IMG/VR virus record: IMGVR_UViG_3300033070_001299
Coordinates: 989 to 64,988 of that record
Source of the DNA: a virus
Lineage: Duplodnaviria > Caudoviricetes
Length of the DNA: 64,000 bases
Reading direction: 5' to 3' (one strand)
Both the position numbers and the translations under genes were made by a program. Positions within the stretch are counted from its first letter, which is position 1. The number at the start of each line of letters is the position of its first letter. The notes beneath the pieces are model-generated. The model was not told the origin of the DNA. It was given only the letters and a program-made list of their open reading frames with translations, and searched no databases. Below are positions 1-64,000 of this stretch, piece by piece.

Positions 1-41
1 CTCACCTTGGCGGCGCTGGGGCTGCCGGCGGGGCGCCTGGA

Positions 42-227
42 GTGAACCGCCTGCGCCTGTGGTGGGGCGGCGTGACGCTGGCCTACGCGCTGGCCCGCTG
101 GGGCGGCGGCGGGCGCCTGTCCGCCGCGTGGTTCGTCGTCGCCTTCCCCGTCGAGCTGGCGCTGATCCACCACCTGCCCAGGCGCAGCCGGATCCGCCGC
201 TGGCTGGTGAACCCGAGGCGCTGGTGA
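42..227 (+). CDS. small hydrophobic/membrane hypothetical protein
   Basis: 61 aa with hydrophobic stretches; its TGA overlaps the GTG of the next gene (GTGA 224-227). Confidence 0.5.
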   Translation: MNRLRLWWGGVTLAYALARWGGGGRLSAAWFVVAFPVELALIHHLPRRSRIRRWLVNPRRW

Positions 228-1210
228 AGGCCGCCCCGCTGCCCCAGGTGCGCGTCGGCCTGCCCTACCTCACGCACGAGGCCGACCACCCCTTCCTCCA
301 CGCCGTCCGCGCGCTGGGGGCGCCGGTGCTGATCAGCATGGGCAGCCTGTACCGCGAGGCCGAGGGCGGCTTCCGCCGCCTCCCGCTCACCGCCTGGACG
401 GTGGGTGCAGCCCTGGACAGCGCCGGCTTCGTCGCCATGGCCCGGTTCGGCGGCTACCGCTGGACAATCGGCGACTATGTGGAGCAGGTCGTCCTCAACT
501 TCCCCGGCGACGACGAGGAGGACGCCGACGACGATCCCGTGCGCTGCGCCCTGCCCTCGCCGATGGAGTGGTGGAGCGCGCCGGACTACTGCTGCGAGAG
601 GCAGATCGCAGGGAACCGGGCCGAGGTCGAGCGGCGGATCGCGCTCACCGTCGAGGGCTACCGCGACGCCCGCGAGCTGCTGGAGGCGTGGCGGCGCGAG
701 GGCGAGAGCCAGGCGCGCGACCCCATGCCCATCCTCCAGGGCCGGCGCCCCGAGGACTACGTGCTGTGCGCGGAGCAGCTCGCGGCCGCGGCCGACGCCG
801 TAGACCCCTGCACCTGCCCGTCCGGCGACGAGTGGTGCGGCGCGACCTGGCACCGCGACCGGACGGGCCTGCCCGAGCTGGTCGGCGTGGGCTCGGTCTG
901 CACCCGCGCCGTCGGCGGCCCCGAGGGCCTGCTGCCCGTGCTGGAGGCCCTGGACGAGGCGCTGCCCGCCCACGTCCGCCTCCACCTGTTCGGCGTGAAG
1001 GGCGAGGCCCTGTCCAAGCTGGGGCGACTGGCCGGCCGCGTGCAGAGCATTGACTCCATGGCCTGGGACAAGGCGGCGTCCTGGCAGGCCAGCAACGCCT
1101 CGGCGGTCATGGGCGAGCGGGTGTCCTGCACGCTGGACATGCGCGTGATCCACCTGCGCCGCTGGCACGCCGCCCAGGGGGAGCGGCTCCGGCGTCTGGC
1201 GGCGGAGTAG
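224..1210 (+). CDS. dpdA: DpdA-like / queuine tRNA-ribosyltransferase-like (TGT-fold) 7-deazaguanine DNA transglycosylase
   Basis: Motifs ALDSAGF, WWSAPDYCCE, PILQG..PEDY, VGVGSVC, LHLFGVKG and SIDSMAW, in the order typical of phage TGT-like (DUF7221-type) proteins; GTG start 224 coupled to the upstream stop. Confidence 0.8.
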   Translation: MKAAPLPQVRVGLPYLTHEADHPFLHAVRALGAPVLISMGSLYREAEGGFRRLPLTAWTVGAALDSAGFVAMARFGGYRWTIGDYVEQVVLNFPGDDEEDADDDPVRCALPSPMEWWSAPDYCCERQIAGNRAEVERRIALTVEGYRDARELLEAWRREGESQARDPMPILQGRRPEDYVLCAEQLAAAADAVDPCTCPSGDEWCGATWHRDRTGLPELVGVGSVCTRAVGGPEGLLPVLEALDEALPAHVRLHLFGVKGEALSKLGRLAGRVQSIDSMAWDKAASWQASNASAVMGERVSCTLDMRVIHLRRWHAAQGERLRRLAAE

Positions 1211-1358
1211 CTGGGGCCCCGCTTTCCGCTGGGCCGTGGAGCGCTCGGGGCCGAGGCTCTCCACGCGGGCGCGGGATCCGCGCGCCGGAGATCTACCGCG
1301 GCCCCGATCTGCCCGCCAGCGTCGGGCCGGTGTATGCTGGGCGAGCAGGAGACCGACC

Positions 1359-1442
1359 ATGCCACGACCGCCCCCAGCGCCAGCCAGCCCGCCGCCGTGC
1401 CCGAGCCGACGGGGGGCCCGCGAGCTGGGCCGGGGGGCGTGA
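1359..1442 (+). CDS. putative 27-aa Pro-rich leader/micro-ORF
   Basis: Has the genome-typical start context AGGAGACCGACCATG; stop overlaps the GTG of the next gene (GTGA 1439-1442). Confidence 0.45.
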   Translation: MPRPPPAPASPPPCPSRRGARELGRGA

Positions 1443-2053
1443 GCGGCGACGGGGATCGGGACGACCTCGCGCGCGTCCTGGACCGCGCGCGCGACGCCCG
1501 CGAGGCCCTCAGCTCCGGCCGCCTGGAGGTGATCCGGCTGCTGTGGGCGCTGGTGCCCGTGATCGAGCGCGTGGCCCGCCAGGACCCCGGCGCGGCCGCC
1601 GTGCTACGGGAGACCCTGACCACGATCATCGTCGGCCTGGAGATGGAGGGCGCCGTGGGCGGAGACAAGGTGGACTGCGCGCTGTGCCCCGACGCCGTGG
1701 TAGCGGCCGGGAGCATCGTGGCGAAGTGGCGGATCTTCCTCGCGCGGGCAACCCCGCCGCTACACCGCACGAGCCGGATCCTGGAGGCCGAGGAGGTGGA
1801 GGCGGTCGTGGTGGCCGTGCGCCTGGTCGCTGCCCAGGGCGACGCCGCGTGCGAGCGCGCGCTGCTGACCGCGCTGCCCGACGACGTGGCGCTCTGGCTG
1901 TTCGGGGAGAGCGACATTCCCCACGACCAGCTCGTGGCCGCCCTCTCGGCCAGCGTGCAGAAGCTGGCGCTGCTGGTGATCGTGGACCCGACGCCCTGGC
2001 ACCGGCGCGCGCTGGCGTGGCTGGCGAAGCGCAGGCCCCGCCTCCTGCGCTGA
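1439..2053 (+). CDS. hypothetical helical protein
   Basis: Typical codon usage; GTG at 1439 preferred over 1334 because the ATG at 1334 lies in a TATGCT -10-like box and lacks an RBS. Confidence 0.65.
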   Translation: MSGDGDRDDLARVLDRARDAREALSSGRLEVIRLLWALVPVIERVARQDPGAAAVLRETLTTIIVGLEMEGAVGGDKVDCALCPDAVVAAGSIVAKWRIFLARATPPLHRTSRILEAEEVEAVVVAVRLVAAQGDAACERALLTALPDDVALWLFGESDIPHDQLVAALSASVQKLALLVIVDPTPWHRRALAWLAKRRPRLLR

Positions 2054-2054
2054 T

Positions 2055-2106
2055 CGCCGACGCGGAGCCTTCCGACTTGCGCACGGCGCCGCCGTGGCGT
2101 AATCAT
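2055..2106 (+). promoter_or_regulatory. operator-class promoter TTGCGC-17-TAATCA with paired 13-bp operators
   Basis: -35 at 2077, -10 at 2100; CGCCGCCGTGGCG at 2087 and CGCCGACGCGGAG at 2055. Confidence 0.75.
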
Positions 2107-2157
2107 GGGGGACGCGCCCGCCCCGACCAACCCACGCGGGCGCGCGAGGATCCGACC

Positions 2158-2502
2158 ATGACCCCCGAGGAATGCGCGGCCAAGCTGGCCGGCGTCAAGC
2201 CTGCCCAACTGGAGGCCGCCCTGGCCTCCGTGATCGCCGAGATCCTGGACTGGACCAGCAACCCGGAGAACGCCGCCGAGCTGATCGGCCTGGCCTTCGC
2301 TGGCGCCGGCCGGCCCCACGTCGTTGTCGAGGCGCTGGACGCCGACACGTTCAGCATCCACGACCAGCGGCCCGACGGGCTATACGCGGAGGTCGCCTGG
2401 GCGCGCTCGCCGCACCCCGAGGACGACGACGCGGCCTGGATCGTCATCGAGCCCGGCGGCTACAAGGTGGCCGAGCTGGTCTCCATCGGGCGCGAGGGGT
2501 GA
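2158..2502 (+). CDS. hypothetical protein
   Basis: GAGGATCCGACCATG start; stop overlaps the next GTG. Confidence 0.75.
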   Translation: MTPEECAAKLAGVKPAQLEAALASVIAEILDWTSNPENAAELIGLAFAGAGRPHVVVEALDADTFSIHDQRPDGLYAEVAWARSPHPEDDDAAWIVIEPGGYKVAELVSIGREG

Positions 2503-4130
2503 TCGCCGGCCCGCCCGTCCTGTGCGAGCTGTACGCGGGCACCGCGGCGGTCTCGCGCTGGTGCCTCGGCCTGCCCCTGGACCTGGTGTCCTGGCTGGGG
2601 GCGAAGCGCCGCGTCGCTGGTGAGCTGGCCTGCGCGCTCGAGCTCGGCGACCGCCCCACCCTGGGCGGCCTGCTGCTGTGCGACGCCGGGCCCTGGGGCT
2701 GGGTCTGGCCCGCCCTGCTGGACGAGCCCACGCGCGCCGCCGTGGTGGCCGTGCTGCGCCGCTGGGCCAGCACCTGCCCGGCCTGCGAGGGCGCAGCCTC
2801 CGACGGCTGCCCCGTGTGCCAGCGCGCCAGGACGCCGGGCGGCGGGCCGGACGCCTCCGACCTGTGGGCGTGGCTGGCCTCCCAGCCCCCGCGCGCCGAC
2901 CTGGCGGCGCGCGTCTCTCAGCAGCTCTGGCTGCAGGCGCGGTCGGCCTCGGGCGCGGCCATGTGGTGGGACGAGGCACGCTGGTCGCAGGCGGTCGAGG
3001 GCCGCGTGAAGCAGGCCGGCGAGCGCGACAGCGGCTGGAGGAAGGGGCAGAGCGGCGGCCGCCGCGACACCATCGTCGGCCAGCAGGGCGACGGCTCCAA
3101 CAATGGACGGCCGGAGCGCCTGGACGCCTGGCGCATGGGCCACGCCCGCGGCGGGCGCGAGCACGTCATCGGCGAGACCTCGGCCACGCACGACGAGCCG
3201 AAGCAGGATCGTCGCCGCCGCGACGGCACTATCGACGGCTGGCGCATGATGAACAGCGCGGGCCGAGAGTTCGCCGCGGGCCAGAATGGGCCGGGGCCCG
3301 ACGATGGGCGCTGGCTGGCGCAGCACGGCCAGGGCGGCCCCCAGGAGCCGCGGGAGCGGGACACCCTGCGCAGCGCGTCCGAGGGCTGGACCATGTGCGA
3401 CGGCCGCGGCGTGCCCCGCGTCGCCACCGAGAAGGGGCGCGGCGTGCCCAGGCGCGCGCGGGGGATCGTCCGCACCGAGACCCTCGCCGAGCGCGTGGAG
3501 CTGCTGGGGGGCGCGGCGTGGCCGAGCGGCGACCCCGCCTTCGGGGAGCTGATCGCCTCCTGGCTGGTGCTCCAGACGGGCTCGGCGCGCGGCCGCCCGG
3601 TCGAGCTCCAGGACCACGGCTGGCGGACCTACGGCTACGCGCACCTCTCCCGCGGTGCCGTGGCGCGCGGCTTCACCAGCCGCCTCCACCTGCCCCGCGT
3701 CGCCGGCCGCGTGGAGGCCCTGGCCGGCGCGCCATGGCCCAGCACGGCGGTCCTGCACGGCCGCGTCCAGGAGGCGTTCTGGCTGGCGCGCGAGCTGGGG
3801 CCGCGGGCCCGCGTGCTGCTGGACCCGCCCTACCACCGCGACGGCGACCAGGATCGCGACCGCACCGGCTACGGGCAGGACTGCCCGCTGTCCGAGACGC
3901 TCGCCATGGCCGACGAGCTGGCGCGCGCGCGGGCCCGCGTGGTGATCTGCGAGGGCGGCCCGCTGGCCGGCGACCTCGGGCCCGGCTGGCGCAGCTACGA
4001 CCTCACGAGCCGCTACAGCGGCGTGGTGAAGGGCCGCGAGTGGATCACGGTCAACGGGGCGGTCGATCTGAGCCCCGTGGACGTGCGGCCCGAGGACCGG
4101 CGACAGGCGCGGCTCTTCGTCGCTGGCTAA
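2499..4130 (+). CDS. Dam/D12-class-like N6-adenine DNA methyltransferase with large repeat insertion
   Basis: ELYAGTAAV (motif I-like), SWLGAKRR (motif X-like), LLLCD and VLLDPPY (motif IV). Confidence 0.75.
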   Translation: MIAGPPVLCELYAGTAAVSRWCLGLPLDLVSWLGAKRRVAGELACALELGDRPTLGGLLLCDAGPWGWVWPALLDEPTRAAVVAVLRRWASTCPACEGAASDGCPVCQRARTPGGGPDASDLWAWLASQPPRADLAARVSQQLWLQARSASGAAMWWDEARWSQAVEGRVKQAGERDSGWRKGQSGGRRDTIVGQQGDGSNNGRPERLDAWRMGHARGGREHVIGETSATHDEPKQDRRRRDGTIDGWRMMNSAGREFAAGQNGPGPDDGRWLAQHGQGGPQEPRERDTLRSASEGWTMCDGRGVPRVATEKGRGVPRRARGIVRTETLAERVELLGGAAWPSGDPAFGELIASWLVLQTGSARGRPVELQDHGWRTYGYAHLSRGAVARGFTSRLHLPRVAGRVEALAGAPWPSTAVLHGRVQEAFWLARELGPRARVLLDPPYHRDGDQDRDRTGYGQDCPLSETLAMADELARARARVVICEGGPLAGDLGPGWRSYDLTSRYSGVVKGREWITVNGAVDLSPVDVRPEDRRQARLFVAG

Positions 4131-4137
4131 AGAATCT

Positions 4138-4190
4138 CTCCGGGCTGGCGACATTCCGACTTGCGGCCGCGCCATGGCGGCGCTATTGGT
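4138..4190 (+). promoter_or_regulatory. operator-class promoter TTGCGG-17-TATTGG
   Basis: -35 at 4161, -10 at 4184; operators at 4170 and 4138; the ~65-bp block 4137-4203 is nearly identical to 58772-58841. Confidence 0.8.
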
Positions 4191-4211
4191 TGTCCACCTG
4201 GAGCGAATACC

Positions 4212-4394
4212 ATGGCCTACAGCACCGCCAACCTGATCGCCATGATCCGCAAGACCGCCAACTGCCCCGAGCGAGCGATCCTCGACCTCGGCTGGACGCA
4301 GGGCGAGATCGACGCGGCCGTGGCGGGCGGGCTCGTGCGGCGCATCGGTAGCCAGATGGGCCTCGCTACGATCCGCTACCTGCGCGCCGCCTGA
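4212..4394 (+). CDS. small hypothetical protein
   Basis: GGAG RBS and ATG just downstream of the promoter. Confidence 0.7.
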   Translation: MAYSTANLIAMIRKTANCPERAILDLGWTQGEIDAAVAGGLVRRIGSQMGLATIRYLRAA

Positions 4395-4433
4395 CCAGCG
4401 GCCGAACCTCAGCACCCCGAAGGAGCCCCGACC

Positions 4434-5684
4434 ATGAACGCCACCCCGATCTGCTATACCGCCGAGACCCTGGCCCCCCTCAGCCCCAGCGAGCTTTACA
4501 AGCTCTACATGGACATCTTCGGGATCCGCCCCAAGAGCCCGAACGCGACCTACCTGCGCCGCCAGATCCTGGAGGGCCAGGCCCGCCTCGACGCCGAGCG
4601 CGCGGAGCTGGCCGAGCAGCTCCTGCAGGCCGAGCGCCAGGTGGTGCGCGGCGCGGCCGGCGGCGCCAGCGAGGACGAGCTGGGCGCGCTCCAGGCCGCC
4701 TCCGACCAGCGCGCCGCCGCGCTCGAGGCCGCTGGCGGCGACCCGCTGCCCGTGATCGCCCAGGTGGCGGTCGAGGCCGGCGCGAGCCCGGAGCTGGTGC
4801 AGGCGATGGAGGAGTGGGCCGCCAACGCGCCCGCGAGCCCCACCGACGAGCGGGAGTACTCGGAGGCCGAGCTGGCCGCCGCCGAGGCCGACGCGCAGCA
4901 GGCCGCCGACTACGATCTGGTCGCGCACGGCGTGGGCGACGGCTCGGACCTCGCCGCCTTCGCCGGCCAGGACGTGATCCTGCACTACCGGCCGGGCATG
5001 GAGCCCGAGGGCGTGGTGCTGCTCAGCGACCTCGGCGAGATCGTGATCGACGATCCGCGCGCCGATGAGCCCGTGGCGCAGCTCCCGCCCGCCCCCGCGG
5101 ACGCCTTGCTGATCATCAGCCGCGTCCACGAGGACGACATGATCGCCGCCGCTCTGGGCGAGGACCAGCCCGCCGACCTCGCCGCCCAGGCCCACGCCAC
5201 CGTGGCCGCCTTCCTCGAGGCCCGCGGCGTGAAGACCCTCGGCAAGCTCAGCGTCGAGGCCCTGCGCGAGCTGTACCCCCAGGCCGTGGGCCGCGACACG
5301 GGCAGCACGGACAAGGGATACCTCGTGTGGAAGATCCGCGAGGCCACCAAGGGCGCGATCACGCTCGGCCCCGTCCAGCCCCGCGCGGCGGCCCAGCAGG
5401 CGCCCGCCGAGCCGAGGCCGGAGCGCCAGCCGCGCGCCCCCAAGGCCGAGGCCGAGAAAGCCCCCCGCGAGCCCAGCCGGGCCGCCCAGCGCCGCGCCGC
5501 GGGGATCGACCGGCCCGTGCTGCCCCTCGCCATGGAGCGCCCGACCGTGGACGCGCTGGACGCCGCGTGGCGCGCCCTCGGCTTCCCCAGCCGGATCGCC
5601 TTCCTGCGCGTCGCCATCGCCGAGGCCCTCGAGCGTGGCGGGCAGGCCGACGTCGCGGCGCTGGTGCGGGCCGAGGCGGGCTGA
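4434..5684 (+). CDS. DNA-binding protein: two DUF2924-like helical modules plus C-terminal ribbon-helix-helix
   Basis: LSPSELYKLYMDIFGIRPKSPNATYLRRQI and LSVEALRELYPQAVGRDTGSTDKGYLVWKIREA; C-terminal LPLAMERPTVDALDAAWRALGFPSRIAFLRVAIAEAL. Confidence 0.6.
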   Translation: MNATPICYTAETLAPLSPSELYKLYMDIFGIRPKSPNATYLRRQILEGQARLDAERAELAEQLLQAERQVVRGAAGGASEDELGALQAASDQRAAALEAAGGDPLPVIAQVAVEAGASPELVQAMEEWAANAPASPTDEREYSEAELAAAEADAQQAADYDLVAHGVGDGSDLAAFAGQDVILHYRPGMEPEGVVLLSDLGEIVIDDPRADEPVAQLPPAPADALLIISRVHEDDMIAAALGEDQPADLAAQAHATVAAFLEARGVKTLGKLSVEALRELYPQAVGRDTGSTDKGYLVWKIREATKGAITLGPVQPRAAAQQAPAEPRPERQPRAPKAEAEKAPREPSRAAQRRAAGIDRPVLPLAMERPTVDALDAAWRALGFPSRIAFLRVAIAEALERGGQADVAALVRAEAG

Positions 5685-5704
5685 TCGCCGCCGCCCCCAG
5701 CACG

Positions 5705-5735
5705 AGGCCCGCCGCGCGCGGGCCTTCCCTGTCTC
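5705..5735 (+). terminator. possible intrinsic terminator
   Basis: AGGCCCGC-5 nt-GCGGGCCT stem followed by a pyrimidine run, no U-tract. Confidence 0.3.
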
Positions 5736-5761
5736 AACCCCCAGCCCCCAGGATCCTCACC

Positions 5762-6295
5762 ATGCTCGAGCCCGCCTACCTCCACCGCGCCGTCCTGCCC
5801 GACCTCTACGCCCGCGCGCTCACCGAGCCGCGCGCGGCCTACTACACGCTGGGCGGCTTCGCCGACTACAAGCTGGAGGTGGCCGAGAACGAGTGGAGCA
5901 CGATCCAGCGCGTCTCGGTCGGCGGCGGCGTGGTGGGCGGCTACCTCGCCGCGCAGGTGGACCGCGAGGTGCGCCAGGTACGCGACCTGTCCGCCCTGGC
6001 CTTCCGTGGCGCCGGCCAGCGGAGCGGGCTGCTGTTCTCCCGCGACCTGGTGCGCTTCGTTGCTGGGCTGGTGCTCGACTACGGCTTCGAGCGCGTGGCG
6101 TGGTCGGTCGTGGTGGGCAACCCCGCCGAGCAGCTCTACGACCGCGTGCTGCCGAAGCTGGGCGGCCGCGTGTCGGCGCAGTTCCGACGCTGCATCCGGC
6201 GGCCCAACGGCTCGCTCACCGATCAGAAGTGCTACGAAGTGATCCCGCCAGAGCTGACCAGTGATCAGCGGGCAGTGATCGCCGCCATGCGCTGA
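5762..6295 (+). CDS. GNAT-fold (RimJ/RimL-like) acetyltransferase-like protein
   Basis: GYLAAQVDR...FERVAWSVVVGNPAEQLYDR..KLGG pattern of the GNAT C-terminal strand-helix. Confidence 0.55.
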   Translation: MLEPAYLHRAVLPDLYARALTEPRAAYYTLGGFADYKLEVAENEWSTIQRVSVGGGVVGGYLAAQVDREVRQVRDLSALAFRGAGQRSGLLFSRDLVRFVAGLVLDYGFERVAWSVVVGNPAEQLYDRVLPKLGGRVSAQFRRCIRRPNGSLTDQKCYEVIPPELTSDQRAVIAAMR

Positions 6296-6302
6296 TCGCC
6301 GC

Positions 6303-6331
6303 TGGACCGATCATCCTGCACGGTGTACGCT
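6303..6331 (+). promoter_or_regulatory. operator-less (late-type) promoter TGGACC-17-TACGCT
   Basis: 17-bp spacing; lies ahead of the first structural gene. Confidence 0.5.
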
Positions 6332-6351
6332 GCACCCCTCGGAGGTGCCTC

Positions 6352-7329
6352 GTGACCATGCCCGCTCCAGAGCGCGGACCCGCGCCCATCGCCCGTCCCC
6401 GCTTCGTCGCCTGGCTGCCCGACTCGCAGGGCCGCTACCTCGCCACCGCCATCGACAGCTCGCCGGACACCCGCGCCAGCGAGGACCCCGCCGGCCTGTC
6501 CGCGCTGGTGCCCGGCACCATCGTCCAGGACACGGTCCTGGGCTGCATCTGGGTCGCGGGCACCAACGGCGTCCCCGCGAAGTTCACCAGCCTCGCGCTC
6601 GCGCTGTCCACGATCCTCGCCACGGCCAGCACCTGGGCCGCGGTGCAGACCTTCCCCGACGTGGACCTGATCGTGGTGGACCCCGTCGCGCCCACCAAGC
6701 GCGGCCGGCTGGACGCGGGCAACGTGACCGCCGGCCAGACGCGGATCCTCTACCTGCCCGACCAGGACCTGGACCTGGCCGCCGTGATCGCCGAGCTGGC
6801 GGCCATCGTGGCGGAGAACACCGACGTAGTCGTGGGCATGGACCTCGCCCAGCGCGTGGACGTGTCGGGCGTGTGGACGCTCACCCGCGTCGGCGCTGCG
6901 GTCTACGTGCTCACCCGCACGGCCGGCGCCGCGACCGAGGCCGTGGCTTTCCGCGCGACCACGCTGCGCCAGCGCACCACGGCCAGCAAGGGCCTCAAGA
7001 TCACGGGCTGCCGGATCAAATACAAGGTCGAGACCGCCGACCTGAACGATCTGACCGTCTCTGGCGCGTTCTCGATCATGCCAGCCACGGGCGCGGCCGT
7101 CGCCGCCGCGACCAGCCTGGGGACGGTCACCTACGACGCGGCCCACGACACCACGGGCGAGAGAAAGGCCATCGGGGAGCACACCCTGACCGCCACCTTC
7201 GGGACGCCAGTGTACCTGTCCGAGGGCGAGGTGGAGCTGCTGGTGACCGTCGACGCGGCGCTCACCAGCGCGCTCACGATCAACAAGGTCGAGCTGCTCT
7301 GCGCCGAGACCATCGTCGACGCGGCGTAG
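6352..7329 (+). CDS. putative virion structural/decoration protein
   Basis: Beta-rich, Thr/Ala/Val-rich; PTKRGRLDAGNVTAGQTRILYLPD motif seen in phage fibre/structural proteins; lies upstream of portal. Confidence 0.55.
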   Translation: MTMPAPERGPAPIARPRFVAWLPDSQGRYLATAIDSSPDTRASEDPAGLSALVPGTIVQDTVLGCIWVAGTNGVPAKFTSLALALSTILATASTWAAVQTFPDVDLIVVDPVAPTKRGRLDAGNVTAGQTRILYLPDQDLDLAAVIAELAAIVAENTDVVVGMDLAQRVDVSGVWTLTRVGAAVYVLTRTAGAATEAVAFRATTLRQRTTASKGLKITGCRIKYKVETADLNDLTVSGAFSIMPATGAAVAAATSLGTVTYDAAHDTTGERKAIGEHTLTATFGTPVYLSEGEVELLVTVDAALTSALTINKVELLCAETIVDAA

Positions 7330-7380
7330 TCCGGGGAGCGCGCAGGCGCGCCAGCGGGTAGGATCGGGCCCGAGGTGAAC

Positions 7381-9591
7381 ATGGGCCTGTGGGACCGCCT
7401 GACCGCCCCCTTCCGCCGCCGCCGCGACGCGCCGCCCCCTGCTGCCCCCGCTCCAGCTCCGCCGCCGCCCACGGGCCCGGACGGCGAGCTGCTCCCAGCG
7501 CTGCCCGCCAAGCGGCCCACGCGCCGAGACGCCGCCGAGCGCGGCGGCACGCCAGCGCCGGGCGAGCGGTGGGCGATCCGGGCGATCCGCCAGATCGCGC
7601 GGCGCTACGACAGCATCGTCAACGCCCTGTCCGGGCTGGGCGGGAGCAACGACAAGGGCACGGCCGGGCGGCCCGACCGCACGCGCATGCCCCTGGACTT
7701 CACCGAGCTTACGAGCCTGTTCCGGTTCAACGGCTACGCGACGCGCTTCGTGACGATCCTGCCCGAGGAGGCCACGCGCAAGGGCTGGCGGATCGACGAC
7801 GGCACGCCCAACGTCGCGCTCATGGAGGCGGAGGACAAGCGCCTCGGGATCCCGGGCGCGGTGCGCGAGGCCACCACCTGGGCGCGGCTCTACGGCGGCG
7901 CCGTGATCCTGATCGTGGTGGACGAGGACGTGCCACCGGAGCTCCAGGACCGCCCCGGCGACGTGCTGCGCACCCCCCTCGACTGGAGCAGGGTGCGGCG
8001 CGTCCTGAACCTGGTCGTCATGGACCCCAGCGAGGCGCAGCCCTTCGTCTATGAGAGCGACCTGCGCTCCCCGCGCTTCCGCCACCCGCGGCTCTGGCAG
8101 GTGAGCCCCAACGCCAACGGCGTCCTGGCGGGCGGCCGGATCGTCCACCACACGCGGATCCTGTACTTCGGCGGGCGCAAGCTGCCCGCGACGATCCGGC
8201 TGGTCAACCAGGGCTTCGACGACAGCATCCTGGAGGCCGTGTGGGACCAGGTCCGCAACAAGACCAGCATCGATCAGGCCGGAGCGCTGATCGCGCAGGA
8301 GCTGAAGCTGAACGTCGTCAAGATCGAGGGGCTGGCGTCGCTGTCTACCAGCGATCAGGCGGATCTCTTCGAGATGCGGATGAAGATGCTCGCCAAGAGC
8401 AAGTCCCTGAACAACCTCGTGCTGATCGGGGACGGCGAGACCTTCGAGAGCCTGTCCACGCCAATGTCCGGCTACGAGAACCTGGACGCCAACAGCCGCG
8501 ACGCGCTGGCCGCGGTCTCCGCCCTCCCTCAGACGGTCTGGTTCGGCGACACGGCCGGCGTCCTGGGCGGGGACGCTGGCGCCACGCATCGGCCCCTGTG
8601 GGCCAACGTGGTCGCCGCCTGGCAGCACGACAACCTCGACGATCCCCTGACCTACCTCTACCGGGGCCTCTACCTGTCCAGCGAGGGCGTCACGCACGGC
8701 GTCGAGCCGGCGAAGTGGAAGATCGTCTACCTGCCCCTCGACGAGCTGACCGAGAAGGCCCAGGCCGACCTCGAGCTGGTGCAGGCCCAGGCCGACGCCA
8801 CCCGCGTCCAGGCCGGGATCCTCCCGCCCGAGCACATCGCGCGCAGCCGCTACGGGCCCGCCGGCTACCGGACGGAGCTGCTCCCCTACGACCCCGAGGC
8901 CGAGGACGCCGCCCAGCTCGCGGCCGCACGCCAGCGCCAGGCGGAGCTTGAGGCGGCGGGCGGCAACCCCGGTGCTGGGGCGGGCGGCGGCGGGCAGCCC
9001 CAGCCCAGCCCAGCGCCCACCGACGAGGGCACGCCGCACCGCGACGCGCTGCCCGGCGAGCGGACGGCCTATATCTACGCCGAGCCGAGCGACATGGCGG
9101 CGTGGAGGGCCGCCCAGGCCGCCGTCGAGGCCGTGGTGCCTCTCCAGGGCTACCGGCCCGAGAGCGGCCGGCTGGTGCGCGGGCACGTCACCGCCCTGTT
9201 CTTCGGGCCCGTGCCCGAGCGCGCCGCGGTGCCCCTGGCCTACCAGACCGGCCAGCAGGCCCGCCTCATGCTGGGCTCGCCCCTGTTGGTGCGCGGCCTT
9301 GAGCTCTGGCCCACCGAGGACGGCCGCACCGTGGTCGTGCTGGCGCTGGACGCGCCGGCCATGGACGCCGCGCACCAGGGCCTCGCCGCGAGCTGCGCGC
9401 GCTGGATCGCCGTGGACCCGCCGCCGGGCGGCTACCGCGCCCACGCGACGCTCGGCTTCGTGTCCGGGCTCACCGAGGAGCAGCGCCGCGGCCTGCAGGC
9501 GCTGGCCGTGCCCCCCAGCCTGGGCACCGTGGCGCGCGTGGCGTTGTCCCGTGGGAGCGAGGACGTTGTGAGCAGCAGCGCCGCGCGGTAG
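7381..9591 (+). CDS. portal protein (DUF1073-type) fused to C-terminal 2H phosphoesterase domain
   Basis: NGYATRFVTILPEEATRKG, WARLYGGAVI, IVHHTRI, DSILE, LPQTVWFG portal motifs; after a G/P-rich linker, HVT (9184) and HAT (9442) 2H motifs. Confidence 0.85.
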   Translation: MGLWDRLTAPFRRRRDAPPPAAPAPAPPPPTGPDGELLPALPAKRPTRRDAAERGGTPAPGERWAIRAIRQIARRYDSIVNALSGLGGSNDKGTAGRPDRTRMPLDFTELTSLFRFNGYATRFVTILPEEATRKGWRIDDGTPNVALMEAEDKRLGIPGAVREATTWARLYGGAVILIVVDEDVPPELQDRPGDVLRTPLDWSRVRRVLNLVVMDPSEAQPFVYESDLRSPRFRHPRLWQVSPNANGVLAGGRIVHHTRILYFGGRKLPATIRLVNQGFDDSILEAVWDQVRNKTSIDQAGALIAQELKLNVVKIEGLASLSTSDQADLFEMRMKMLAKSKSLNNLVLIGDGETFESLSTPMSGYENLDANSRDALAAVSALPQTVWFGDTAGVLGGDAGATHRPLWANVVAAWQHDNLDDPLTYLYRGLYLSSEGVTHGVEPAKWKIVYLPLDELTEKAQADLELVQAQADATRVQAGILPPEHIARSRYGPAGYRTELLPYDPEAEDAAQLAAARQRQAELEAAGGNPGAGAGGGGQPQPSPAPTDEGTPHRDALPGERTAYIYAEPSDMAAWRAAQAAVEAVVPLQGYRPESGRLVRGHVTALFFGPVPERAAVPLAYQTGQQARLMLGSPLLVRGLELWPTEDGRTVVVLALDAPAMDAAHQGLAASCARWIAVDPPPGGYRAHATLGFVSGLTEEQRRGLQALAVPPSLGTVARVALSRGSEDVVSSSAAR

Positions 9592-9606
9592 CGGATCAAC
9601 TATTTT

Positions 9607-9658
9607 CGCCGTGGTGGCGATTGCAGCCTTGCGCGCGTCGCCACCGTGGCGTATATGT
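9607..9658 (+). promoter_or_regulatory. operator-class promoter TTGCGC-17-TATATG
   Basis: -35 at 9629, -10 at 9652; operators CGCCACCGTGGCG at 9639 and CGCCGTGGTGGCG at 9607. Confidence 0.8.
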
Positions 9659-9697
9659 CGTTCACCAGCGGCGAGGACGCCGCGCAGGAGAACGACC

Positions 9698-10033
9698 ATG
9701 CCCGCCACCGCTTCCGCCTCCTACAACAAGCTCCGCGACGGCTCCTGGGGAATCAAGGTCCAGGGCAGCGCCAAGCCCGGCGACCGCATCACGGTCACCA
9801 AGCGCGACGGCTCCAGCAAGGTCGAGACGGTGGACAAGGTCGTGTGGTCCGGCAACGGCGTCGCGATCTGCTCCGTGATCGAGACCCGCGGCGCCTCCAG
9901 CAGCAGCTCGGGCGGCCGGCGCAACGCACACGGCAACACCAGCCGCGCGCCCGCCGGGACCTACGAGTGCGAGGAGTGCGGCGAGTACGTGCGGCGCGGG
10001 ACGCGCTGCTGGGAGACCGGGCACACGCACTGA
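9698..10033 (+). CDS. small beta-barrel protein with C-terminal Zn-ribbon-like motif
   Basis: GGAGAACGACCATG start; YNKLRDGSWGIKV..PGDRITVTKRDG; CEEC..C..H tail. Confidence 0.75.
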   Translation: MPATASASYNKLRDGSWGIKVQGSAKPGDRITVTKRDGSSKVETVDKVVWSGNGVAICSVIETRGASSSSSGGRRNAHGNTSRAPAGTYECEECGEYVRRGTRCWETGHTH

Positions 10034-10257
10034 TCCTGATCACACCCGGCCCGCTGGGGCCATGGAGTAGCGAGGTGCCGATGCTCTGATTTTCCCCGGC
10101 GGTCCTACCAGACAGCCGCCGGGCCGGCGCGCAAGCCCTCTCCGAGTCTGGCGGGGAGGTGAACGTCGGGGGCTGCCGTGTAAAGCCCCTCGGTGCGGGA
10201 GCTGCCGACCAGCTCCCCCTTCTTCCCCCGACCAACTTCCTCCCGTTGGAGACTGCC
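10034..10257 (+). other. structured intergenic region / candidate cis-regulatory RNA
   Basis: Hairpins 10095-10123, 10169-10189, 10197-10217 (then a pyrimidine tract) and 10232-10249 (overlaps GGAG RBS). Confidence 0.4.
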
Positions 10258-10998
10258 ATGATCCGCTCTGTCATCCTGACCCTCGCCCTCCTCTCCGTCC
10301 CGACCAGCGCGCTCGCGGACGACGGCGGCGCGGCGGGCCTTCCGCCCTGGGCCTCCGCTCTCGTCACCCTGATCAGCCTCGGCGCTGGCGCCCTCGCGGC
10401 GACTGCCGGCACCAAGAAGCGCATCGAGGCCAGCATCGACGCCAAGGTGGAGGAGCGCGTGGGCGCGCGCCTCGGCACCTTCAGCCAGCTCGCCCAGCAG
10501 GCGGACCTCGCCGGCCTCGTCCGGCGGGAGATGGAGGTGATCGTGGTCAACGCCGACGGCGACCGCGTGTGCGAGATGGGCCTGCGCGAGCAGGGCTGGC
10601 GCAAGGTGCGCACGGCGAAGATCACGCAGATCCCCGAGGCCAGCGGCCCGCCCAACGCCCGCGTCGAGCCGGACCAGGTCGAGGTCGGCCGCGCCACGCT
10701 CACCTCCCAGGGCGAGGCCATCGACGCGGTCAAGGAGACCGAGCTGATCATGTTCGACCGCCTGGGCGGCCGCACAGTCCAGGCGGTCGCGAAGTGCCTG
10801 CCCCGCCACGGCTACGCGGCCTTCACGCGCGGCTACCTCGACATCCCCAGCCCGGAGGTCCGCGACCGGGTGAGCTTCGGCAACACCCCGCCCAACGCGC
10901 AGTTCTGGCTCGAGGCCACCGCGATCCGCATCTACCGGGCCACGCAGGCCGACCCCATGGGCAAGGCGCCCCGGGCCTGGTTCTCGACGGGGAGCTGA
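10258..10998 (+). CDS. membrane-anchored protein (signal peptide + TM + coiled coil + receiver/Rossmann-like domain)
   Basis: MIRSVILTLALLSVPTSALA signal; TM WASALVTLISLGAGALAA; alternating beta/alpha C-terminal domain. Confidence 0.7.
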   Translation: MIRSVILTLALLSVPTSALADDGGAAGLPPWASALVTLISLGAGALAATAGTKKRIEASIDAKVEERVGARLGTFSQLAQQADLAGLVRREMEVIVVNADGDRVCEMGLREQGWRKVRTAKITQIPEASGPPNARVEPDQVEVGRATLTSQGEAIDAVKETELIMFDRLGGRTVQAVAKCLPRHGYAAFTRGYLDIPSPEVRDRVSFGNTPPNAQFWLEATAIRIYRATQADPMGKAPRAWFSTGS

Positions 10999-11007
10999 TC
11001 GACCGAC

Positions 11008-11036
11008 TTGCGCCATGGCGGCGCCCGCGCTACCCT
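11008..11036 (+). promoter_or_regulatory. promoter TTGCGC-17-TACCCT
   Basis: Exact 17-bp spacing; precedes a 380-nt non-coding stretch. Confidence 0.65.
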
Positions 11037-11040
11037 GGGG

Positions 11041-11410
11041 GCAGGTGCGCATCCTACTCCCGGCCGCCACCTGGGCCGGGCCCCATTGAGGCTCCGCTGG
11101 CGTACCAGCTCTTTTCAACGCTGTAGCAGAGAGGCGCAGAAGCGCGGGAACCCCCAGGGCCAGCAGCCCCGGCCCGCGCGAAGAAGCTGCCTCCCCGGGC
11201 AGGCGGGCAACCGGCCTGTCAGGTGGACCTCCCGAGCTGGCTTCGCCAGCACGAGCGCTTCCGGCGGTCGTCAAGGGTCGGGCGATACCCCGGGGACTAC
11301 ACGCAGGTTGTCGGCGCCCCGTCGGACTTCGGTTCGGCGGGGCGCTCGCCGTTGGGCTGGCGCGCGGCCGCCCCAGCGGGCTATCGTGTCGTCGCACACC
11401 TGCGCGGAGA
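11041..11410 (+). ncRNA. candidate ~360-nt structured RNA (ncRNA or long regulatory 5' leader of the head operon)
   Basis: 14-bp stem with G-U pairs and C(UUCG)G loop 11314-11345; GNRA hairpin 11204-11213; stems 11059-11080, 11096-11109, 11142-11179, 11236-11250; terminal pairing 11041-11047 with 11397-11403. Confidence 0.55.
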
Positions 11411-11416
11411 GCCCCC

Positions 11417-12019
11417 ATGCCCAACCACGACCGCCCCGCCGCCCCCGTCGTCCCCTCCCTGCGCGACCGCCTCGCGGTCGGATCGCGCGTCTGCAAGCGC
11501 CTCGGCTACGGGCCGCACCAGCTCGGCGCCACGATCATCGCCCTGGCGCTCCTGGCGGCGGCGAAGGCCGGCGTCGACGTCCTGGACAGGACCACCGAGG
11601 ACGAGCTGGTGAGCGCCGGCCGCGAGGCCGAGAAGGCGATCAAGGCTACGCTCGGCCAGCCCGTGGACCCCGCCGCCGTGGTGACCGCGCTGGTCGAGGT
11701 GGCCGGCCTGCGCATGGCGGCGGCGCACGAGGCCCAGGCCGAGGCCCGCTGGCGCTCCCGCGAGGAGGAGCTGGCGCGGACGGAGGGCGAGGCCATCGCC
11801 GCCCGGGAGCGTGCCCGCCTGGAGGCCGCGGCCGCCGAGGAGGCGGAGCGCGAGCGTGCCAGGGCCGAGCGGGAGGCGGCCGAGCAGCTCGCGGCGCAGC
11901 AGGCCGAGGCCGAGCGTGCCCGCCTGGAGGCCGCGGCGCAGGACCAGGGCGGCGGCGACCCGCTGGACGAGCTGGGCGAGGACCCCGCCGCCAAGCCCCC
12001 CACGCCCCGCAAGCGATAG
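11417..12019 (+). CDS. hypothetical coiled-coil protein
   Basis: GGAGA RBS; E/A/R-rich heptads. Confidence 0.7.
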   Translation: MPNHDRPAAPVVPSLRDRLAVGSRVCKRLGYGPHQLGATIIALALLAAAKAGVDVLDRTTEDELVSAGREAEKAIKATLGQPVDPAAVVTALVEVAGLRMAAAHEAQAEARWRSREEELARTEGEAIAARERARLEAAAAEEAERERARAEREAAEQLAAQQAEAERARLEAAAQDQGGGDPLDELGEDPAAKPPTPRKR

Positions 12020-12022
12020 GCC

Positions 12023-12829
12023 GTGCTCGGGCTGGCCCCGCGCAGCGACGCCGCCCGAGGCCCCGTGCCCGGCGGGCGGCCGCTGTTCCCCAGCGCGCTC
12101 GAGGCCCGCTACCAGCGCGACCTCCTGCGCCGCACGCACGGCGCCTCCGAGCTGCTGCACGAGGCCATGCTGCGCGCCCTGGCCGCCAGCCCGGGGATCG
12201 ACGAGCGCGCCGCGGCCGCGCGCCAGGACAGCGCCGCCAGCGACCTCGCGCGGCTGGTGCGCGTGGTGGACCAGGTGCGCGTCGCGCACGCCGCGGCCTA
12301 CCCGGTCGACGAGGACAAGCTGCGCGCCACCGCCGCCCAGGTGGACCTCTTCACGACGCGGGAGCAGTCCAGGGTCATCCCCACCGCGCCGGCCGTGGAC
12401 GTGTTCAAGACGCGCGGCCTGCTGGACCTCTATACGAGCTGGGCTGGCGAAAATGCTGGGCTGATCACCAGCATCGACGCGGAGTACTTCGACCAGATCC
12501 GCGACGTGATCGTGGGCGCGGTGCGCGAGGGGAGGACCACGCGCGAGATCGCCGGCCTGCTGCGCGAGCGCTACGAGGTGTCGCGCAGCCGGGCGAAGTT
12601 CATCGCCCGCGACCAGATCGCCAAGCTGAACGGCCAGATCACGCAGCAGCGCCAGACCGCCCTCGGCGTGCTGCGCTACCGCTGGTCCACGTCGCTCGAC
12701 GAGCGCGTGCGGCCCACGCACCGCGTCCTCGAGGGCAAGATCTTCGCCTGGGCGAAGCCCCCGTCGGTCGGCCACCCGGGCCAGGACTACCAGTGCAGGT
12801 GCGTTGCGATCCCCATCCTGGACGACTGA
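12023..12829 (+). CDS. minor head/head morphogenesis protein (SPP1 gp7 / Mu gpF family)
   Basis: RAKFIARDQIAKLNG, YRWSTSLDERVRPTH..LEGKIF.W, HPGQDYQCRC. Confidence 0.9.
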   Translation: MLGLAPRSDAARGPVPGGRPLFPSALEARYQRDLLRRTHGASELLHEAMLRALAASPGIDERAAAARQDSAASDLARLVRVVDQVRVAHAAAYPVDEDKLRATAAQVDLFTTREQSRVIPTAPAVDVFKTRGLLDLYTSWAGENAGLITSIDAEYFDQIRDVIVGAVREGRTTREIAGLLRERYEVSRSRAKFIARDQIAKLNGQITQQRQTALGVLRYRWSTSLDERVRPTHRVLEGKIFAWAKPPSVGHPGQDYQCRCVAIPILDD

Positions 12830-12844
12830 TCGCGGATCGCGATC

Positions 12845-12873
12845 TTGACGCGCGACCATCGCCGACCTACGCT
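12845..12873 (+). promoter_or_regulatory. late-type promoter TTGACG-17-TACGCT
   Basis: Near-consensus sigma70 boxes; three GATC directly upstream (12828, 12835, 12841). Confidence 0.7.
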
Positions 12874-12883
12874 GGCGGCGATC

Positions 12884-14293
12884 ATGCGCGATCCTCTCGT
12901 CACCACCGCCGATCACGTCTCCCGCCGCGACGAGGGCGAGGCTGGGGACGGGCGCGTGTGGCGGTATGACGCGATCCCCGTGGGCGAGCTCATGTCGCCG
13001 CACCTCACCGCCGAGGGCTTCGTGCTCTGCCAGGGCCGCGCCGGCCGCCCGTGCGTGCTCCAGTACCGGCGCGGCGACGGCGCCGTGGTACGCGAGCTGA
13101 TCCCGGCCGAGGAGCTGCACCGCCCCGAGAGCCTGGCGACGCTGGGGCGCAAGGCCCTCACCCTGGAGCACCCGCCCGAGGACGTAGACGTAGGCCCCGA
13201 CAACGTCATGGAGTACGCGGTAGGAGACCTCGGCTCCAAGGTGTTCGTGGGCGAGGGCGGCTACGTGATCGTGGACATAGCGATCAAGCGCGTGGACGCC
13301 GTGCAGGCGTGGAAGCGCGGCCTGAACGAGCTGTCCATGGGCTACAAGTGCCGCATCGACGCCACCCCCGGCGTTGATCCCGTCCTCGGCCCCTACGACG
13401 CGGTCCAGCGCGACCGCGTCTACAACCACCTGGCGCTCACCGGCCGGGCGCGCGCCGGAGAGGGCGCGGCCATCCGCCGAGACAGCGCCGCACAGATCAC
13501 CGACCGCGGAGAGACCATGAAGCCCAGCCTCGTCCGGCTCCTGACCCTGATCCTCGGCCCCACCTACCGGCGCCTGGACGCCGAGGACACGGCGCTCGAG
13601 GAGGCCGCGGCCAAGGTGGCCGAGATGCAGACCGCGATCAGCGAGGCCACCCCGGCCGCGTCGGTCGCGGACCTGCGCGCCAAGATCGCCGCCCTGGAGG
13701 CCGAGCTGGCCGCGCAGAAGGCGAAGCTCACCGCCATCGAGGCGGCCAGCGCCAGCGCGCCGTCCGTGCCCGACCAGATCGAGGGCGCCATGGAGGCCGA
13801 CCCCGTGGACGTGACCGACTCGGCCGCGATGGGCGCGCTCGCGCCCGAGGCCCAGGCCGAGGCCCGCAAGCAGGACGCGATCCGCAAGGTTGTCGCGCGC
13901 ACCGCTGGCGAGCGCCGCCGGCTGGACAGCCTCGCCCAGCGCTACCGGCTGGACGACAAGGCCGTGGCGAAGATGGGCGGCCGCGCGCTCCGGCGCGCCG
14001 TGGCGCAGGCGGCCAACCCGGCCACGCGCAAGGACGCCTCGGACGAGTACATCCGCGCCGCGGTGGACATGCTGGACGACGGCGCGCGCCGCGACGGCGG
14101 CGGCACGGTCGACCCCTACGCGGGCCTGGGCGCGGACTTCGAGACGAACACCGCGGCCGACCGCGGCGGCGAGGGGGACGGCACGCGCCGCGACGCTCGC
14201 GGCGGCGGCGGCGAGGACCCCAGCGCCGACCCCATGGCCGAGACCCTCAAGCGGCGCTTCGAACAGCGCCACGGCACCGGCGCCCGCGCCTGA
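12884..14293 (+). CDS. DUF2213-family prohead protease/scaffold protein
   Basis: HLTAEGFVLC..RAGRPCVLQY, LTLEHP, ELSMGY, YDAVQR..YNHLALT.RARAG; coiled-coil C-terminus. Confidence 0.85.
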   Translation: MRDPLVTTADHVSRRDEGEAGDGRVWRYDAIPVGELMSPHLTAEGFVLCQGRAGRPCVLQYRRGDGAVVRELIPAEELHRPESLATLGRKALTLEHPPEDVDVGPDNVMEYAVGDLGSKVFVGEGGYVIVDIAIKRVDAVQAWKRGLNELSMGYKCRIDATPGVDPVLGPYDAVQRDRVYNHLALTGRARAGEGAAIRRDSAAQITDRGETMKPSLVRLLTLILGPTYRRLDAEDTALEEAAAKVAEMQTAISEATPAASVADLRAKIAALEAELAAQKAKLTAIEAASASAPSVPDQIEGAMEADPVDVTDSAAMGALAPEAQAEARKQDAIRKVVARTAGERRRLDSLAQRYRLDDKAVAKMGGRALRRAVAQAANPATRKDASDEYIRAAVDMLDDGARRDGGGTVDPYAGLGADFETNTAADRGGEGDGTRRDARGGGGEDPSADPMAETLKRRFEQRHGTGARA

Positions 14294-14344
14294 TCCTGGG
14301 CGGGCCCCAGCCCGCCGCCAACCCTCTCCCGCTCGGAGCTCACC

Positions 14345-15499
14345 ATGTCTATCAGCCAGCGCGCCCAGGACGTCCGCGCCCGTCGCCTCCAGGCGCTCAT
14401 CGGCATGCCCGTCCATGCCAACTACCTCGACGACTGCACCACCCTGATCAACAAGGATCCGCAGGCGACGCAGATCACCGAGGTCACCGTAGACACGGTC
14501 ACCAACGGCCACCTGTACGAGCTGGACGTGAACGGCGTCACGATCAGCTACCAGGCCGACGGCGCGACCTCGGCCATCGAGATCGCCGACGGGCTGGAGG
14601 CCGCCGCCAACGGCGACCCCATGGTGTACGGGCAGGTGACCGCCTCGAGCGACGGCGTGGACACGGTCACCTTCACCAGCCAGTACCCGGGCGAGAGCTT
14701 CGTGATCGACGAGCTGGACGCCAAGCTCAGCCAGAGCACCACGCAGCCGGCCGCCGCGGCCGCGCCCGTCGAGTTCGGGCGGCTCATGGTGAGCGGCGGC
14801 TACCAGGACGACGAGGCCAACGAGCTGGGCGTGAAGGCCAAGAGCGCCTTCTTCACGGCGCAGGTGGACAGCTACGTCCTCACCTACGACGACGGCGTGA
14901 TCATCCGCGTCAAGGCCACCGTCGAGGGCGAGGACTACCAGGTCGATTACACCATGGCGACCGACCTGGACACCAGCGGCGCGGCCGTGGTGACCGCCGG
15001 CAACGGGATCATGCCCGCCAACACGATCCTGTTTGCCTACGACGCGGGCACCAACACGCTCTCGCTCACCAGCGAGAAGCCGGGCATGCCCATCAAGACC
15101 TCGGTGAGCTTCGGCCCTGGGCGCGACACCGGCGCCGCGGTGAAGACCAGCAACGCCGGCCGCACCACGGACATCAACCTGGCCGCGGTGGGCTTCTCGG
15201 TCTACACCACGGACGAGGAGATCACCGAGGTCGCGGGCGAGGAGGTGGTGTACCCCGCCAACAGCGGCGTGATCACCTTCAAGAAGGGCGAGATCTGGCT
15301 GGAGTGCGCCGAGACCATCTCGGCCGGCGACCCGGTCTACATCGAGCTGGGCGTCACCGACGACAACGGCAAGCCCTTCAAGGCGACCTCCAGCACCCGC
15401 GTCCGCCTGGACCGCGCGAGCTGGCAGCGCGCCTCCCGCGACAGCAACGCCGACGAGATCGCCGTGGTCTCGCTGGCCGCGCCCCTGAACCGCTCGTAG
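14345..15499 (+). CDS. head decoration/cement protein with two inserted beta domains
   Basis: Between scaffold and capsid; VEFGRLMV and KKGEIWLECAETISAGDPVY cement motifs. Confidence 0.7.
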   Translation: MSISQRAQDVRARRLQALIGMPVHANYLDDCTTLINKDPQATQITEVTVDTVTNGHLYELDVNGVTISYQADGATSAIEIADGLEAAANGDPMVYGQVTASSDGVDTVTFTSQYPGESFVIDELDAKLSQSTTQPAAAAAPVEFGRLMVSGGYQDDEANELGVKAKSAFFTAQVDSYVLTYDDGVIIRVKATVEGEDYQVDYTMATDLDTSGAAVVTAGNGIMPANTILFAYDAGTNTLSLTSEKPGMPIKTSVSFGPGRDTGAAVKTSNAGRTTDINLAAVGFSVYTTDEEITEVAGEEVVYPANSGVITFKKGEIWLECAETISAGDPVYIELGVTDDNGKPFKATSSTRVRLDRASWQRASRDSNADEIAVVSLAAPLNRS

Positions 15500-15545
15500 C
15501 GCCCGCCGGGCGCACCCCGCACCCCTCTCGACACCGGAGCTCCCC

Positions 15546-16724
15546 ATGCGCGGCCTCGCAGTCCTCCTCGTCGCCAGTGCCCTCGGCAACTCGGCCAACT
15601 TCGGCGATCCCGTCGGCTTCGGCCAGCGGTTCGACAACGAGCTGACCCGGCTGGTCTCCGGCCGGGCCGGCGCGAATCCCATGGCCCAGGCGCGGCTCGA
15701 GGCGCACGCGCGGCGCTTCGACAGCATCGTGGCGGACCTGCGCACCTCCAACCCGGAGGCGGCCCGCCGCGTGGACAGCGCCTGGCAGGTGGCGCGGGCG
15801 GGCAGCCGGCGCGACGCGGGGGGCGCGGCGAGCGCCAGCGCCGGGTTCCACTTCGCGCGCCAGCTCGAGCACATCTACGCGGACGTGCTGCGCGAGGACT
15901 TCCCCACGCCCAACGCCTGGGACCTGTTCCCCATCGACTCGACCGTGCCCGTGGGCGCGCGGACGCACACCGTCCGCCGCATCTACAGCGAGGGCGACGC
16001 GGCCGTGTACCGGGGCGGCCAGACCAAGATCCCGCGCGTCCAGCTCAGCCAGAAGGAGGAGCAGTTCCCCGTCCGGCACTACGTAACGAGCTTCGTGTAC
16101 AGCCTCTTCGAGCAGCTCTCCAGCGCCTTCGCCAACACGGCCCTGGTCGCCGAGCTCCTGCGCGTCGCTCGCGACGTGCTGATGGAATTCGCCAACCAGA
16201 AGGTATGGTACGGCGACCCCGACAACGGGATCTACGGGGTGCTCAACTACAAGTGGCTCCCCAAGAAGATCGTCGCCACGCCGTTCGACGGAACCGCCAG
16301 CCCCGACGACGTGATCGCCGCGCTGAACGCTCTCGGCAACTTCCCCGCCGAGCGCAGCAAGAGCCGGATGCGGCCGGACACCTTCGTCACCTCGACGCGG
16401 GTGAAGAACTACCTGATGAACACGCCGCGGTCGTCCAACACGGACACCACCATCGGGCGGTTCTGGCTGGACAACAACAGCCTCGGGATCAAGCAGATCC
16501 AGGACGCATGGGAGCTCCAGGGCAAGGGGCCGGGCGGCACGGACGGCGCGCTGTTCTACCGGCGCGACCGCCTGGGGATCTGCAACGTGGTCGTGCAGAA
16601 CTTCACGACCCTCCCGGTGCAGTCCCTGGGCTTCGAGGACACGACCTTCGCCTACATGTCGCACGGCGGCGTGATCATGCGGGACGTGGGCAACAACATC
16701 CTCGGCTGGGTCAACGCCGGCTGA
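15546..16724 (+). CDS. major capsid protein (DUF2184 family, HK97 fold)
   Basis: FARQLEHIYADV, LFPIDSTVP.GA, NQKVWYGD..GIYGVLN, LPVQ..G....GGV. Confidence 0.9.
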   Translation: MRGLAVLLVASALGNSANFGDPVGFGQRFDNELTRLVSGRAGANPMAQARLEAHARRFDSIVADLRTSNPEAARRVDSAWQVARAGSRRDAGGAASASAGFHFARQLEHIYADVLREDFPTPNAWDLFPIDSTVPVGARTHTVRRIYSEGDAAVYRGGQTKIPRVQLSQKEEQFPVRHYVTSFVYSLFEQLSSAFANTALVAELLRVARDVLMEFANQKVWYGDPDNGIYGVLNYKWLPKKIVATPFDGTASPDDVIAALNALGNFPAERSKSRMRPDTFVTSTRVKNYLMNTPRSSNTDTTIGRFWLDNNSLGIKQIQDAWELQGKGPGGTDGALFYRRDRLGICNVVVQNFTTLPVQSLGFEDTTFAYMSHGGVIMRDVGNNILGWVNAG

Positions 16725-16749
16725 TCGGGGCGCCCAGCGCCGCGACGAC

Positions 16750-16780
16750 ACGCCCGCCGCCCCGGCGGGCGTTGTGCTTT
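16750..16780 (+). terminator. intrinsic terminator after capsid gene
   Basis: ACGCCCGCCG-CCC-CGGCGGGCGT 10-bp stem followed by TGTGCTTT. Confidence 0.6.
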
Positions 16781-16800
16781 CCAGGCCGGGGCGCTACAGT
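16772..16800 (+). promoter_or_regulatory. late-type promoter TTGTGC-17-TACAGT
   Basis: Overlaps the terminator tail; restarts transcription for neck/tail genes. Confidence 0.55.
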
Positions 16801-16819
16801 GGGCGCGGAGGCTCCGACC

Positions 16820-17104
16820 ATGCCCGCTACCCACCGTGTCGTCGTCGTCAACCGCGGCACCGACCAGATCACCTTCGAGCTCCCCATCATGGAGGGCGGC
16901 GACCCCAAGCGCGACGCGCAGGGCCGCCCCATGATGGAGGAGTACCTGCTCGGCTCGACCGAGGACACCGGCAACCCCGACGCGCCCCAGCCCGAGCTTG
17001 AGCTGGACGGGGAGACCTGGGCGCGGCTCAAGGCCCAGCCGGCCGTCGCCGGGCTGGTGCGCGAGCAGAAGATCGCCGCCTACCAGAAGGGCGCGGAGGT
17101 CTGA
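16820..17104 (+). CDS. small head-associated hypothetical protein
   Basis: GGAGGCTCCGACCATG start; position after the capsid gene. Confidence 0.7.
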   Translation: MPATHRVVVVNRGTDQITFELPIMEGGDPKRDAQGRPMMEEYLLGSTEDTGNPDAPQPELELDGETWARLKAQPAVAGLVREQKIAAYQKGAEV

Positions 17105-17107
17105 TCC

Positions 17108-17518
17108 GTGGCGAAGACCGTCGACGAGCTGGGCGAGGCGCTGGCGGCGGCCATGTACGCCGACGCGCGCTGGGACACCTTCGTCGAGGTGGCGCGCGGC
17201 CAGGTCAAGGCCAGCAAGTGGGGCGCCCGCTACAACCTGGGCGTGGCCTACCTGGCGGCTCACCTCACCTGGGAGGCCATCCAGGCCGACGCCGCGGCCG
17301 ACGACGCCGGGGCCGGCGCCACGGCCGGCGCCTCGGTCACCAGCCGGGGCGCCGGGGACCTCAGCGAGAGCTACGGCGACCTGGCGTCCAGCTCATCGAC
17401 GGGCGCCCTGTCCGCCGAGGATGCGCTGTACATGGGCAGCATCTGGGGCCGGGCCTTCGTGCGGCTGCGCCGCGGCCTGGCGGCCGGGCGCGCCCGCGTC
17501 GTCGACCTGGGCGTGTAG
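17108..17518 (+). CDS. head-tail adaptor (DUF4054-like)
   Basis: WG.RYNLGVAYLAAHL, S..AGDLSESY, YMGSIWGRAF..LRR. Confidence 0.8.
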   Translation: MAKTVDELGEALAAAMYADARWDTFVEVARGQVKASKWGARYNLGVAYLAAHLTWEAIQADAAADDAGAGATAGASVTSRGAGDLSESYGDLASSSSTGALSAEDALYMGSIWGRAFVRLRRGLAAGRARVVDLGV

Positions 17519-17520
17519 CC

Positions 17521-18009
17521 GTGCCCAACGGCCTCACGGACACCGACCGCGGCTACGCGGCCGCCCTGGGCAGCCTCCGGGCCATCGCCAAGGGCGCCCA
17601 CGTCGTGGTCGGCGTGCGCGGCCAGAAGGGCGCCGCGCGCGTGGACGGGGACAAGAGCCCCCTCACGCTGGTCGAGGTGGCGACGGTCAACGAGTATGGC
17701 TCCGAGGACGGCCACGTCCCCGAGCGGTCCTTCCTGCGCAGCACCTTCGACGCGCAGAAGACCGAGATCGGCCGCGCCCTGGCGGCCGGCCTGGACAAGA
17801 TCATCCTCGGCCGCGGGACGACGGACGACCTGCTGGGGCGCGTGGGCCTCAAGCTGGCCGGCGACGTGGTGCAGACGATCAACACGGGCGTCCCCCCACC
17901 CAACGCCCCGGCCACCATCGCCCGCAAGGGCAGCTCGCACACGCTGATCGACGAGGGGCGCCTGCGCCAGTCCATCGATCACGAGGTGCGGCGCGGGAGG
18001 GGTAGGTGA
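17521..18009 (+). CDS. neck/tail-completion protein
   Basis: VATVNEYG...VPERSFLRSTF, PNAPATIARKGSSHTLIDEGRLRQSI. Confidence 0.8.
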   Translation: MPNGLTDTDRGYAAALGSLRAIAKGAHVVVGVRGQKGAARVDGDKSPLTLVEVATVNEYGSEDGHVPERSFLRSTFDAQKTEIGRALAAGLDKIILGRGTTDDLLGRVGLKLAGDVVQTINTGVPPPNAPATIARKGSSHTLIDEGRLRQSIDHEVRRGRGR

Positions 18010-18350
18010 TCCTCGGCCAGCGCGCGCTCGTGCGCCGCCGCTACGCGGCCGGCGCCCGCGGATCCGACGGCCGCTTCACGCCTGGCGCGTCGACCGACAC
18101 GCCGATCTACGGGTCGCTCCAGCCGGCGGACGGGGACGACCTCCAGACGCTGGCCGAGGGCGAGCGTGCCAGCCGGGCGCGCAAGCTCTACACCAAGACC
18201 GAGCTGCGCGTGCTGGACGTGGAGGGCGGCCTGCCCGCCGACGAGGTGCTGGACGGCGACACAGTCTGGACCGTGCGGCTGGTCGGGCGCGAGACGGCCG
18301 TGCTGCCCCACTACAAGGCCCTCCTGCTGGCCCCCCTGGAGAGCGAGTGA
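18006..18350 (+). CDS. head-closure/stopper protein
   Basis: GSLQPADGDDLQTLAEGER..KLYT; synteny; 4-bp overlaps at both ends. Confidence 0.7.
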   Translation: MILGQRALVRRRYAAGARGSDGRFTPGASTDTPIYGSLQPADGDDLQTLAEGERASRARKLYTKTELRVLDVEGGLPADEVLDGDTVWTVRLVGRETAVLPHYKALLLAPLESE

Positions 18351-19165
18351 GCGCGCCGGACACCACCGCCGAGCGCGTGCTCCAGGCCGTGCGCGCCTGG
18401 GCGAAGCTCGCCGCGGCGAGGACCCCGCTCACGGACGCGCAGGTGATCCCGTCGGACGCGCCGGGGCCGCGCCCGGCGAAGCCCTACCTCACGATCAAGA
18501 TCACGGCGCCCGACCTGCCCGTGGGCGAGGACGAGGATCTGTCCTACCTGGGCGACCTGGTCACCGTGGCCGAGGCCGACGAGGGCACCGAGTACTCGCT
18601 CACGGTGCGCGGCGAGGAGGTGTCCTACACCTCCCAGGCCGGCGAGGGCGCCGAAGAGGTGGCCGCCGCCCTGGCCGCCGCCCTGTGCGAGCTGGAGCTG
18701 GTCTACGCCGTCGCCACGGGCGACGAGGTGCAGGTGGCGGCCCTGGCCGGCGAGCTGGGCACCGAGACCGCCGACCCCAACCTGACCCTCGAGGCGGCCA
18801 GCCAGCCCGTCCTCGGGCGCGGCGGGCAGCGCCGGTCCACGGTCTCGCTCCAGGGCTTCGGCGCCGCGACGGCGGGCTGGCTGGAGCGCATGGTGCTCCG
18901 GCTGGGCTCCCCCGACGTGCGCGAGCTGCTGGACGCGGCTGGCCTGTCCGTTCGCCCGCTCGGCGGGCTCACCAACCTCGCGCTGATCCTCGACACGGCG
19001 AGCGAGCCTCGCTACGCTCGGGACGTTGAGGTATCCTACGCGCTCAGGGGCGACCCCTGGTTCGAGGTGCCCGCCGCGCTGGCCTCCGCGGCGGTCCTCC
19101 TCGAGGACCGAGAGGGGGATCCCGACCCCTACGAGATCGAGATCGAGGCCGCGACGGAGACCTGA
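18347..19165 (+). CDS. tail terminator/neck protein with inserted domain
   Basis: VIPSD..GPRP.KPYLTI, VSLQGFG; immediately precedes sheath. Confidence 0.7.
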   Translation: MSAPDTTAERVLQAVRAWAKLAAARTPLTDAQVIPSDAPGPRPAKPYLTIKITAPDLPVGEDEDLSYLGDLVTVAEADEGTEYSLTVRGEEVSYTSQAGEGAEEVAAALAAALCELELVYAVATGDEVQVAALAGELGTETADPNLTLEAASQPVLGRGGQRRSTVSLQGFGAATAGWLERMVLRLGSPDVRELLDAAGLSVRPLGGLTNLALILDTASEPRYARDVEVSYALRGDPWFEVPAALASAAVLLEDREGDPDPYEIEIEAATET

Positions 19166-20589
19166 TGCCCACCACGACGCACAACCCGAACATCACGGTC
19201 AATGTCACCCTGGACCCCAGCCCGCTCCAGGAGGCCGGCTTCGGGACCGTGCTGCTGCTGGTCGACCTGGCCAGCAACAGCCTCGACGGGGAAGGCGTCT
19301 CCACCTTCACCAGCTACGAGGACGCGCTGGCCTACAACACGGCCGGCTACATCTCGAGCAGCACGCTCGCCGCCGCGGCCGTGGTGTTCAGCCAGCGTCC
19401 GAAGCCGTCCGCGTTCAAGGTGGGCGCCTGCGACCTCACGACCGCGGCCGCGGTCAAGGCGTCCAAGGACATGGGCGACGTGGGGACCGGCGCCTTCGAC
19501 ACGGTGCTGGAGGCCCACACGGCCGGCGAGGCGGGCAACGACATCACCGTGGAGCTCGTGGGGGACAGCGGCTCGGGCGTCACGATCACCCGCTCGGGGA
19601 CCGCGATCACCATCCACTACGACCCGGGCGTGAGCACGGTCGCCAACGTGGAGACGGCGATCACCGCGCTTGCGGGCGCGAACGACATCATCGACGTGAA
19701 GACGGGCGGCACCGGGGCCACGGTCCTCAGCGCCGACGACGACGCGGTGTCGCCGGTGAACCTGGCGGGCGGCGTGGATGCGGACACGGACGGCTACGAC
19801 GACGGCCTGACCGCCTGCATCGCCATCGACCCGGACTTCTACGGCGTCGCCCTGGCGAGCCGGGACGCCGACGACGTGGCCGCGGTCGCCACGCTGATCG
19901 AGGCCAGCTCGAAGAAGATGCTGCTGGTGTTCCAGAGCGGCGACGCGGACTGGCTGGCCGGGGACGTGCCCGCCGGCCTGTCCAGCATCGACAGCAACGA
20001 GCGCGCCGCGGGCTTCTACCACGACGACTCGACCGCCTGGGCCGACCTGGGCTTCCTCGCGAACCGGCTGGTCTACGACCCCGACGAGCGGTCGGCCCCC
20101 TGGCACGGCTTCCCCATCGCGGGCGTCGACAGCTACAGCACCGCGCCCACGGCCGCGGAGCGCCTGGCGGCCATTGAGGACGCCCACATCAACCTCGGCC
20201 TGCCCTACGGCGGAGAGGACTTCGTCGCCGACCCCGGCGTCAACCTGAACAACCGGCCGCTGGACGAGATCCTGACCGCCGACTGGTTCGCCACCCGCCT
20301 CCAGGAGCGCACCGCGGTCCTCGTGGTGCAGCACGGCGCGCGCGGCGAGAAGATCGTCGTGAGCAAGGCCGGCCAGAAGAAGATCCTGGCGCTGATCGAC
20401 GGGCTGCTGCAGCAGGGCGTCGCGGCCGGGCACTTCGTCGAGGGCCAGACCAGCGCCGCCGCCGAGGCAATCACCAGCGCGGACCTCACCGCCCGCCGGA
20501 TGCGCTTCACCGTGCGCGCGCAGCTCGCCGTCTCGGCCCGGCTGTTCGTGTTCAACTGCTACTTCAGCCGCGACCCGATCACGGAGTGA
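19165..20589 (+). CDS. contractile tail sheath protein (DUF3383-like)
   Basis: FGTVLLL, VFSQ.PKPS.FKVG, DFYGV, LDEILTADWFATRLQE. Confidence 0.85.
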   Translation: MPTTTHNPNITVNVTLDPSPLQEAGFGTVLLLVDLASNSLDGEGVSTFTSYEDALAYNTAGYISSSTLAAAAVVFSQRPKPSAFKVGACDLTTAAAVKASKDMGDVGTGAFDTVLEAHTAGEAGNDITVELVGDSGSGVTITRSGTAITIHYDPGVSTVANVETAITALAGANDIIDVKTGGTGATVLSADDDAVSPVNLAGGVDADTDGYDDGLTACIAIDPDFYGVALASRDADDVAAVATLIEASSKKMLLVFQSGDADWLAGDVPAGLSSIDSNERAAGFYHDDSTAWADLGFLANRLVYDPDERSAPWHGFPIAGVDSYSTAPTAAERLAAIEDAHINLGLPYGGEDFVADPGVNLNNRPLDEILTADWFATRLQERTAVLVVQHGARGEKIVVSKAGQKKILALIDGLLQQGVAAGHFVEGQTSAAAEAITSADLTARRMRFTVRAQLAVSARLFVFNCYFSRDPITE

Positions 20590-20593
20590 CGCC

Positions 20594-21040
20594 ATGAGCA
20601 CCCCGCTCAAGACCTACGACCTGCAGAGCGTCTACCTCACCCTCGGGGGCTACCGGATCGGCGGCTACGGCGAGGACGGGGGGATCGAGTTCGAATACTC
20701 GGCCGACATTGGCGAGCTGAAGACCGGGGCCGACGGCCAGAGCGTCTTCAGCCGGATCAACAATCCGGCCATGCTCTGCACGATCACCGTCATGGAGACG
20801 TCGCTCTCCTACAAGCAGCTCGCAAACCTCATGCAGGCCCAGGCCGCCCTCGAGCAGATCGAGCGCCTGGAATTCAGCATGGAGGACGAGATCAACGGCG
20901 ACAAGGTGACCGAGCAGTACGCCACCTTCATCGCGCGCCCCGTGCCCAGCAAGGGCAAGGCGGCCGGCGAGCGCCAGTTCAAGATCGCCCTGCCAAACGC
21001 GGCCACCACGGCCAAGTTCGGCGCCAACCTCAGCATCTGA
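20594..21040 (+). CDS. tail tube protein (DUF3277-like)
   Basis: TYDLQSVYLTLGG..IGGYGEDGGIEF, GADGQ. Confidence 0.8.
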   Translation: MSTPLKTYDLQSVYLTLGGYRIGGYGEDGGIEFEYSADIGELKTGADGQSVFSRINNPAMLCTITVMETSLSYKQLANLMQAQAALEQIERLEFSMEDEINGDKVTEQYATFIARPVPSKGKAAGERQFKIALPNAATTAKFGANLSI

Positions 21041-21057
21041 CCAGGGAGCCCCCGACC

Positions 21058-21525
21058 ATGGCCGACCCGATCACCTTCGAGCTCGACGATGCCGACGGCG
21101 CATCGCACGAGTACTCCTGCACGCCCCACCCCGCGCGGGAGGGCTCGGACATCATGTGGCGGCTCATGGCGCTGGGCGCCGAGCCCCTCGGCCGCGCGGC
21201 GAAGGGGCTGCTCCAGACCCTGGACGCCGGCAACCTGCGCCAGCTCATGGACGATCCGAAGGGCCTGGAGAAGATCTCGGCCGCGGTGGACTTCGCCGCG
21301 CTCGGCGCCGACGTGCGCGCCACACTCCAGGCGACGCCCATGACTGACCTGGTGCGGGGCATCCTGAAGTACACCAGCCGCGACGGCAAGCGGCTCGACA
21401 ACCAGCTTCACTTCGACGCGGCCTACACGCGCAACTACGGCGAGCTGCTCCGCGCGGCCTGGGAGGCGGCGCAGGTGAACCGTTTTTTGTCGCTGCCAGC
21501 TACGTCCTCGACCGGCGCCAGGTAG
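21058..21525 (+). CDS. tail assembly chaperone (G-like)
   Basis: Between tube and tape measure; ends just after a slippery T-run. Confidence 0.8.
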   Translation: MADPITFELDDADGASHEYSCTPHPAREGSDIMWRLMALGAEPLGRAAKGLLQTLDAGNLRQLMDDPKGLEKISAAVDFAALGADVRATLQATPMTDLVRGILKYTSRDGKRLDNQLHFDAAYTRNYGELLRAAWEAAQVNRFLSLPATSSTGAR

Positions 21526-21734
21526 CGCCCGAGTGGCGCGTCCGCCGGGCCGTGGAGCGGGCCGCGGCCCAGGGCGTCGACTGGTGGACGTGGCGCGTGG
21601 TGCTCTCGCCCAAGGTCCCCGACGGGCTGGCCGAGCTGCGCACCACCTGGACGTTCAGCGACCTCTACGAGGCGCACGTCGTCCTTGATACGCTGGAGGA
21701 GCTGAGGCCCGAGCCCGGCCAGGAGGAACAGTAG
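21058..21734 (+). CDS. tail assembly chaperone GT-like -1 frameshift product
   Basis: T TTT TTG at 21483-21489; the -1 frame is open from there to TAG 21734. Confidence 0.75.
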
Positions 21735-21736
21735 GC

Positions 21737-23440
21737 ATGGCGATCACCCTCCGAGAGCTGCTGGTGAAGATCGGCGTCGACGCCGACACCGAGGAGCTTG
21801 AGGCGTTCGACGGGGCCGTCGAGCGCGGCAAGGAGGCGCTCGGCAACCTCGTCCAGGTGGCGACCGCAGCCGCGGCGGCCGTGGCGGCCGTGGCCGCGGC
21901 CACCATCGCCGGGGCGGTCTCGACCGCCGGCTACGCCCGCACCGTCGAGCAGAGCGCGGAGACCCTGGGGCTCACGACGCAGCAGTACCAGGAGCTCGCC
22001 TACGCCATCGAGAAGACCGGCGGGACGACCGAGGATCTGGCGACGCTGCTGACCAAGCTCACGCTGGCCCAGCAGGGGGCGGCCTCGGGCAGCCAGGCGC
22101 AGATCGACGCCTTCAAGGCCCTCGGCCTGACCATGGAGCAGGTCAAGGCCGCCGACCCCGCCGAGCTGCTCCGGCTGGTCGCCGACGGTATGGCGCGCAC
22201 CGCCAGCTCGACGGAGCGGCTGGCGGCTGCCAACGCGATCTTCGGGGACGACCTGGCGCGCAAGGTGATCCCGGTCCTGTCCCTGGGCGCCGACGGCCTG
22301 GAGCGGCTGGGGATCGAGGCGGAGCAGCTCGGCCTCGTCATGTCCGAGGACGCGCTCCAGGCCGCGACGGACTTCGGCGCCCAGGTGTCCGTCCTCGAGG
22401 CGCTCGCGGTGAGCCTGCGCAACGAGCTGTCCAGCGCCGTGATCCCCACGCTGATCCGCCTGACCGGCGAGTTCCTCCAGTGGGTACAGGCCAACCGCGA
22501 CCTGATCTCGGAGGAGGTGCGTGCCTGGGCCGAGCGGATCGCCGACGCCTTCGACGCGCTCGCCACGGCCGTCGCCACCGTGAACAAGCTCGTGGGCGGC
22601 GTGGAGGGCTGGGAGAAGCTGGGCGCGGTGCTGGCGGCGCTCGCTGGGGCCGCCGGGATCGCCTACGTCGTGGTCCAAATCGGCCTCCTGATCGCCAGCA
22701 TCGTCTCCGCGGTGAGCGCGGCCGCGGCCTTCGTGGGCGGCGGCTGGGCGCTCGTGGCCGTGGTGGCGGCCGTGGCCGCCGGGATCGCCCAGCTCGTGGC
22801 CTGGGCGGCCGCCGTGGCGGCGTTCCTGCTGGTGCTGCAGGACTTCTGGACCTACCTGCAGGGCGGGGACAGCGTGTTTGGCCGCCTGATCGAGAAGTGG
22901 CGCGAGGCGCCCGGCCTGCTGGGGGCGATCAGCCGGTTCATGGAGGCCCTCAGCCAGCTCGGCGGCGCAGCCCTGGGCACCCTGTCCGCGGCCTGGGACG
23001 CCTTCGTGGCGGCCATTCAGCCCGCCATCGACCTCGCCAAGCTGTTCGCCGGGGTGCTGATGAACGAGGTCGGCGCCGCGCTGGACGCCCTGGCCCCGAT
23101 CCTCGACGCGGCGACGGCCGGCCTGAACGCGGTCACCAGCGCGCTCGGGGGCAACACGGGCGCGCCCAACGCTGGCGCCGGCACCTACACCGCCTCGAGC
23201 GCCGCGCCGGCCTCCAGCAGCTCCTACGCCCCGGCGTCGGCCTCCTCGGGCTACGGCATGGCCAGCAGCGCGGCGGGGACCTCCAGCACCAGCCGCACCG
23301 TCTCCCAGACCGTGCAGGGGGACACGATCACGATCACCGGGATCGGGATCAGCGCCGAGGAGGCGACCACGCTGATCGAGCGCGTCATGGCCGAGAAGGC
23401 GCGGCTGGTGTCCTCCAGCTACGACGCGGCGGAGGTGTAG
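21737..23440 (+). CDS. tape measure protein
   Basis: LRELLVKIGVD N-terminus; Ala-rich helical; TM-like segment. Confidence 0.85.
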   Translation: MAITLRELLVKIGVDADTEELEAFDGAVERGKEALGNLVQVATAAAAAVAAVAAATIAGAVSTAGYARTVEQSAETLGLTTQQYQELAYAIEKTGGTTEDLATLLTKLTLAQQGAASGSQAQIDAFKALGLTMEQVKAADPAELLRLVADGMARTASSTERLAAANAIFGDDLARKVIPVLSLGADGLERLGIEAEQLGLVMSEDALQAATDFGAQVSVLEALAVSLRNELSSAVIPTLIRLTGEFLQWVQANRDLISEEVRAWAERIADAFDALATAVATVNKLVGGVEGWEKLGAVLAALAGAAGIAYVVVQIGLLIASIVSAVSAAAAFVGGGWALVAVVAAVAAGIAQLVAWAAAVAAFLLVLQDFWTYLQGGDSVFGRLIEKWREAPGLLGAISRFMEALSQLGGAALGTLSAAWDAFVAAIQPAIDLAKLFAGVLMNEVGAALDALAPILDAATAGLNAVTSALGGNTGAPNAGAGTYTASSAAPASSSSYAPASASSGYGMASSAAGTSSTSRTVSQTVQGDTITITGIGISAEEATTLIERVMAEKARLVSSSYDAAEV

Positions 23441-23441
23441 G

Positions 23442-24011
23442 GTGCCCAGCACGCCGATCACCATCGTCCGCGAGGACGGCCGCACGACGCTCACCTTCGA
23501 CGCTGTGATCAGCTACGCGCTCACGGGCACCGTCTCGGTCACCGATCACCCGGTCGAGACGGGCAGCACCGTCTCGGACCACGCGCAGCGCCAGCCCAAG
23601 CAGCTCGCGATCACGGGGATCGTGTCCGAGACGCCCTACGCCAGCGTCGCCAGCTCGGGCGGCGCCGACCGCACGGCGCAGGCCCTGGCCTTCCTGGACG
23701 CCGCGGCCGGCGAGCTGCTGACCGTGGTGACCGCGGCCTTCGGCACGCTCCAGAACATGGTCCTCACGCGCTACCCCACGACCGCCGACAACGTGCGACG
23801 GTTCACCTTCGACCTGGAGTTCAAGCAGGTCACCCTCGCGACGGCCGGGCTGGTCGAGATCCCCCCCGAGCAGACCAGCAGCGCGGGCCTCCCCGACGAG
23901 CAGGACGTGGGCGAGCAGCCCACCGACACCACCGAGGACGCCCCCGCGCAGGAGGAGGCCGACACCAGCCTCCTCCTCGACCTGCTCACCTCCGTCGGCG
24001 CGGAGCCGTAG
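23442..24011 (+). CDS. baseplate/tube-initiator protein
   Basis: TDHPVETGSTVSDH motif. Confidence 0.75.
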   Translation: MPSTPITIVREDGRTTLTFDAVISYALTGTVSVTDHPVETGSTVSDHAQRQPKQLAITGIVSETPYASVASSGGADRTAQALAFLDAAAGELLTVVTAAFGTLQNMVLTRYPTTADNVRRFTFDLEFKQVTLATAGLVEIPPEQTSSAGLPDEQDVGEQPTDTTEDAPAQEEADTSLLLDLLTSVGAEP

Positions 24012-24371
24012 ATGGGCCTCGCTGTCTCCACCTTCCCCGGCCTGCCCGCCTTCAAGCAGACGCTCACGCTGGAGAGCACGCAGTACCGCCTCCGGCTGAC
24101 CTGGCGCGACCGCCTGCAGGGCTGGTACGCCGATCTGTACCTGCTGGACGAGACGCCCCTGGCGCTGGGCCGGCGCCTGTCCGCGGGCTGGGGCCCCTTC
24201 TTCGGGCTCAGCCTGCCCGACGGGCCCGAGGGCCTCTTCGTGGTGCGCGGCCTGGACGGCTACGCGCGCGCGGACCTGGGCGACGCGCTCAAGCTCATCT
24301 ACTACACCCGCGCCGAGCTGGCCGCGGCCGCGCCGGCCGCCGAGCCCGACGTGTTCGTGCGGGTGCTGTAG
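24012..24371 (+). CDS. baseplate plug-type protein
   Basis: QTLTLES..YRLRLTW....WYADL; synteny. Confidence 0.7.
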   Translation: MGLAVSTFPGLPAFKQTLTLESTQYRLRLTWRDRLQGWYADLYLLDETPLALGRRLSAGWGPFFGLSLPDGPEGLFVVRGLDGYARADLGDALKLIYYTRAELAAAAPAAEPDVFVRVL

Positions 24372-25180
24372 TGGCCCTCTGGCGCCGCCAGGTCTTCGTC
24401 CAGGTGGGCAGCCCCGGCGAGACGGGCAAGTCCTTCGCCGGGCTGCGCGTGAGCTTCGACGTGAAGATGAGCCGGGCCAGCTCGCCGAACAGCGCGACGC
24501 TGGAGATCTACAACGTCAACCCGGCGAGCGTGGCGCTGGCCCAGGACAGCGCCGCCGAGGTGCGGCTGCTGGTCGGCTACGACGTGCCGCGCCTGATCTT
24601 CGTCGGCAACCCGGTCAAAAACGGCGTCCGCCTGGACCGCCGAGGCCCCGACCGCGTGCTGCACATCGAGGCCCAGGACGGCGGGCGCAGCTACGCGGAC
24701 AGCCGCGTGAGCGTGTCTTTCACCACGCAGACCACGGCGCGCCAGGTCTTCGACGCCGTGGCCGCGCAGATGGGCCTCCCCCAGGGCACGATCCGCGTCG
24801 ACGAGGCCCTGGTGTTCCCCAAGGGGATCGTCCTGGCCGGCCCCGCCCGCGACGTGCTCGACCGGCTGGCCGACAGCCTGGGCAGCGACTGGTTCATTCG
24901 GGACGGGGCCCTCCAGTTCGTGGGCACCGGCGAGGACACGGGCGAGGCCGCCGTGGTGTTCTCGGCCGCGACCGGCAACCTGATCGGGAGCCCCAGCCCG
25001 AAGGACGGCGGGATCCAGGTGAGGGCGCTGCTCGAGCCCGGGATCCGGCCCGGCAAGGTGTTCAAGGTCGAGAGCGAGGATTACACCGGGTTCTACACGG
25101 CCGGGGACGTGCAGTTCCAGGGCGACAGCGGCTGGGACACGCCCTACTACGTCGTGGTACAGGGGAAGCCCAGGAGCTGA
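24371..25180 (+). CDS. baseplate hub protein
   Basis: LRVSFDV, ATLEIYN, VRLLVGY..LIFVG, WFIRDGAL, GLIGSP-like, ALLEP.IRPG. Confidence 0.8.
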   Translation: MALWRRQVFVQVGSPGETGKSFAGLRVSFDVKMSRASSPNSATLEIYNVNPASVALAQDSAAEVRLLVGYDVPRLIFVGNPVKNGVRLDRRGPDRVLHIEAQDGGRSYADSRVSVSFTTQTTARQVFDAVAAQMGLPQGTIRVDEALVFPKGIVLAGPARDVLDRLADSLGSDWFIRDGALQFVGTGEDTGEAAVVFSAATGNLIGSPSPKDGGIQVRALLEPGIRPGKVFKVESEDYTGFYTAGDVQFQGDSGWDTPYYVVVQGKPRS

Positions 25181-25182
25181 CC

Positions 25183-25845
25183 ATGGCCGCCGACACCCCC
25201 TCCGACACCGACCTACTCCAGAAGGCGATCCGCGCCCAGCTCGCGCGCGTCCACACGGCCCTCCCGGGCGTGGTGCAGAGCTACGACCCCGACAGCCAGA
25301 CGGCCACGGTGCAGCCGGCGGTCCAGTTCAAGGCCCGCGACAAGGACGGGGCGATCACGGACTACGAGGCCCCGGCGATCCCCAACGTGCCCGTCGCCTT
25401 CCCCGGGGCCGGCGACTTCTCCATCGTGTGGCCGCTCGAGGCGGGGGACACGGTGCTCCTCGTCTTCTGCGAGCGCAGCCTGGACGAGTGGCGCAGCACC
25501 GCGGGCAGCTCGCACGCGGCCCGCGACGTGCGGCGCCACGACCTGTCCGACGCCGTGGCGATCCCCGCCCTGCGCAGCCCAGCGGCTCCCGTGGGCGCCG
25601 AGGGCCTGGCCGCTGGCGCGCTCGTGGTGCGCGGCGCCGAGGTGCGGCTGGGGAGCTCGGCCGCGACCTCCTACGTGGCGCTGGCGACGCTCGTGGACGC
25701 GGCGCTCCAGCAGCTCGCGACGGCGTTCAGCGGCTGGACGCCGGTGCCCGAGGACGGCGGCGCCGCGCTGAAGACCATCCTGACCGCGCTTCTGGGCACG
25801 GGCTGGCCGGCGTCCACCGCCGCGGCGAAGGTCAAAGCGGAGTAG
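25183..25845 (+). CDS. baseplate spike (Gp138-like)
   Basis: TALPGVVQSYD, VPVAFP, GDTVLLVFCERSLD.W, RRHDLSDAVAIP. Confidence 0.85.
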   Translation: MAADTPSDTDLLQKAIRAQLARVHTALPGVVQSYDPDSQTATVQPAVQFKARDKDGAITDYEAPAIPNVPVAFPGAGDFSIVWPLEAGDTVLLVFCERSLDEWRSTAGSSHAARDVRRHDLSDAVAIPALRSPAAPVGAEGLAAGALVVRGAEVRLGSSAATSYVALATLVDAALQQLATAFSGWTPVPEDGGAALKTILTALLGTGWPASTAAAKVKAE

Positions 25846-25860
25846 CGTCGCGGTTTCGAC

Positions 25861-25889
25861 TTGCGGATTACGCCACCGTGGCGTAATCA
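25861..25889 (+). promoter_or_regulatory. operator-class promoter TTGCGG-17-TAATCA containing a perfect 21-bp palindrome
   Basis: ATTACGCCAC-C-GTGGCGTAAT at 25867-25887. Confidence 0.8.
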
Positions 25890-25991
25890 GACGGGGCCTC
25901 AACAAAGTTCTGCACAACCGCCCACCCCGAGCCATGTAGTGGCAAGGTGGGGAGCACCGACCAAGAGCCCCCACCGCCTGGAGCACCGACC

Positions 25992-26492
25992 ATGCCCCCT
26001 CGCTACACGACCGCCCTCTGCCTTCTCCTCGCCACGTGTGACGACAAGGCCCCCTGCCTCGCCTGCGAGGACAGTGGCGCCGACGACACCGGCACCCCCA
26101 GCGACACCTCGGACACCAGCGAGACCGGGGAGACGGGCGAGACCGGCACCCCCATCGATCCGTGCGACCTGGTGCCGTGCGACACCGCGGACAGCGTGCC
26201 CGTCCAGCTCGAGCAGCCCTTCCTCGGCCCCTACGTCTGGTTCTGCGATGCAGCCCAGGGCGGCGCCACCTACACCGTCGCGCTCGACGTGGAGATCACG
26301 CCCGAGGACGCGGCCGCCGCGCTGCTGGAGACGGTCTACGACGTGGCCTATGCCGAGGACGCGGGCCTGCCCCCCGCGGTGATCACCACGGGCGTCCCCC
26401 AGGACCCCGACGGGCGGCCCCTGCTGACCTGCACCTGGGACGCCGAGCTGGCCCTGTTCCGCGAGGAGCGGCTGACCTTGCGCGGCGGGTAG
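25992..26492 (+). CDS. putative lipoprotein (moron) with D/T/G/E low-complexity stalk
   Basis: MPPRYTTALCLLLATC signal/lipobox-like; DTGTPSDTSDTSETGETGETG. Confidence 0.65.
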   Translation: MPPRYTTALCLLLATCDDKAPCLACEDSGADDTGTPSDTSDTSETGETGETGTPIDPCDLVPCDTADSVPVQLEQPFLGPYVWFCDAAQGGATYTVALDVEITPEDAAAALLETVYDVAYAEDAGLPPAVITTGVPQDPDGRPLLTCTWDAELALFREERLTLRGG

Positions 26493-26506
26493 GCAGCCGC
26501 TACCCT
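26478..26506 (+). promoter_or_regulatory. late-type promoter TTGCGC-17-TACCCT
   Basis: Restarts baseplate genes; ATG only 8 nt after the -10 box. Confidence 0.55.
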
Positions 26507-26513
26507 GGAGGCC

Positions 26514-26957
26514 ATGAGCACGCCAACCCCGACCGGCTACGACATCGGCCTCGGCGAGGACGGGGACCTCCCCGTCCGGGCGCGCTTCATCACTGGCCTC
26601 GACCTGATCGCCCAGCGCGTGGGCCGCCGCCTGCGCGCCTTCTATGGGGAGTGGTTCGCCGACCTCACCTTCGGCCTTCCCTTCTGGGACTGGATCGCGC
26701 AGAAGCCGCCGCGCGTGGCGGAGATCGGCGCCCTGGTGCGCCGCGCCATCGAGACGACCCCGGGCGTGGTGCGCGTGGACGACTGGACGGGCGAGCTGGA
26801 CCGCGACACGCGGACGCTCACCTACTCGGGCACGATCCGCACCGAGCTCGGCGACGTGGCCGCCACCCTCCTCCCCCTCGGCGCCCCCGGCGCCGGCAAC
26901 CGACAGCCGGCCTACCGGCTGCTGCTGCGCCCCAGGCGCATCGCCCCCGCGAGCTGA
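26514..26957 (+). CDS. baseplate wedge protein (gp25/DUF2634-like)
   Basis: IAQRV.RRL..F.GEWF.D..FGLPF, I..TPGV. Confidence 0.8.
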   Translation: MSTPTPTGYDIGLGEDGDLPVRARFITGLDLIAQRVGRRLRAFYGEWFADLTFGLPFWDWIAQKPPRVAEIGALVRRAIETTPGVVRVDDWTGELDRDTRTLTYSGTIRTELGDVAATLLPLGAPGAGNRQPAYRLLLRPRRIAPAS

Positions 26958-26960
26958 ACC

Positions 26961-28127
26961 ATGCCCGACTATGGGATCTCCGACGAGGGCTACACCGCGC
27001 CGCGCGCCGCGGACTTTCTCACTCTGATTCGCTCGGCCTTCGAGGAGCGGACGGGGCTGGTGATCGAGTGGGAGAACGACACCTTCCTCGGGGCCCTGTC
27101 CGCCATCATGGCCGATCAGCTCGGGGACCTCGCCGAGGCTTCGCAGGCGGTCTATGACGCCTTCGACGTGAACAACGCCACCGGCCTCCAGCTCGACAAC
27201 CTGGCGCTCCTGGTCGGCGTGACGCGCACCGAGGCCACCTACTCGACGGTGCTGCTCACGCTCACCGGCACCAGCGGGACGATCATCCGCGAGGGCGCGC
27301 TGGTGCAGGGTGGCGGGCCGGACGGGACTACGCGCTGGGCCACGACCGCGGACGTGACGCTCAGCGGCGGGACGGGCACCGTGATCGCCCAGGCCGAGGA
27401 CCCCGGCGCCGTGGAGGCCGACGCGGACGAGCTGACGACCATCGTGACCCCGTTCAGCGGCTGGACGGCGGTCACCAACGCCGACCCCGCCACGGCCGGC
27501 GAGGAGCGCGAGAGCGACGCGGCCCTGCGCAAGCGCCGCCAGCAGTCCCTCCAGACCGGCGGGAGCCGGAGCCTCAACGCGATCCGCGCGGCGATCCTGG
27601 CGCTGGACGGCGTCGAGGCGGCCACGGTGATCGAGAACACCAGCATCGTCTCCGCCGTGGTGGAGGGGCTCACCCTGGCGGCGAAGTCCATCGCCGTGAT
27701 CGTCTACCCGTCCACCCTCACGGACGACCAGAAGGCCGGCGTCGCCGAGGCGATCTACGCCACGATCCCCGCCGGGATCAGCACCAACGGGACGGACGTG
27801 ACCGCCACGGTCACCGGGCTCGACGGCTTCTCCAAGACCATCAAGTTCGACTACGCCGACGCCCTCGAGGTGGACGTCGAGATCACGGTGAACCTGGCCG
27901 ACGGCTACGAGCTGGAGGACGTGGAGGAGCCCGTGCAGGAGGCGGTCTCGGACTACTTCCTGACCCTGGGCGTGGGCGACGCCGTGCGGCGCCTGTCCAT
28001 CCTGGCCCTGGTCGCGGCCATCGACGGGATCGACGGCGCCGTGCTGCTGCTCAACGGCGGGGCCGTGGACATCGTGCCCGACACCACCGAGTACCCCACC
28101 CTCGGCACCAACACGGTCGAGGAGTAG
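26961..28127 (+). CDS. baseplate J-like protein
   Basis: ATGLQLDNL, AEDPGAV, G.ERESDAALRKR, IPAGI.T.G. Confidence 0.9.
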   Translation: MPDYGISDEGYTAPRAADFLTLIRSAFEERTGLVIEWENDTFLGALSAIMADQLGDLAEASQAVYDAFDVNNATGLQLDNLALLVGVTRTEATYSTVLLTLTGTSGTIIREGALVQGGGPDGTTRWATTADVTLSGGTGTVIAQAEDPGAVEADADELTTIVTPFSGWTAVTNADPATAGEERESDAALRKRRQQSLQTGGSRSLNAIRAAILALDGVEAATVIENTSIVSAVVEGLTLAAKSIAVIVYPSTLTDDQKAGVAEAIYATIPAGISTNGTDVTATVTGLDGFSKTIKFDYADALEVDVEITVNLADGYELEDVEEPVQEAVSDYFLTLGVGDAVRRLSILALVAAIDGIDGAVLLLNGGAVDIVPDTTEYPTLGTNTVEE

Positions 28128-28130
28128 CCC

Positions 28131-28733
28131 GTGGCCGAGACCAGCCGCGCCAGCACGCAGCTCAGCTACATCCCGGACCACGCGGCCCGCAACGTGAAGC
28201 GGCTGCTCTCGCAGGACTGGGACAAGCCGCGCACCTGCGCCCTCGTGGCGGCGCTGGGCGACGGGGCGCAGGAGCTGGAGGACCAGCTCTTCGCCCTGGT
28301 GATTGACCGCCAGCTCGAGGTCGCAACCGGCGCCCTGCTGGACCAGTGGGGCGGGATCGTGGGCGAGAAGCGCGGCCCCCTGGAGGACCGCGACTACAGA
28401 AAGTTCGTCCAGGCCCGGATCATGGCGAACACCTGCACGGGCACGGTCGACGAGATCCTGGCGATCTGGAAGCTGGTCACCGGCGAGAGCGAGGTGAAGT
28501 ACCTCCCCATGTACCCCGCCGGCTACAAGCTCCAGTGCCTGCGCGACCGCCCCATGTCGCGCCCCGTGCGGCGGCGCGTCCGCCGGATCATGGAGGACGT
28601 CAAGCCGGCCGGCGTCGCCATGGTGCTGATCGAGGCGTACCGCGCGCCCTTCGGCTTCGAGGGCGAGTTGGGCTTCGTAGCGGCGCCGACCGCCTCGGGG
28701 TACGGTGTCGGCAAGCTCTCTCGGGTGTTCTAA
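28131..28733 (+). CDS. baseplate wedge protein (DUF2612-like)
   Basis: ATGALLDQWGGIVG..R...DRDYR.F..ARI. Confidence 0.8.
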   Translation: MAETSRASTQLSYIPDHAARNVKRLLSQDWDKPRTCALVAALGDGAQELEDQLFALVIDRQLEVATGALLDQWGGIVGEKRGPLEDRDYRKFVQARIMANTCTGTVDEILAIWKLVTGESEVKYLPMYPAGYKLQCLRDRPMSRPVRRRVRRIMEDVKPAGVAMVLIEAYRAPFGFEGELGFVAAPTASGYGVGKLSRVF

Positions 28734-30055
28734 TGCCACGACCGACCATCGACCCGCCCACCTGGGCCACCGGCGGAGACGCCGAGATCACCGAGCCCTC
28801 GACGCAGGAGAAGGCCGACGGCTGGGTGCCCGAGGATCTGCCCCCGGCGCAGTATGTCAACTGGTTCTGGAACGCCGTCGGAACCTGGCTGGACTACCTG
28901 TCCGGCGTCGTGGTGGCCTACACCTCGCTCGAGGAGGCGATCACCGACCTGGACGACGGCGAGCTGGGGCTGGTCGACGAGACCGACCGCGCGCTGGTGC
29001 CCGGCGACGTCCGCACCAGCGGCGACACGCAGCCCATGGACGCTCAGTCCATCTGGAGCACCGGCGAGGCCGTGCTGGTCATGATCGAGACCAGCGTGTC
29101 GGCGGGCGGCGCCGCGGTGAGCCGCCGCACCCGGGCGGCGCTCGGGACCAACGTGCAGAGCTACCTCGCGACGAACAGCGGCACGCTGTACCGCGTGGTG
29201 AGCGACGGCTACGTGGTCGTGGCCTGCTACGGCAACACGGTCGAGTGCTGGGAGTGGGACGGGACGCAGCGGTGGGTCTTCGACCACGGGGCGGGCGTCT
29301 ACGACGTGTGCATCTACAACGACCGGGTGTACCTCGTCGGCGGCCTGGACGGGGACGTGTCGTGCCGCTGCCTGGAGCTGGCCGACGGCTCCCAGGTCTG
29401 GGAATTTGACCACGGCGCCACGCTCTACAGCGTGTGCGCGGCCGGGGGCATGGTGATCATCGGCGGCGGGCCCAGCTCGCTCCCGAGCGGCGCCAACTTC
29501 CGCGCGCTGAACGCGGACACTGGCACGGACGCCACCGGCGAGGGCGTCAACGGATCCGACAGCACCCTCCGCCGCTGGAACCAGGTGATCGGCGACGACA
29601 TCAGCCAGGGCCGCCTCTGCACGGACGGCGAGCGGATCTACCTGGGCCACGATCAGGCGGCCGGCGATCCTCACCTCCAGGTGTTCGGGCTCGCCGACGG
29701 CGAGCTGATCAACAGCCTGGACCTCGGCGCCTACACCGTGGGCAGCATCGCCGTCGACCAGCGCTACGTCGTGGTCGGGCTGGCGACCCCCGTGCCGACC
29801 GGGATGGTCGCCTGCTACTGCAAGCGCACCCTGGCGCTCGTGTGGCGATCCCAGGTGGCGAACCTGCGCGCGCCGTCCTGCGTGGACACGGACGGGACGC
29901 GGGTGTTCGCCGGCTTTGAGGGGCTCACCATCGGGGAGACCCTGTTCTACAGCTTCGTGCGGGGCAACCACCCCGAGTACTTCCGGTCCTACGCGGCGGA
30001 CGCCGACGTGGACCTGGCGCGGTCCACCCCGCGCCGCATCAACTGGGAGGGGTAG
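28733..30055 (+). CDS. tail fibre/receptor-binding protein with PQQ-type beta-propeller repeats
   Basis: WAT....ITEP....KADGW....PPAQYVNW N-terminus; DGTQRWVF and DGSQVWEF repeats. Confidence 0.75.
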   Translation: MPRPTIDPPTWATGGDAEITEPSTQEKADGWVPEDLPPAQYVNWFWNAVGTWLDYLSGVVVAYTSLEEAITDLDDGELGLVDETDRALVPGDVRTSGDTQPMDAQSIWSTGEAVLVMIETSVSAGGAAVSRRTRAALGTNVQSYLATNSGTLYRVVSDGYVVVACYGNTVECWEWDGTQRWVFDHGAGVYDVCIYNDRVYLVGGLDGDVSCRCLELADGSQVWEFDHGATLYSVCAAGGMVIIGGGPSSLPSGANFRALNADTGTDATGEGVNGSDSTLRRWNQVIGDDISQGRLCTDGERIYLGHDQAAGDPHLQVFGLADGELINSLDLGAYTVGSIAVDQRYVVVGLATPVPTGMVACYCKRTLALVWRSQVANLRAPSCVDTDGTRVFAGFEGLTIGETLFYSFVRGNHPEYFRSYAADADVDLARSTPRRINWEG

Positions 30056-30058
30056 ACC

Positions 30059-30763
30059 ATGGCCGGAGCCTTCGAGAAGGGCAATCTCCTCTCCATCCTC
30101 GCCGCGGGGCGCAAGCCCCAGTGGGTCGAGCAGACCGGCCACGAGGGGGCGCCGGACAGCACCGGCGACGGCGTGTACCTGGAGAACAGCCTCCAGACCT
30201 ACGTCGTCGTCGAGGTGCGGGAGAACGTGGCCTACCGCACGGCGGTCTTCACCGGCGACGGCCTGGAGCTGGCAAGCGAGATCGACCTCACCTTCGACGG
30301 CAACGCGCTCGTTGTGAGCGGCCCCTTCGACGACACGGCCGCGGCGCTGGCCGCGATCAAGGCCGGCATTGAGGCGGACGGCACCCTGGACGACCTGCTG
30401 ACCGCCACACTCAGCGCGGACGAGACCACGCTCACCATCATCGGCAAGGCCGAGGAGGACTACAGCATCGACCAGGTGAACGCGGTCGGCGGCGGGACGC
30501 TCACCTGCACCGCCGACGCGCTCACCGGCGCCGCCCGCGTCTTCGTGACCATGCGGGAGAGCAACGGCCCGACGAACAAGTGGGTCATGGCCTACGACGC
30601 GGACTACACGCTGGGGCGCCGCGGCTTCGTGGACCGCTTCGCCAGCGGCGGCCAGGACCGCGTCTACGTCGAGATCTACGACCTCGCCGGGCATGCGGAC
30701 GACGGCCCCGAGGTGGTGCAGGCGATCACCGCGGTCTGGATCGGCCCCTGCGTGGTCGAGTAG
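30059..30763 (+). CDS. putative tail/baseplate structural protein
   Basis: Beta-rich; synteny between fibre genes. Confidence 0.6.
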   Translation: MAGAFEKGNLLSILAAGRKPQWVEQTGHEGAPDSTGDGVYLENSLQTYVVVEVRENVAYRTAVFTGDGLELASEIDLTFDGNALVVSGPFDDTAAALAAIKAGIEADGTLDDLLTATLSADETTLTIIGKAEEDYSIDQVNAVGGGTLTCTADALTGAARVFVTMRESNGPTNKWVMAYDADYTLGRRGFVDRFASGGQDRVYVEIYDLAGHADDGPEVVQAITAVWIGPCVVE

Positions 30764-30772
30764 GAGGCGCCC

Positions 30773-32032
30773 GTGCAGGACAACGCCATTGCGCCCCGCG
30801 CGGACACGCGCAACCGCCTCCTCGCCCTGATCGGGGAGGGGCTGGGGGACTACCAGCTCCGCTCGGAGAAGGACGCCGACGGGGGCTACGCGGGCCTCGA
30901 CGCCGACGGGCTGGTATCCGACGCAGCGCTGGGCACGGGCGCGCCCGACGCGACGATGTACCTGCGCGGCGACCGCACCTGGGCGGTCTTCAGCGCCAGC
31001 CTCGACGCGGACCTGGTCGCGCTCGCCGCCCTGTCCAGCACCGGCCTCGCCGCCAGGACGGGCTCGGGGACCTGGGCGACGCGCACCCTGACCGCCCCGG
31101 CCGCGGGGATCAGCGTCGCCAACGGCGACGGCGTGGCGGGGAACCCCACGCTCAGTCTCGCCAACGACCTCGCCGCGCTCGAGGGCCTCGGGACGACCGG
31201 GCTGGCCGTCCGCACGGCCTCGGACACCTGGCAGACGCGGTCGCTCACGCAGCCCGCCGCCGGCCTGACGATCAGCAACCCCGACGGCGTGAGCGGCTCG
31301 CCGACCTTCGCGCTGGCGAACGATCTGGCCGCGCTGGAGGGGCTCGGCGGGACGGGGCTGGCCGCGCGCACCGGGAGCGACACCTGGGCGTCGCGCACGC
31401 TCACCGCGCCCGCGGCGGGGATCACGATCAGCAACCCCGACGGCGTGAGCGGGAACCCGACGCTGGCACTGGCGAACGACCTGGCCGCGCTGGAGGCCCT
31501 CTCTGGAACCGGCCTCGCCGCCAGGACTGGCTCCGACACCTGGGCCAGCCGGACCCTGCAGAACGCCGACGGCCTCCTCTCGCTCACCAACGCCGACGGC
31601 GTGAGCGGGAACCCGGACATCTCCCTGGGGGACAATGGCCTCAAGAAGGCCGTCGTCACCGTCACGAACGCCGAGATCCTGGCGCTGCGTGCCAGCCCGA
31701 AGACCCTGGTAGCCGCGCCCGGGGCGGGAAAGATCCTCGAGCTCGTGGCGGCCTTCGGCTACTGCAACACCGCTGCTGGGGCCTACACCAACCCCCAGCA
31801 GTGCGCGATCCGGGACAACAACAGCACGGGCGCCGTCCGCTCGGGCAGCACGGCGACCAACTTCGTCAACACCACGACCCCGACCTACGCCTACGTGGCG
31901 GCCCAGAACTGCGCGCCCGTGGTGAACGTGCTGCTGTGCCTGCACAACACGGGCGGCTCTGAGATGACCGGCGGCAACGCCGCTAATAGCATGACCTGGC
32001 ATGTCTACTACAGGATCCTGACCCTCCCATGA
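30773..32032 (+). CDS. tail fibre protein with ~4 x 52-aa repeats
   Basis: KDADGGYAGLD motif; repeat NDLAALE..TGL.RT.SDTW..R.LT.PAAG.TISNPDGVSG.PT. Confidence 0.75.
   Translation: MQDNAIAPRADTRNRLLALIGEGLGDYQLRSEKDADGGYAGLDADGLVSDAALGTGAPDATMYLRGDRTWAVFSASLDADLVALAALSSTGLAARTGSGTWATRTLTAPAAGISVANGDGVAGNPTLSLANDLAALEGLGTTGLAVRTASDTWQTRSLTQPAAGLTISNPDGVSGSPTFALANDLAALEGLGGTGLAARTGSDTWASRTLTAPAAGITISNPDGVSGNPTLALANDLAALEALSGTGLAARTGSDTWASRTLQNADGLLSLTNADGVSGNPDISLGDNGLKKAVVTVTNAEILALRASPKTLVAAPGAGKILELVAAFGYCNTAAGAYTNPQQCAIRDNNSTGAVRSGSTATNFVNTTTPTYAYVAAQNCAPVVNVLLCLHNTGGSEMTGGNAANSMTWHVYYRILTLP
30998..31630 (+). repeat. 156-bp coding tandem repeat, about 4 copies
   Basis: 52-aa period in the translation. 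Confidence 0.8.
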
Positions 32033-32616
32033 TCCCCACCTACGCCCAGCTCCAGGCCCTGCTCCGCGCCCACAACTTCGCCTTCTTCGGCGCGGGCGCC
32101 TACAACCTGAATCTCGTCCTGCTGCGCGCCAAGCCCGGCCAGCTCGACGCCTATGACGACCTGCTGGCCTGCGCCTGGATCGGCCAGGACGGCCGGCCCA
32201 GGGCCGAGGCGTGGGCCTGCACGGCCGACCCCGGCCGCGCGCCCCTGGAGGCCCCGCCGCGCGCGGACGGCGTGGCCCAGCTCGCGCTCGGCCAGCACCG
32301 CCGGGCGCTCACCTTCGGGACGCACCGCGGCGCCTACCGCTGCCTCTCGGCCGTGGGCCCGCTCCCCGTGCTGCGCTACCTGTCCGTCGCCGACTTCCTC
32401 GCCGGACGCGGCGCGTCGTCCACCGCCCAGGGGATCCAGGTCCACCGCGCGGGCGAGAAGGGCGCCGTCGCCGTCGGCCCGTGGTCGGAGGGCTGCCCCG
32501 TGCTGCCCCGGCGCGGCGACCTGGAGCAGCTCATGGGCCTGTGCGACGCCCAGGCCGCGGCCGGGTTCGGAGATCGCTTCACGATCACGGTCCTGGAGCG
32601 CCCGAGCGATCTGTGA
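32029..32616 (+). CDS. putative lysin, YkuD/L,D-transpeptidase-like catalytic motif
   Basis: Follows the fibre genes; GIQVHRAG...WSEGCPV (H-x13-S-x-G-C). Confidence 0.6.
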   Translation: MIPTYAQLQALLRAHNFAFFGAGAYNLNLVLLRAKPGQLDAYDDLLACAWIGQDGRPRAEAWACTADPGRAPLEAPPRADGVAQLALGQHRRALTFGTHRGAYRCLSAVGPLPVLRYLSVADFLAGRGASSTAQGIQVHRAGEKGAVAVGPWSEGCPVLPRRGDLEQLMGLCDAQAAAGFGDRFTITVLERPSDL

Positions 32617-32619
32617 TCG

Positions 32620-32670
32620 CTCCGCGTCGGCGTCTGATCGCTTGCGCGTCGCGCCGTGGTGGCGTAGGTT
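32620..32670 (+). promoter_or_regulatory. operator-class promoter TTGCGC-17-TAGGTT
   Basis: Operators at 32652 and 32620. Confidence 0.75.
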
Positions 32671-32709
32671 GACCCCACGCGGGCGATCCAGCCCGCTCAG
32701 GAGCCGACC

Positions 32710-34803
32710 ATGCAGACCATCCAGGCCAGCGCCGCCCAGGTGGGGCGCGATTACAGCAGCCCCAAGGGCGTCGTCGTGACGATCATGGAGCACCTCCCCG
32801 ACGGGCAGGTGCGCGTCAAGAACAAGGCGGGCCGGGAGGCGCTCATCCCCGGCACGCACGTCCTCGTCCTACCCGACGCGCCCTCAGCCAGCGTCGCCGA
32901 TCTGGCGGGCAAGCCGCGCGACGTGCTCGAGCCCGCGCTGGCGGGGCTGTCCGAGGCCGACCTGGACGCGCTGGCCCAGGCCGACACCCGCGCGTGGGTG
33001 CAGCACGCCATCGCCGCCGAGCTGGCGCGGCGCACGCAGGCCGGCCCGGCGCTGGAGCCGACGCGGCCCAGCGACCAGGAGACCCTCCGACGGGCGGTCG
33101 CGTCCGTGGCCCCGGGCGTGCAGGCGGTCCTCCAGGCCGACGCGGCCCAGATCCGCCCCGAGCGCGCCGAGGAGCTGCGCGCCGTGGCCGAGCTGCGCGC
33201 CGCCCTGACCGACCTGGTCGCGTGCGGCGTGACGGTGCTGCCCCCCCACGGGTCGGACACCGAGCGCCGCGAGGTGCGCTGGCTGCTCGATCAGCTCGAC
33301 GAGGTGGTGGCCGACCGGCTGCACCTGAACGCCGACGGCGTGGCCGAGTTCAAGGCGCGGATCGAGGCCGCAAAGAAGCCGACCCCGGAGAAGCCGGCCG
33401 CGACGCCCAGCCGCTCCGCGCTGCTCGACCTGTGTGAGGGCGCGCTGAAGTGGCTCAAGGACCATGAGATCGAGACCTTCGACCTGGAGGGCGAGCCCGG
33501 CCAGACGGTGATCTTCTGGCTGGAGGGGCTCGACGAGGAGCCCACCGAGCGCGTCGCGGCGGCCTGGAACGCGGCCGTCGAGCTGCGCCGGGCGCACGAG
33601 GCCCTCGCCGCCGCCCGACAGGAGGGGCAGGACCAGGGCGCCGCGCAGCAGGGCCGGAGCGCGCCGCGCCGCGTGCGCGAGGCCGACCGCGTGCGCTTCG
33701 AGGAGGAGGGCGCCGCGGCGTGGCGGGACGGCAAGCTGCGCCCCGGCGCCGCGCCCGAGGGCTGGCCGCCGCGCGCGCTCAAGGCCCTGCAGGACGGCTG
33801 GGACCGCGAGGAGGTGGCGGCCTTCGAGCTTGAGCTGCCCGCGCGCCTGTGCGTGCTGCCCCGCCGCGAAGAGGTGCAGGCGCTGGTCGACGGCCTGGGG
33901 ACGCTCGAGGAGGTGGACGCCTGCCTGGCCGAGGTGGCGCGCCGCGGACGCGAGCACGTCGGGCGCGGCGACAACGTGACCGCCGTGCTGGGCCTGGACG
34001 GGCTGCTGCACCGCCGGAGGCTCCAGCTCGCGGGCGCCGGCCCCGCCGCGCTGCCCGACGGCGCCAGCGACGACGACGATCCCATGCCCGGCGGGGACGA
34101 GGACGACCCGATGCCCGGGGACGACGAGGGCGACGACGCGGCGGCCTGGGCCGAGCTGGGCCAGCGCGAGACCTGGATCGAGGAGGGGCCGGACGGCGCA
34201 GTGATCGCCACCGTGGTCGCCGACGAGCCGCCCGAGCTGCTCCGCGAGGCGGCGCCCGCCCCCGCCAACGCCCCCGATCCCAGCGCCGCGGCCGAGAGCC
34301 CGGCCGACTGGCTGCGCCAGCAGGCCGACACCAACGGGACCGGGCTCGGCCCGGACGTGCTGGCCGCCTTCGTGGGGCTGGTCGGGAGCGTGCGCGAGAA
34401 CACCGCGGCGCTCGCCGGCCCCCTGGCCTGGGAGGCGCCGCTGCTGCGCATGGCGCTCCGCTACGAGGAGGCGCACCAGCGCCGCCCGACGATCCTGGAC
34501 CGCCTCCTCGGCCGCCTGCAGCGCGTGGAGGCCGGCGCCAGGCCCGGCCAGCGCAGGCCGCCCGCCGACCCGCCCGCGGAGGCCCCCGTCGCCGCTGCGC
34601 CGCCGGCCCCGCCGACGCCCCCCGTTGAGGACACGCACGGCCTCGAGGGCGACGGGCTCGCCCGCGCCCGCCGCATCCAGGCCAACCTCCGCCGCATGGC
34701 CGACGCCGTGCCCGCGGTCCTGGCCTTCCAGGAGGCGGCCGCGGCCCTGGGCGCCGACGGCGCGAAGATGGACCTGGGCGCTCTCCTCGGCTTCCCCCGC
34801 TGA
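32710..34803 (+). CDS. large mosaic hypothetical protein
   Basis: GGAGCCGACCATG start; typical codon usage; acidic linker and several short helical modules. Confidence 0.75.
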   Translation: MQTIQASAAQVGRDYSSPKGVVVTIMEHLPDGQVRVKNKAGREALIPGTHVLVLPDAPSASVADLAGKPRDVLEPALAGLSEADLDALAQADTRAWVQHAIAAELARRTQAGPALEPTRPSDQETLRRAVASVAPGVQAVLQADAAQIRPERAEELRAVAELRAALTDLVACGVTVLPPHGSDTERREVRWLLDQLDEVVADRLHLNADGVAEFKARIEAAKKPTPEKPAATPSRSALLDLCEGALKWLKDHEIETFDLEGEPGQTVIFWLEGLDEEPTERVAAAWNAAVELRRAHEALAAARQEGQDQGAAQQGRSAPRRVREADRVRFEEEGAAAWRDGKLRPGAAPEGWPPRALKALQDGWDREEVAAFELELPARLCVLPRREEVQALVDGLGTLEEVDACLAEVARRGREHVGRGDNVTAVLGLDGLLHRRRLQLAGAGPAALPDGASDDDDPMPGGDEDDPMPGDDEGDDAAAWAELGQRETWIEEGPDGAVIATVVADEPPELLREAAPAPANAPDPSAAAESPADWLRQQADTNGTGLGPDVLAAFVGLVGSVRENTAALAGPLAWEAPLLRMALRYEEAHQRRPTILDRLLGRLQRVEAGARPGQRRPPADPPAEAPVAAAPPAPPTPPVEDTHGLEGDGLARARRIQANLRRMADAVPAVLAFQEAAAALGADGAKMDLGALLGFPR

Positions 34804-34806
34804 ACG

Positions 34807-34857
34807 CGCCGCGCTGGCGCCGCTGGACTTGCGAGCGGCGCCGCGCTGGCGTAAACT
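34807..34857 (+). promoter_or_regulatory. operator-class promoter TTGCGA-17-TAAACT with two identical operators
   Basis: CGCCGCGCTGGCG at both 34807 and 34839. Confidence 0.8.
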
Positions 34858-34882
34858 ACCCACCACGACAGGAGACCCCGCC

Positions 34883-35317
34883 ATGATCCACGACCCCACG
34901 ATCCCCGTCTCGGAGGTGGTGCGCGTCCGCCTGCTGGCCCTGATCGCGCGCGCGGGCACCAGCCCCACCGCGGTCTCGACCGGGATCGGCAAGACGCACA
35001 GCTACCTCGCGCGCAAGCTCGGCCCCCCCAGCGCCTCGGACGTGCGCCCGCTCACGACCGCCGACCTGGACGAGGTGCTGGCCTACCTCGGCCTGCCCGC
35101 CTCCGCGCTGCTCGAGCCCGTGCTCTGGCCCGGCGACCGCGAGTTGCTGGGCTGGATCGCCAGCCAGCCCGAGGTCGGCCGCACCGTGCGCGCCGCCGGC
35201 CGCGCCTACCCCGGCGCGAAGCGCGCCCTGGAGCGGCTCGCCGAGCAGCTCCTGGTCGACGAGCGCGACGAGATCCTTCACCTGACCGACGGCGGCCGCG
35301 CCTGCGCGGCGGCCTGA
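34883..35317 (+). CDS. XRE/Cro-like HTH regulator with C-terminal winged-helix-like part
   Basis: SPTAVSTGIGKTHSYLARKL...LTTADLDEVLAYLGL. Confidence 0.65.
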   Translation: MIHDPTIPVSEVVRVRLLALIARAGTSPTAVSTGIGKTHSYLARKLGPPSASDVRPLTTADLDEVLAYLGLPASALLEPVLWPGDRELLGWIASQPEVGRTVRAAGRAYPGAKRALERLAEQLLVDERDEILHLTDGGRACAAA

Positions 35318-35358
35318 ACCACGACCCCGCGCGACCAAGCGGGGGAGGAGACCCGACC

Positions 35359-36453
35359 ATGGCCCAGCCCCGACCGGCGCCCCAGGCGCCACCCCAGCAG
35401 CCGCCCGAGCCCACCCCCGAGGAGCGTCGCCGCGCCGAGTGGGAGTTCGTGACGCGCCGCATCGACCCCGCAACCTACGGACTGCCCGGCGACCTCGTGA
35501 CCGACACCGCCGTCGCGCGGCTGGCGCTCGTCCGCGCCGTGGACGCCGGCCTGAACGTGCTGGCGCCCGAGGTGCGGATCGAGCACATCCCGCGGCACTA
35601 CGGGATCAGCTTCCGCCTCGTGGCCTTCGACGCGCGCTTCTCCAGGGATCAGCAGGACGCAAAGTCTAACGGGCTCTGGTACATCGACAGCGGCAAGCTC
35701 GCGATGCACTGGAGCGCGATCAACCTGCTCGCCCAGGTGACCGGGATCGAGTGGCTGGAGAGCACCCGCGTCGACCAGGGCGAGACCAAGCTGGTCTGGC
35801 GCTACCGCGCCGCGGCCTCGATCCGCTACTTCAACGGCCAGCGCCGCACCGAGCGGGCGAACAAGGAGCTGGACCTGCGCGACGGGTCGGCTGCGTCCAA
35901 CGGTATGGCCTCGCCGGCACAGCTCGCGAAGGCGCGCATGGCCGGCGCCGAGCTGTGCGAGAGCCGCGCGAAGGCCCGCGTCGTGCGCGCCCTGCTGGGC
36001 CTGCAGGCCGCCTACCACCGCGATCAGGCGGGCGAGCCCTTCGTCTGGCCGGCGCTGGTGTTCTGCCCGCCGCCCGACCCCCGGATCGACCTGCTGCTGG
36101 CGATGGAGGAGCTTGGGATCAGCGCCCGCCTCTTCGGCCCAGGCGGCCCCGTGCTGGCCGACCCCGGCGCCCTGGCCGCGCTCCCGGGCCCGGCGGCCCA
36201 GCAGCCCGCCGAGGCGCCGCCGCCCGCCCCAGCGGCGCCCCAGGCGGCGCCCCAGGCGCCCCCCCAGCAGCAGCCGGAGCCCGAGCAGGTGCTGGAGGAG
36301 GAGCCCATGCCCGACGACACCTGCGAGGAGCCCGGGTGCGGCGCCCACGTCTCGGACGACCTGGCGCAGTGGTGCTCCAGGAACCTCGGCGTGATCCTCT
36401 GCAGGCCCCACGCGAAGGCCGAGCAGAAGCGCCGCCAGGGCGGGGGGCGCTGA
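35359..36453 (+). CDS. putative single-strand annealing protein (Rad52/Sak-like)
   Basis: LLAQVTGIEW, KELDLRDG, CESRAKARVVRALLGL; precedes sbcD/sbcC. Confidence 0.5.
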   Translation: MAQPRPAPQAPPQQPPEPTPEERRRAEWEFVTRRIDPATYGLPGDLVTDTAVARLALVRAVDAGLNVLAPEVRIEHIPRHYGISFRLVAFDARFSRDQQDAKSNGLWYIDSGKLAMHWSAINLLAQVTGIEWLESTRVDQGETKLVWRYRAAASIRYFNGQRRTERANKELDLRDGSAASNGMASPAQLAKARMAGAELCESRAKARVVRALLGLQAAYHRDQAGEPFVWPALVFCPPPDPRIDLLLAMEELGISARLFGPGGPVLADPGALAALPGPAAQQPAEAPPPAPAAPQAAPQAPPQQQPEPEQVLEEEPMPDDTCEEPGCGAHVSDDLAQWCSRNLGVILCRPHAKAEQKRRQGGGR

Positions 36454-37751
36454 TGAGGATCGCCCACGCCTCCGACCTCCACGTCACCGAGGGGCCGCGG
36501 CTGGCCGATCAGGCCGAGACGCTCTCGGGCATGGTCGACGCCATGCTCGAGGCCCGCCCCGATCTGGTACTGCTCACCGGGGACTTCTACGGGCGGACGG
36601 TGCCGCACCGCTCCAGCCCGCTTGAGCGGGCCGTGCTGTTCCCCGCCGTGGTCCGGCTGGCGGGCGTCGCGCCCGTCGTCGTGGTCTACGGCAACCACGA
36701 CCACGACCCCGACCTGGACGCCCTGGAGCACCTCGGCGGCGAGTGGCCGGTGATCGTGGTGAAGACCGCCCGCGTGGTCGAGGTGCCCACCCCGGCCGGC
36801 GTCGCGCACGTCTACGCGATCCCCTACCCGAGCAAGCGCTGGCTGCTGGCGGGCGAGGACGCCCCGCGCGGGCTGGCGGAGAGCCAGCGCCTCGTCGGAG
36901 ATCGCCTGGGCGCGCTGGTCGGCCTGTGGGCGCACCGGATCCGCCGCCGCCGCGCCACCGCGCCGGCCGAGGTCCACGTCCTGGCCGCGCACCTCCAGGT
37001 CGCGGGCTCGAGCACGGCCGGCGGCGAGGTGCTGGCCGGCCAGGAGATCGAGCTTACCCCGGCGCAGCTCGACGGCCTGCCCGTGGACTACGGCGCGCTG
37101 GGCCACCTGCACCTCCGCCAGGAGCCCGCGCTGCGTTGCTGGTATCCGGGCAGCCCCTGGAGGAACGACTACGGCGAGGTCGATCCCAAGGGCTGGCACC
37201 TCGTAGAGGTCATGGCGGGCACAACGGCGCATCGTGCCGACGTCAACCTTGGCGCTGAGGAGGCGTTCTACCCCGGCGGCGCTGCGCATGGTCGACACCC
37301 TGCTCGCGTCCAGCGCCGCGCCACGCGCTGCAGGGACTTCCTGACCCTGGACTGGCGCTGGGCGGCCGACCATGAGGACGGGGCGCCGCGCTGGATCACG
37401 CGCCCCAGCGACGCGGACCTGACCGCCGCGGCCGGCGCCGAGGTGCGCGCGCGGCTGGTCGTGCCCGAGCAGTGGGTAGCCGGCTGCCCCTGGGCGGACG
37501 AGCTGGGCCGGCTGGCGCTCGCGGGCGCCCACCGCGTCCAGGCCGAGAAGAAGATCGAGCCCACCCTGCGCGTCCGCGCGCCCGAGGTGGCCGCCGCACC
37601 GAACCACCGCGAGGAGCTGCTGGCCTACTGGAGCACGCTCGCCACACAGCCCGACGCGCTGGAGCAGCAGGCGGCGCTCGACCTGCTGGCCGAGATGGAG
37701 GCCGGCGACGACGAGGCCCTGACCGTGGAGACGCGCGCCGCGCTGGCGTGA
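36453..37751 (+). CDS. sbcD: SbcD/Mre11-like metallophosphoesterase nuclease
   Basis: HASDLH, LTGDFY, YGNHD, AAH, ALGHLH, YPGSP. Confidence 0.9.
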   Translation: MRIAHASDLHVTEGPRLADQAETLSGMVDAMLEARPDLVLLTGDFYGRTVPHRSSPLERAVLFPAVVRLAGVAPVVVVYGNHDHDPDLDALEHLGGEWPVIVVKTARVVEVPTPAGVAHVYAIPYPSKRWLLAGEDAPRGLAESQRLVGDRLGALVGLWAHRIRRRRATAPAEVHVLAAHLQVAGSSTAGGEVLAGQEIELTPAQLDGLPVDYGALGHLHLRQEPALRCWYPGSPWRNDYGEVDPKGWHLVEVMAGTTAHRADVNLGAEEAFYPGGAAHGRHPARVQRRATRCRDFLTLDWRWAADHEDGAPRWITRPSDADLTAAAGAEVRARLVVPEQWVAGCPWADELGRLALAGAHRVQAEKKIEPTLRVRAPEVAAAPNHREELLAYWSTLATQPDALEQQAALDLLAEMEAGDDEALTVETRAALA

Positions 37752-37786
37752 TTGCGCTTGCGATTTGCGCCGCCGTGGCGTATACG
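37736..37786 (+). promoter_or_regulatory. operator-class promoter TTGCGA-17-TATACG
   Basis: Operators at 37768 and 37736, both perfect. Confidence 0.75.
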
Positions 37787-37804
37787 ACGCTGGAGGAGCC
37801 CGCC

Positions 37805-38032
37805 ATGCCCGAGGACTGCCCGCCAACACAGCAGCGCGACGACGTGATCGGCGCGCCGATCCTGTCCGATCCCGCCCTGTGGGCGGCGATCATCGCCCTG
37901 CACATGCGCGGCGCGGCCGTCGCGCTCGGCCGCGAGCTGCGCGATCTGGGCCCCTGGAGCTTGCAGCCGGTGATCAACTGCCGATGCTCGCTCGTGATCA
38001 ACCTGCGCGACGACGAGGACGAGAATCCATGA
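37805..38032 (+). CDS. small hypothetical protein
   Basis: GGAGG RBS; ATGA overlap with sbcC. Confidence 0.55.
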   Translation: MPEDCPPTQQRDDVIGAPILSDPALWAAIIALHMRGAAVALGRELRDLGPWSLQPVINCRCSLVINLRDDEDENP

Positions 38033-40653
38033 GGCCGATCAGACTGCGGTTCAAGGGGATCACCCGCTACGCCTCCCCCGTGGAGCTTGACCTGTCCGAG
38101 CTGCCCCCGGGCCTCGTGGCCGTGCGCGGCGGCAACGGCGAGGGGAAGACCACGCTGCTCGACGTGCTCGGGCCCGCGCCGCTGTACCGGACCATGTCCA
38201 GCAGGCCGGGCAGCCTCAAGGACTGGGCCAGCAGCCGCGACGCGGAGATCGACCTGGAGCTGGCCTTCATGGGCCGGACCTACCGCCTGCTGGTGAACGT
38301 GGACCCCGGCGCGTCCGGCGGCCGCGGCAAGGAGGAGGCGTTCCTGTTCGAGGACGGCCAGCCCATCACCGCCGGACGCGTGAGCGACTACGACGAGGCC
38401 GTGGCGCGGATCTTCCCTGCGCAGTCCGTGTTCATGGCGGCCGCCTTCGCCGCCCAGGACCGCGGCGGCAACTTCTTCGCGCTCACGGTGCCCGAGCGAA
38501 AGGCCCTGTTCGCCCGGCTGCTGGGCCTGGGCGAGCTGGAGCGGCTGGCGGAGCGCGCCGCCGCCCAGCGCAAGATCCTCGACGGCGCCAGCGGCCGCCA
38601 CGAGGCCGAGGCCGCGCGCCTGGTCGCCGACCGCGCCACGGCGGCGGAGCTGGCGCGGGAGCGCGCCGGCCTGGAGGCGGCCGTGGCCGAGGCCGCCGCC
38701 GCGCACGCCGCGGCCGCGTCGAGCGCCCAGGTCTACGCCGACGAGCTGGCCCAGGCCCGAGCCCGCCTGGAGCAGCTCACCGCCGCGCGGGAGCGCGCGC
38801 TCCAGGAGCGGCGCCGGCACGAGGAGGTCCGCGACCGCGAGGCTGCGGAGGCGGCCAGCACCGAGCGCCGAGCCGAGGATCGCGCCGCCCAGGCCGCGAC
38901 GGAGGCCGCCGCCCGCGCCGCCGCCGCCGAGGAGGCCGAGGCCGAGCGCGCGCTGGCGCAGGCCGGGGAGGCCGAGCGCGCCGCCGCCGCCGCCCTCGCG
39001 GCCCGCGCCGAGGCGGCCAACCAGGCCCACGAGGCCCTCCAGGCCGCTCGCCAGGAGTGGCAGCGGGCCCGCGCCCGCGTCCAGGAGGGCGAGCGCGCCG
39101 AGGCGGAGCTGCCCGGCCTGGAGGCCGCCTCCCGCGCGCTCGAGGCCGCCCGCGCCGAGGCGGCGCAGCTCCGCCAGCAGGCCCAGGAGGGCCGCGCCGG
39201 GCTGGGGCCAGCGCTGCGCAACGCCACCAACGGGAGCGGGGCCGCGGCCCTGGCCGAGCGGGCGGCTGGCGACGCGCTGCGCACGGCGGAGGACCGCGCC
39301 GCCCTGGCCGAGCGCGTGCCGTGCGGCGGGCGCGTGATCCTGGACGCCACCGAGGCGCGGGCGAACCGCATGCCCAAGCCGATCAACTGCGGGGACTGCG
39401 TGCTGCTGGCCGACGCCACGGCCGCGCGGGAGCAGCTCGCGGAGCTGCGCGCCCAGGTAGAGGCCGCACGCGCCAAACGCGCCGAGGCCGAGTTCGTCCT
39501 GGCCTCCCTGCGCGACCAGGACGAGAAGCTGGTCGCCGTGGAGAAGCGCGCGGCCGCGGCTACCACGCGGGCCGACGGGCTGGCCGGCGCCGACGTGAGC
39601 CTCGCCCGCGCCCAGGACAGGGCCCGCGCCCGCGCCGAGGCGCAGGTCCAGGCCGATGAGGCGGCCGAGCGCGGCCGCGTGCTGGGCGAGCGCGCTGCCC
39701 AGGCCGACGCGGCCCGCACCGACGCCCACGAGGCCCTCCAGGCCGCGCGCGGTGCCCTGGCCGCCGCCCAGGCCCGCGCCGCGGCCTCCAGGGGCGCGTC
39801 GGGCCGCCTGCGTGCCGTGGAGGCCGCCCTGGCCGAGCTGCCCCTGCTGCGCGAGGCAGCGGCCGCCAGGCGCCGCGCGGAGGCCGCCGCGGCCGCCCTG
39901 GCCGCCGCCGTGGCGGTGCCCGCCGAGCCCGAGGTGGCGCAGGCCCACGCCCGCGCCGTCGAGCTCCAGGACCGCGGGGCCCGCGCCGAGCTGGAGCGCG
40001 CCCGCGGCGCCGAGGCCGCCGCCCGCGGCGCGCTGGACCGGCTGCTGGGGCGCCTCGCCCAGCTCGGGGACCTCGACGCCCGCCAGCGGGAGCTCGACGC
40101 CAGGCGCGAGCGCGCCGCGCGCCGCCGCGCCGCCTGCGTGCTGCTGGAGCAGGGCTTCGGGCGCGACGGCGTCCAGGCGCTGAAGATCGACAGCGCCGGC
40201 CCCGAGGTGAGCGAGGTCTGCTCGTCGCTCCTGGAGGCGGTCTTCGGGCCGCGCTTCACGATCAACCTCCGCACGATCCAGGAGGGCGGGAAGGGCCGCG
40301 TGCAGAAGGAGGTCTTCGACGTCTCCGTGATCGACGCCCTGCGCGGCGGCGCCCGCGGCCACGAGGGGCTCAGCGGCGGCGAGCAGGTGCTGGTCCACGA
40401 GGCCCTCATGCTGGCGCTCGCGGTCTTCAACGCCCGCCGCCAGGGCCGCGTCTTCGAGACGCTCTGGCGCGACGAGTGCGACGGCGCGCTGTCCGAGGAA
40501 ATGGCCGCGCTCTACCCGACCATGCTGCGCCGGGCGCTGGAGCTTGGCGGCTTCCGCAACGTGATCTTCATCACGCACCGCCCGGCGGTCTGGCTGCAGG
40601 CCGACGCCGAGGTGCTCGTCGAGGGCGGCCGCGCCGCCCTGTCCATCCTGTAG
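38029..40653 (+). CDS. sbcC: SbcC/Rad50-like SMC ATPase
   Basis: Walker A GGNGEGKTT, long coiled coil, central Cys cluster, LSGGE signature, WRDECDG Walker B, FITH. Confidence 0.9.
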   Translation: MRPIRLRFKGITRYASPVELDLSELPPGLVAVRGGNGEGKTTLLDVLGPAPLYRTMSSRPGSLKDWASSRDAEIDLELAFMGRTYRLLVNVDPGASGGRGKEEAFLFEDGQPITAGRVSDYDEAVARIFPAQSVFMAAAFAAQDRGGNFFALTVPERKALFARLLGLGELERLAERAAAQRKILDGASGRHEAEAARLVADRATAAELARERAGLEAAVAEAAAAHAAAASSAQVYADELAQARARLEQLTAARERALQERRRHEEVRDREAAEAASTERRAEDRAAQAATEAAARAAAAEEAEAERALAQAGEAERAAAAALAARAEAANQAHEALQAARQEWQRARARVQEGERAEAELPGLEAASRALEAARAEAAQLRQQAQEGRAGLGPALRNATNGSGAAALAERAAGDALRTAEDRAALAERVPCGGRVILDATEARANRMPKPINCGDCVLLADATAAREQLAELRAQVEAARAKRAEAEFVLASLRDQDEKLVAVEKRAAAATTRADGLAGADVSLARAQDRARARAEAQVQADEAAERGRVLGERAAQADAARTDAHEALQAARGALAAAQARAAASRGASGRLRAVEAALAELPLLREAAAARRRAEAAAAALAAAVAVPAEPEVAQAHARAVELQDRGARAELERARGAEAAARGALDRLLGRLAQLGDLDARQRELDARRERAARRRAACVLLEQGFGRDGVQALKIDSAGPEVSEVCSSLLEAVFGPRFTINLRTIQEGGKGRVQKEVFDVSVIDALRGGARGHEGLSGGEQVLVHEALMLALAVFNARRQGRVFETLWRDECDGALSEEMAALYPTMLRRALELGGFRNVIFITHRPAVWLQADAEVLVEGGRAALSIL

Positions 40654-40661
40654 GAGGCTCC

Positions 40662-40874
40662 ATGCGCACTGGACATGTCGAGGATCTTGAAGAGGGCGAC
40701 GCCTGCCCGGCCTGCGAGGAGGGCTCGCTGGAACTCGTGCAGGGGCGCGACTGTTCCTGCCACATGAACCCGCCTTGCAGCTCCTGCGTCGAGGACTGCC
40801 TGAAGTGCGACGGGTGCGGCTGGCGCAGCGGCGACGGCTGGCCCGAGGCTGCCAGTCCCGAGGCCGCGCCATGA
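40662..40874 (+). CDS. small Cys-rich Zn-binding protein
   Basis: CPAC, CSCH..PPCSSC, CDGCGW; GGAGG RBS. Confidence 0.7.
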   Translation: MRTGHVEDLEEGDACPACEEGSLELVQGRDCSCHMNPPCSSCVEDCLKCDGCGWRSGDGWPEAASPEAAP

Positions 40875-41110
40875 GAGCGCCGCCGCGCAGCCTCCTGTTG
40901 ACCGTCCTGCTGCTGGGGCGCGACGTGGTGCGCGCCCGCACCGGCTGGCCGCCGGGCGGCCAGGGCGGCGGCGTGCTGCCCCCCAGCGCAGTCCCCCGGC
41001 GCGTCCTCCAGCCGCCCGGCCCCCTCGTGCTGGGGGCCCCGCCGTCGGCGTCCTGCACCTGGCCCGACTGCTGCTGCCCCTTCGGGCCGCGCTGCGGGAG
41101 CCCGGAGTGA
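40871..41110 (+). CDS. hypothetical protein
   Basis: ATGA overlap with the upstream gene; Pro-rich. Confidence 0.4.
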   Translation: MRAPPRSLLLTVLLLGRDVVRARTGWPPGGQGGGVLPPSAVPRRVLQPPGPLVLGAPPSASCTWPDCCCPFGPRCGSPE

Positions 41111-41112
41111 GT

Positions 41113-41146
41113 GGGGCCGCACCCCCCGACCAGCGGGTGCGGCCCC
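41113..41146. terminator. perfect 12-bp hairpin, possible terminator
   Basis: GGGGCCGCACCC-10 nt-GGGTGCGGCCCC just after the stop; no U-tract. Confidence 0.45.
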
Positions 41147-41229
41147 GGAACAGGAGCGGTGATCCGATCTGCACCACCGGGGCCGGCGACCAAACCGACC
41201 CCAGCCCCCAGAAGGTAGCGGATCACGAC

Positions 41230-41258
41230 TTGCACCGCAAGCCAGCGCAGAGCATAGT
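41230..41258 (+). promoter_or_regulatory. promoter TTGCAC-17-CATAGT for the replication operon
   Basis: GACTTGC -35 context shared with other promoters; no operator. Confidence 0.45.
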
Positions 41259-41300
41259 CCAGCCTACCGACCACCCCGACCCCGTGAAGGATCCCCGCGC

Positions 41301-42329
41301 TTGACCACCGCGGCCCTCCCCATCCCCGCCGCCCTGGCGGCCGACTTCGCCGCGCGCCGCAACGGCGCCGAGGCGCGCCTGCGCTGCTACGTGCTGCTGG
41401 CCCAGGCCGGGCCGGGCGCCAGCGTGGCCGACGTGGCGAAGGACGCGGGCGTGGGCCGGAGCACCGCCTACGAGCTCGCCGCCCTGGTGCGCCAGCTCGC
41501 GGACGCCGCGCGGACGAACGGCGGACAGACGGCGGACGCCAGCCGGACGCCCGAGCCAGCTACAACGCCAGCAGCGCGCGCGAGCGGCGGACGCTCGGCG
41601 GACGCCGGCCGGACGCCGCGCGGACGCCGCGCGGACGCCGCCGCGGCCCACGGACGCTCGGCGGACACTGACCGGCCTGCCGACCCGCCTCAAACGCCAT
41701 CACCAGCCCGAGCGGCCAGGCCAGCGGCGGACGATCCGCGGACTGCGGGCCAGAGCTGGGGAGCTGGCGTAGATCGTCGATCTGATCTTCAATCTCAACC
41801 TATAGGATCAGGAGAAGATCTGATCGATCAACGACCCGTGCAGCCCGCCCTCTTCGCTGGCCCGACCCCGGCCACCGCCGAGGGCCGCCGCCTGCTGGAG
41901 ATCCTCGCCCGCTGGTCCACCGAGCCGAAGCCGGCCCGCCGCCTGCGCGTCGACCTGGACGCCGATCTGGCGTGGTTCACCCGCCACGTCCTGGCGGCGC
42001 CCGAGCACGCTGGCGTCCCCGTGCTTGAGGCGCTGAACAAGTGGGACCTGTACCTGGAGGATCAGCACCGCAAGGCCGAGGCCGGCCAGCGGTCCACCTT
42101 CCCCAAGGTCTGGAAGACGAGCCTGCTGCGCGCCCTCGGCTTCGCCCGCGAGGACGAGGCCCGCCGCGCCGAGCGCGCCGCTGCCCGCGCCAGTGGTGAG
42201 CCGCCCCCGGTCGCCACCCGACCCGATCCCCACCGCCGCGGCGCCCACGCCGAGACGCCCCAGCCCTTCGAGATCCCCGTAGTCCAGGCCAAAGGCTCGA
42301 TGGACGACTGGGAGGAGAGCGCACCATGA
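41301..42329 (+). CDS. replication initiator/replisome organiser (N-terminal HTH)
   Basis: SVADVAKDAGVGRSTAYEL HTH; contains iteron array; followed by a DnaC-like gene. Confidence 0.65.
   Translation: MTTAALPIPAALAADFAARRNGAEARLRCYVLLAQAGPGASVADVAKDAGVGRSTAYELAALVRQLADAARTNGGQTADASRTPEPATTPAARASGGRSADAGRTPRGRRADAAAAHGRSADTDRPADPPQTPSPARAARPAADDPRTAGQSWGAGVDRRSDLQSQPIGSGEDLIDQRPVQPALFAGPTPATAEGRRLLEILARWSTEPKPARRLRVDLDADLAWFTRHVLAAPEHAGVPVLEALNKWDLYLEDQHRKAEAGQRSTFPKVWKTSLLRALGFAREDEARRAERAAARASGEPPPVATRPDPHRRGAHAETPQPFEIPVVQAKGSMDDWEESAP
41500..41830. other. putative replication origin (iterons + AT/GATC-rich unwinding element)
   Basis: 12 CGGAC cores with 11-bp phasing; 7 GATC within 41772-41829. 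Confidence 0.7.
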
Positions 42330-43336
42330 GCCACGCCCACGCCCACGCCCAGGGGGCCTTCGAGAACCCCTACCGCCCGCGCCCCGGCGACCCGCCCGCG
42401 CCGCCCCCGTCGCGGTGCTTCCGGTGCCAGGTGGAGATCCCGCCCGCCCCCTACCGCGCGGCCTCCGGGGCGCTGGACTGGTTCCCCGACTACCAGTGCC
42501 AGAAGTGCAAGGCCGAGGGCGAGCGCGAGGCGCACGAGGAGAAGTTCCGCGAGCTGCTGGCGGGCTCGAACCTGCCCGCCCGCTACAGCGGCTTCACCTA
42601 CCGGCGGATCAGCAAGCTTCGGCCTGGCGAGGACGTGGCGGCGCTTGCCCTGCGCCTGGAGGAGGCCCAGGCGCCCACGGTGGGGATCACGCCCTGGAAC
42701 GTGGCCGTCGCCACGATGCTCCGGGACTGGCGGCCGGGCCGCCGCTCGGTGTTCCTGACCGGGCCCGTCGGCGGCGGAAAGACCACGCTGGTCGCGGCCG
42801 CCCTGGTTGACCTCATGTGGGCGGGGACGACGGCCGTGTACCTGCCCGAGGCGGACCTGTACGCGCGGCTCCGGCGGATCGCCGCCCAGCCGCGGGAGCG
42901 CCCGGCGAATAGCTTCCTCGGCGCCGGCACCTCGCGCGAGGTGGACATCCTGGCCGTCGCGAAGGCGACGCCCGTGCTGGCCCTGGACGACCTGGGCGCG
43001 GCCGAGCGCCTGGAGGCGTGGCAGCGCGACGCAATCGAGGCCCTCGTGTGCGCCAGGTACGACCGCGCCCTGCCCATGCTGATCACGAGCAACTACGACC
43101 TGCGCCAGATCGCCAACCTCCACGGCGAGCGCGTCGCCAGCCGCCTGTCCGAAATGTGCCGCCAGCAGGTGCAGCTCACCGGCTACGACTGGCGCACCGG
43201 GCACCAGCACGCGGCGCCCAAGGCCGCCCCACCCCCCAGGCCGCCCCCCGACCTGTTCCGCCGCCAGAACGGCGGCGCTTCCCAACCACGAGACTACAAG
43301 CGCGACGCCGCTGGCGACCGCGACGACGAGGACTGA
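42326..43336 (+). CDS. DnaC/IstB-like AAA+ helicase loader
   Basis: N-terminal CxxC..CxxC; LTGPVGGGKTT; LALDDLG; ITSN; SRLSEM. Confidence 0.85.
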   Translation: MSHAHAHAQGAFENPYRPRPGDPPAPPPSRCFRCQVEIPPAPYRAASGALDWFPDYQCQKCKAEGEREAHEEKFRELLAGSNLPARYSGFTYRRISKLRPGEDVAALALRLEEAQAPTVGITPWNVAVATMLRDWRPGRRSVFLTGPVGGGKTTLVAAALVDLMWAGTTAVYLPEADLYARLRRIAAQPRERPANSFLGAGTSREVDILAVAKATPVLALDDLGAAERLEAWQRDAIEALVCARYDRALPMLITSNYDLRQIANLHGERVASRLSEMCRQQVQLTGYDWRTGHQHAAPKAAPPPRPPPDLFRRQNGGASQPRDYKRDAAGDRDDED

Positions 43337-43338
43337 CC

Positions 43339-44058
43339 ATGCAGGACCACCGCCTCTCCCCCGAGCAGCTCCGCGACGCCGCGCTCTCGCGCGTCCCCCT
43401 CCGCTTCCAGCTCCGCGAGCCCGGCCACCCGGCCGACGGCGCCGTGCTGCTGGGCCTCGTGCTCCACGAGGCGACCGTGCCCGCCCGCGGCGACCGGCCC
43501 GAGCGGCGCGGCTGGCTGATCCTGCTCCACGCCCCGCCGCCCAACGGGCGCGGCCCGACCACGCTGGTCGCGCTGCCCGGCACGCTGCGCCCCATTGAGG
43601 CGGAGCCGGCGCCGCGCGTGCTGCCGGTCTTCGGGCCCGATCCCCTCGCCGCGCTGCCCCAGCCCGGCCACCCGCTCCGGCTGGCCGAGGCGATGCTGGT
43701 CTACGCCCGCCTCGGCAAGCTGGTCGGGATCGACTACGGCGAGCCCCGCCCGGTGCCCAGGCCGGCGGGGCGCGACGCCCTGGACATCGCCAAGCTCGGC
43801 CTGTTCCGCGAGGCGACGCAGGACGCCCTCCAGGAGTGCCGCCGCCTGATCCGCCCCCTGGCCGTGGTGGACGGCCTGCTGCACGCCATGGACTACCCAA
43901 ACAGCGATCCGGCGGCCGAGCCCCGCTGGCGCAGCTTCACGCTCGCCAAGGTGGCGGCGCCGCGCTGGGGCGCGACCAGCGGCCTCCCGGCCTGGGCCGA
44001 GGGCGAGGGCTACGTGGACGCCGAGCCGCCGCCAGCGGCGCCCCAGGCCGCGCAGTGA
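43339..44058 (+). CDS. WYL-like domain protein
   Basis: LVGIDY...RRLIRPLAV..LLHA.D....WRSFTLAKV follows the WYL pattern. Confidence 0.55.
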   Translation: MQDHRLSPEQLRDAALSRVPLRFQLREPGHPADGAVLLGLVLHEATVPARGDRPERRGWLILLHAPPPNGRGPTTLVALPGTLRPIEAEPAPRVLPVFGPDPLAALPQPGHPLRLAEAMLVYARLGKLVGIDYGEPRPVPRPAGRDALDIAKLGLFREATQDALQECRRLIRPLAVVDGLLHAMDYPNSDPAAEPRWRSFTLAKVAAPRWGATSGLPAWAEGEGYVDAEPPPAAPQAAQ

Positions 44059-44984
44059 GCGCCGTCCATCCCGGCCTCCGCGTCCATCTGTTCGGCGAGC
44101 GGCCGCGGCTGCTGCCGGACTTCTGGTCCGGCGAGCTGATCCTGGCCCTGACCTTCAAGCAGCCCTTCGGGAGCTGCATCTGCCCGGGGCCGAAGCGCGC
44201 CGAGAACCGCGACTGGTCGCCGTGGCGCGCCCTGCAGCGCCGGCCATTCTGGATCGCGATCCACGCTGGGGCGGGCTGGTACGCGGGCGTCGAGCGCCAC
44301 GACCTCACCCTGCCCCGCTTCGCCTTCGAGGACGAGCCCGCTGGCGCTGGGGGACCGCCTCTGTGGGCCGCGGCGCCGGCCTTCGCCGACATGCCACCAC
44401 GGGCCTTCCTCGGCGCCGCTCGCGTGGTGGGCGTGGCCGAGGTCCCCGACGACGGCGAGCTGTGCCCCGACCCCTGGGCCTTCGGCCCCTGGGCGTGGGT
44501 GCTGGACCCCGCCGTCGTCGTCCTGCCCACCCCGATCCCCTGGGCCGGCGGCGGCCGCGGCCTCTGGCCCGTGCCCCCCGCTGTGCTCGAGGAGCTGCGC
44601 CGCGCCCGCGGGGACGCGCGCTGCCTCGTCCGCCACCCCTCGCCCCTGCTGGAGCACGCCTTGAAGATGCCCGACCTTGAGATCCCCACCCTGGAGCAGC
44701 TCTTCGGGGCGCCGCTCCCCAACCAGGCCGAGCAGCGCGCCGCGGTGCGCGCCCTGGACACGCTGGAGGCGGCCGACCGCGTGCTGCTCTGCCCCGACCT
44801 GCCGACCACGGTGCGCGCGGCCGCCGAGGGCCAGCAGCGCGTCCTCGCCGAGCTCCAGGCCGTCGCCGGCCAGGACCAGCGCCTGCGCGGGCTGCTGGTC
44901 GAGCAGCGCGTCGCCAGCCGGCCGGGCGCCGTGCGGCTCTGCAAGCGGCTGATCAACGCGATCCGGGCTGGAGGTGCGCCATGA
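44055..44984 (+). CDS. ASCH/PUA-like domain protein
   Basis: ALTFKQPFGSCI...KRAENRDW..IAIHAG, FLGAARVV, GPWAWVL. Confidence 0.7.
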   Translation: MSAVHPGLRVHLFGERPRLLPDFWSGELILALTFKQPFGSCICPGPKRAENRDWSPWRALQRRPFWIAIHAGAGWYAGVERHDLTLPRFAFEDEPAGAGGPPLWAAAPAFADMPPRAFLGAARVVGVAEVPDDGELCPDPWAFGPWAWVLDPAVVVLPTPIPWAGGGRGLWPVPPAVLEELRRARGDARCLVRHPSPLLEHALKMPDLEIPTLEQLFGAPLPNQAEQRAAVRALDTLEAADRVLLCPDLPTTVRAAAEGQQRVLAELQAVAGQDQRLRGLLVEQRVASRPGAVRLCKRLINAIRAGGAP

Positions 44985-45202
44985 TCCTCGTCTCCCATGA
45001 GGTACAGCTCCAGGAGGCCCGCGGTGATCTGGCGCTGGCCAATGCGCGGCTGCGCCGCTGGCGCGCGCGGCGCTGGCTGCACCGGGCCGCGACGGTCCTC
45101 ACCGGGATCGGAGGGTTCCTCGACGTCCTGGCCGCGCGCGGCCGCCTGCAGCGGCTGATCGAGGAGCAGGAGATTCGCGACGACGCCAGGAGGCACCCAT
45201 GA
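44981..45202 (+). CDS. hypothetical protein
   Basis: ATGA overlaps at both ends. Confidence 0.6.
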   Translation: MILVSHEVQLQEARGDLALANARLRRWRARRWLHRAATVLTGIGGFLDVLAARGRLQRLIEEQEIRDDARRHP

Positions 45203-46461
45203 AGGACTCCAAGATCGAGTGGACCAAGCACACGTTCAACCCGATCCGCGGCTGCGTGCGGATCTCCCCCGGCTGCCGGCGCTGCTACGCCGAGGCCATG
45301 TCGGGCCGCAACCCCGCCCAGCTCGGGATCTGGGGCCCCTTCGGCACGCGGCCGACTGCGGGCGAGAGCTACTGGCGCCAGCTCGCGCGGTGGAACGCAG
45401 AGGCCGCCCTGGCCGGCGAGCGCGCGCCCGTGTTCTGCGCCAGCCTCGCCGACCTGGGCGAGGGCGAGCCCGGCGTCGAGCGGGCCCCCTACGAGGAGCG
45501 CATGGCCGCCGCGCTCGAGGTGGGCACCGACGACGCGGTGTCCGAGGTGGACGCCTGGGCGGCGCTCTTCGAGAGCCGCGACGGGCCCCGCGCGACGCAC
45601 CTGCCCGTCCTCGAGCGGCTGGCGGCGGAGACGGCGTCGCTGCCCTGGCTGCCCCTGCTGATCCTGACCAAGCGGCCGTGGAACCTTCTGCGCTGGGCCG
45701 AGCGGCGCGGCGCGTGGCCGGCCACCTGGGCGCTCGGTGTCACCATCGAGAGCGCGCACCAGCTCGGCCGCTGGCACGAGGCGGTCAAGATCCCTGCGCC
45801 GATGCGCTTCTGGAGCGTGGAGCCCCAGGTGGGCCCGCTGCGCCCGGCGACGCACCTGCTGGTCTACGAGGACGCGGCGGACGGCCAGTGGCGGCCCCGC
45901 CAGGACGCGGCCGCCCAGGAGTGCCGCCGCCGCCGGCTGCTGCCCGACTGGATCATCCAGGGCGGCGAGAGCGGCGGCGGCGCCCGGCCCCTTCACCCCG
46001 GTTGGGCGCGCGAGCTGCGCGACATGGCCGCCGCCGCTGGGGTGCCATACCTGTTCAAGCAGTGGGGGGAGAGCGAGCCCATGTCCCCAGCCCTGACCTA
46101 CATGGAGGGCGTCGACGGGGCCCGCAACGGCGAGCAGAGCGACCGGGCGCACTGGCGCGAGTTCTCCGCTGGCGTGCTGGTGATCCAGGCCGACGGCCGC
46201 GTCGAGGTGCCCAAGGCCCCCTTCGAGGCGTGGTGGCAGCAGCAGGAGCCCGAGTGGCAGGCCGACGAGGAGGTGGTGGACGCCTGGGACGTGCCCGACG
46301 CCTGGCCGGCCGAGACGGCCGCGCTGGCGCGCGAGGGCGGCGTGCCCTGGGCCATGCACCGCGTCGGCAAGAAGGTCGCCGGCCGGGCCCTGGACCACGT
46401 CGAGCACAACGGCCGCCCGGCCTTCCTCACTGACCGCGAGCCGATCCGAGGTGCAGCATGA
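45199..46461 (+). CDS. DUF5131 / phage Gp37Gp68 family protein
   Basis: SKIEWT.HTFNP..GC..ISPGC..CYA, VFCASLAD, LILTKRP, SVEP, DWII.GGESG..ARP, FKQWGE. Confidence 0.9.
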   Translation: MKDSKIEWTKHTFNPIRGCVRISPGCRRCYAEAMSGRNPAQLGIWGPFGTRPTAGESYWRQLARWNAEAALAGERAPVFCASLADLGEGEPGVERAPYEERMAAALEVGTDDAVSEVDAWAALFESRDGPRATHLPVLERLAAETASLPWLPLLILTKRPWNLLRWAERRGAWPATWALGVTIESAHQLGRWHEAVKIPAPMRFWSVEPQVGPLRPATHLLVYEDAADGQWRPRQDAAAQECRRRRLLPDWIIQGGESGGGARPLHPGWARELRDMAAAAGVPYLFKQWGESEPMSPALTYMEGVDGARNGEQSDRAHWREFSAGVLVIQADGRVEVPKAPFEAWWQQQEPEWQADEEVVDAWDVPDAWPAETAALAREGGVPWAMHRVGKKVAGRALDHVEHNGRPAFLTDREPIRGAA

Positions 46462-47384
46462 TCGACCCCAGCACCCCGCTCCGCGGCCTGCCAGTGGCCG
46501 TCCTGGACTTCGAGGCCACGGACTACCCCAACGCCGACGCCCACGTCGTGGACGCGGCCGTGGTCCACGGGCAGCTCGGCGAGGGCGACGCGCGGATCGC
46601 CTTCTCCTCGCTGGTGCGGCCGCCGATCCCGATCCCCGAGCGCGTCTCCACCATCCACGGGATCACCGACGCCGACGTGGCCGACGCGCCAGTCTTCGGC
46701 GCCGTGGTGGACGACCTGCTGGCGGCCTGCGAGGGCCGCGTGATCGTGGCCTTCAATGCGCCCGCGGACTTCATGTTCCTCGCCCGCGAGCTGGAGCGCC
46801 TCGACCGGCCGAGGCCGCCCTGGCCCTGGCTGGACCTCTTCGTGGTCCGCAAGGCCACCAAGACGCGCGGGCGGCCCGGCAAGCTGGGCGAGGTGGCGGC
46901 CGAGTACGGCGTGGACCTGGACGCCCACGGAGCGGCCGGCGATGCGCTGGTGACCGCGCTGCTCCTGACCCCCATGATGCGCGCGGCCTGGACGGCCGGC
47001 GCCTTCCGCTCGCCCGAGGGCGCCCAGCCCCCGCCCCGCCGCGGCTGGGGCGGCTACGACCAGGACGAGGACGACGAGGACGCCCCGCCGCCGCCCCGCG
47101 TCGAGACCTGGGGGGCCTTTGCCACCTGGCAGCGGGCCGCCGCGCTCTGGCAGGAGCGCAACTACGCGGCCTATCGGCGGGAGCAGGGCGACGCCCACCC
47201 GCCGCGGAGCGACTGGCACGTCCTCGAGGGCGTGGAGGCCCCGACCTGGGCGCCGCCCGCCCGCGTGGCCGCGTGCCCGGGGTGCGGCGCCTCGGTGCTG
47301 CTCCGCGTCGCGCGCGACGGCGCGCGCAGCTACAGCGAGCTCAGCGGCGACGAGCACGCCTGCCCGTCCAGGAGCAGCTCGTGA
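46458..47384 (+). CDS. DEDDh 3'-5' exonuclease (Pol III epsilon-like)
   Basis: VLDFEAT, IHGITD, AFNAPAD, AHGAAGDA. Confidence 0.85.
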   Translation: MIDPSTPLRGLPVAVLDFEATDYPNADAHVVDAAVVHGQLGEGDARIAFSSLVRPPIPIPERVSTIHGITDADVADAPVFGAVVDDLLAACEGRVIVAFNAPADFMFLARELERLDRPRPPWPWLDLFVVRKATKTRGRPGKLGEVAAEYGVDLDAHGAAGDALVTALLLTPMMRAAWTAGAFRSPEGAQPPPRRGWGGYDQDEDDEDAPPPPRVETWGAFATWQRAAALWQERNYAAYRREQGDAHPPRSDWHVLEGVEAPTWAPPARVAACPGCGASVLLRVARDGARSYSELSGDEHACPSRSSS

Positions 47385-48118
47385 ACGTCGTCCTGGGCAT
47401 GGACGCCGCCTGGGGCGGCCTGGGCTGGTGCCTCGCCACCGAACAGGGGCCGGTCTCCGCCGGCCACGTCGTGCTCCGCGGCGCGGCCTACCGCTGGCCG
47501 GCCCTGCTGCGCTGGCTGGACACCACGATCCGGCCCGAGATCACCGACGGCGAGCTGCTGCGCGGCCCGGCCGACGCCCCCCTGCGCCTCGTGATCGAGG
47601 AGCCGCCCGTGGTCTACAGCGGCGCCAGCCGCGGGCCGCGCGCGCCGGCTGGCGGAGACCTCCTCGACCGCATGGCCGACGCCGCCCAGCAGGCGCGCGG
47701 CGAGGCCAGGGCCGCCGGCAACCAGTCCGCCACCTGCTACGGGCTCGGCCGGCTGGCCGGCGCCCTGGAGTTTTGGTGGGCGGCCAACCCCGCCCTCGCC
47801 TACCCGTGGCTGGTCGACCCCGCGCGCTGGAGGAAGTGGTGGAAGCTCGGCGGCCGCGGCCGCGTCGAGCGCAAGCAGGCCGCCGTCGACCTGGTCACAA
47901 CGCTCCGCTGGGGGCGCCTGCTGGGCGACCACAAGTGGAACAGCGCCTCGGGCGGCCCGCGCGCCGACGTGGCCGAGGCGATCCTGCTGGCTGTGGGTGC
48001 TGCGCGCAACGCCTCCGAGGCCCCGGCCGGGCCGATGTCGATCCTGACCAACCCGCCGCCCGTGCGCCAGCAGCGCGCGCCGCGGCCCAAGAAGCCCCCG
48101 ACCCCGAGAGGAGCCTGA
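47381..48118 (+). CDS. RuvC-like Holliday junction resolvase
   Basis: VLGMDAA, LVIEEP, KQAAV..V, ADVAEAILL. Confidence 0.7.
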   Translation: MNVVLGMDAAWGGLGWCLATEQGPVSAGHVVLRGAAYRWPALLRWLDTTIRPEITDGELLRGPADAPLRLVIEEPPVVYSGASRGPRAPAGGDLLDRMADAAQQARGEARAAGNQSATCYGLGRLAGALEFWWAANPALAYPWLVDPARWRKWWKLGGRGRVERKQAAVDLVTTLRWGRLLGDHKWNSASGGPRADVAEAILLAVGAARNASEAPAGPMSILTNPPPVRQQRAPRPKKPPTPRGA

Positions 48119-48120
48119 TC

Positions 48121-48309
48121 ATGCCCACCCGAGACCGAATCCCCAAGATCGAGCGCCTGCCTGGACGCTACGGGCCCGACGACGTAGCCAGCGAGCCCCG
48201 CCAGACCGGCCGCCGCCGCGGGCGCACCCCGGCCGACGACGAAGATCGCGGCAACACCAACGACCACCGCAACCGCTCGGCCCTGGACCGCATCTGGGAG
48301 GGCAGGTGA
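48121..48309 (+). CDS. small charged hypothetical protein
   Basis: GAGGAG RBS; GTGA overlap downstream. Confidence 0.55.
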   Translation: MPTRDRIPKIERLPGRYGPDDVASEPRQTGRRRGRTPADDEDRGNTNDHRNRSALDRIWEGR

Positions 48310-48833
48310 GCCCCGACGCGCGGCGCAGGCCGCCCGTCCTGATCGTCGTCCCCCTGGGCGGCCCGGTGCCCGCCGTCGCCGCCTGGCGCGCAGCCGTCGG
48401 CCGCGTGCTGGCCGAGGCCGCGCGCCGCGAGGGCCTCGCCCCGCTGCTGGAGCTGGGCGACACCGACATGCGCCACGAGGGGCAGGCCGCCGCCGGCCCC
48501 GACGCCGTGCGCCGGGACGTGGCGCTGGTCCACGCGCGGCTCGCGGGCCTCGCCACGGACGGCCGCCTGTGGATCCTGGCCCGTGGCCGCGGGCTGGTGC
48601 TGGAGCCCGCCCAGGCCGAGCAGGTGCGCGTCTACCGCGCCGCCCGCGGCCTGTCTCGGATCGCCGACCTGGACGCCGCCCGCGCGCCCGGGACGACGGC
48701 CGGCTGCTGGGAGGACTGGATCCCCACCATGCGCCGCCTCGGGCTGCTCGCCCGCTGGCTGGAGCTACACGAGGAGCCGCGGATCAACGTGGCGGAGCCC
48801 GACCGGGCGTCGGCCGGCGAGGCGACCCCATGA
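48306..48833 (+). CDS. hypothetical protein
   Basis: 4-bp overlaps at both ends. Confidence 0.65.
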   Translation: MSPDARRRPPVLIVVPLGGPVPAVAAWRAAVGRVLAEAARREGLAPLLELGDTDMRHEGQAAAGPDAVRRDVALVHARLAGLATDGRLWILARGRGLVLEPAQAEQVRVYRAARGLSRIADLDAARAPGTTAGCWEDWIPTMRRLGLLARWLELHEEPRINVAEPDRASAGEATP

Positions 48834-49576
48834 GCGCCACCGGGATCGGGGAGGGCGGCTACCTGGCCGGCGCCGCCTACATGACCCCGCTCGGCCTGAC
48901 ACGGCCGCTCGTGGCCCTGCTGCCCTTCCTCGCGCTGCCCCAGGTGGTGCTCGAGTGCAGCGTGGGCGGCGGCGCGTGGGTGCGCGCCGTGCTGGAGCGC
49001 GAGGGCCGGGAGCGCGTCTTCCACCGCTACCTCGCCGTCGACATCGACCCCGCCGCGGCTGGGCTGGCCCTCGTGAGCGAGGAGGGCGGCGAGGCCGTGG
49101 TGGGCGACTTCCTGGACCCCGCGCTGCGCCTCTCGCGCCGGCCGACGGTCGTACTCGGCAACCCGCCATTCGGCGAGGTGCTGCCCGAGCAGGACTGCGT
49201 CCAGTGTGGCGGGCGTGGGCGACGGGCCACGCGCGGCGGCGGGGAGCGCCCGTGCGGCCGCTGCCGGTCCACCGGCCGGATCATACCGAAGCCGCGCCCC
49301 GTCGCGCAGAAGCACGTCGAGCGCGCGCTGGAGGTGGTGGCGCGCGGCGGCCACGTCGTACTCCTGCTCCGGCTCGCCATGATCGCCGGCCAGGAGCGCC
49401 TCGACTTCTGGCGCGCGCACCCCGCGCGCCACATCTGGGTCATAGCCGACCGACCGGACTTCACAGGCGAAGGCGGCGACTCCGCCGACTACGCCCTCTT
49501 CTGGTGGGACCTCGGCTACACAGGCCCCACCACCATCGAGCCCGTCTACACAGGATCCCGCGCGCGCCGCGGGTAG
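48830..49576 (+). CDS. N6-adenine DNA methyltransferase (NPPF type) with inserted Zn finger
   Basis: YMTP, LECSVGGG, VDIDP, GDFL, VLGNPPF, then CVQCGGRG..CGRCRSTG. Confidence 0.8.
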   Translation: MSATGIGEGGYLAGAAYMTPLGLTRPLVALLPFLALPQVVLECSVGGGAWVRAVLEREGRERVFHRYLAVDIDPAAAGLALVSEEGGEAVVGDFLDPALRLSRRPTVVLGNPPFGEVLPEQDCVQCGGRGRRATRGGGERPCGRCRSTGRIIPKPRPVAQKHVERALEVVARGGHVVLLLRLAMIAGQERLDFWRAHPARHIWVIADRPDFTGEGGDSADYALFWWDLGYTGPTTIEPVYTGSRARRG

Positions 49577-49602
49577 CGCGAGCGCCAGACCGGCGCTACA
49601 AC
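49574..49602 (+). promoter_or_regulatory. operator-class promoter TAGCGC-17-TACAAC
   Basis: CGCCAGACCGGCG at 49583 in the same register as 4170 and 58805. Confidence 0.55.
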
Positions 49603-49639
49603 AGCAGGAGCCGGCCCCAGCCGGCCAGGAGCACCGACC

Positions 49640-50812
49640 ATGCACGAACCAACCGACACCCCCACCGCCGCGGCGCAGGCCGCCTCCACGAAGACCAGGC
49701 GCCGCCGCAAGGGCGGCGAGGACGAGGCGCCCGCCAGCCCGGCCGGCGCCGCCGTCTTCGACCCGCCCGGCGAGGCCGCGCCCAACCCCTACCAGCACGG
49801 CCGCGCCGACCACGGCGAGGGCATGCCCCGTAGCCAGCATCCCTTTGGCTACAGCGGAGAGCAGATCGACGAGTGGCTGCGTGGGTGGGACGAGGCCGCC
49901 GCGGCGCTGCCCCCCGCCGCCGACGCGGCCCCGGACCCGCTGGACGCGCTCGCCGAGGATCCCGCCCAGGCCGCCGCGCCGGCCGACGCCTCGGAGCTGC
50001 CCGCCGAGGTGCTGGTGCAGATCCGCGGCCTGTGGGCCAACGGTCGCGAGATCGCCGCGATCCGGCTGTACCGCGACAGCGTGTCCCCCAGCCCCGACCT
50101 CGCCGAGGCCAAGCGCGTCGTCGAGGCCATCGTGGCCGATGGCGAGCCGCCCGCGGACTTCGCGCTGCCCGAGGGCGGCCCGGCCCAGGAGGAGGGCGAT
50201 AGCCCCGCGCCCGACGCCGTGCTGGAGGACGCCCCGCTGCTCGAGGGCGGCGAGGTCCCCGAGGCGCGCCGCGAGCCCCCGCCGCGCCGCACCGGCCGCC
50301 ACGAGATCACCCGCCGGACGCAGGACCGCGCCGTGCCGCTGTCCGACGACGAGTTCGAGCGCAAGGCGCACGAGCTGGCGGTCATGCAGGATAAGATCAC
50401 GGAGATGGAGGCCCGCCACGCGGCCGAGAAGAAGGCCATGCGCGAGGAGAAGGCGGCGCTGGAGGGCCAGCGGTCGGCCCTGGCCCTGGTCGTGCGCGAC
50501 AAGGTGGAGGTCCGATCCGTCGAGGTGATCACCGAGGCGGACTACGACGCGGGCCTGGCCTACGAGATCGACGCCGCGACGGGCCGCGTGCTCAGCCGGC
50601 GAGCGATCAGCTCGGCCGAGGCCCAGGTGCCCCTCTTCGGGGCCGGCCCCCAGGCCCCGGCCCGGCCCGCGGCCCCCACCCCGGACGAGGCGCCCGGCGA
50701 GAGCTGGCCCGACGAGCCCGGAACTGGCGCGGACGGCGATTCGCCCGAGGACGACGAGGACGAGGACACCACCGATCCCGACAGCGAGCCCGCCGACCCC
50801 GACGAGGAGTAG
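49640..50812 (+). CDS. acidic mosaic protein with RMF-like and bL12-CTD-like modules
   Basis: YQHGRAD...HPF...EWLRGWDEA; GREIAAIRLYRD...DLAEAKRVVE; C-terminal coiled coil. Confidence 0.65.
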   Translation: MHEPTDTPTAAAQAASTKTRRRRKGGEDEAPASPAGAAVFDPPGEAAPNPYQHGRADHGEGMPRSQHPFGYSGEQIDEWLRGWDEAAAALPPAADAAPDPLDALAEDPAQAAAPADASELPAEVLVQIRGLWANGREIAAIRLYRDSVSPSPDLAEAKRVVEAIVADGEPPADFALPEGGPAQEEGDSPAPDAVLEDAPLLEGGEVPEARREPPPRRTGRHEITRRTQDRAVPLSDDEFERKAHELAVMQDKITEMEARHAAEKKAMREEKAALEGQRSALALVVRDKVEVRSVEVITEADYDAGLAYEIDAATGRVLSRRAISSAEAQVPLFGAGPQAPARPAAPTPDEAPGESWPDEPGTGADGDSPEDDEDEDTTDPDSEPADPDEE

Positions 50813-50816
50813 GCGC

Positions 50817-51839
50817 GTGCTGCCGATCTTCGACGCGCTTCCGCCCTACATGGGCGGAAAGCGCCGGCTGCTGGGGAACATCTTTCGAGACCTCCCGTCC
50901 CCCGTCGACGCGCCGGTCCTGGCGGACGCCTTCCTGGGGGGCGGGAGCGTCTCGCTCTACGCCAAGGTGCGCGGCTACCGCGTGCTCTGCAACGACCTCG
51001 GCGAGCGGAGCGTGATCGTGGGCCGCGCCCTGATCGCCAACGAGGGCGTCCGCCTGGACGCGGCCGACGAGCTGCGCCTGTTCGACCCGCCCGCCGACCG
51101 CTCGCGGTGGGTAGAGCAGCGCCTGGCGCCCGACGTGGTCACCCCGCCGCACGCGGCGTTCCTGTGCGGCGCGATGGAGGTGGCCCGCCGAACCCCGGGC
51201 GAGCGCGGCTGGCTGCTCCGCCTGCTGTGCGTGCGCTACCTCCTCGATCAGCGCCCGATGCGCAACTTCGGCGCGAAGACCTACGTCCACCGCGTCGCGG
51301 CGGAGGACTGGGATCGGCTGAACATGACCGGATCCTACGCGGGCTTCGTGCGCCGCATGGGCCTCACGCACCCGCGGGCGCTGGTCGCCGAGCTGGCGGA
51401 GAAGATCAACCGCGGCGTGTTCGCCACCGGCCAGCAGCACGAGGCCGTCCAGGGCGACGCGGTCGCCTTCCTGCGTGCGTGCGGGGCCGACGTCGCCGTG
51501 CTGGACCCGCCCTACGCGGGGACCACGGGCTACGAGACGGCCCTGCGCCCCCTCGACGAGATGCTGCTGGGCGGCCCCGTGGCCCCCGAGGCGTCCGTGT
51601 TCTCGCGCAAGGACAGCCGCGACCAGCTCCTGGAGCTGCTGGACGCCGCCGAGGCCGTGCCCGTGGTCGTGCTCACCTACGGCGGCCCCGTCTTCGACCT
51701 GGCCGCGCTGGAGGCCATGCTGGGCCGCACGCGGCGGCGCGTCGTGAGCCAGTCCGTGGTCTACGGACACCTGCGCGCCCTGTCCACCGAGCAGCAGGCC
51801 GCGCAGAACCGAGAGCTGATCCTCGTGGGCTGGAGGTAG
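50817..51839 (+). CDS. Dam/D12-class N6-adenine DNA methyltransferase
   Basis: PYMGGKRRL, DAFLGGGSV, CNDL, VLDPPY. Confidence 0.9.
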   Translation: MLPIFDALPPYMGGKRRLLGNIFRDLPSPVDAPVLADAFLGGGSVSLYAKVRGYRVLCNDLGERSVIVGRALIANEGVRLDAADELRLFDPPADRSRWVEQRLAPDVVTPPHAAFLCGAMEVARRTPGERGWLLRLLCVRYLLDQRPMRNFGAKTYVHRVAAEDWDRLNMTGSYAGFVRRMGLTHPRALVAELAEKINRGVFATGQQHEAVQGDAVAFLRACGADVAVLDPPYAGTTGYETALRPLDEMLLGGPVAPEASVFSRKDSRDQLLELLDAAEAVPVVVLTYGGPVFDLAALEAMLGRTRRRVVSQSVVYGHLRALSTEQQAAQNRELILVGWR

Positions 51840-51841
51840 CC

Positions 51842-52534
51842 GTGGGCGACGCCGTGCTGCAGGTGGTGGACATCGACTGCGGGCTCCTGGACCCGAACCC
51901 GTGGAACCCCAACCGCATGTCGGCCCGCACCCGGGCCAAGCTGCTCGCCTACCTGCGCGATCAGGGGCTGGTCGCGCCGCTCGTGGTGCGCCCCCACCCG
52001 ACGGCGCCGGGGCGCTACCAGATCCTCAACGGCGAGCATCGCTGGCGCGTGTGGAAGGACGACCTGGGCCGGCCGGTGATCCCGTGCTCGGTCGTCCACG
52101 TCGACGACAGGGCGGCCAGGATCATCACGATCAACCTCAACGAGCTGTCCGGCGAGCCCGTGCCCCACCTGCTGGCCGGGCTGCTCGAGGAGCTCGCGCG
52201 CGAGGCCCCGCCCCGCGAGCTGGCCGGGATCCTCCCCTACGACGAGGCCGAGCTGATGGACCGGATCGAGCTGGGGCGCGCCCTGCCCCTGCTGGAGCAG
52301 CGCGTGGAGGCCGAGCAGCGCGCCCAGCACGGGGCCGCGCCCGTCCAGGTCGCCGTCATGGTGCCCGCCGAGCACGCGGCGGTCGTGGAGGCTGCGCTGG
52401 CGCGCGCCGCCGCCAGCCTGCCCGGCGGCAAGAACAGCCGGGGCCGCGCCTTCGCGCTGGTGTGCGAGGCGTACATGGCCGCGCCCGCCGCGCCGCCGCC
52501 CGAGATTCGCCGCGACGGCGCAGAAGCGACTTGA
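51842..52534 (+). CDS. ParB/Srx-like nuclease domain protein
   Basis: PNPWNPN.M, GLVAPLVVR, YQILNGEHRW, TINLN.L.G. Confidence 0.85.
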   Translation: MGDAVLQVVDIDCGLLDPNPWNPNRMSARTRAKLLAYLRDQGLVAPLVVRPHPTAPGRYQILNGEHRWRVWKDDLGRPVIPCSVVHVDDRAARIITINLNELSGEPVPHLLAGLLEELAREAPPRELAGILPYDEAELMDRIELGRALPLLEQRVEAEQRAQHGAAPVQVAVMVPAEHAAVVEAALARAAASLPGGKNSRGRAFALVCEAYMAAPAAPPPEIRRDGAEAT

Positions 52535-52559
52535 TCCGGCGCCGCGCTGGTGCTACGAC
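52508..52559 (+). promoter_or_regulatory. operator-class promoter TTGATC-17-TACGAC
   Basis: Operators CGCCGCGCTGGTG at 52540 and CGCCGCGACGGCG at 52508. Confidence 0.65.
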
Positions 52560-52577
52560 GGGGGGACTGGAGGCCGC

Positions 52578-52829
52578 TTGGCCCGCTTCGTCGCCGCGCT
52601 CGCTACTCAGCAGTGGCCGTCCGTGCCGCACCCCGACCTCGAGGTCGCGCGCAAGCTGGCGGCCTGCAGGGCGCTCGTGGCGAAGGAGCGGGGAGGGGTG
52701 TTCCGCCTGGACGACGCGGGGCTGGTGCTGATCGAGACGGTGTCCCCGTCGGGCAAGTTTCGCCCCGTCCAGCTCAGCCTCCCCATTCGGCCGCGGCTGG
52801 CCGTCGTTGGCCGCGAGGAGGAGCCTTGA
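52578..52829 (+). CDS. small hypothetical protein
   Basis: GGAGG RBS with TTG start; TTGA overlap downstream. Confidence 0.55.
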   Translation: MARFVAALATQQWPSVPHPDLEVARKLAACRALVAKERGGVFRLDDAGLVLIETVSPSGKFRPVQLSLPIRPRLAVVGREEEP

Positions 52830-53365
52830 GCCAAGTCCCCGACTACGTGGCGCGCGTGCTGGATCACCGCCCGCCCAGGCAGGGCAATCGCGTCCTCGTG
52901 CCGCGGGCCGGCGACAGCGGGCTCCTGCTGGGTCTCGCCGCCCTGGACGCCCGGTGCCTTGGCTCGGGCGTGGACCTCGATCTGGAGGTGGCCGCGGTAG
53001 AGGACGAGAGCGACGCGCGGACGGCGGATCGCCTGCGCGCCGCTGGCGCTCGGTTCAGCGTCTACAGCCTGCGCCTCGGGGTGCCCCTCGCCGGCCTGAC
53101 TCCCGACCGCGAGCCGCCCTACGACCTGGTGCTGGTCGACTGCGCCACGCCCAGGCCGACCGACGGCGCGCTGATCGCGCACGCCCAGCGCTTCGTCTAC
53201 GGCGGCCCGCCGTGGCAGGCCGGCCACCTGCTGGCCGTGGTGAGGATTGACATGCTCAGCCGCTGCCCCGAGCTGGGCGCGATCCGGCGCGACTTCGCCT
53301 GGGGTGTCACCGACATCGATGGCGAGCTGGCTATGCTCGAGCTCGTGGGGCGGCGCCGTGACTGA
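52826..53365 (+). CDS. degenerate class I SAM-methyltransferase-like protein
   Basis: RVLVPRAGDSG (ExSAGxG-like), VAAVE, YDLVLVD, GHLLAVV; lacks NPPY/F. Confidence 0.45.
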   Translation: MSQVPDYVARVLDHRPPRQGNRVLVPRAGDSGLLLGLAALDARCLGSGVDLDLEVAAVEDESDARTADRLRAAGARFSVYSLRLGVPLAGLTPDREPPYDLVLVDCATPRPTDGALIAHAQRFVYGGPPWQAGHLLAVVRIDMLSRCPELGAIRRDFAWGVTDIDGELAMLELVGRRRD

Positions 53366-53951
53366 GGCCCGCGCCACCATCCGCGTCGGCGATCAGGTGC
53401 TGGATGGCGTCGTGGGGCGCGAGGGCGTGCTGCTGTACACCGAGCGCCCCGATCCCCGCACCATGCCCGTCCTCGTGGGCATGAACAACCCCTACGGCGA
53501 CGATCCGCGCTTCGCGCTCTACGACCTGCCCACCACGGCGGCGGGCTACCGCCTCCAGCGCGTGATCCTGGGGCTGCACCCGCGCACCTACCGCGGGCTG
53601 GCGCGACACAACCTCTGCATCGGCGACTTCCGCATGAGGGCGGCGCGCCGCGCGGCCGCGCACCTGGAGGCCAGCTACGCCGACCGCGTGCTGATCCTGC
53701 TGGGACGACAGGTGGCCGCGGCCTTCGGCTTCGCCGACGCGCCCTTCTTCACCGCCCAGGCCCGGCCCGGCGGCCCGCTCTGCCTGCTGCTGTACCACCC
53801 GAGCGGGCAGGTGACCGCGTGGAACAGGCCCGAGGTAGTGGCGCAGGCCCGCGCCCTGATCCGATCCGCGCTGCCCGATCTGCCCCTGGGCGAGTGCGAC
53901 GCGGATCGATCTGATGATCGCGATCTTGATCGCGCAGGAGACGGAGCATGA
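53358..53951 (+). CDS. uracil-DNA glycosylase superfamily protein (SMUG/MUG-like)
   Basis: LVGMNNP (motif A-like), AGYRL, RHNL, ILLGRQVA, YHPSG..WN (motif B). Confidence 0.65.
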   Translation: MTEARATIRVGDQVLDGVVGREGVLLYTERPDPRTMPVLVGMNNPYGDDPRFALYDLPTTAAGYRLQRVILGLHPRTYRGLARHNLCIGDFRMRAARRAAAHLEASYADRVLILLGRQVAAAFGFADAPFFTAQARPGGPLCLLLYHPSGQVTAWNRPEVVAQARALIRSALPDLPLGECDADRSDDRDLDRAGDGA

Positions 53952-55798
53952 TCAGCGTCGATCTGTTCGCTGGGGGCGGAGGCGCCTCGCTGGCGATCAA
54001 GCAGGCCACCGGGAGCGAGCCCCTGATCGCGGTCAATCACTGCGAGGCGGCGATCAGGATGCACGCGGCCAACCACCCGCGGTCCATCCACCTGCAGCAG
54101 GACGTATGGTCGGTCGACCCCTACGAGGTGCTGCGCCGCCAGCCCGTGGTCGACCTGCTGTGGGCGTCGCCGGACTGCACGCACCATAGCCGCGCCAAGG
54201 GCGGCAAGCCCCGGAGCAAGAAGCTCCGGCACCTCGCCGACGTGGTCCCCGACTGGGCGTGGGCCGTCCGGCCCCGGATGATCCTGCTGGAGAACGTCCC
54301 CGAGTTCGAGCAGTGGGGGCCGCTGCACCCCGAGACGCCGGACGTGCCCGAGAAGCTGCGCGGCCGCCCCATCAAGGAGCGGGCCGGCGAGGACTTCCGC
54401 GCCTTCGTCGAGCGGCTGGAGGTCATGGGCTACGAGGTGGACTGGCGCGTGCTCAACGCGGCGGACTTCGGCGCGCCGACCAGCAGGCGCCGCCTGTTCC
54501 TCGTGGCGCGGGCCGACGGCGTGGCGCCGGCCTGGCCCACGCCGACGCACGGGCCGGGCCGCCCCAGGCCGTGGCGCTCGGCCGCCGAGTGCATCGACTG
54601 GTCGATCCCGTGCCCGTCGATCTTCACCCGCAAGAAGCCCCTGGCCGAGGCCACGCAGCGGCGGATCGCCGAGGGCGTGCGACGCTACGTCCTGACCGCC
54701 GCCCAGCCCTTCATCGTCAACCTGTCCCACGGCGGCCGGCTGGCCTCGCTGGAGGATCCGCTGGCGACGCTCACCGCCGACCCCGAGGGCGGCGACCGCG
54801 TGCTGGTCGCGCCGACGCTGGCCTGCCTCACGCACCAGGGGAGCGACAGCAGCAGGGCCGAGCCCGTGGACGAGCCCATGAAGACGATCACCGCCGCGCA
54901 CCGCGGCGAGCGCGCTGTAGTCGCCGCCAGCCTCATTCGCTACAACGGCGAGCGGCCAGATGGGCCGGCCCATGTACACGAGGCGGCCGCACCGCTGCCC
55001 ACGGTTCCAACCGAGAATCGCTTTGGGTTGGTCGCGGCCTCTATGGTCCAGCTCCAGCAGGGCAGCGTCGGGCGCCCCGCCGAGGCTCCGCTCGGCACGG
55101 CGACGGGGACAAACCACCATGCCCTCCTCGCCGCATCGCTGGTCCAGCTTTGTTACGGGGAGCGGGACGGGCAGGCGCCCCGCGTGCTGGACCTCGACAA
55201 GCCCCTCGGCACCGTGGTCGCTGGCGGCTGCAAGGCCGGGCTCGTCGCCGCCTTCCTGGCCCGCAACAACGGGACCACGGCGGGCAAGGAGAACCCTGGC
55301 CGCGATCTGGAGCGGCCAGCCGGCACGATCACCGAGACCGACACGCACGGCCTCGCGGCCGTGTTCCTGGACAAGCTGCACGGGAGCGCCAGGGCCGGCG
55401 TCCCCGTGGACGGCCCCTGCCCCACGGTCGCGGCGGGCGGAGGCCGCGGCGGAGGCCACGCCGCGCTCGTGGCGGCCTTCCTGATCAAGTACTACGGAAC
55501 CGGCGGGCAGTGGGCGAAGCTGGCCGAGAGCGAGCCCATGCACACCATCGTCTCCAAGGCCCGCATGGGGCTCGTCACCGTCGAGATCGACGGCGAGGAG
55601 TGGGCCGTGGTGGACATTGGAATGCGGATGCTCACCCCGCGCGAGCTGGCCCGCGCCCAGGGGTTCCCCGAGGACTACGTCCTCACGGGGACCAAGAGCG
55701 AGCAGATCGCCAGGATCGGCAACAGCGTCTCGCCGCCACCGGCGCGGGCGCTGATCGAGGCCCAGCTACGGGCCGGGCCGGCCGAGGAGGCCGCGTGA
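53948..55798 (+). CDS. dcm: C5-cytosine DNA methyltransferase with repeated variable region
   Basis: DLFAGGGG, WASPDC, LLENVPEF, LNAADFGAPTSRRRLF, MLTPRELARAQGFP, IGNSVSP. Confidence 0.92.
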   Translation: MISVDLFAGGGGASLAIKQATGSEPLIAVNHCEAAIRMHAANHPRSIHLQQDVWSVDPYEVLRRQPVVDLLWASPDCTHHSRAKGGKPRSKKLRHLADVVPDWAWAVRPRMILLENVPEFEQWGPLHPETPDVPEKLRGRPIKERAGEDFRAFVERLEVMGYEVDWRVLNAADFGAPTSRRRLFLVARADGVAPAWPTPTHGPGRPRPWRSAAECIDWSIPCPSIFTRKKPLAEATQRRIAEGVRRYVLTAAQPFIVNLSHGGRLASLEDPLATLTADPEGGDRVLVAPTLACLTHQGSDSSRAEPVDEPMKTITAAHRGERAVVAASLIRYNGERPDGPAHVHEAAAPLPTVPTENRFGLVAASMVQLQQGSVGRPAEAPLGTATGTNHHALLAASLVQLCYGERDGQAPRVLDLDKPLGTVVAGGCKAGLVAAFLARNNGTTAGKENPGRDLERPAGTITETDTHGLAAVFLDKLHGSARAGVPVDGPCPTVAAGGGRGGGHAALVAAFLIKYYGTGGQWAKLAESEPMHTIVSKARMGLVTVEIDGEEWAVVDIGMRMLTPRELARAQGFPEDYVLTGTKSEQIARIGNSVSPPPARALIEAQLRAGPAEEAA

Positions 55799-56178
55799 GC
55801 TACGTGCTGGCCTTCGACCGTGGCCTGCGCGACAGCGCCGTGGTCTGGATCATGCTCGACGACGGGTCGGGCCGCTGCGCCCTGGCGCTCGAGGTGCGCC
55901 GCGAGCCCCGGCTGGTGCGCTACTTCTTCTCGCCCTGGGCGCCCTACCACGGCGACGAGCTGCCACCGGACGACCTGCTGCCCTGGCTGCACGCGCACGC
56001 GGCCGAGCTGGCCGCGGAGGGCTTTCCCCTGCGCCGTTGGTGGCACCTCTGGCCCTGCCGGGAGTGCGGGGCCGCGCCGCTGGCGCCCTGCCGATCCCTG
56101 GGGCGCGTCTCCAGGCCCATGCACTACGCGCACAAGGGGCGCCGGCCCCGTCCGCCCTGGCCCTGGAGCTGCCCATGA
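55795..56178 (+). CDS. hypothetical protein with C-terminal Zn finger
   Basis: CRECGA.P.APC...H..R; GTGA overlap. Confidence 0.6.
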   Translation: MSYVLAFDRGLRDSAVVWIMLDDGSGRCALALEVRREPRLVRYFFSPWAPYHGDELPPDDLLPWLHAHAAELAAEGFPLRRWWHLWPCRECGAAPLAPCRSLGRVSRPMHYAHKGRRPRPPWPWSCP

Positions 56179-56447
56179 GCGTCATGTCCGAGGCCGAGTA
56201 CCGCCGCCGGCTGGCGGTCCAGATCGAGCGCGCTGCCAGAGGCCGCACGATCAAGATCCCGTGCGGCGAGTGTGGCAACTGGACGCCGCTGCCCGACCTC
56301 TACCGCTGCTTTCAGTGCGGCTGCTGGCTCTGCGAGGAGTGCGGCGCGCGGCACTGGCCCGAGGCCGCGGCGAAGCGGCACCACGAGGCCATCGCCGAGG
56401 CCGTGCTGGCCGCGCAGCAGCTCCCGGCGCGCCCGGGTGCCCCTTGA
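56175..56447 (+). CDS. small Zn-finger protein
   Basis: CGEC, CFQC, CEEC..H. Confidence 0.65.
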   Translation: MSVMSEAEYRRRLAVQIERAARGRTIKIPCGECGNWTPLPDLYRCFQCGCWLCEECGARHWPEAAAKRHHEAIAEAVLAAQQLPARPGAP

Positions 56448-56674
56448 GGCGCGGCCGGCGCGGCGGCGCCCCGGGCGGGATCGGAGGGCACACCTGGGCC
56501 CAGCGGCGCGGCGCTGGCCTGGACTGGTCCAACTGCCGGCCCGCGGTCGACGCGCCGGCCCCCTCGGGCTGCTGCGCCCTGTGCGGCGCCCCGCTGGCCT
56601 ACCTGCCCCGCCGCGCCGGCGCCTTCCTGGTGCCCGGCGAGACGGAGCTGCGCTGCTCCAGGGAGTGCTCGTGA
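56444..56674 (+). CDS. small Cys-containing hypothetical protein
   Basis: TTGA and GTGA overlaps fill the gap; CALC..C..C. Confidence 0.4.
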   Translation: MRRGRRGGAPGGIGGHTWAQRRGAGLDWSNCRPAVDAPAPSGCCALCGAPLAYLPRRAGAFLVPGETELRCSRECS

Positions 56675-57036
56675 GCCCCGCCGAGCTGGGCGAGGCCATC
56701 CTGCGCGCCACGGGCGGCGCCGGCCTGCGCGTGGCCGACGAGCGCGACCTGCAGGAGCAGCTCGCGGCGCTGCTGGCCGCGGCCGGCGTCGCGCACCAGC
56801 GCGAGGCGCCCCTGGGGCCGCGCAGCCGCGTCGACTTCCTCGTGGGCGGGATCGTCCTCGAGGTGAAGGTGGGCGGCGGCCTGTCCGACCTGACCCGCCA
56901 GGTAGTGCGCTACGCCGAGCACGCGACCGTCCTGGGCGTGCTCGTCGTCACCACGCGCCGCGCCCACCGCGACCTCCCCGACCAGGTGCTGGGCAAGCCC
57001 CTCGCCGTCCTCTGCATCGGAGACCTGCTGCTGTGA
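56671..57036 (+). CDS. PD-(D/E)xK nuclease-fold protein
   Basis: E..LQ..L, RE..L, RVDFLV..IVLEVK, QV.RY. Confidence 0.7.
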   Translation: MSPAELGEAILRATGGAGLRVADERDLQEQLAALLAAAGVAHQREAPLGPRSRVDFLVGGIVLEVKVGGGLSDLTRQVVRYAEHATVLGVLVVTTRRAHRDLPDQVLGKPLAVLCIGDLLL

Positions 57037-58769
57037 TCCCCGCCCCGATCCCCACGCACGGAACCCTCGTCCACCGCGCCGGTTGGTGGCTGATCGCCGC
57101 CGAGCCCCATGCCCTGATGCGGCTGCGCCGCTGGGTTGGACGGCTGGACGCCGACGAGCACGACCAGCTCCGCCTCCGCCGCTCGCCCGAGGTGGACAGG
57201 GACCTCCAGTGCTTCCTCGACCGCTTCCCCCTGGAGATGAGCGCAGGCGACGCGCGCCTGCTGCACATGGGCGCCGAGGCGCACCGGGCCATGGGCCGCA
57301 CCGTCGCCGCCGTGGCGGCCGGCACCTTCGTCGCGCGGGCCTTCGATCTGGCCGTCCCACCCCGGGACTACCAGCGGATCGCCGCCGACCTCTGGCTGCA
57401 CGTCCGCGCCATGATCCTCGGCGACGACATGGGCCTGGGGAAGACCGCCACGGCCATCGCCGGCCTGTCCGACCCCGCCACGAGGCCCGCGCTCGTCGTC
57501 ACCCTGACCCACCTGCCCGAGCAGTGGCGGCGGGAGATCGACCGCTTCTGCCCTGGGATGCGGATCTTGATCCTGGACGGGACCAAGCCCTACGACGTGG
57601 CCGAAGCCTGGGCGCGCCAGGAGACGCGGCGCACCGGGCGCAGGGTCGCGCCGGCCTTCCCCGACGTGCTGATCACGACCTACCACCGGATCGCCGGCTG
57701 GGCGGAGGCGCTGGCGCCCAAGCTCCGCGGGCTGGTCTACGACGAGGTCCAGGAGCTGCGCCACAACGACACGGCGAAGTACAAGGCCGCCGCGCACCTC
57801 TCCGCCGGGGCCACCTACCGGATCGGGCTGTCCGCCACGCCGATCCACAACTACGGCGGGGAGTTCTTCAACGTGGTCGAGGCCGTGCGCCCCGGCGCGC
57901 TGGGCAGCCGCGAGGAATTCGTCCGCGAGTGGTGCGTGAGCGGCGAGGAGGAGCGGAAGACCAGGGTGCGCGATACCCGGGCCTTCGGCCTGTACCTGCG
58001 CGAGAGCGGGATCATGCTGCGCCGGACGCGCAAGGAGGTCGGGCGCGAGCTGCCCCCCCTGACCGTGGTGCCCCACCACATCGAGGCGGACCTGGCCGCG
58101 CTGGACCGCGTCGCGGGCTCGGCGGCCGAGCTGGCGCGGATCATCATCGGCCAGCGGACCAGCAACTTCGACCGCATGAAGGCCAGCGGGGACCTCGACC
58201 GCCTCATGCGCCAGGCGACCGGGATCGCGAAGGCGCCATACATCGCGGACTTCGTGCAGATGCTGGTCGAGAGCGGCGAGCGCCCCGTGGTGTACCTCTG
58301 GCACCGCGAGGTCTACGCCATCGTCCAGGCGAAGCTCCGGGAGCTCAAGCCGTCCATGTTCACGGGCTCGGAGAGCACCGTGGCGAAGCGGGAGAACCTC
58401 CGCCGCTTCACCAGCGGCGAGACGCCCGTGCTGCTGATGAGCCTGCGATCCGGCGCGGGCGTGGACGGCCTCCAGCACGCCAGCCGGACGGTCGTGATCG
58501 GCGAGCTGGACTGGAGCCCCGTGGTCCACGATCAGGCCATCGGCCGCGTCGACCGCGACGGCCAGCCCGACAAGGTGGTGGCCTACTACCTGCTGGCCGA
58601 CGTGGGCAGCGACCCCACCGTGGCCGACGCCTGCGGGGCCAAGGCGGCGCAGAGCGGCACGATCCGCGACCCCCGGCGCGAGCTGGTCTCGATCCCCCAG
58701 GTGGACCCCGGCCGCGTGCGCCAGCTCGCCGAGGCGTTCCTGGCGTCGCGCGCTGGGCGCCGCCGCTGA
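57033..58769 (+). CDS. SNF2-family helicase
   Basis: LGDDMGLGKT, YDEVQ, LSATP, GAGVDGLQ, QAIGRVDRDGQ. Confidence 0.9.
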   Translation: MIPAPIPTHGTLVHRAGWWLIAAEPHALMRLRRWVGRLDADEHDQLRLRRSPEVDRDLQCFLDRFPLEMSAGDARLLHMGAEAHRAMGRTVAAVAAGTFVARAFDLAVPPRDYQRIAADLWLHVRAMILGDDMGLGKTATAIAGLSDPATRPALVVTLTHLPEQWRREIDRFCPGMRILILDGTKPYDVAEAWARQETRRTGRRVAPAFPDVLITTYHRIAGWAEALAPKLRGLVYDEVQELRHNDTAKYKAAAHLSAGATYRIGLSATPIHNYGGEFFNVVEAVRPGALGSREEFVREWCVSGEEERKTRVRDTRAFGLYLRESGIMLRRTRKEVGRELPPLTVVPHHIEADLAALDRVAGSAAELARIIIGQRTSNFDRMKASGDLDRLMRQATGIAKAPYIADFVQMLVESGERPVVYLWHREVYAIVQAKLRELKPSMFTGSESTVAKRENLRRFTSGETPVLLMSLRSGAGVDGLQHASRTVVIGELDWSPVVHDQAIGRVDRDGQPDKVVAYYLLADVGSDPTVADACGAKAAQSGTIRDPRRELVSIPQVDPGRVRQLAEAFLASRAGRRR

Positions 58770-58772
58770 TTT

Positions 58773-58825
58773 CTCCGGGCTGGCGACGTTCCGACTTGCA
58801 ACCGCGCCACGCTGGCGCTATTGGT
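58773..58825 (+). promoter_or_regulatory. operator-class promoter TTGCAA-17-TATTGG
   Basis: Operators at 58805 and 58773; near-duplicate of the 4137-4203 block. Confidence 0.8.
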
Positions 58826-58847
58826 TGGTCGTTACCTGGAGCCGCCC

Positions 58848-59144
58848 GTGCCCTACTCGAACGCAACCACCCCCGCCCTCGAAACCCACGCACAGATCCG
58901 GGCCGCCTGCGAGCAGCTCGAGCAGCACCTGGGCGCCGAGGCCACCGAGGAGGCGCGCGGCGAAGTGGCCTTCCCCCTCTTCGAGGGCGCGCCGTCCTGG
59001 TGCAGCCTGACCCTGCACCACGGCCGCGTCTACTACGCCGAGCTCCGCCGGCTGGCGTCCTCGCGAGAGGCCGGCGAGCGCCTGGCCGTCTACCACACGC
59101 AAGGGATCGCGGCCTTCCGCGCCCTCCCGCCCCGCCAGTTCTGA
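58848..59144 (+). CDS. small hypothetical protein
   Basis: GGAG RBS + GTG downstream of the promoter. Confidence 0.6.
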   Translation: MPYSNATTPALETHAQIRAACEQLEQHLGAEATEEARGEVAFPLFEGAPSWCSLTLHHGRVYYAELRRLASSREAGERLAVYHTQGIAAFRALPPRQF

Positions 59145-59155
59145 TCGGAGCCCCC

Positions 59156-60181
59156 ATGGAAATCCCCGCCCCCGACAACGCCCGCCCCGATACCTCGACC
59201 CTGCTTCCCCTGGGCGAGTACGACCGCATTCTGGTCATGTTCAGCGGGGGCAAGGACAGCACCGCCCTCGTGCTGCACATGCTGGGGCTCATGGCCGCGG
59301 CCAGAGTGCCCCGCGCGCGCCTTGAGCTCTGGCACCAGCTCGTCGACGGCTCGCCCGAGGAGCCGGGCTTCATGGACTGGCCCGTGACGCACGCCTACTG
59401 TGAGGCCGTGGCCCGCGCGCTCGATCTGCCGATCCGCTACCAGTGGCGCGAGGGCGGGTTCCTGCGCGAGATGCTGCGCGAGGACACCCCCACGGCGCCG
59501 GTCACCGTCCAGCGCGAGGACGGCGTTCGCGAGACCAAGGGCGGATCCGGGCCCGCCGGCACGCGCCTCCGGTTTCCCCAGGTGAGCGCCGATCTGACCG
59601 AGCGCTGGTGCTCGGCCTACCTGAAGATCGACGTTGCGCGGCGGGCCATCGCCCGCGACCCCCGCCTGCGCGCCGGGCGGATCCTGCTGGTCACCGGCGA
59701 GCGCCGCGAGGAGAGCCCAGGCCGGGCCCGCTACGCCACGATCGAGCGGCACGCGACCAGCAACGCCTCCCGCCGCGTCGATCACTGGCGGCCGATCCTG
59801 GGCTGGCCCGAGGGCAGCGTGTGGGAGATCATGCGCTCCGCGGGGATCGTGCCCCATCCCTGCTACTTCGTCGGGTTCGCGCGGGCCTCGTGTGGACACT
59901 GCCTGTTCCAGCGGGCCAACGAGCGGGCGACGGCGCGCGCGGTGGACCCGGCGGGCTTCGAACACGTCGCCGTCCGCGAGGAGGCCACCGGCTACACCAT
60001 CGAGCGCAAGGAAAGCGTGCGCCAGCTCGCGGATCGCGGTGAGCTGCTGGTGCCCGAGCCCGTGCTGGAGGACTGGCGGCCGGTGCTTATGTCGCGGACC
60101 TACGACCGCCCGGCCAGGGTGGACCCCGCCCTCTGGCTGCTGCCCCCAGGCGCCTACCGCCACGGCGCCGGCCCATCGTGA
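59156..60181 (+). CDS. PAPS-reductase/DndC-like PP-loop protein
   Basis: FSGGKDS, RWCSAYLKI, TGERREES..RA, WRPILGW, HPCY..G..RASCGHC. Confidence 0.85.
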   Translation: MEIPAPDNARPDTSTLLPLGEYDRILVMFSGGKDSTALVLHMLGLMAAARVPRARLELWHQLVDGSPEEPGFMDWPVTHAYCEAVARALDLPIRYQWREGGFLREMLREDTPTAPVTVQREDGVRETKGGSGPAGTRLRFPQVSADLTERWCSAYLKIDVARRAIARDPRLRAGRILLVTGERREESPGRARYATIERHATSNASRRVDHWRPILGWPEGSVWEIMRSAGIVPHPCYFVGFARASCGHCLFQRANERATARAVDPAGFEHVAVREEATGYTIERKESVRQLADRGELLVPEPVLEDWRPVLMSRTYDRPARVDPALWLLPPGAYRHGAGPS

Positions 60182-61026
60182 AGACGACCGGCCTCCCGCT
60201 GCTGCCGACCGAGGACGTCACGCTGGCGCCCATGTTCGACCAGCGCTGGCGCGGCGGCCGGTCCTCCCACCGCCCGGTTGGCGAGCCCTTCGAGCCCCGC
60301 GCCCACGGGCTGGAGCCCATCGAGCGCGAGCTGGCGGCGGCCTTCGTCGAGGAGCACCACTACGCGGGCAGCTACCCCGCGGCGCGCGTGGCCTATGGCC
60401 TGTACCGGGCCTTCACGGGCCTCGTCGGCGTCGTGGTCTTCGGCCGCGGCCAGCAGGACGCCGTCGGCCCCCGCTACGCGCCGGGCGTGGACCCCGCGCA
60501 CGTCGTCGAGCTCCAGCGCCTCGTCCTGCTCGACCTTGTGGAGGGCAACGGGGAGAGCGCCACGGTCGCGGCCGCGCTGCGCGCGCTCCGGCGCGACCTG
60601 CCCGAGGTGCGGCTGGTGATCAGCTACAGCGATCCGATCATCCGGCGGCGCGCGGACAGATCGAAGATCCTGCCCGGCCACGTCGGCCAGACCTACCAGG
60701 CGGGCGGAGCCGCCTACCACGGCCGGGGGAAGCGCCGCCGGCTGGTGCTGGCGCCGACGGGCGAGGTGGTGCCCGAGCGCGGGGCCTCCAAGCTGATCGC
60801 CGGCCACCGCGGCGCCGCTGGGTTCTACGAGCGCCTCGTGGGCTGGGGCGCGCCCAGGATCCAGCACGGCGAGGCCCCGGCGGCCTACCTGGACCGCGCG
60901 CTGCGCGAGGGCCCCTTCCGCGTGCTCGCCCACCCCGGCAACCACGTCTATAGCTGGGCGCTGGACCCCACCCTGGACCGCGCCCCAGCCCTGCACTACC
61001 CGCGCCGGATGCTGGAGCTGGCGTAG
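60178..61026 (+). CDS. mom: Mom-like GNAT-fold DNA adenine modification protein
   Basis: FVEEHHY, LVGVVVFG, ELQRLVL, VISYSDP, GQTYQA. Confidence 0.75.
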   Translation: MKTTGLPLLPTEDVTLAPMFDQRWRGGRSSHRPVGEPFEPRAHGLEPIERELAAAFVEEHHYAGSYPAARVAYGLYRAFTGLVGVVVFGRGQQDAVGPRYAPGVDPAHVVELQRLVLLDLVEGNGESATVAAALRALRRDLPEVRLVISYSDPIIRRRADRSKILPGHVGQTYQAGGAAYHGRGKRRRLVLAPTGEVVPERGASKLIAGHRGAAGFYERLVGWGAPRIQHGEAPAAYLDRALREGPFRVLAHPGNHVYSWALDPTLDRAPALHYPRRMLELA

Positions 61027-61077
61027 GCGGCCGTTTAAAACATGTGGCGTTTGTATACCAGCCCCGCCAACGCCCCC

Positions 61078-61106
61078 TCGCGCTCGCGACTGCAATCAGC
61101 TACGAT
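61078..61106 (+). promoter_or_regulatory. late-type promoter TCGCGC-17-TACGAT, likely leaderless
   Basis: ATG at 61113 is 7 nt after the -10 box, with no SD. Confidence 0.5.
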
Positions 61107-61112
61107 GCGGCC

Positions 61113-61334
61113 ATGGCGCGGGACGTAGACTGGAGCGCGGTGCTGGAGCACATCGAGCGGACGGGGGACGGCCCCCGCGCCGCCGCGCGAGCGCTCGGCC
61201 TGCCCGAGGGGACGGTGCTGGCGGGCCTGCCCCGCGAGCGCGCCCGCCGCGCCCTGGCCGCGGGCACCTGCCCGACGTGCGGCCAGCCCGTCCAGCAGGC
61301 CGAGAAGGGAGGAGACCGTGGCACGGCCGACTAA
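61113..61334 (+). CDS. small HTH + CxxC protein
   Basis: PRAAARALGLPEGTV HTH-like; CPTCGQ. Confidence 0.6.
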   Translation: MARDVDWSAVLEHIERTGDGPRAAARALGLPEGTVLAGLPRERARRALAAGTCPTCGQPVQQAEKGGDRGTAD

Positions 61335-61917
61335 GCTGACCGACGAGGTGCGCGCCGCCTTCCTGGCCGCTGCCAAGGTGGGCGCGACGGACGAGATCGC
61401 CGCCGATCACGCGGGGATCGCGCCGTCCACGTTCTACAAGTGGATGGAGCTCGGCCGGGCCGGCCGCAAGCCCTATGCGGAGTTTCTGGAGGAGGTCACG
61501 CGGGCGCGGGCCACCTGCTCGGTCTACGACCTCAACGCGATCAGCGAGGCCAGGACGGGGACGGTGATCGTGACCGACGAGGTGCGCGTGCAGCGCCCCG
61601 CGCGCCGGATCATCCACCCCGACGGCCGCGTGGAGGAGATCGCCGCCTATGAGGAGGTGATCCCCCGCCGCGTGGAGCACCAGCCCGGGGACTGGCGCGC
61701 GGGCGCGCACCGGCTGGCCGTGCGCCACCCGGAGAACTACGCCCGCCAGAAGATCGAGCTCCGGCACACGGGCCCCGGCGGCGGCCCGGTCCAGACCGAG
61801 GGGCGCGTCAAGCTGGACATGAGCAAGCTCCCGCTCGAGCAGGTGCTGGCCCTGGCGGGCGCCTCCAGCGCCGCCGAGCTGGGCGAGGTCGACGAGGCTG
61901 GCGGCGAGGGCCAGTGA
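61318..61917 (+). CDS. terS: terminase small subunit
   Basis: MARPTKLT, AADHAGIAPSTFYKW, DWRA.A..L....PENY; precedes terL. Confidence 0.8.
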   Translation: MARPTKLTDEVRAAFLAAAKVGATDEIAADHAGIAPSTFYKWMELGRAGRKPYAEFLEEVTRARATCSVYDLNAISEARTGTVIVTDEVRVQRPARRIIHPDGRVEEIAAYEEVIPRRVEHQPGDWRAGAHRLAVRHPENYARQKIELRHTGPGGGPVQTEGRVKLDMSKLPLEQVLALAGASSAAELGEVDEAGGEGQ

Positions 61918-63437
61918 CGCTCGCTGGGGCCGACGGGCCGGCGATCCGGGAGGCAGCGCGCGAGGAGGCGGCGCTGCACGTCTACTCGTGGTTCTTCCGC
62001 CGGGCCTGGCGGGAGGTCGAGCAAAACCGGCCGCTGCTGCACAACTGGCACCTCGACCTCGTGGCCGACGAGCTCGACGGCGTGATCGCTGGCCGCGTGC
62101 GCGAGCTGGTGATCTGCATGCCCCCGGGCACGGCGAAGTCCATGCTGGTGTCCGCGCTGCTCATGCCCTACGCCTGGCTGCGCCGGCCGGAGTGGCGCGT
62201 GCTCTGCACGGCGAAGGACCCCACCGTCGTCGCGCGCGACAGCCTGCGCATGAGGACGCTCCTGCGGACGCCCTGGTATCAGGGCCGCGTCGCCGAGCTG
62301 GTCGAGCGCGGGGAGGTTCAGCCCTGGGGCCTCTCGCCTGAGATGCAGGAGCGCATGAACTTCACGAACAGCGCGGGCGGACAGCGCATGTGCCGCTCGA
62401 TCTGGGGCGGGATCACCGGCCACCGCTTCGACGGGCTGATTGTAGACGACCCCTACGACGCCAAGCAGGTGCTCCCCGGCGTCGCCACCCCAGCGCAGAT
62501 CGCCGAGCGCATGGCTGCGGGCGTCTCGATCTACGACAACACGCTGGACAGCCGCGTAGAACCGAAGCACGGATGGAAGATCACGATCATGCAGCGCCTC
62601 GCCGAGGGCGACCTGGCCGGCGAGCTGATCAAGCGCGGCGTGCGGGCCGTGGTGCTGCCCATGGAGCACGACCCGCTCCTGCCCGCGTCGCACCGCCACC
62701 CGCGCGACCCCCGGCGCCGGCCGGGCGAGCTGCTGATCCCCGGCCGCTACGACCGGGCGTGGTGCGACGCACGCAAGCACAAGCCGGGCTTCGGGCGCAC
62801 CTGGGCGGCGCAGTACCAGCAGCACCCCGCGCCTGTGGGCGGGACGCGGTTTAAACGCGAGTGGTTCCAGCGCCGATACCAGGGCGACCCGATCCGCTTC
62901 GCCCGCGGCCTGGACGAGCTGGCCCTGACCGTGGACTGCGCTTTCAAGGACAGCTCGGAGAGCGACTACGTCGTGATCCAGTGCTGGGGCAGGAAGGGAA
63001 CCAACCGCTACCTGCTCGACCAGGTGCGCGGGCAGATGGACCTCCCGGCCACCATCGTCGCGCTCAAGGGCATGGCGGCGAAGTGGCCCCAGGCCCGCCT
63101 CAAGCTGATCGAGGAGAAGGCCAACGGCCCGGCGCTGATCCAGCTCCTGCGCGGGCAGGTGCCCGGCCTGATCGCCTTCAACCCCCAGGCCAGCAAGGAG
63201 GCCCGCGCGCAGATCTCGGCCATCGCCTATGAGGCCGGCGAGGTCTGGCTGCCCGAGGTGCAGTGGGCGCCCTGGCTGCTCGACTTCATCGAGGAGCACG
63301 TTCAATTCCCGCTCGGGGCGAATGACGATCAGGTGGACGCTGAGAGCCAGCTCTTCATCCGGTGGGACGCGGCCGAGCCCGACGCGCTGGAGCGCACCAG
63401 GGCCCAGGCCGGCGGCCTCGCGCCCCCGCGGCGTTGA
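61914..63437 (+). CDS. terL: terminase large subunit
   Basis: ICMPPGTAKS, ITG..FDGLIVDDP, IMQRL..DL, TVDCAFK, IEEKANG, DDQVDA. Confidence 0.92.
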   Translation: MTLAGADGPAIREAAREEAALHVYSWFFRRAWREVEQNRPLLHNWHLDLVADELDGVIAGRVRELVICMPPGTAKSMLVSALLMPYAWLRRPEWRVLCTAKDPTVVARDSLRMRTLLRTPWYQGRVAELVERGEVQPWGLSPEMQERMNFTNSAGGQRMCRSIWGGITGHRFDGLIVDDPYDAKQVLPGVATPAQIAERMAAGVSIYDNTLDSRVEPKHGWKITIMQRLAEGDLAGELIKRGVRAVVLPMEHDPLLPASHRHPRDPRRRPGELLIPGRYDRAWCDARKHKPGFGRTWAAQYQQHPAPVGGTRFKREWFQRRYQGDPIRFARGLDELALTVDCAFKDSSESDYVVIQCWGRKGTNRYLLDQVRGQMDLPATIVALKGMAAKWPQARLKLIEEKANGPALIQLLRGQVPGLIAFNPQASKEARAQISAIAYEAGEVWLPEVQWAPWLLDFIEEHVQFPLGANDDQVDAESQLFIRWDAAEPDALERTRAQAGGLAPPRR

Positions 63438-63444
63438 CGAAATG

Positions 63445-63496
63445 CGACGCTGGGGCGCCTATCGACTTGCGTATTACGCCACCATGGCGTAATGGT
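63445..63496 (+). promoter_or_regulatory. operator-class promoter TTGCGT-17-TAATGG
   Basis: ATTACGCCAC-C-ATGGCGTAAT at 63473-63493; upstream copy at 63445. Confidence 0.8.
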
Positions 63497-63546
63497 TGGG
63501 ACGCGCCCCCCAAGTCCGACCACCCATGGGCGCCCAGGAGAACCCG

Positions 63547-64000
63547 ATGCCCCGCCCCAAGAAGACCTCCGTGGCCGCGACTGCTGCCCTCGCCTACGTT
63601 CTCCGCACCTGCACCGCCACGCTCACCTCGCACGGCGGGTTCCAGTGGCCCGAGAGCGGACCCGTCGAGGCGCCCGACTGGAGCTCGGAGGCCGTGTGCG
63701 GCTACGGGCTGCACGGCCTCCTCAACGGCGAGGGCGACGGCGGCCTGCTGAGCTGGGAGCCCGACGCGAAGTGGCTGGTCGTGGAGGTACCCGCCGACTC
63801 CATTGTGGACCTGGGCAAGAAGGTCAAGTTCCCCCGCGGCGTGGTCGTCTACTGCGGCACCCGCGAGGGCGCCGTGACGTTCTTGATCGAGCACGGCGCC
63901 GTCCCCGCCCGAATGATCGGCGGGCAGGCCAGCGCCACGGGCGTCCGCGGGCAGGCCAGCGCCACGGGCTACGGCGGGCAGGCCAGCGCCACGGGCTACG
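63547..64000 (+). CDS. DUF7666-like protein with GQASATGxx repeats (truncated by window end)
   Basis: Open frame from ATG 63547 to the edge: SHGGFQWP..GPVEAPDW...CGYGLHG, KVKFPRG.VVYCG. Confidence 0.7.
   Translation, partial: MPRPKKTSVAATAALAYVLRTCTATLTSHGGFQWPESGPVEAPDWSSEAVCGYGLHGLLNGEGDGGLLSWEPDAKWLVVEVPADSIVDLGKKVKFPRGVVVYCGTREGAVTFLIEHGAVPARMIGGQASATGVRGQASATGYGGQASATGY
63922..64000 (+). repeat. 27-bp coding tandem repeat (at least 3 copies)
   Basis: GGGCAGGCCAGCGCCACGGGC-N6 at 63922, 63949 and 63976. Confidence 0.85.

Follow-up and report, generated by a model that had tools for sequence, protein, structure and literature searches.

At the control regions of lambda cI/Cro, P22 Arc at Pant, 434 and C.Esp1396I, a short dyad overlaps the -35/-10 elements and is bound by a dimeric helix-turn-helix (HTH) protein. 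In phage operators of the lambda cI/Cro type and in those of C proteins, neighbouring sites are occupied cooperatively by dimers, and the regulator controls its own promoter. Operators dispersed over a phage genome are represented by the C1 operators of P1 and the conserved inverted repeats of phiC31. In L5, Bxb1 and TipsytheTRex, one phage regulator serves many operators and stoperators genome-wide; the TipsytheTRex repressor carries two DNA-binding domains, and the stoperators are asymmetric 13-mers that are bound by a monomer, depend on orientation, lie outside promoters and stop elongation (PMC9283540). A further kind of repeated intergenic element, the PeSL of the T4-type phages RB49 and phi1, combines a promoter matching the E. 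coli sigma70 consensus with AT-rich upstream DNA and stem-loops that are effective terminators (PMC2839356).

The window, the whole stretch of 64,000 nucleotides that was analysed, covers nearly all of a 64,988-bp phage with 74% GC, a circular assembly and all genes on the + strand. A DNA search yields no match to isolated phages, and the portal protein is 26-30% identical to the portals of isolated phages, e.g. Klebsiella and Pantoea phages. Pfam and PHROG scans of nearly all non-structural genes reveal no phage RNA polymerase, sigma factor or integrase, and no integrase or lysogeny module was found among the genes scanned. A minus-strand tRNA-Thr call at 35297-35389 overlaps coding sequence and is therefore taken as a false positive.

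Dispersed over this genome are eleven promoter-like units, each carrying a 13-bp palindrome, CGCCR-N3-YGGCG (CGCCRNNNYGGCG), hereafter called the operator. A twelfth operator-bearing promoter lies in a different register. These features, together with the gene of the candidate regulator, are as follows.

2055..2105, + strand: unit 1, with upstream operator 2055-2067 (1 mismatch), -35 2077-2082, spacer operator 2087-2099 and -10 2100-2105; downstream genes at 2158 and 2499.
4138..4189, + strand: unit 2, register b (GCTA class), with operators 4138-4150 and 4170-4182, -35 4161-4166 and -10 4184-4189; downstream genes at 4212 and 4434.
9607..9657, + strand: unit 3, with operators 9607-9619 and 9639-9651, both exact, and -35 at 9629; downstream gene at 9698, immediately past the portal gene.
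11008..11036, + strand: operator-bearing promoter in the other register, with operator 11011-11023 overlapping the -35 TTGCGC, a 17-bp spacer and TACCCT; no upstream copy.
25861..25889, + strand: unit 4, with the single operator 25871-25883, whose 10-bp arms (25866-25888) take in the -10 TAAT; downstream a lipoprotein-like gene at 25992, flanked by tail genes.
32620..32670, + strand: unit 5, with operators 32620-32632 (1 mismatch) and 32652-32664; leads gene 32710.
34807..34857, + strand: unit 6, with two identical exact operators, CGCCGCGCTGGCG, at 34807 and 34839; leads the candidate regulator gene.
34883..35317, + strand: candidate regulator, 144 aa, with an N-terminal XRE-type HTH and a C-terminal winged helix.
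37736..37786, + strand: unit 7, with operators 37736-37748 (within the end of an Mre11-like gene) and 37768-37780; leads an SbcC/Rad50-like gene.
49574..49602, + strand: doubtful member, with -35 TAGCGC, operator 49583-49595 and then CTACAA; no upstream copy.
52508..52559, + strand: unit 9, weaker, register b, with operators 52508-52520 (exact) and 52540-52552 (1 mismatch) and -35 TTGATC at 52531.
58773..58824, + strand: unit 10, register b, with operators 58773-58785 (1 mismatch) and 58805-58817; leads gene 58848 and PAPS-reductase-like and Mom-like genes.
63445..63495, + strand: unit 11, with upstream operator 63445-63457 (2 mismatches) and spacer operator 63477-63489 (9-bp arms); lies between the large terminase gene (5') and a DUF7666 repeat gene (3').

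The layout of the units is close to invariant. In all eleven, which were recovered where the sequence-only reading had placed them, a -35 TTGCG(N) is separated by a constant 17-bp spacer from a -10 TA(NNNN), the exceptions being TAGCGC at 49574 and TTGATC at 52531. The palindrome occupies the spacer, starting 9 or 10 bp past the -35 start and abutting the -10, with 0-1 mismatch at every site; at 25871 and 63477 its arms extend to 9-10 bp. Membership is graded: nine sites are strong and 52531 is weaker, while 49574, counted as a full member in that reading, is doubtful, with its TAGCGC, its lack of an upstream partner and a negative score (-19) against a leave-one-out PWM.

A second palindrome lies exactly 32 bp upstream of the spacer copy at eight sites with 0-1 mismatch (2055, 4138, 9607, 32620, 34807, 37736, 52508 and 58773), and the count rises to nine if 2 mismatches are allowed. 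The ninth, 63445, which had been put forward with the others, is thus slightly worse than claimed, whereas 25861 and 49574 indeed stand without an upstream copy. The offset of the upstream copy from the -35 is 22 bp in register a but 23 bp in register b, so that both operators slide by 1 bp jointly relative to the hexamers with the 32-bp distance kept, and the pair behaves as one unit. The 15-mer of 4169-4183 recurs at 11008 in a third register, overlapping the -35, which, together with the joint slide, marks the palindrome as a module of its own.

That the units are promoters is suggested by their position in gene gaps, their orientation, the constant spacer and the canonical -10 of a relative described below. 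Only 3 of the 11 -10 hexamers fit TAnnnT, and a sigma70 scan built on the E. coli consensus detects none of them; the label 'sigma70-like' that had been attached to them is therefore valid only in a loose, high-GC sense. The region upstream of the -35 is GC-rich and contains the second operator. A sigma-54 reading of TGGCG...TTGC was rejected by inspection, the GG-to-GC spacing being 14 and not 10, and neither the ClgR box (CGC-N5-GCG) nor LexA boxes fit the palindrome. As had been proposed, the units lead operons of non-structural genes, two of them within the morphogenesis block (9629 behind the portal gene, 25861 among tail genes). Promoters of the head, tail and replication region carry no operator, so that the description of the regulon as genome-wide is fair for the non-structural operons and does not extend further.

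The supposed enrichment of the paired motif over shuffled sequence is borne out. Eight pairs at 32 bp are observed against a mean of 0.2 expected (maximum 3 in 200 shuffles), and at most four pairs are seen at any other distance between 13 and 80 bp. The composite pattern of -35, palindrome and -10 matches 7-9 times on the + strand and never on the - strand, against 0.004 per shuffle in 1000 shuffles, and every match lies on the coding strand in a gene gap. Exact palindromes number 35, compared with 7.1 +/- 2.9 in dinucleotide shuffles, and 16 of them fall in the non-coding 4.9% of the window. The remaining 19, two of which are upstream operators, were judged not above the 10.8 +/- 3.4 expected under codon permutation. 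All strong copies are located in promoter units. In the 29 copies of two phages, which give 28 distinct rows, none of 140 cells holds a compensatory arm change, and departures from the palindrome are uncompensated.

The second of these phages, a relative (L038), shares 38 of 76 proteins with the phage at 26-68% identity. It keeps TTGCR-nnCCG-CGCCGnnnTGGCG-TAnnnT at 7-8 promoters, of which four lie at the same gene junctions as in the phage, and it has a unit at the junctions matching units 5, 7 and 11. The palindrome is conserved by its sequence, and not merely by pairing, across these diverged relatives. In the relative the -10 is a canonical TAnnnT and the upstream copy is neither regular nor conserved. 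Conservation in related phages, to which the earlier reading had looked, thus extends to the spacer operator and not to the paired layout; since this layout is not kept in the only relative available, the spacer operator appears to be the core and the -32 copy a lineage-specific addition. The view of the palindrome as a protein-binding module, drawn from sequence, has gained in support: the rigid 32 bp, the joint slide, the third register, arms that are invariant without covariation and retention in a relative at 40-60% protein identity all point to a site that is probably bound by a protein.

A promoter-pattern scan of IMG/VR returns 51 loci, all chance matches except L038, and a scan for the paired-operator pattern returns four chance matches with no shared proteins. 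No IMG/VR relatives were found by peptide patterns of the portal protein and of P0006. A more distant relative, G003/L057, encodes a homologue of the 34883 protein and lacks the motif. An equivalent repeated promoter motif in that genome was sought and rejected, the repeats there being confined to coding sequence and to a recurring RBS context.

The 34883 protein is the only recognisable HTH protein common to the phage and the relative, where its homologue likewise sits behind a weak motif promoter. In its AF2 model (pLDDT 86), the top Foldseek matches are transcription regulators throughout, the N-terminal part resembling C.BclI, C.Esp1396I, ClgR and 434 and the C-terminal part MexR and MepR. 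The Foldseek/PDB matches are weak (E 0.07-0.4), the best profile match reaching 4e-4. Members of its family, which comprises about 119 clusters at 50% identity, match HTH_31, HTH_26, HTH_3 and MarR_2, and the family profile matches DtxR/MarR winged helices in the PDB. An 80%-identical homologue, P0003, is encoded on a 61.9-kb contig. By its predicted fold and its profile matches the 34883 protein is DNA-binding by nature, and it is the best candidate for the operator binder.

Taken together, these features are probably best explained by high-GC promoters with a built-in operator, through which a dimeric phage regulator, most plausibly the 34883 protein, would repress dispersed accessory and DNA-metabolism operons. 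Host RNA polymerase would use promoters of the high-GC type, with TTGCG, a 17-bp spacer and TA. The spacer operator, a palindrome of 13-15 bp, would be centred near -20 and touch the -10, and the second operator, centred near -52 and 32 bp upstream, would lie on the same helical face (about 3 turns), so that the pair would bracket the -35. For an operator in a spacer of the optimal length of 17 bp, a centre near -20 is the classic repressor position, as in P22 Arc at Pant and in LacI-type and TetR-type designs. Each palindrome would be bound by a phage-encoded dimeric HTH protein, with two dimers cooperating on the pair, and binding would occlude the promoter and jointly shut down or throttle the accessory and DNA-metabolism operons. 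Operator-free promoters would meanwhile drive the head, tail and replication genes. Because the promoter of 34883 carries the two best operators, its protein would be subject to negative autoregulation. Against this reading weigh the lack of a conserved upstream operator in the relative, the motif-free genome of G003/L057 with its homologue of the 34883 protein, and the weakness of the candidate's structural matches. The motif, its geometry, its statistics and its conservation are direct observations, and the regulator's identity, the sign of its action, the activity of the promoters and their timing are what this reading proposes. The early or host-takeover timing suggested in the sequence-only reading is conjectural. 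A wider version is possible but doubtful, in which the twin-operator unit would be a portable promoter-operator cassette under an uncharacterised XRE-HTH and winged-helix family, whose member here would be the master timer of a phage that does not integrate and relies on the host replisome, and in which the cassette would also seed accessory-gene insertion into the structural block.

Between the two phages the operator arms are identical, yet protein identity has fallen to about 40-60% and that of the candidate regulator to only 40%; this is more like a conserved host factor than like the usual co-evolution of repressor and operator. Similar extended sites, TACGCCA-N3-TGGCGTA in a TTGCG...TA frame, also occur once each in the unrelated high-GC viral contigs L023 and L045. 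A host transcription factor that binds the palindrome, so that the phage couples its accessory operons to a host signal, is nevertheless unlikely. In the 2.9-Mb bin holding the relative's contigs, which is weak evidence for the host, the 15-mer palindrome is not enriched (88 versus 67 in the control) and the composite pattern does not occur off the phage contigs; in 400 genomes of the same order as the bin it stays at chance level. Somewhat less likely still are PeSL-like cassettes, in which the palindromes would form RNA or ssDNA stem-loops attenuating read-through from upstream and the units would mainly be recombination points for cassette shuffling. The order of stop codon, -35, spacer stem-loop, -10, SD and start is that of the commonest PeSL class in RB49 and phi1 (PMC2839356), the unit 4 junction holds different inserted genes in the phage and in the one relative compared, and units 2 and 10, as well as 1 and 11, are near-duplicates, leaders included. 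The stems, however, measure just 4-5 bp (about -5 to -10 kcal/mol with flanks) and lack a U tract, no terminator-like site is detected computationally in 25000-44900, and a genuine terminator of this genome, at about 16740-16775, combines a T run with a long stem. Variants in the arms disrupt pairing without covariation, and a hairpin gives the fixed 32-bp phasing of the two copies no role.

The poor -10 hexamers could also mean that the promoters need activation. An activator or sigma-appropriating factor would supply the protein required by a weak -10, use the -52 operator as a class I activator site and switch the regulon on. In the phage, a poor -10 contrasts with strong conservation of the -35 and of the cGAC upstream of it, and it is this phage, with its weaker -10, that alone has the upstream copy, the relative pairing a canonical TAnnnT with no upstream copy. 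Activation is still improbable, as a regulator bound near -20 in a 17-bp spacer clashes sterically with RNA polymerase unless it is of the MerR type, and MerR-type activators require spacers of 19-20 bp, whereas every site here has 17 bp.

The analysis supplies a ready operon map for a 65-kb phage that has not been cultured and most of whose genes have no known function. On this map, about eleven putatively co-regulated units set the accessory, DNA-modification and recombination genes, among them DpdA-like, Mom-like, PAPS-reductase-like and Mre11/SbcC-like genes, apart from the genes for structure and replication. It also singles out a small protein and a DNA fragment of 51 bp; if confirmed, the two could serve in high-GC hosts as a compact repressor/operator pair. 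The biology is a clean example of a principle already known, a familiar kind of phage gene switch.

Compared with the described systems, the units share with PeSL a repeated intergenic arrangement of upstream stop codon, host-type promoter, dyad usually in the -35/-10 spacer, SD and start, and they likewise lead small accessory genes (PMC2839356); one unit here, unit 4, sits at a junction that differs in the relative, and four junctions are kept. Unlike PeSL, they include no E. coli-consensus promoter, have GC-rich upstream DNA and short invariant stems with no terminators detected, and add a second, phased copy. Their 17-bp spacer, present everywhere, separates them from the targets of MerR-type activators with 19-20 bp. 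Like the sets of cluster A mycobacteriophages, the sites are scattered genome-wide under a presumed single regulator (PMC9283540). In contrast to stoperators (PMC9283540), they are palindromic and promoter-locked, and their intragenic copies do not exceed the codon-permuted expectation. The switches of lambda, P22 and 434 are those of temperate phages; in this phage no integrase or lysogeny module was found. There is a likeness in geometry to the operators of lambda, P22, 434 and C proteins: a two-fold symmetric site of the 13-17-bp class overlaps the -35/-10 region at 11 sites, and C proteins and 434 appear among the fold matches of the 34883 candidate. Relative to lambda cI/Cro, Arc, 434 and C proteins, the phage repeats its unit about 11 times around the genome instead of in one or two control regions, places its sites 32 bp apart so that they bracket the -35, and encodes a candidate regulator with an additional winged helix.

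Eleven promoter sites had been proposed from the sequence alone, with -35 boxes at 2077, 4161, 9629, 25861, 32642, 34829, 37758, 49574, 52531, 58796 and 63467 (units 1-11), and the coordinates of all eleven are confirmed; nine rank as strong, one (52531) as weaker and one (49574) as doubtful. Aligned on the -35, the unit layout comprises an upstream operator, CGCCRNNNYGGCG, then 9 nt usually ending in cGAC, TTGCG, 4 or 5 nt, the spacer operator, again CGCCRNNNYGGCG, and (C)TAnnnn, with the -35/-10 spacer constant at 17 bp in all eleven sites. In register a (7 sites), the palindrome begins 10 bp after the -35 start and is followed by GTA; in register b (4 sites), it begins 9 bp after the -35 start and is followed by GCTA. 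Register a puts the upstream operator 22 bp ahead of the -35 and register b 23 bp, so the two operators shift jointly, keeping their 32 bp, with a one-step register slip relative to the hexamers. A further copy of the unit 2 15-mer, at 11008, overlaps the -35 of an additional promoter. Because the operators slide together and this copy overlaps a -35, the palindrome is an independent module, more than promoter spacer sequence. The start of every unit is 0-38 bp from the stop codon of the preceding gene, and some 18-100 bp separate its end from the start codon that follows.

The enrichment anticipated by the sequence-only reading is borne out against shuffled sequence: the composite -35/palindrome/-10 pattern occurs 7-9 times, always on the + strand, versus 0.004 per shuffle. 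Exact palindromes number 35 against 7.1 expected, 16 of them in non-coding DNA, which makes up only 4.9% of the window. Pairs 32 bp apart with at most one mismatch number 8 against 0.2 expected, and no other distance stands out. Units 1 and 11 (2040-2165 and 63430-63535) are near-duplicates including their 5' leaders, which share a hairpin-like GGGACGCGCCC...GGGCGC; units 2 and 10 (4125-4220 and 58760-58855) are near-duplicates likewise, with GCTATTGGTTG...CCTGGAGC in common. The proteins downstream show no paralogy within either pair.

The IMG/VR promoter-pattern scan yields a single genuine relative on a contig of 26,995 bp, also represented by contigs C37, C84 and C11 (~67 kb in total) in a bin titled uncultured Schumannella sp. 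It holds homologues of 38 of the 76 window proteins at 26-68% identity. Its 7-8 promoters read TTGCR-nnCCG-CGCCGnnnTGGCG-TAnnnT, with canonical -10 boxes. The proposed paired regulon is conserved there in part: the spacer operator is kept, and the regular 32-bp upstream copy is absent. Four promoter junctions are common to the two phages:

5' of the homologue of gene 32710
5' of the homologue of gene 34883 (weak copy in the relative)
5' of the SbcC-like gene
3' of the large terminase gene

Persistence of an intergenic motif across such divergence would need selection, without which it would not be expected to survive. The repeated operator-promoter motif is absent from G003, a more distant relative, though a 34883 homologue is present there, and a scan of IMG/VR with the paired pattern finds, apart from 4 chance matches, no other contig that has it. 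L023 (~6473, minus) and L045 (~10165, minus), two unrelated viral contigs of high GC, each have one promoter-like site in which a TTGCG...TA frame holds the extended dyad TACGCCA-N3-TGGCGTA, as at 25871 and 63477; the likeness could be coincidental or mark an operator type of wider occurrence. In G003 (L071/L072), the translation-start context AACCGGAGACCACCATG occurs at least 8 times, for example at 1430, 4346, 4816, 9153 and 10559.

Whether the palindrome is a DNA site or an RNA hairpin is addressed by the arms of 29 copies from this phage and the relative. Arm positions are invariant or variable on one side only, departures disrupt pairing, and compensatory double changes are absent from these copies. 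As RNA, the palindrome would form a stem of 4-5 bp lacking a U tract, and a terminator scan of 25000-44900 finds none; the genome does have a genuine terminator, long-stemmed and with a T run, at ~16740-16775. Since the arms lack compensation, the stems are short without a U tract and the scan of 25000-44900 yields no terminators, recognition by a putative sequence-specific protein is favoured.

The candidate for this protein is encoded by gene 34883-35317, which lies behind unit 6, the one unit whose two operators are both exact and identical. Its N-terminal half carries a helix-turn-helix pattern conserved across homologues, and its AF2 model (pLDDT 86) has two domains. Fold matches are weak, but the best are transcription regulators throughout: the first domain resembles XRE-type C.BclI, C.Esp1396I, ClgR and 434, and the second the MarR-type winged helices MexR and MepR. 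The family comprises 119 clusters in a full HMMER search, with members matching HTH_31, HTH_26, HTH_3, Xre-like-HTH and MarR_2, and its profile matches DtxR/MarR winged helices and XRE proteins in the PDB. It is the sole recognisable HTH protein common to phage and relative, and the putative binder of the operator. A host factor could instead bind the palindrome, as the candidate is only 40% identical between the two phages, yet the operator arms are identical. However, the 2.9-Mb bin outside the phage contigs contains no composite sites and no enrichment of the 15-mer palindrome (88 versus 67 for the control), and 400 genomes of the same order give 4 single matches, no more than the control pattern; both results point to a phage-specific system. 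As evidence of the host the bin is weak, since the three phage contigs contain nothing but viral sequence.

The analysed bases 989-64988 of the 64,988-bp IMG/VR virus record have a GC content of 70-80% throughout, and a GC3-based map places ~76 genes there, without exception on the + strand. This one-strand order is not conserved, since the terminase genes and SNF2 cassette of the relative (G002 contigs C37 and C11) run opposite to the genes beside them. Both record ends fall in the DUF7666 gene, within its 27-bp coding tandem repeat, and the assembly is therefore circular. The 'direct terminal repeat' of the record is 27-54 bp of this array (63526-64000 of the window and, outside it, genome bases 1-300), thus closing the circle within the repeat, which encodes a 9-residue unit of Gly-Gln-Ala-Ser-Ala-Thr-Gly type and may have collapsed in copy number during assembly. 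CTAG is wholly missing from the window (0 versus ~98 expected, first-order Markov model); GATC is in excess (573 versus 234), TGATC more strongly so (155 versus 34), the latter lying at 20 of 76 stop codons. GATC is likewise in excess in the relative (572 versus 355).

Annotated genes of the window (+ strand); the structural block is myovirus-like by Pfam
Structural (Pfam): Mu F-like protein
Structural (Pfam): DUF2213 domain protein, read as prohead protease
Structural (Pfam): cement protein
Structural (Pfam): major capsid protein
Structural (Pfam): tape measure protein
Structural (Pfam): baseplate J
Structural (Pfam): terminase
Non-structural: DpdA-like protein
Non-structural: Mre11-like phosphoesterase
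Non-structural: SbcC/Rad50-like ATPase
Non-structural: DnaC/IstB-like loader
Non-structural: DUF5131 protein
Non-structural: DnaQ-like exonuclease
Non-structural: D12 DNA methyltransferase (Dam-like), 50817-51839
Non-structural: C5 DNA methyltransferase
Non-structural: ParB_N domain protein
Non-structural: SNF2 helicase
Non-structural: PAPS-reductase-like protein
Non-structural: Mom-like protein

Operator-free promoter-like sites precede the head and capsid genes (12845, 16780) and occur in the replication region (41229). This second class, seen at 12845-12880, 16780-16810, 41229-41260 and 6305-6340, includes TTGACG-17-TACGCT and TTGTGC-17-TACAGT, the latter directly past a strong terminator. 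The unit 4 gene (25992-26492) has a lipoprotein-type signal with an LLATC lipobox. The relative has another gene at this junction among the tail genes, on the opposite strand (L068 ~15330-16570, C11 minus strand) and likewise with a lipobox at its start; the two genes resemble moron-type insertions.

In the proposed mechanism, one dimer would bind each dyad. The spacer site, centred at about -20 and overlapping the -10 in extended copies, would block RNA polymerase. Cooperative binding of a second dimer, in this phage at about -52 and three turns off on the same face, would clamp the -35 between the two dimers. The regulon would comprise accessory, DNA-modification and recombination operons together with the regulator's own operon. 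Neither an RNA polymerase nor a sigma factor nor an integrase is seen among the annotated window genes, and no lysogeny module is found; because the last two are missing, the system would more probably serve timing or shut-off in lytic growth than prophage immunity.

The system is of a known kind, since its logic is that of classical phage operators in core promoters, here present in many copies around the genome, as dispersed operator sets are in other phages. The stoperators of cluster A mycobacteriophages are asymmetric, monomer-bound and outside promoters (PMC9283540), whereas the operator here is palindromic and inside them. The promoter-early stem-loops (PeSL) of RB49/phi1 lie mostly in the -35/-10 spacer (PMC2839356), and the cassette layout of the units resembles theirs, but PeSLs are defined by a terminator function and a consensus promoter, and neither is found here. 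Its points of interest, modest ones, are how rigidly the twin operators are held 32 bp apart and a two-domain regulator family that is uncharacterised.

Follow-up and report, generated by a model that had tools for sequence, protein, structure and literature searches.

What occupies positions 10999-11416, the gap between a 279-aa gene and the first gene of the head-assembly operon, is the question raised by this locus of an uncultivated high-GC phage. The window, the whole stretch of DNA analyzed here, spans 64,000 of the 64,988 bp of IMGVR_UViG_3300033070_001299, has 74% GC, and carries essentially all of its confidently called genes on the + strand. Known phages are remote relatives only, with a capsid identity of about 33%. 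Upstream of the gap lie the portal gene (7330-9591, Phage_portal_3), a 111-aa gene (9699-10033) and the 279-aa gene, which ends at 10998 and matches no known family. Downstream are g200, a 200-aa gene (11417-12019) that opens the head-assembly operon, and a MuF-like gene (12023-12829), followed by genes for a DUF2213 head protease, a decoration protein and the major capsid protein, and the structural-gene stretch downstream of the gap is about 14 kb or longer. The large terminase gene is far away, at 61653-63437. A first-pass annotation proposed that the gap holds an undescribed structured RNA with its own promoter, either linked to packaging or assembly, or acting as a conformational switch for head-gene translation. 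The reading favored here, held with about even confidence, is that 11005-11416 would comprise a phage-type promoter and a structured, cis-acting 5' leader of about 375 nt belonging to the head-assembly operon.

The relatives used for comparison are uncultivated phage contigs from soil and wastewater metagenomes (SRR32380197, SRR32380204, SRR2135036, ERZ28615168, ERZ27282949, ERZ27282940 and ERZ17988280), which were reached via protein look-ups. They carry four distinct variants of the element, namely that of the window (identical in L002 and L003), that of L093 (identical in L094), that of L084 (also present unchanged in L090 and L111, with L112 almost the same), and that of L001.

Nowhere else in the window does a stretch as long as 11005-11416 go without codon periodicity, and both the composition and the variation of this region mark it as non-coding. 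Both flanking genes have a GC3 near 1.0 (0.97-1.0) that is held in one frame. In 11000-11400 the best frame changes along the sequence, with GC3 values that mostly fall in 0.70-0.90 and rise to 0.87-0.90 only over short distances, for example near 11140 and 11230-11300. No GC3 periodicity is found in 10999-11416, in line with the earlier remark that there is no credible ORF here, and the GC content of the gap is as high as that of coding sequence. The indels between variants (1, 1, 3-4, 9, 1, 8, 1, 4, 1, 8 and 1 nt) are not frame-preserving. No conserved ORF covers the region, since none is open or conserved on either strand across all four variants. A small ORF or leader peptide was also considered and rejected, as the four variants share no reading frame. 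Two ORFs that cross the region have no match in Pfam or PHROGs, and ARAGORN detects no tRNA or tmRNA within it.

The promoter that had been proposed for the element is present as described, with TTGCGC at 11008-11013, a 17-nt spacer and TACCCT at 11031-11036 on the + strand, and a predicted start near 11043-11044. TTGC-N18-20-TANNNT matches the window five times, this site included, where 0.8 matches are expected, and the extended -35 context of the promoter, CCGACTTGCG, is common to the other intergenic promoters of the phage. The GACTTGCG -35 context, the 17-nt spacer, the TAnnnT -10 and the intergenic location are those of the phage promoter family. The -35 and the -10 positions T1, A2 and T6 are invariant in 4/4 variants, and the homology among relatives starts at the -35, within a few bases upstream. 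The assignment of 11008-11036 as a credible promoter of the phage's own family is thus well supported by these sequence patterns.

A 13-bp putative operator palindrome, CGCC-A-TGG-C-GGCG (11011-11023), overlaps the -35. Palindromes of the form CGCC-R-N3-Y-GGCG are enriched in the window (35 sites versus 7.1 expected), and examples are found at 2087, 4170, 9639, 11011, 25871, 32652, 34839, 37768, 58805 and 63477. At about ten intergenic sites the palindrome lies between a GACTTGCG -35 and a TAnnnn -10, and its usual placement in these other promoters is abutting the -10. The palindrome of the element is 7 bp upstream of that usual place. Its arms are conserved among the variants, and the central triplet reads TGG, CCG, GAG and CCG. 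A second TTGCGC-17-TACCCT is found at 26478-26516. The end of its -10 is 7 nt upstream of the ATG at 26514, and a transcript from this site would therefore be leaderless; overlapping it is a GGAGG that would serve longer transcripts as a ribosome-binding site.

The hairpins and alternative pairings listed in the first-pass annotation all sit at the coordinates given there. H1 (11059-11089, + strand) has a 7-bp GC stem (11059-11065/11074-11080) followed by the invariant CCCCATTGA. Every variant retains the stem; one of its G-C pairs has become G-U in L084, the loop shows a 1-nt indel, and the local z of the hairpin is -1.7. The same stem and tail occur in L109, an unrelated 31-kb phage contig, where CCCGGCC, a loop, GGCCGGG and then CCCCATTGA are found on the - strand (9617-9650), about 30 nt after a gene stop. 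H2 (11096-11109, + strand) is a weak GCTGG/CCAGC hairpin that a terminator scan lists as terminator-like. It is followed by the T-rich motif GCTCTTTTCAA (11108-11118, + strand), which could be a terminator tail or a boxA-like sequence. The H2 stem is broken in L084, and GYTCTTT is still kept in 4/4 variants.

Invariant block 1 (39 nt, 11114-11152, + strand) is identical in 4/4 variants, and within it 11118-11127 is predicted to pair with 11380-11389 through 9 pairs, all of them invariant. Domain A (11131-11193, + strand) is a set of nested helices in the RNAalifold consensus, including GCGCGGG/CCCGCGC (11142-11148/11173-11179). It has a local z of -2.45 on the + strand versus -1.14 on the - strand, and it carries no covariation information because all of its pairs are invariant. 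The GCAA-loop hairpin (11199-11220, + strand) contains CGG-GCAA-CCG at 11204-11213. In L001 the outer 5' arm of this hairpin is lost to an 8-nt deletion, and a shorter stem, CAGG/CCTG, stays.

The two adjacent hairpins at 11236-11270 (+ strand), one at 11236-11250 (GCTGG/CCAGC) and the other at 11252-11270, carry the compensatory changes found in the element. They form in individual folds of three lineages, and five of their pairs (three and two, respectively) are changed on both sides and still paired. All of these double compensations come from one lineage, L084, among four lineages in total. Five compensated pairs were matched by only 1/500 column shuffles, and slid partners give 0-1.

The UUCG hairpin (11312-11348, + strand) consists of a 14-bp stem with two G-U pairs and a C(UUCG)G cap (11314-11345) and a 2-bp extension, and is followed by the tail TCGCCGTT. 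Invariant block 2 (52 nt, 11293-11344, + strand) holds most of it, and the whole hairpin is essentially unvarying among lineages, giving no covariation signal. Its folding energy is -32.7 kcal/mol (z -4.55) on the + strand versus -23.0 kcal/mol (z -2.58) on the - strand. The hairpin is stable and GC-rich like that of an intrinsic terminator, and it has no U-rich tract; the terminator scan omits it because its tail has only 3 T in 8. The core 22-mer, CCGTCGGAC-TTCG-GTTCGGCGG, is found exactly in 14 unrelated metagenome contigs (L095-L108). In nine of these it is followed by a T-run, several times directly 3' of a tRNA gene. Another four have a CCGCCGTT-like tail as in the window and look like one locus from a high-GC organism, and the remaining one (L101) has neither. 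Since the core recurs as a classical terminator in unrelated contigs, 11312-11348 is better read as a terminator-type hairpin, and the recurrence implies that the stem-loop has either arisen repeatedly or spread. The 3' arm can also pair with 11349-11360 in a weak, G-U-rich alternative hairpin of 12 pairs (11329-11360).

The major capsid gene is followed, after 26 nt, by a 10-bp GC hairpin (16750-16772) whose tail is TTGTGCTTTCC. Unlike the UUCG hairpin, it partly has a U-tract. It is likely, from its form and position, an internal terminator or attenuator of the structural operon that late transcription must pass.

A variable hairpin (11349-11379, + strand) follows the UUCG hairpin, and the upper stem is not the same in sequence and register from one lineage to the next. 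The hairpin re-forms with a different sequence and register in L084 and L001, with one-sided G-U changes, and its local z is about 0 for the window sequence. Invariant block 3 (25 nt, 11377-11401, + strand) runs into the ribosome-binding site, GGAG (11406-11409, + strand), which the consensus fold predicts to be unpaired; the start codon of g200 is at 11417. The conformational switch had been proposed for CACCTGCG (11397-11404), and this segment is indeed complementary to both 11041-11047 and 11302-11308. The proposed switch helices are invariant in three lineages and thus give no covariation signal; in L084 the uncompensated change G11402A weakens both pairings. The comparison lends the switch no support.

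g200 and the MuF-like gene share a reading frame, with one stop and one codon between them (TAG GCC GTG, 12017-12025). The same junction is present in close relatives (L001:6580-6588) and in L085 (2565-2573). Stop-codon read-through from g200 into MuF was considered and rejected in favor of an ordinary stop-start junction. Because L086 uses a different frame, the arrangement is probably a tight stop-start coupling.

The stretch upstream of the element, 9592-10998, is variable among close relatives and looks, from its gene content, like an accessory-gene (moron) hot spot. It contains the 111-aa and 279-aa genes in the window and 75-, 80- and 119-aa genes in L093 (706-1555), also differs in L084 (182-541), and is nearly empty in L001 (5361-5583). 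In every one of these phages, the window included, a conserved operator promoter lies just 3' of the portal stop.

The gene upstream of the element is one of 279 aa in the window and one of 119 aa in L084, L090 and L093, and there is none in L001. Homology among relatives covers the element without interruption as far as the ribosome-binding site and falls away immediately 3' of the ATG, and g200 itself has only 76% nucleotide identity between the window and L001. Even L090, a mosaic, keeps the element and g200 together. Its element and upstream 211-aa gene are L084-type, and its genes for MuF, protease and decoration match those of the window at 99-100% identity. This mosaic places a recombination junction near the g200/MuF boundary. 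Comparison of these arrangements shows the element to be inherited with the downstream gene and not with the upstream ones.

Relatives with a MuF identity of 58% or less have the portal, a small gene and MuF packed together with no gap and no element, and the element is likewise absent from viral-contig relatives of MuF at 49% identity or less. As the more distant relatives are without it, the element is a gain of one small clade. A search with g200, both whole and as its N-terminal half, against a collection of 5.8 billion proteins found only one other protein cluster. The region has no blastn match among 50,697 phage records, and exact-pattern scans of viral, metagenome and genome collections with the invariant blocks, by tools that may hold back close relatives, gave no further homologues. 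One exact-pattern match, in L110, lies inside a coding region and was discarded as a chance hit. A DGR-type or internal repeat was also rejected, as the element is single copy.

Three features together favor a cis-acting leader: the element extends from promoter to ribosome-binding site, it is associated with the downstream gene, and an invariant block separates the UUCG hairpin from the ribosome-binding site. The layout of promoter and terminator-type hairpin would also suit an independent gene for a trans-acting sRNA (an RNA moron) of about 300 nt, ended or processed at 11312-11348, with the last 70 nt being an ordinary upstream region. Such an RNA would target transcripts or proteins of the host or of the phage, for instance to counter defence or take over the host. 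The element does sit at the edge of the variable accessory locus between the portal and head genes, and its absence from distant relatives with tightly packed genes is a pattern that suggests an acquired cassette. An sRNA gene is nevertheless a possible but unlikely explanation. Invariant block 3 lies 3' of the hairpin, by the ribosome-binding site, and is predicted to pair with block 1 and the 5' end; the hairpin has no U-tract; and a search of the rest of the genome gave no significant complementarity. The leader and a separate sRNA of about 300 nt are not mutually exclusive.

Element identity between variants is 0.84-0.96. Between the window and L001 it is 0.904, and the four-fold sites of MuF, protease, decoration and g200 show 0.60-0.73 in the same comparison, in which the overall nucleotide identity of these neighboring genes is 0.76-0.875. 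The element also exceeds four-fold-site identity against the L084 lineage, g200 included, and the comparison with synonymous sites shows a stronger purifying selection on the element. The higher identity of the element could be due in part to more recent exchange among mosaic phages. Recent transfer is not the whole explanation because the conservation is very uneven: the blocks of 39, 52 and 25 nt are invariant, and the linkers between them are variable and indel-rich.

Recent exchange would be the source of all seeming conservation if the gap were an ordinary intergenic region made up of upstream terminators, a promoter and a spacer. These phages are mosaic, as seen in L090 with its MuF 99% identical to that of the window and its L084-type element, and H1 and H2 lie 60-110 nt after the upstream stop, where terminators are expected. 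GC-rich sequence also folds well by chance. A uniformly young segment, however, would not have invariant blocks beside indel-rich linkers, nor would such a spacer be expected to have compensatory changes in two hairpins, or an identity above that of four-fold sites in comparisons with L001 and the L084 lineage. An ordinary spacer is therefore judged improbable, more so than an sRNA gene.

Folding of the region as a whole is not better than chance compared with shuffled sequences (z -1.44 on the + strand and -1.02 on the - strand), and hairpins of 11-13 bp are equally frequent in triplet-shuffled versions of the genome; the UUCG hairpin is the one that stands out. The RNAalifold consensus of the four variants has 118 pairs in 18 helices. 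Columns that vary make up 15% of the paired and 43% of the unpaired positions, a difference that is biased, as the structure is derived from the same sequences. Most helices never vary, among them the long-range helices 11118-11127/11380-11389 and 11039-11050/11394-11405, and for that reason they carry no covariation signal. G-C to G-U changes are found in four further helices. The UUCG hairpin and domain A fold better on the + than on the - strand. The pattern of substitutions shows the element to be structured, with several hairpins kept via compensatory or wobble changes.

The strand asymmetry also bears on whether the element acts as DNA, through protein-binding sites or single-strand hairpins that serve regulation, replication priming or packaging. 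The operator palindrome at 11011-11023 and several near-palindromic sequences are features that such an element would have. G-U pairs favor the + strand because they are A-C mismatches on the other strand, and the G-C to G-U changes would be likewise. Protein-binding sites conserve sequence and do not co-vary, and packaging or replication signals would be expected elsewhere, with the terminase gene at 61653-63437. A function at the DNA level is very unlikely on these grounds.

The Rfam 15 covariance models, among them those for pRNA, riboswitches, ribozymes, GOLLD, ROOL, HEARO, 6S and T-box, give 0 matches when applied to the whole window at gathering thresholds. A permissive search of 10900-11500 returns four chance-level matches (E 1.4-9.3), the best of which is CRISPR-DR20 (16.8 bits versus a gathering score of 42, E 1.4). 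H1 with CCCCAUUGA does resemble a repeat hairpin with an AUUGA-type tail, as in solitary CRISPR repeats and RNA anti-CRISPRs. The one signal for a CRISPR-repeat identity of H1 is this sub-threshold match, and the element is single copy, with no array. GOLLD, ROOL and HEARO are also long, GC-rich structured phage RNAs found in accessory regions, and none of them reaches threshold here. The proposal of an undescribed non-coding RNA holds as far as the non-coding status, credible promoter, conservation, + strand structure and lack of an Rfam family are concerned, and the element is probably a new, clade-specific regulatory RNA judging from these features.

The other half of that proposal, a role in packaging or assembly, is unsupported. 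The phi29 pRNA is like the element in being a structured RNA that is encoded by a phage close to its morphogenesis genes and has a promoter to itself. A prohead or packaging RNA of this kind, or another virion-associated RNA, is hardly credible here, since only the position in the head-gene cluster and the promoter speak for it. There is no pRNA-like or other Rfam match, and packaging would use a large terminase and a portal of the ordinary type. The element is also missing from relatives that share these head genes and is therefore not needed for assembly of this capsid type. Overall, the DNA-level, pRNA-like and ordinary-spacer readings fit the evidence poorly.

The favored reading, a leader acting in cis, can be set beside known phage systems. 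The late leader of lambda consists of the PR' promoter, a 6S RNA of about 194 nt and the tR' terminator, and is subject to antitermination by Q. It is like the element in having a promoter, a few hundred untranslated nt and a strong hairpin ahead of late structural genes, and also in having a dyad within the promoter. There is no sequence similarity between the two, and the element is conserved over its full length, which the Q mechanism does not need. Further, no Q-family gene was found here, and the hairpin of the element has no U-tract. More generally, a partial Pfam scan of about 28 ORFs detected no antiterminator or late activator gene. The put site of HK022 is a cis-acting antiterminator RNA of about 70 nt with two defined stem-loops. 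As with put, the element would be a structured RNA directly after a phage promoter and could act on polymerase untranslated, but no similarity to put was found.

The T-rich motif after H2 suggests a further comparison. The boxA consensus is GYTCTTTAANA in gamma-proteobacteria (PMC5725501). GCTCTTTTCAA agrees with it at 8/10 specified positions, with the first 7 exact and YC instead of AA at positions 8-9, although this gamma-proteobacterial consensus may not be that of the host. As in Nus sites (rrn boxB-boxA-boxC and lambda nut), hairpins are followed by GYTCTTT, about 65 nt after the predicted start. The motif is kept in 4/4 variants with a C/T change at Y, and it is the only such site in the window, in a genome of 74% GC. 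About 300 further conserved nt are not explained by a Nus reading. A Nus-type antitermination site at GYTCTTT is a lead from motif likeness and not a finding.

If the element is a leader acting in cis, it would set how much of the expression from its promoter reaches the head genes. The most likely form would be transcription attenuation or antitermination around 11312-11348, where the 5' hairpins and GYUCUUU may help polymerase to read through. Long-range pairing of the invariant blocks near the ribosome-binding site may in addition tune translation or mRNA stability. It is also possible, but unlikely, that the element represents a new class of phage RNA of 300-375 nt that does more than tune its own operon. 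One example would be an RNA device that makes polymerase termination-resistant over the structural stretch of about 14 kb without a phage protein, and another would be a trans-acting RNA, set free at the UUCG hairpin, whose targets are the machinery or the defence of the host.

To our knowledge, tailed phages seldom have long, highly conserved non-coding RNAs, and a function is known for few of these. The element is better conserved than the adjoining capsid-assembly proteins and belongs to one small clade of uncultivated high-GC phages, a narrow distribution that limits what can be claimed for it. If it does control transcription or translation of the late genes, it would be a new RNA solution to the problem of timing and read-through, which is dealt with by Q in lambda and by put in HK022.
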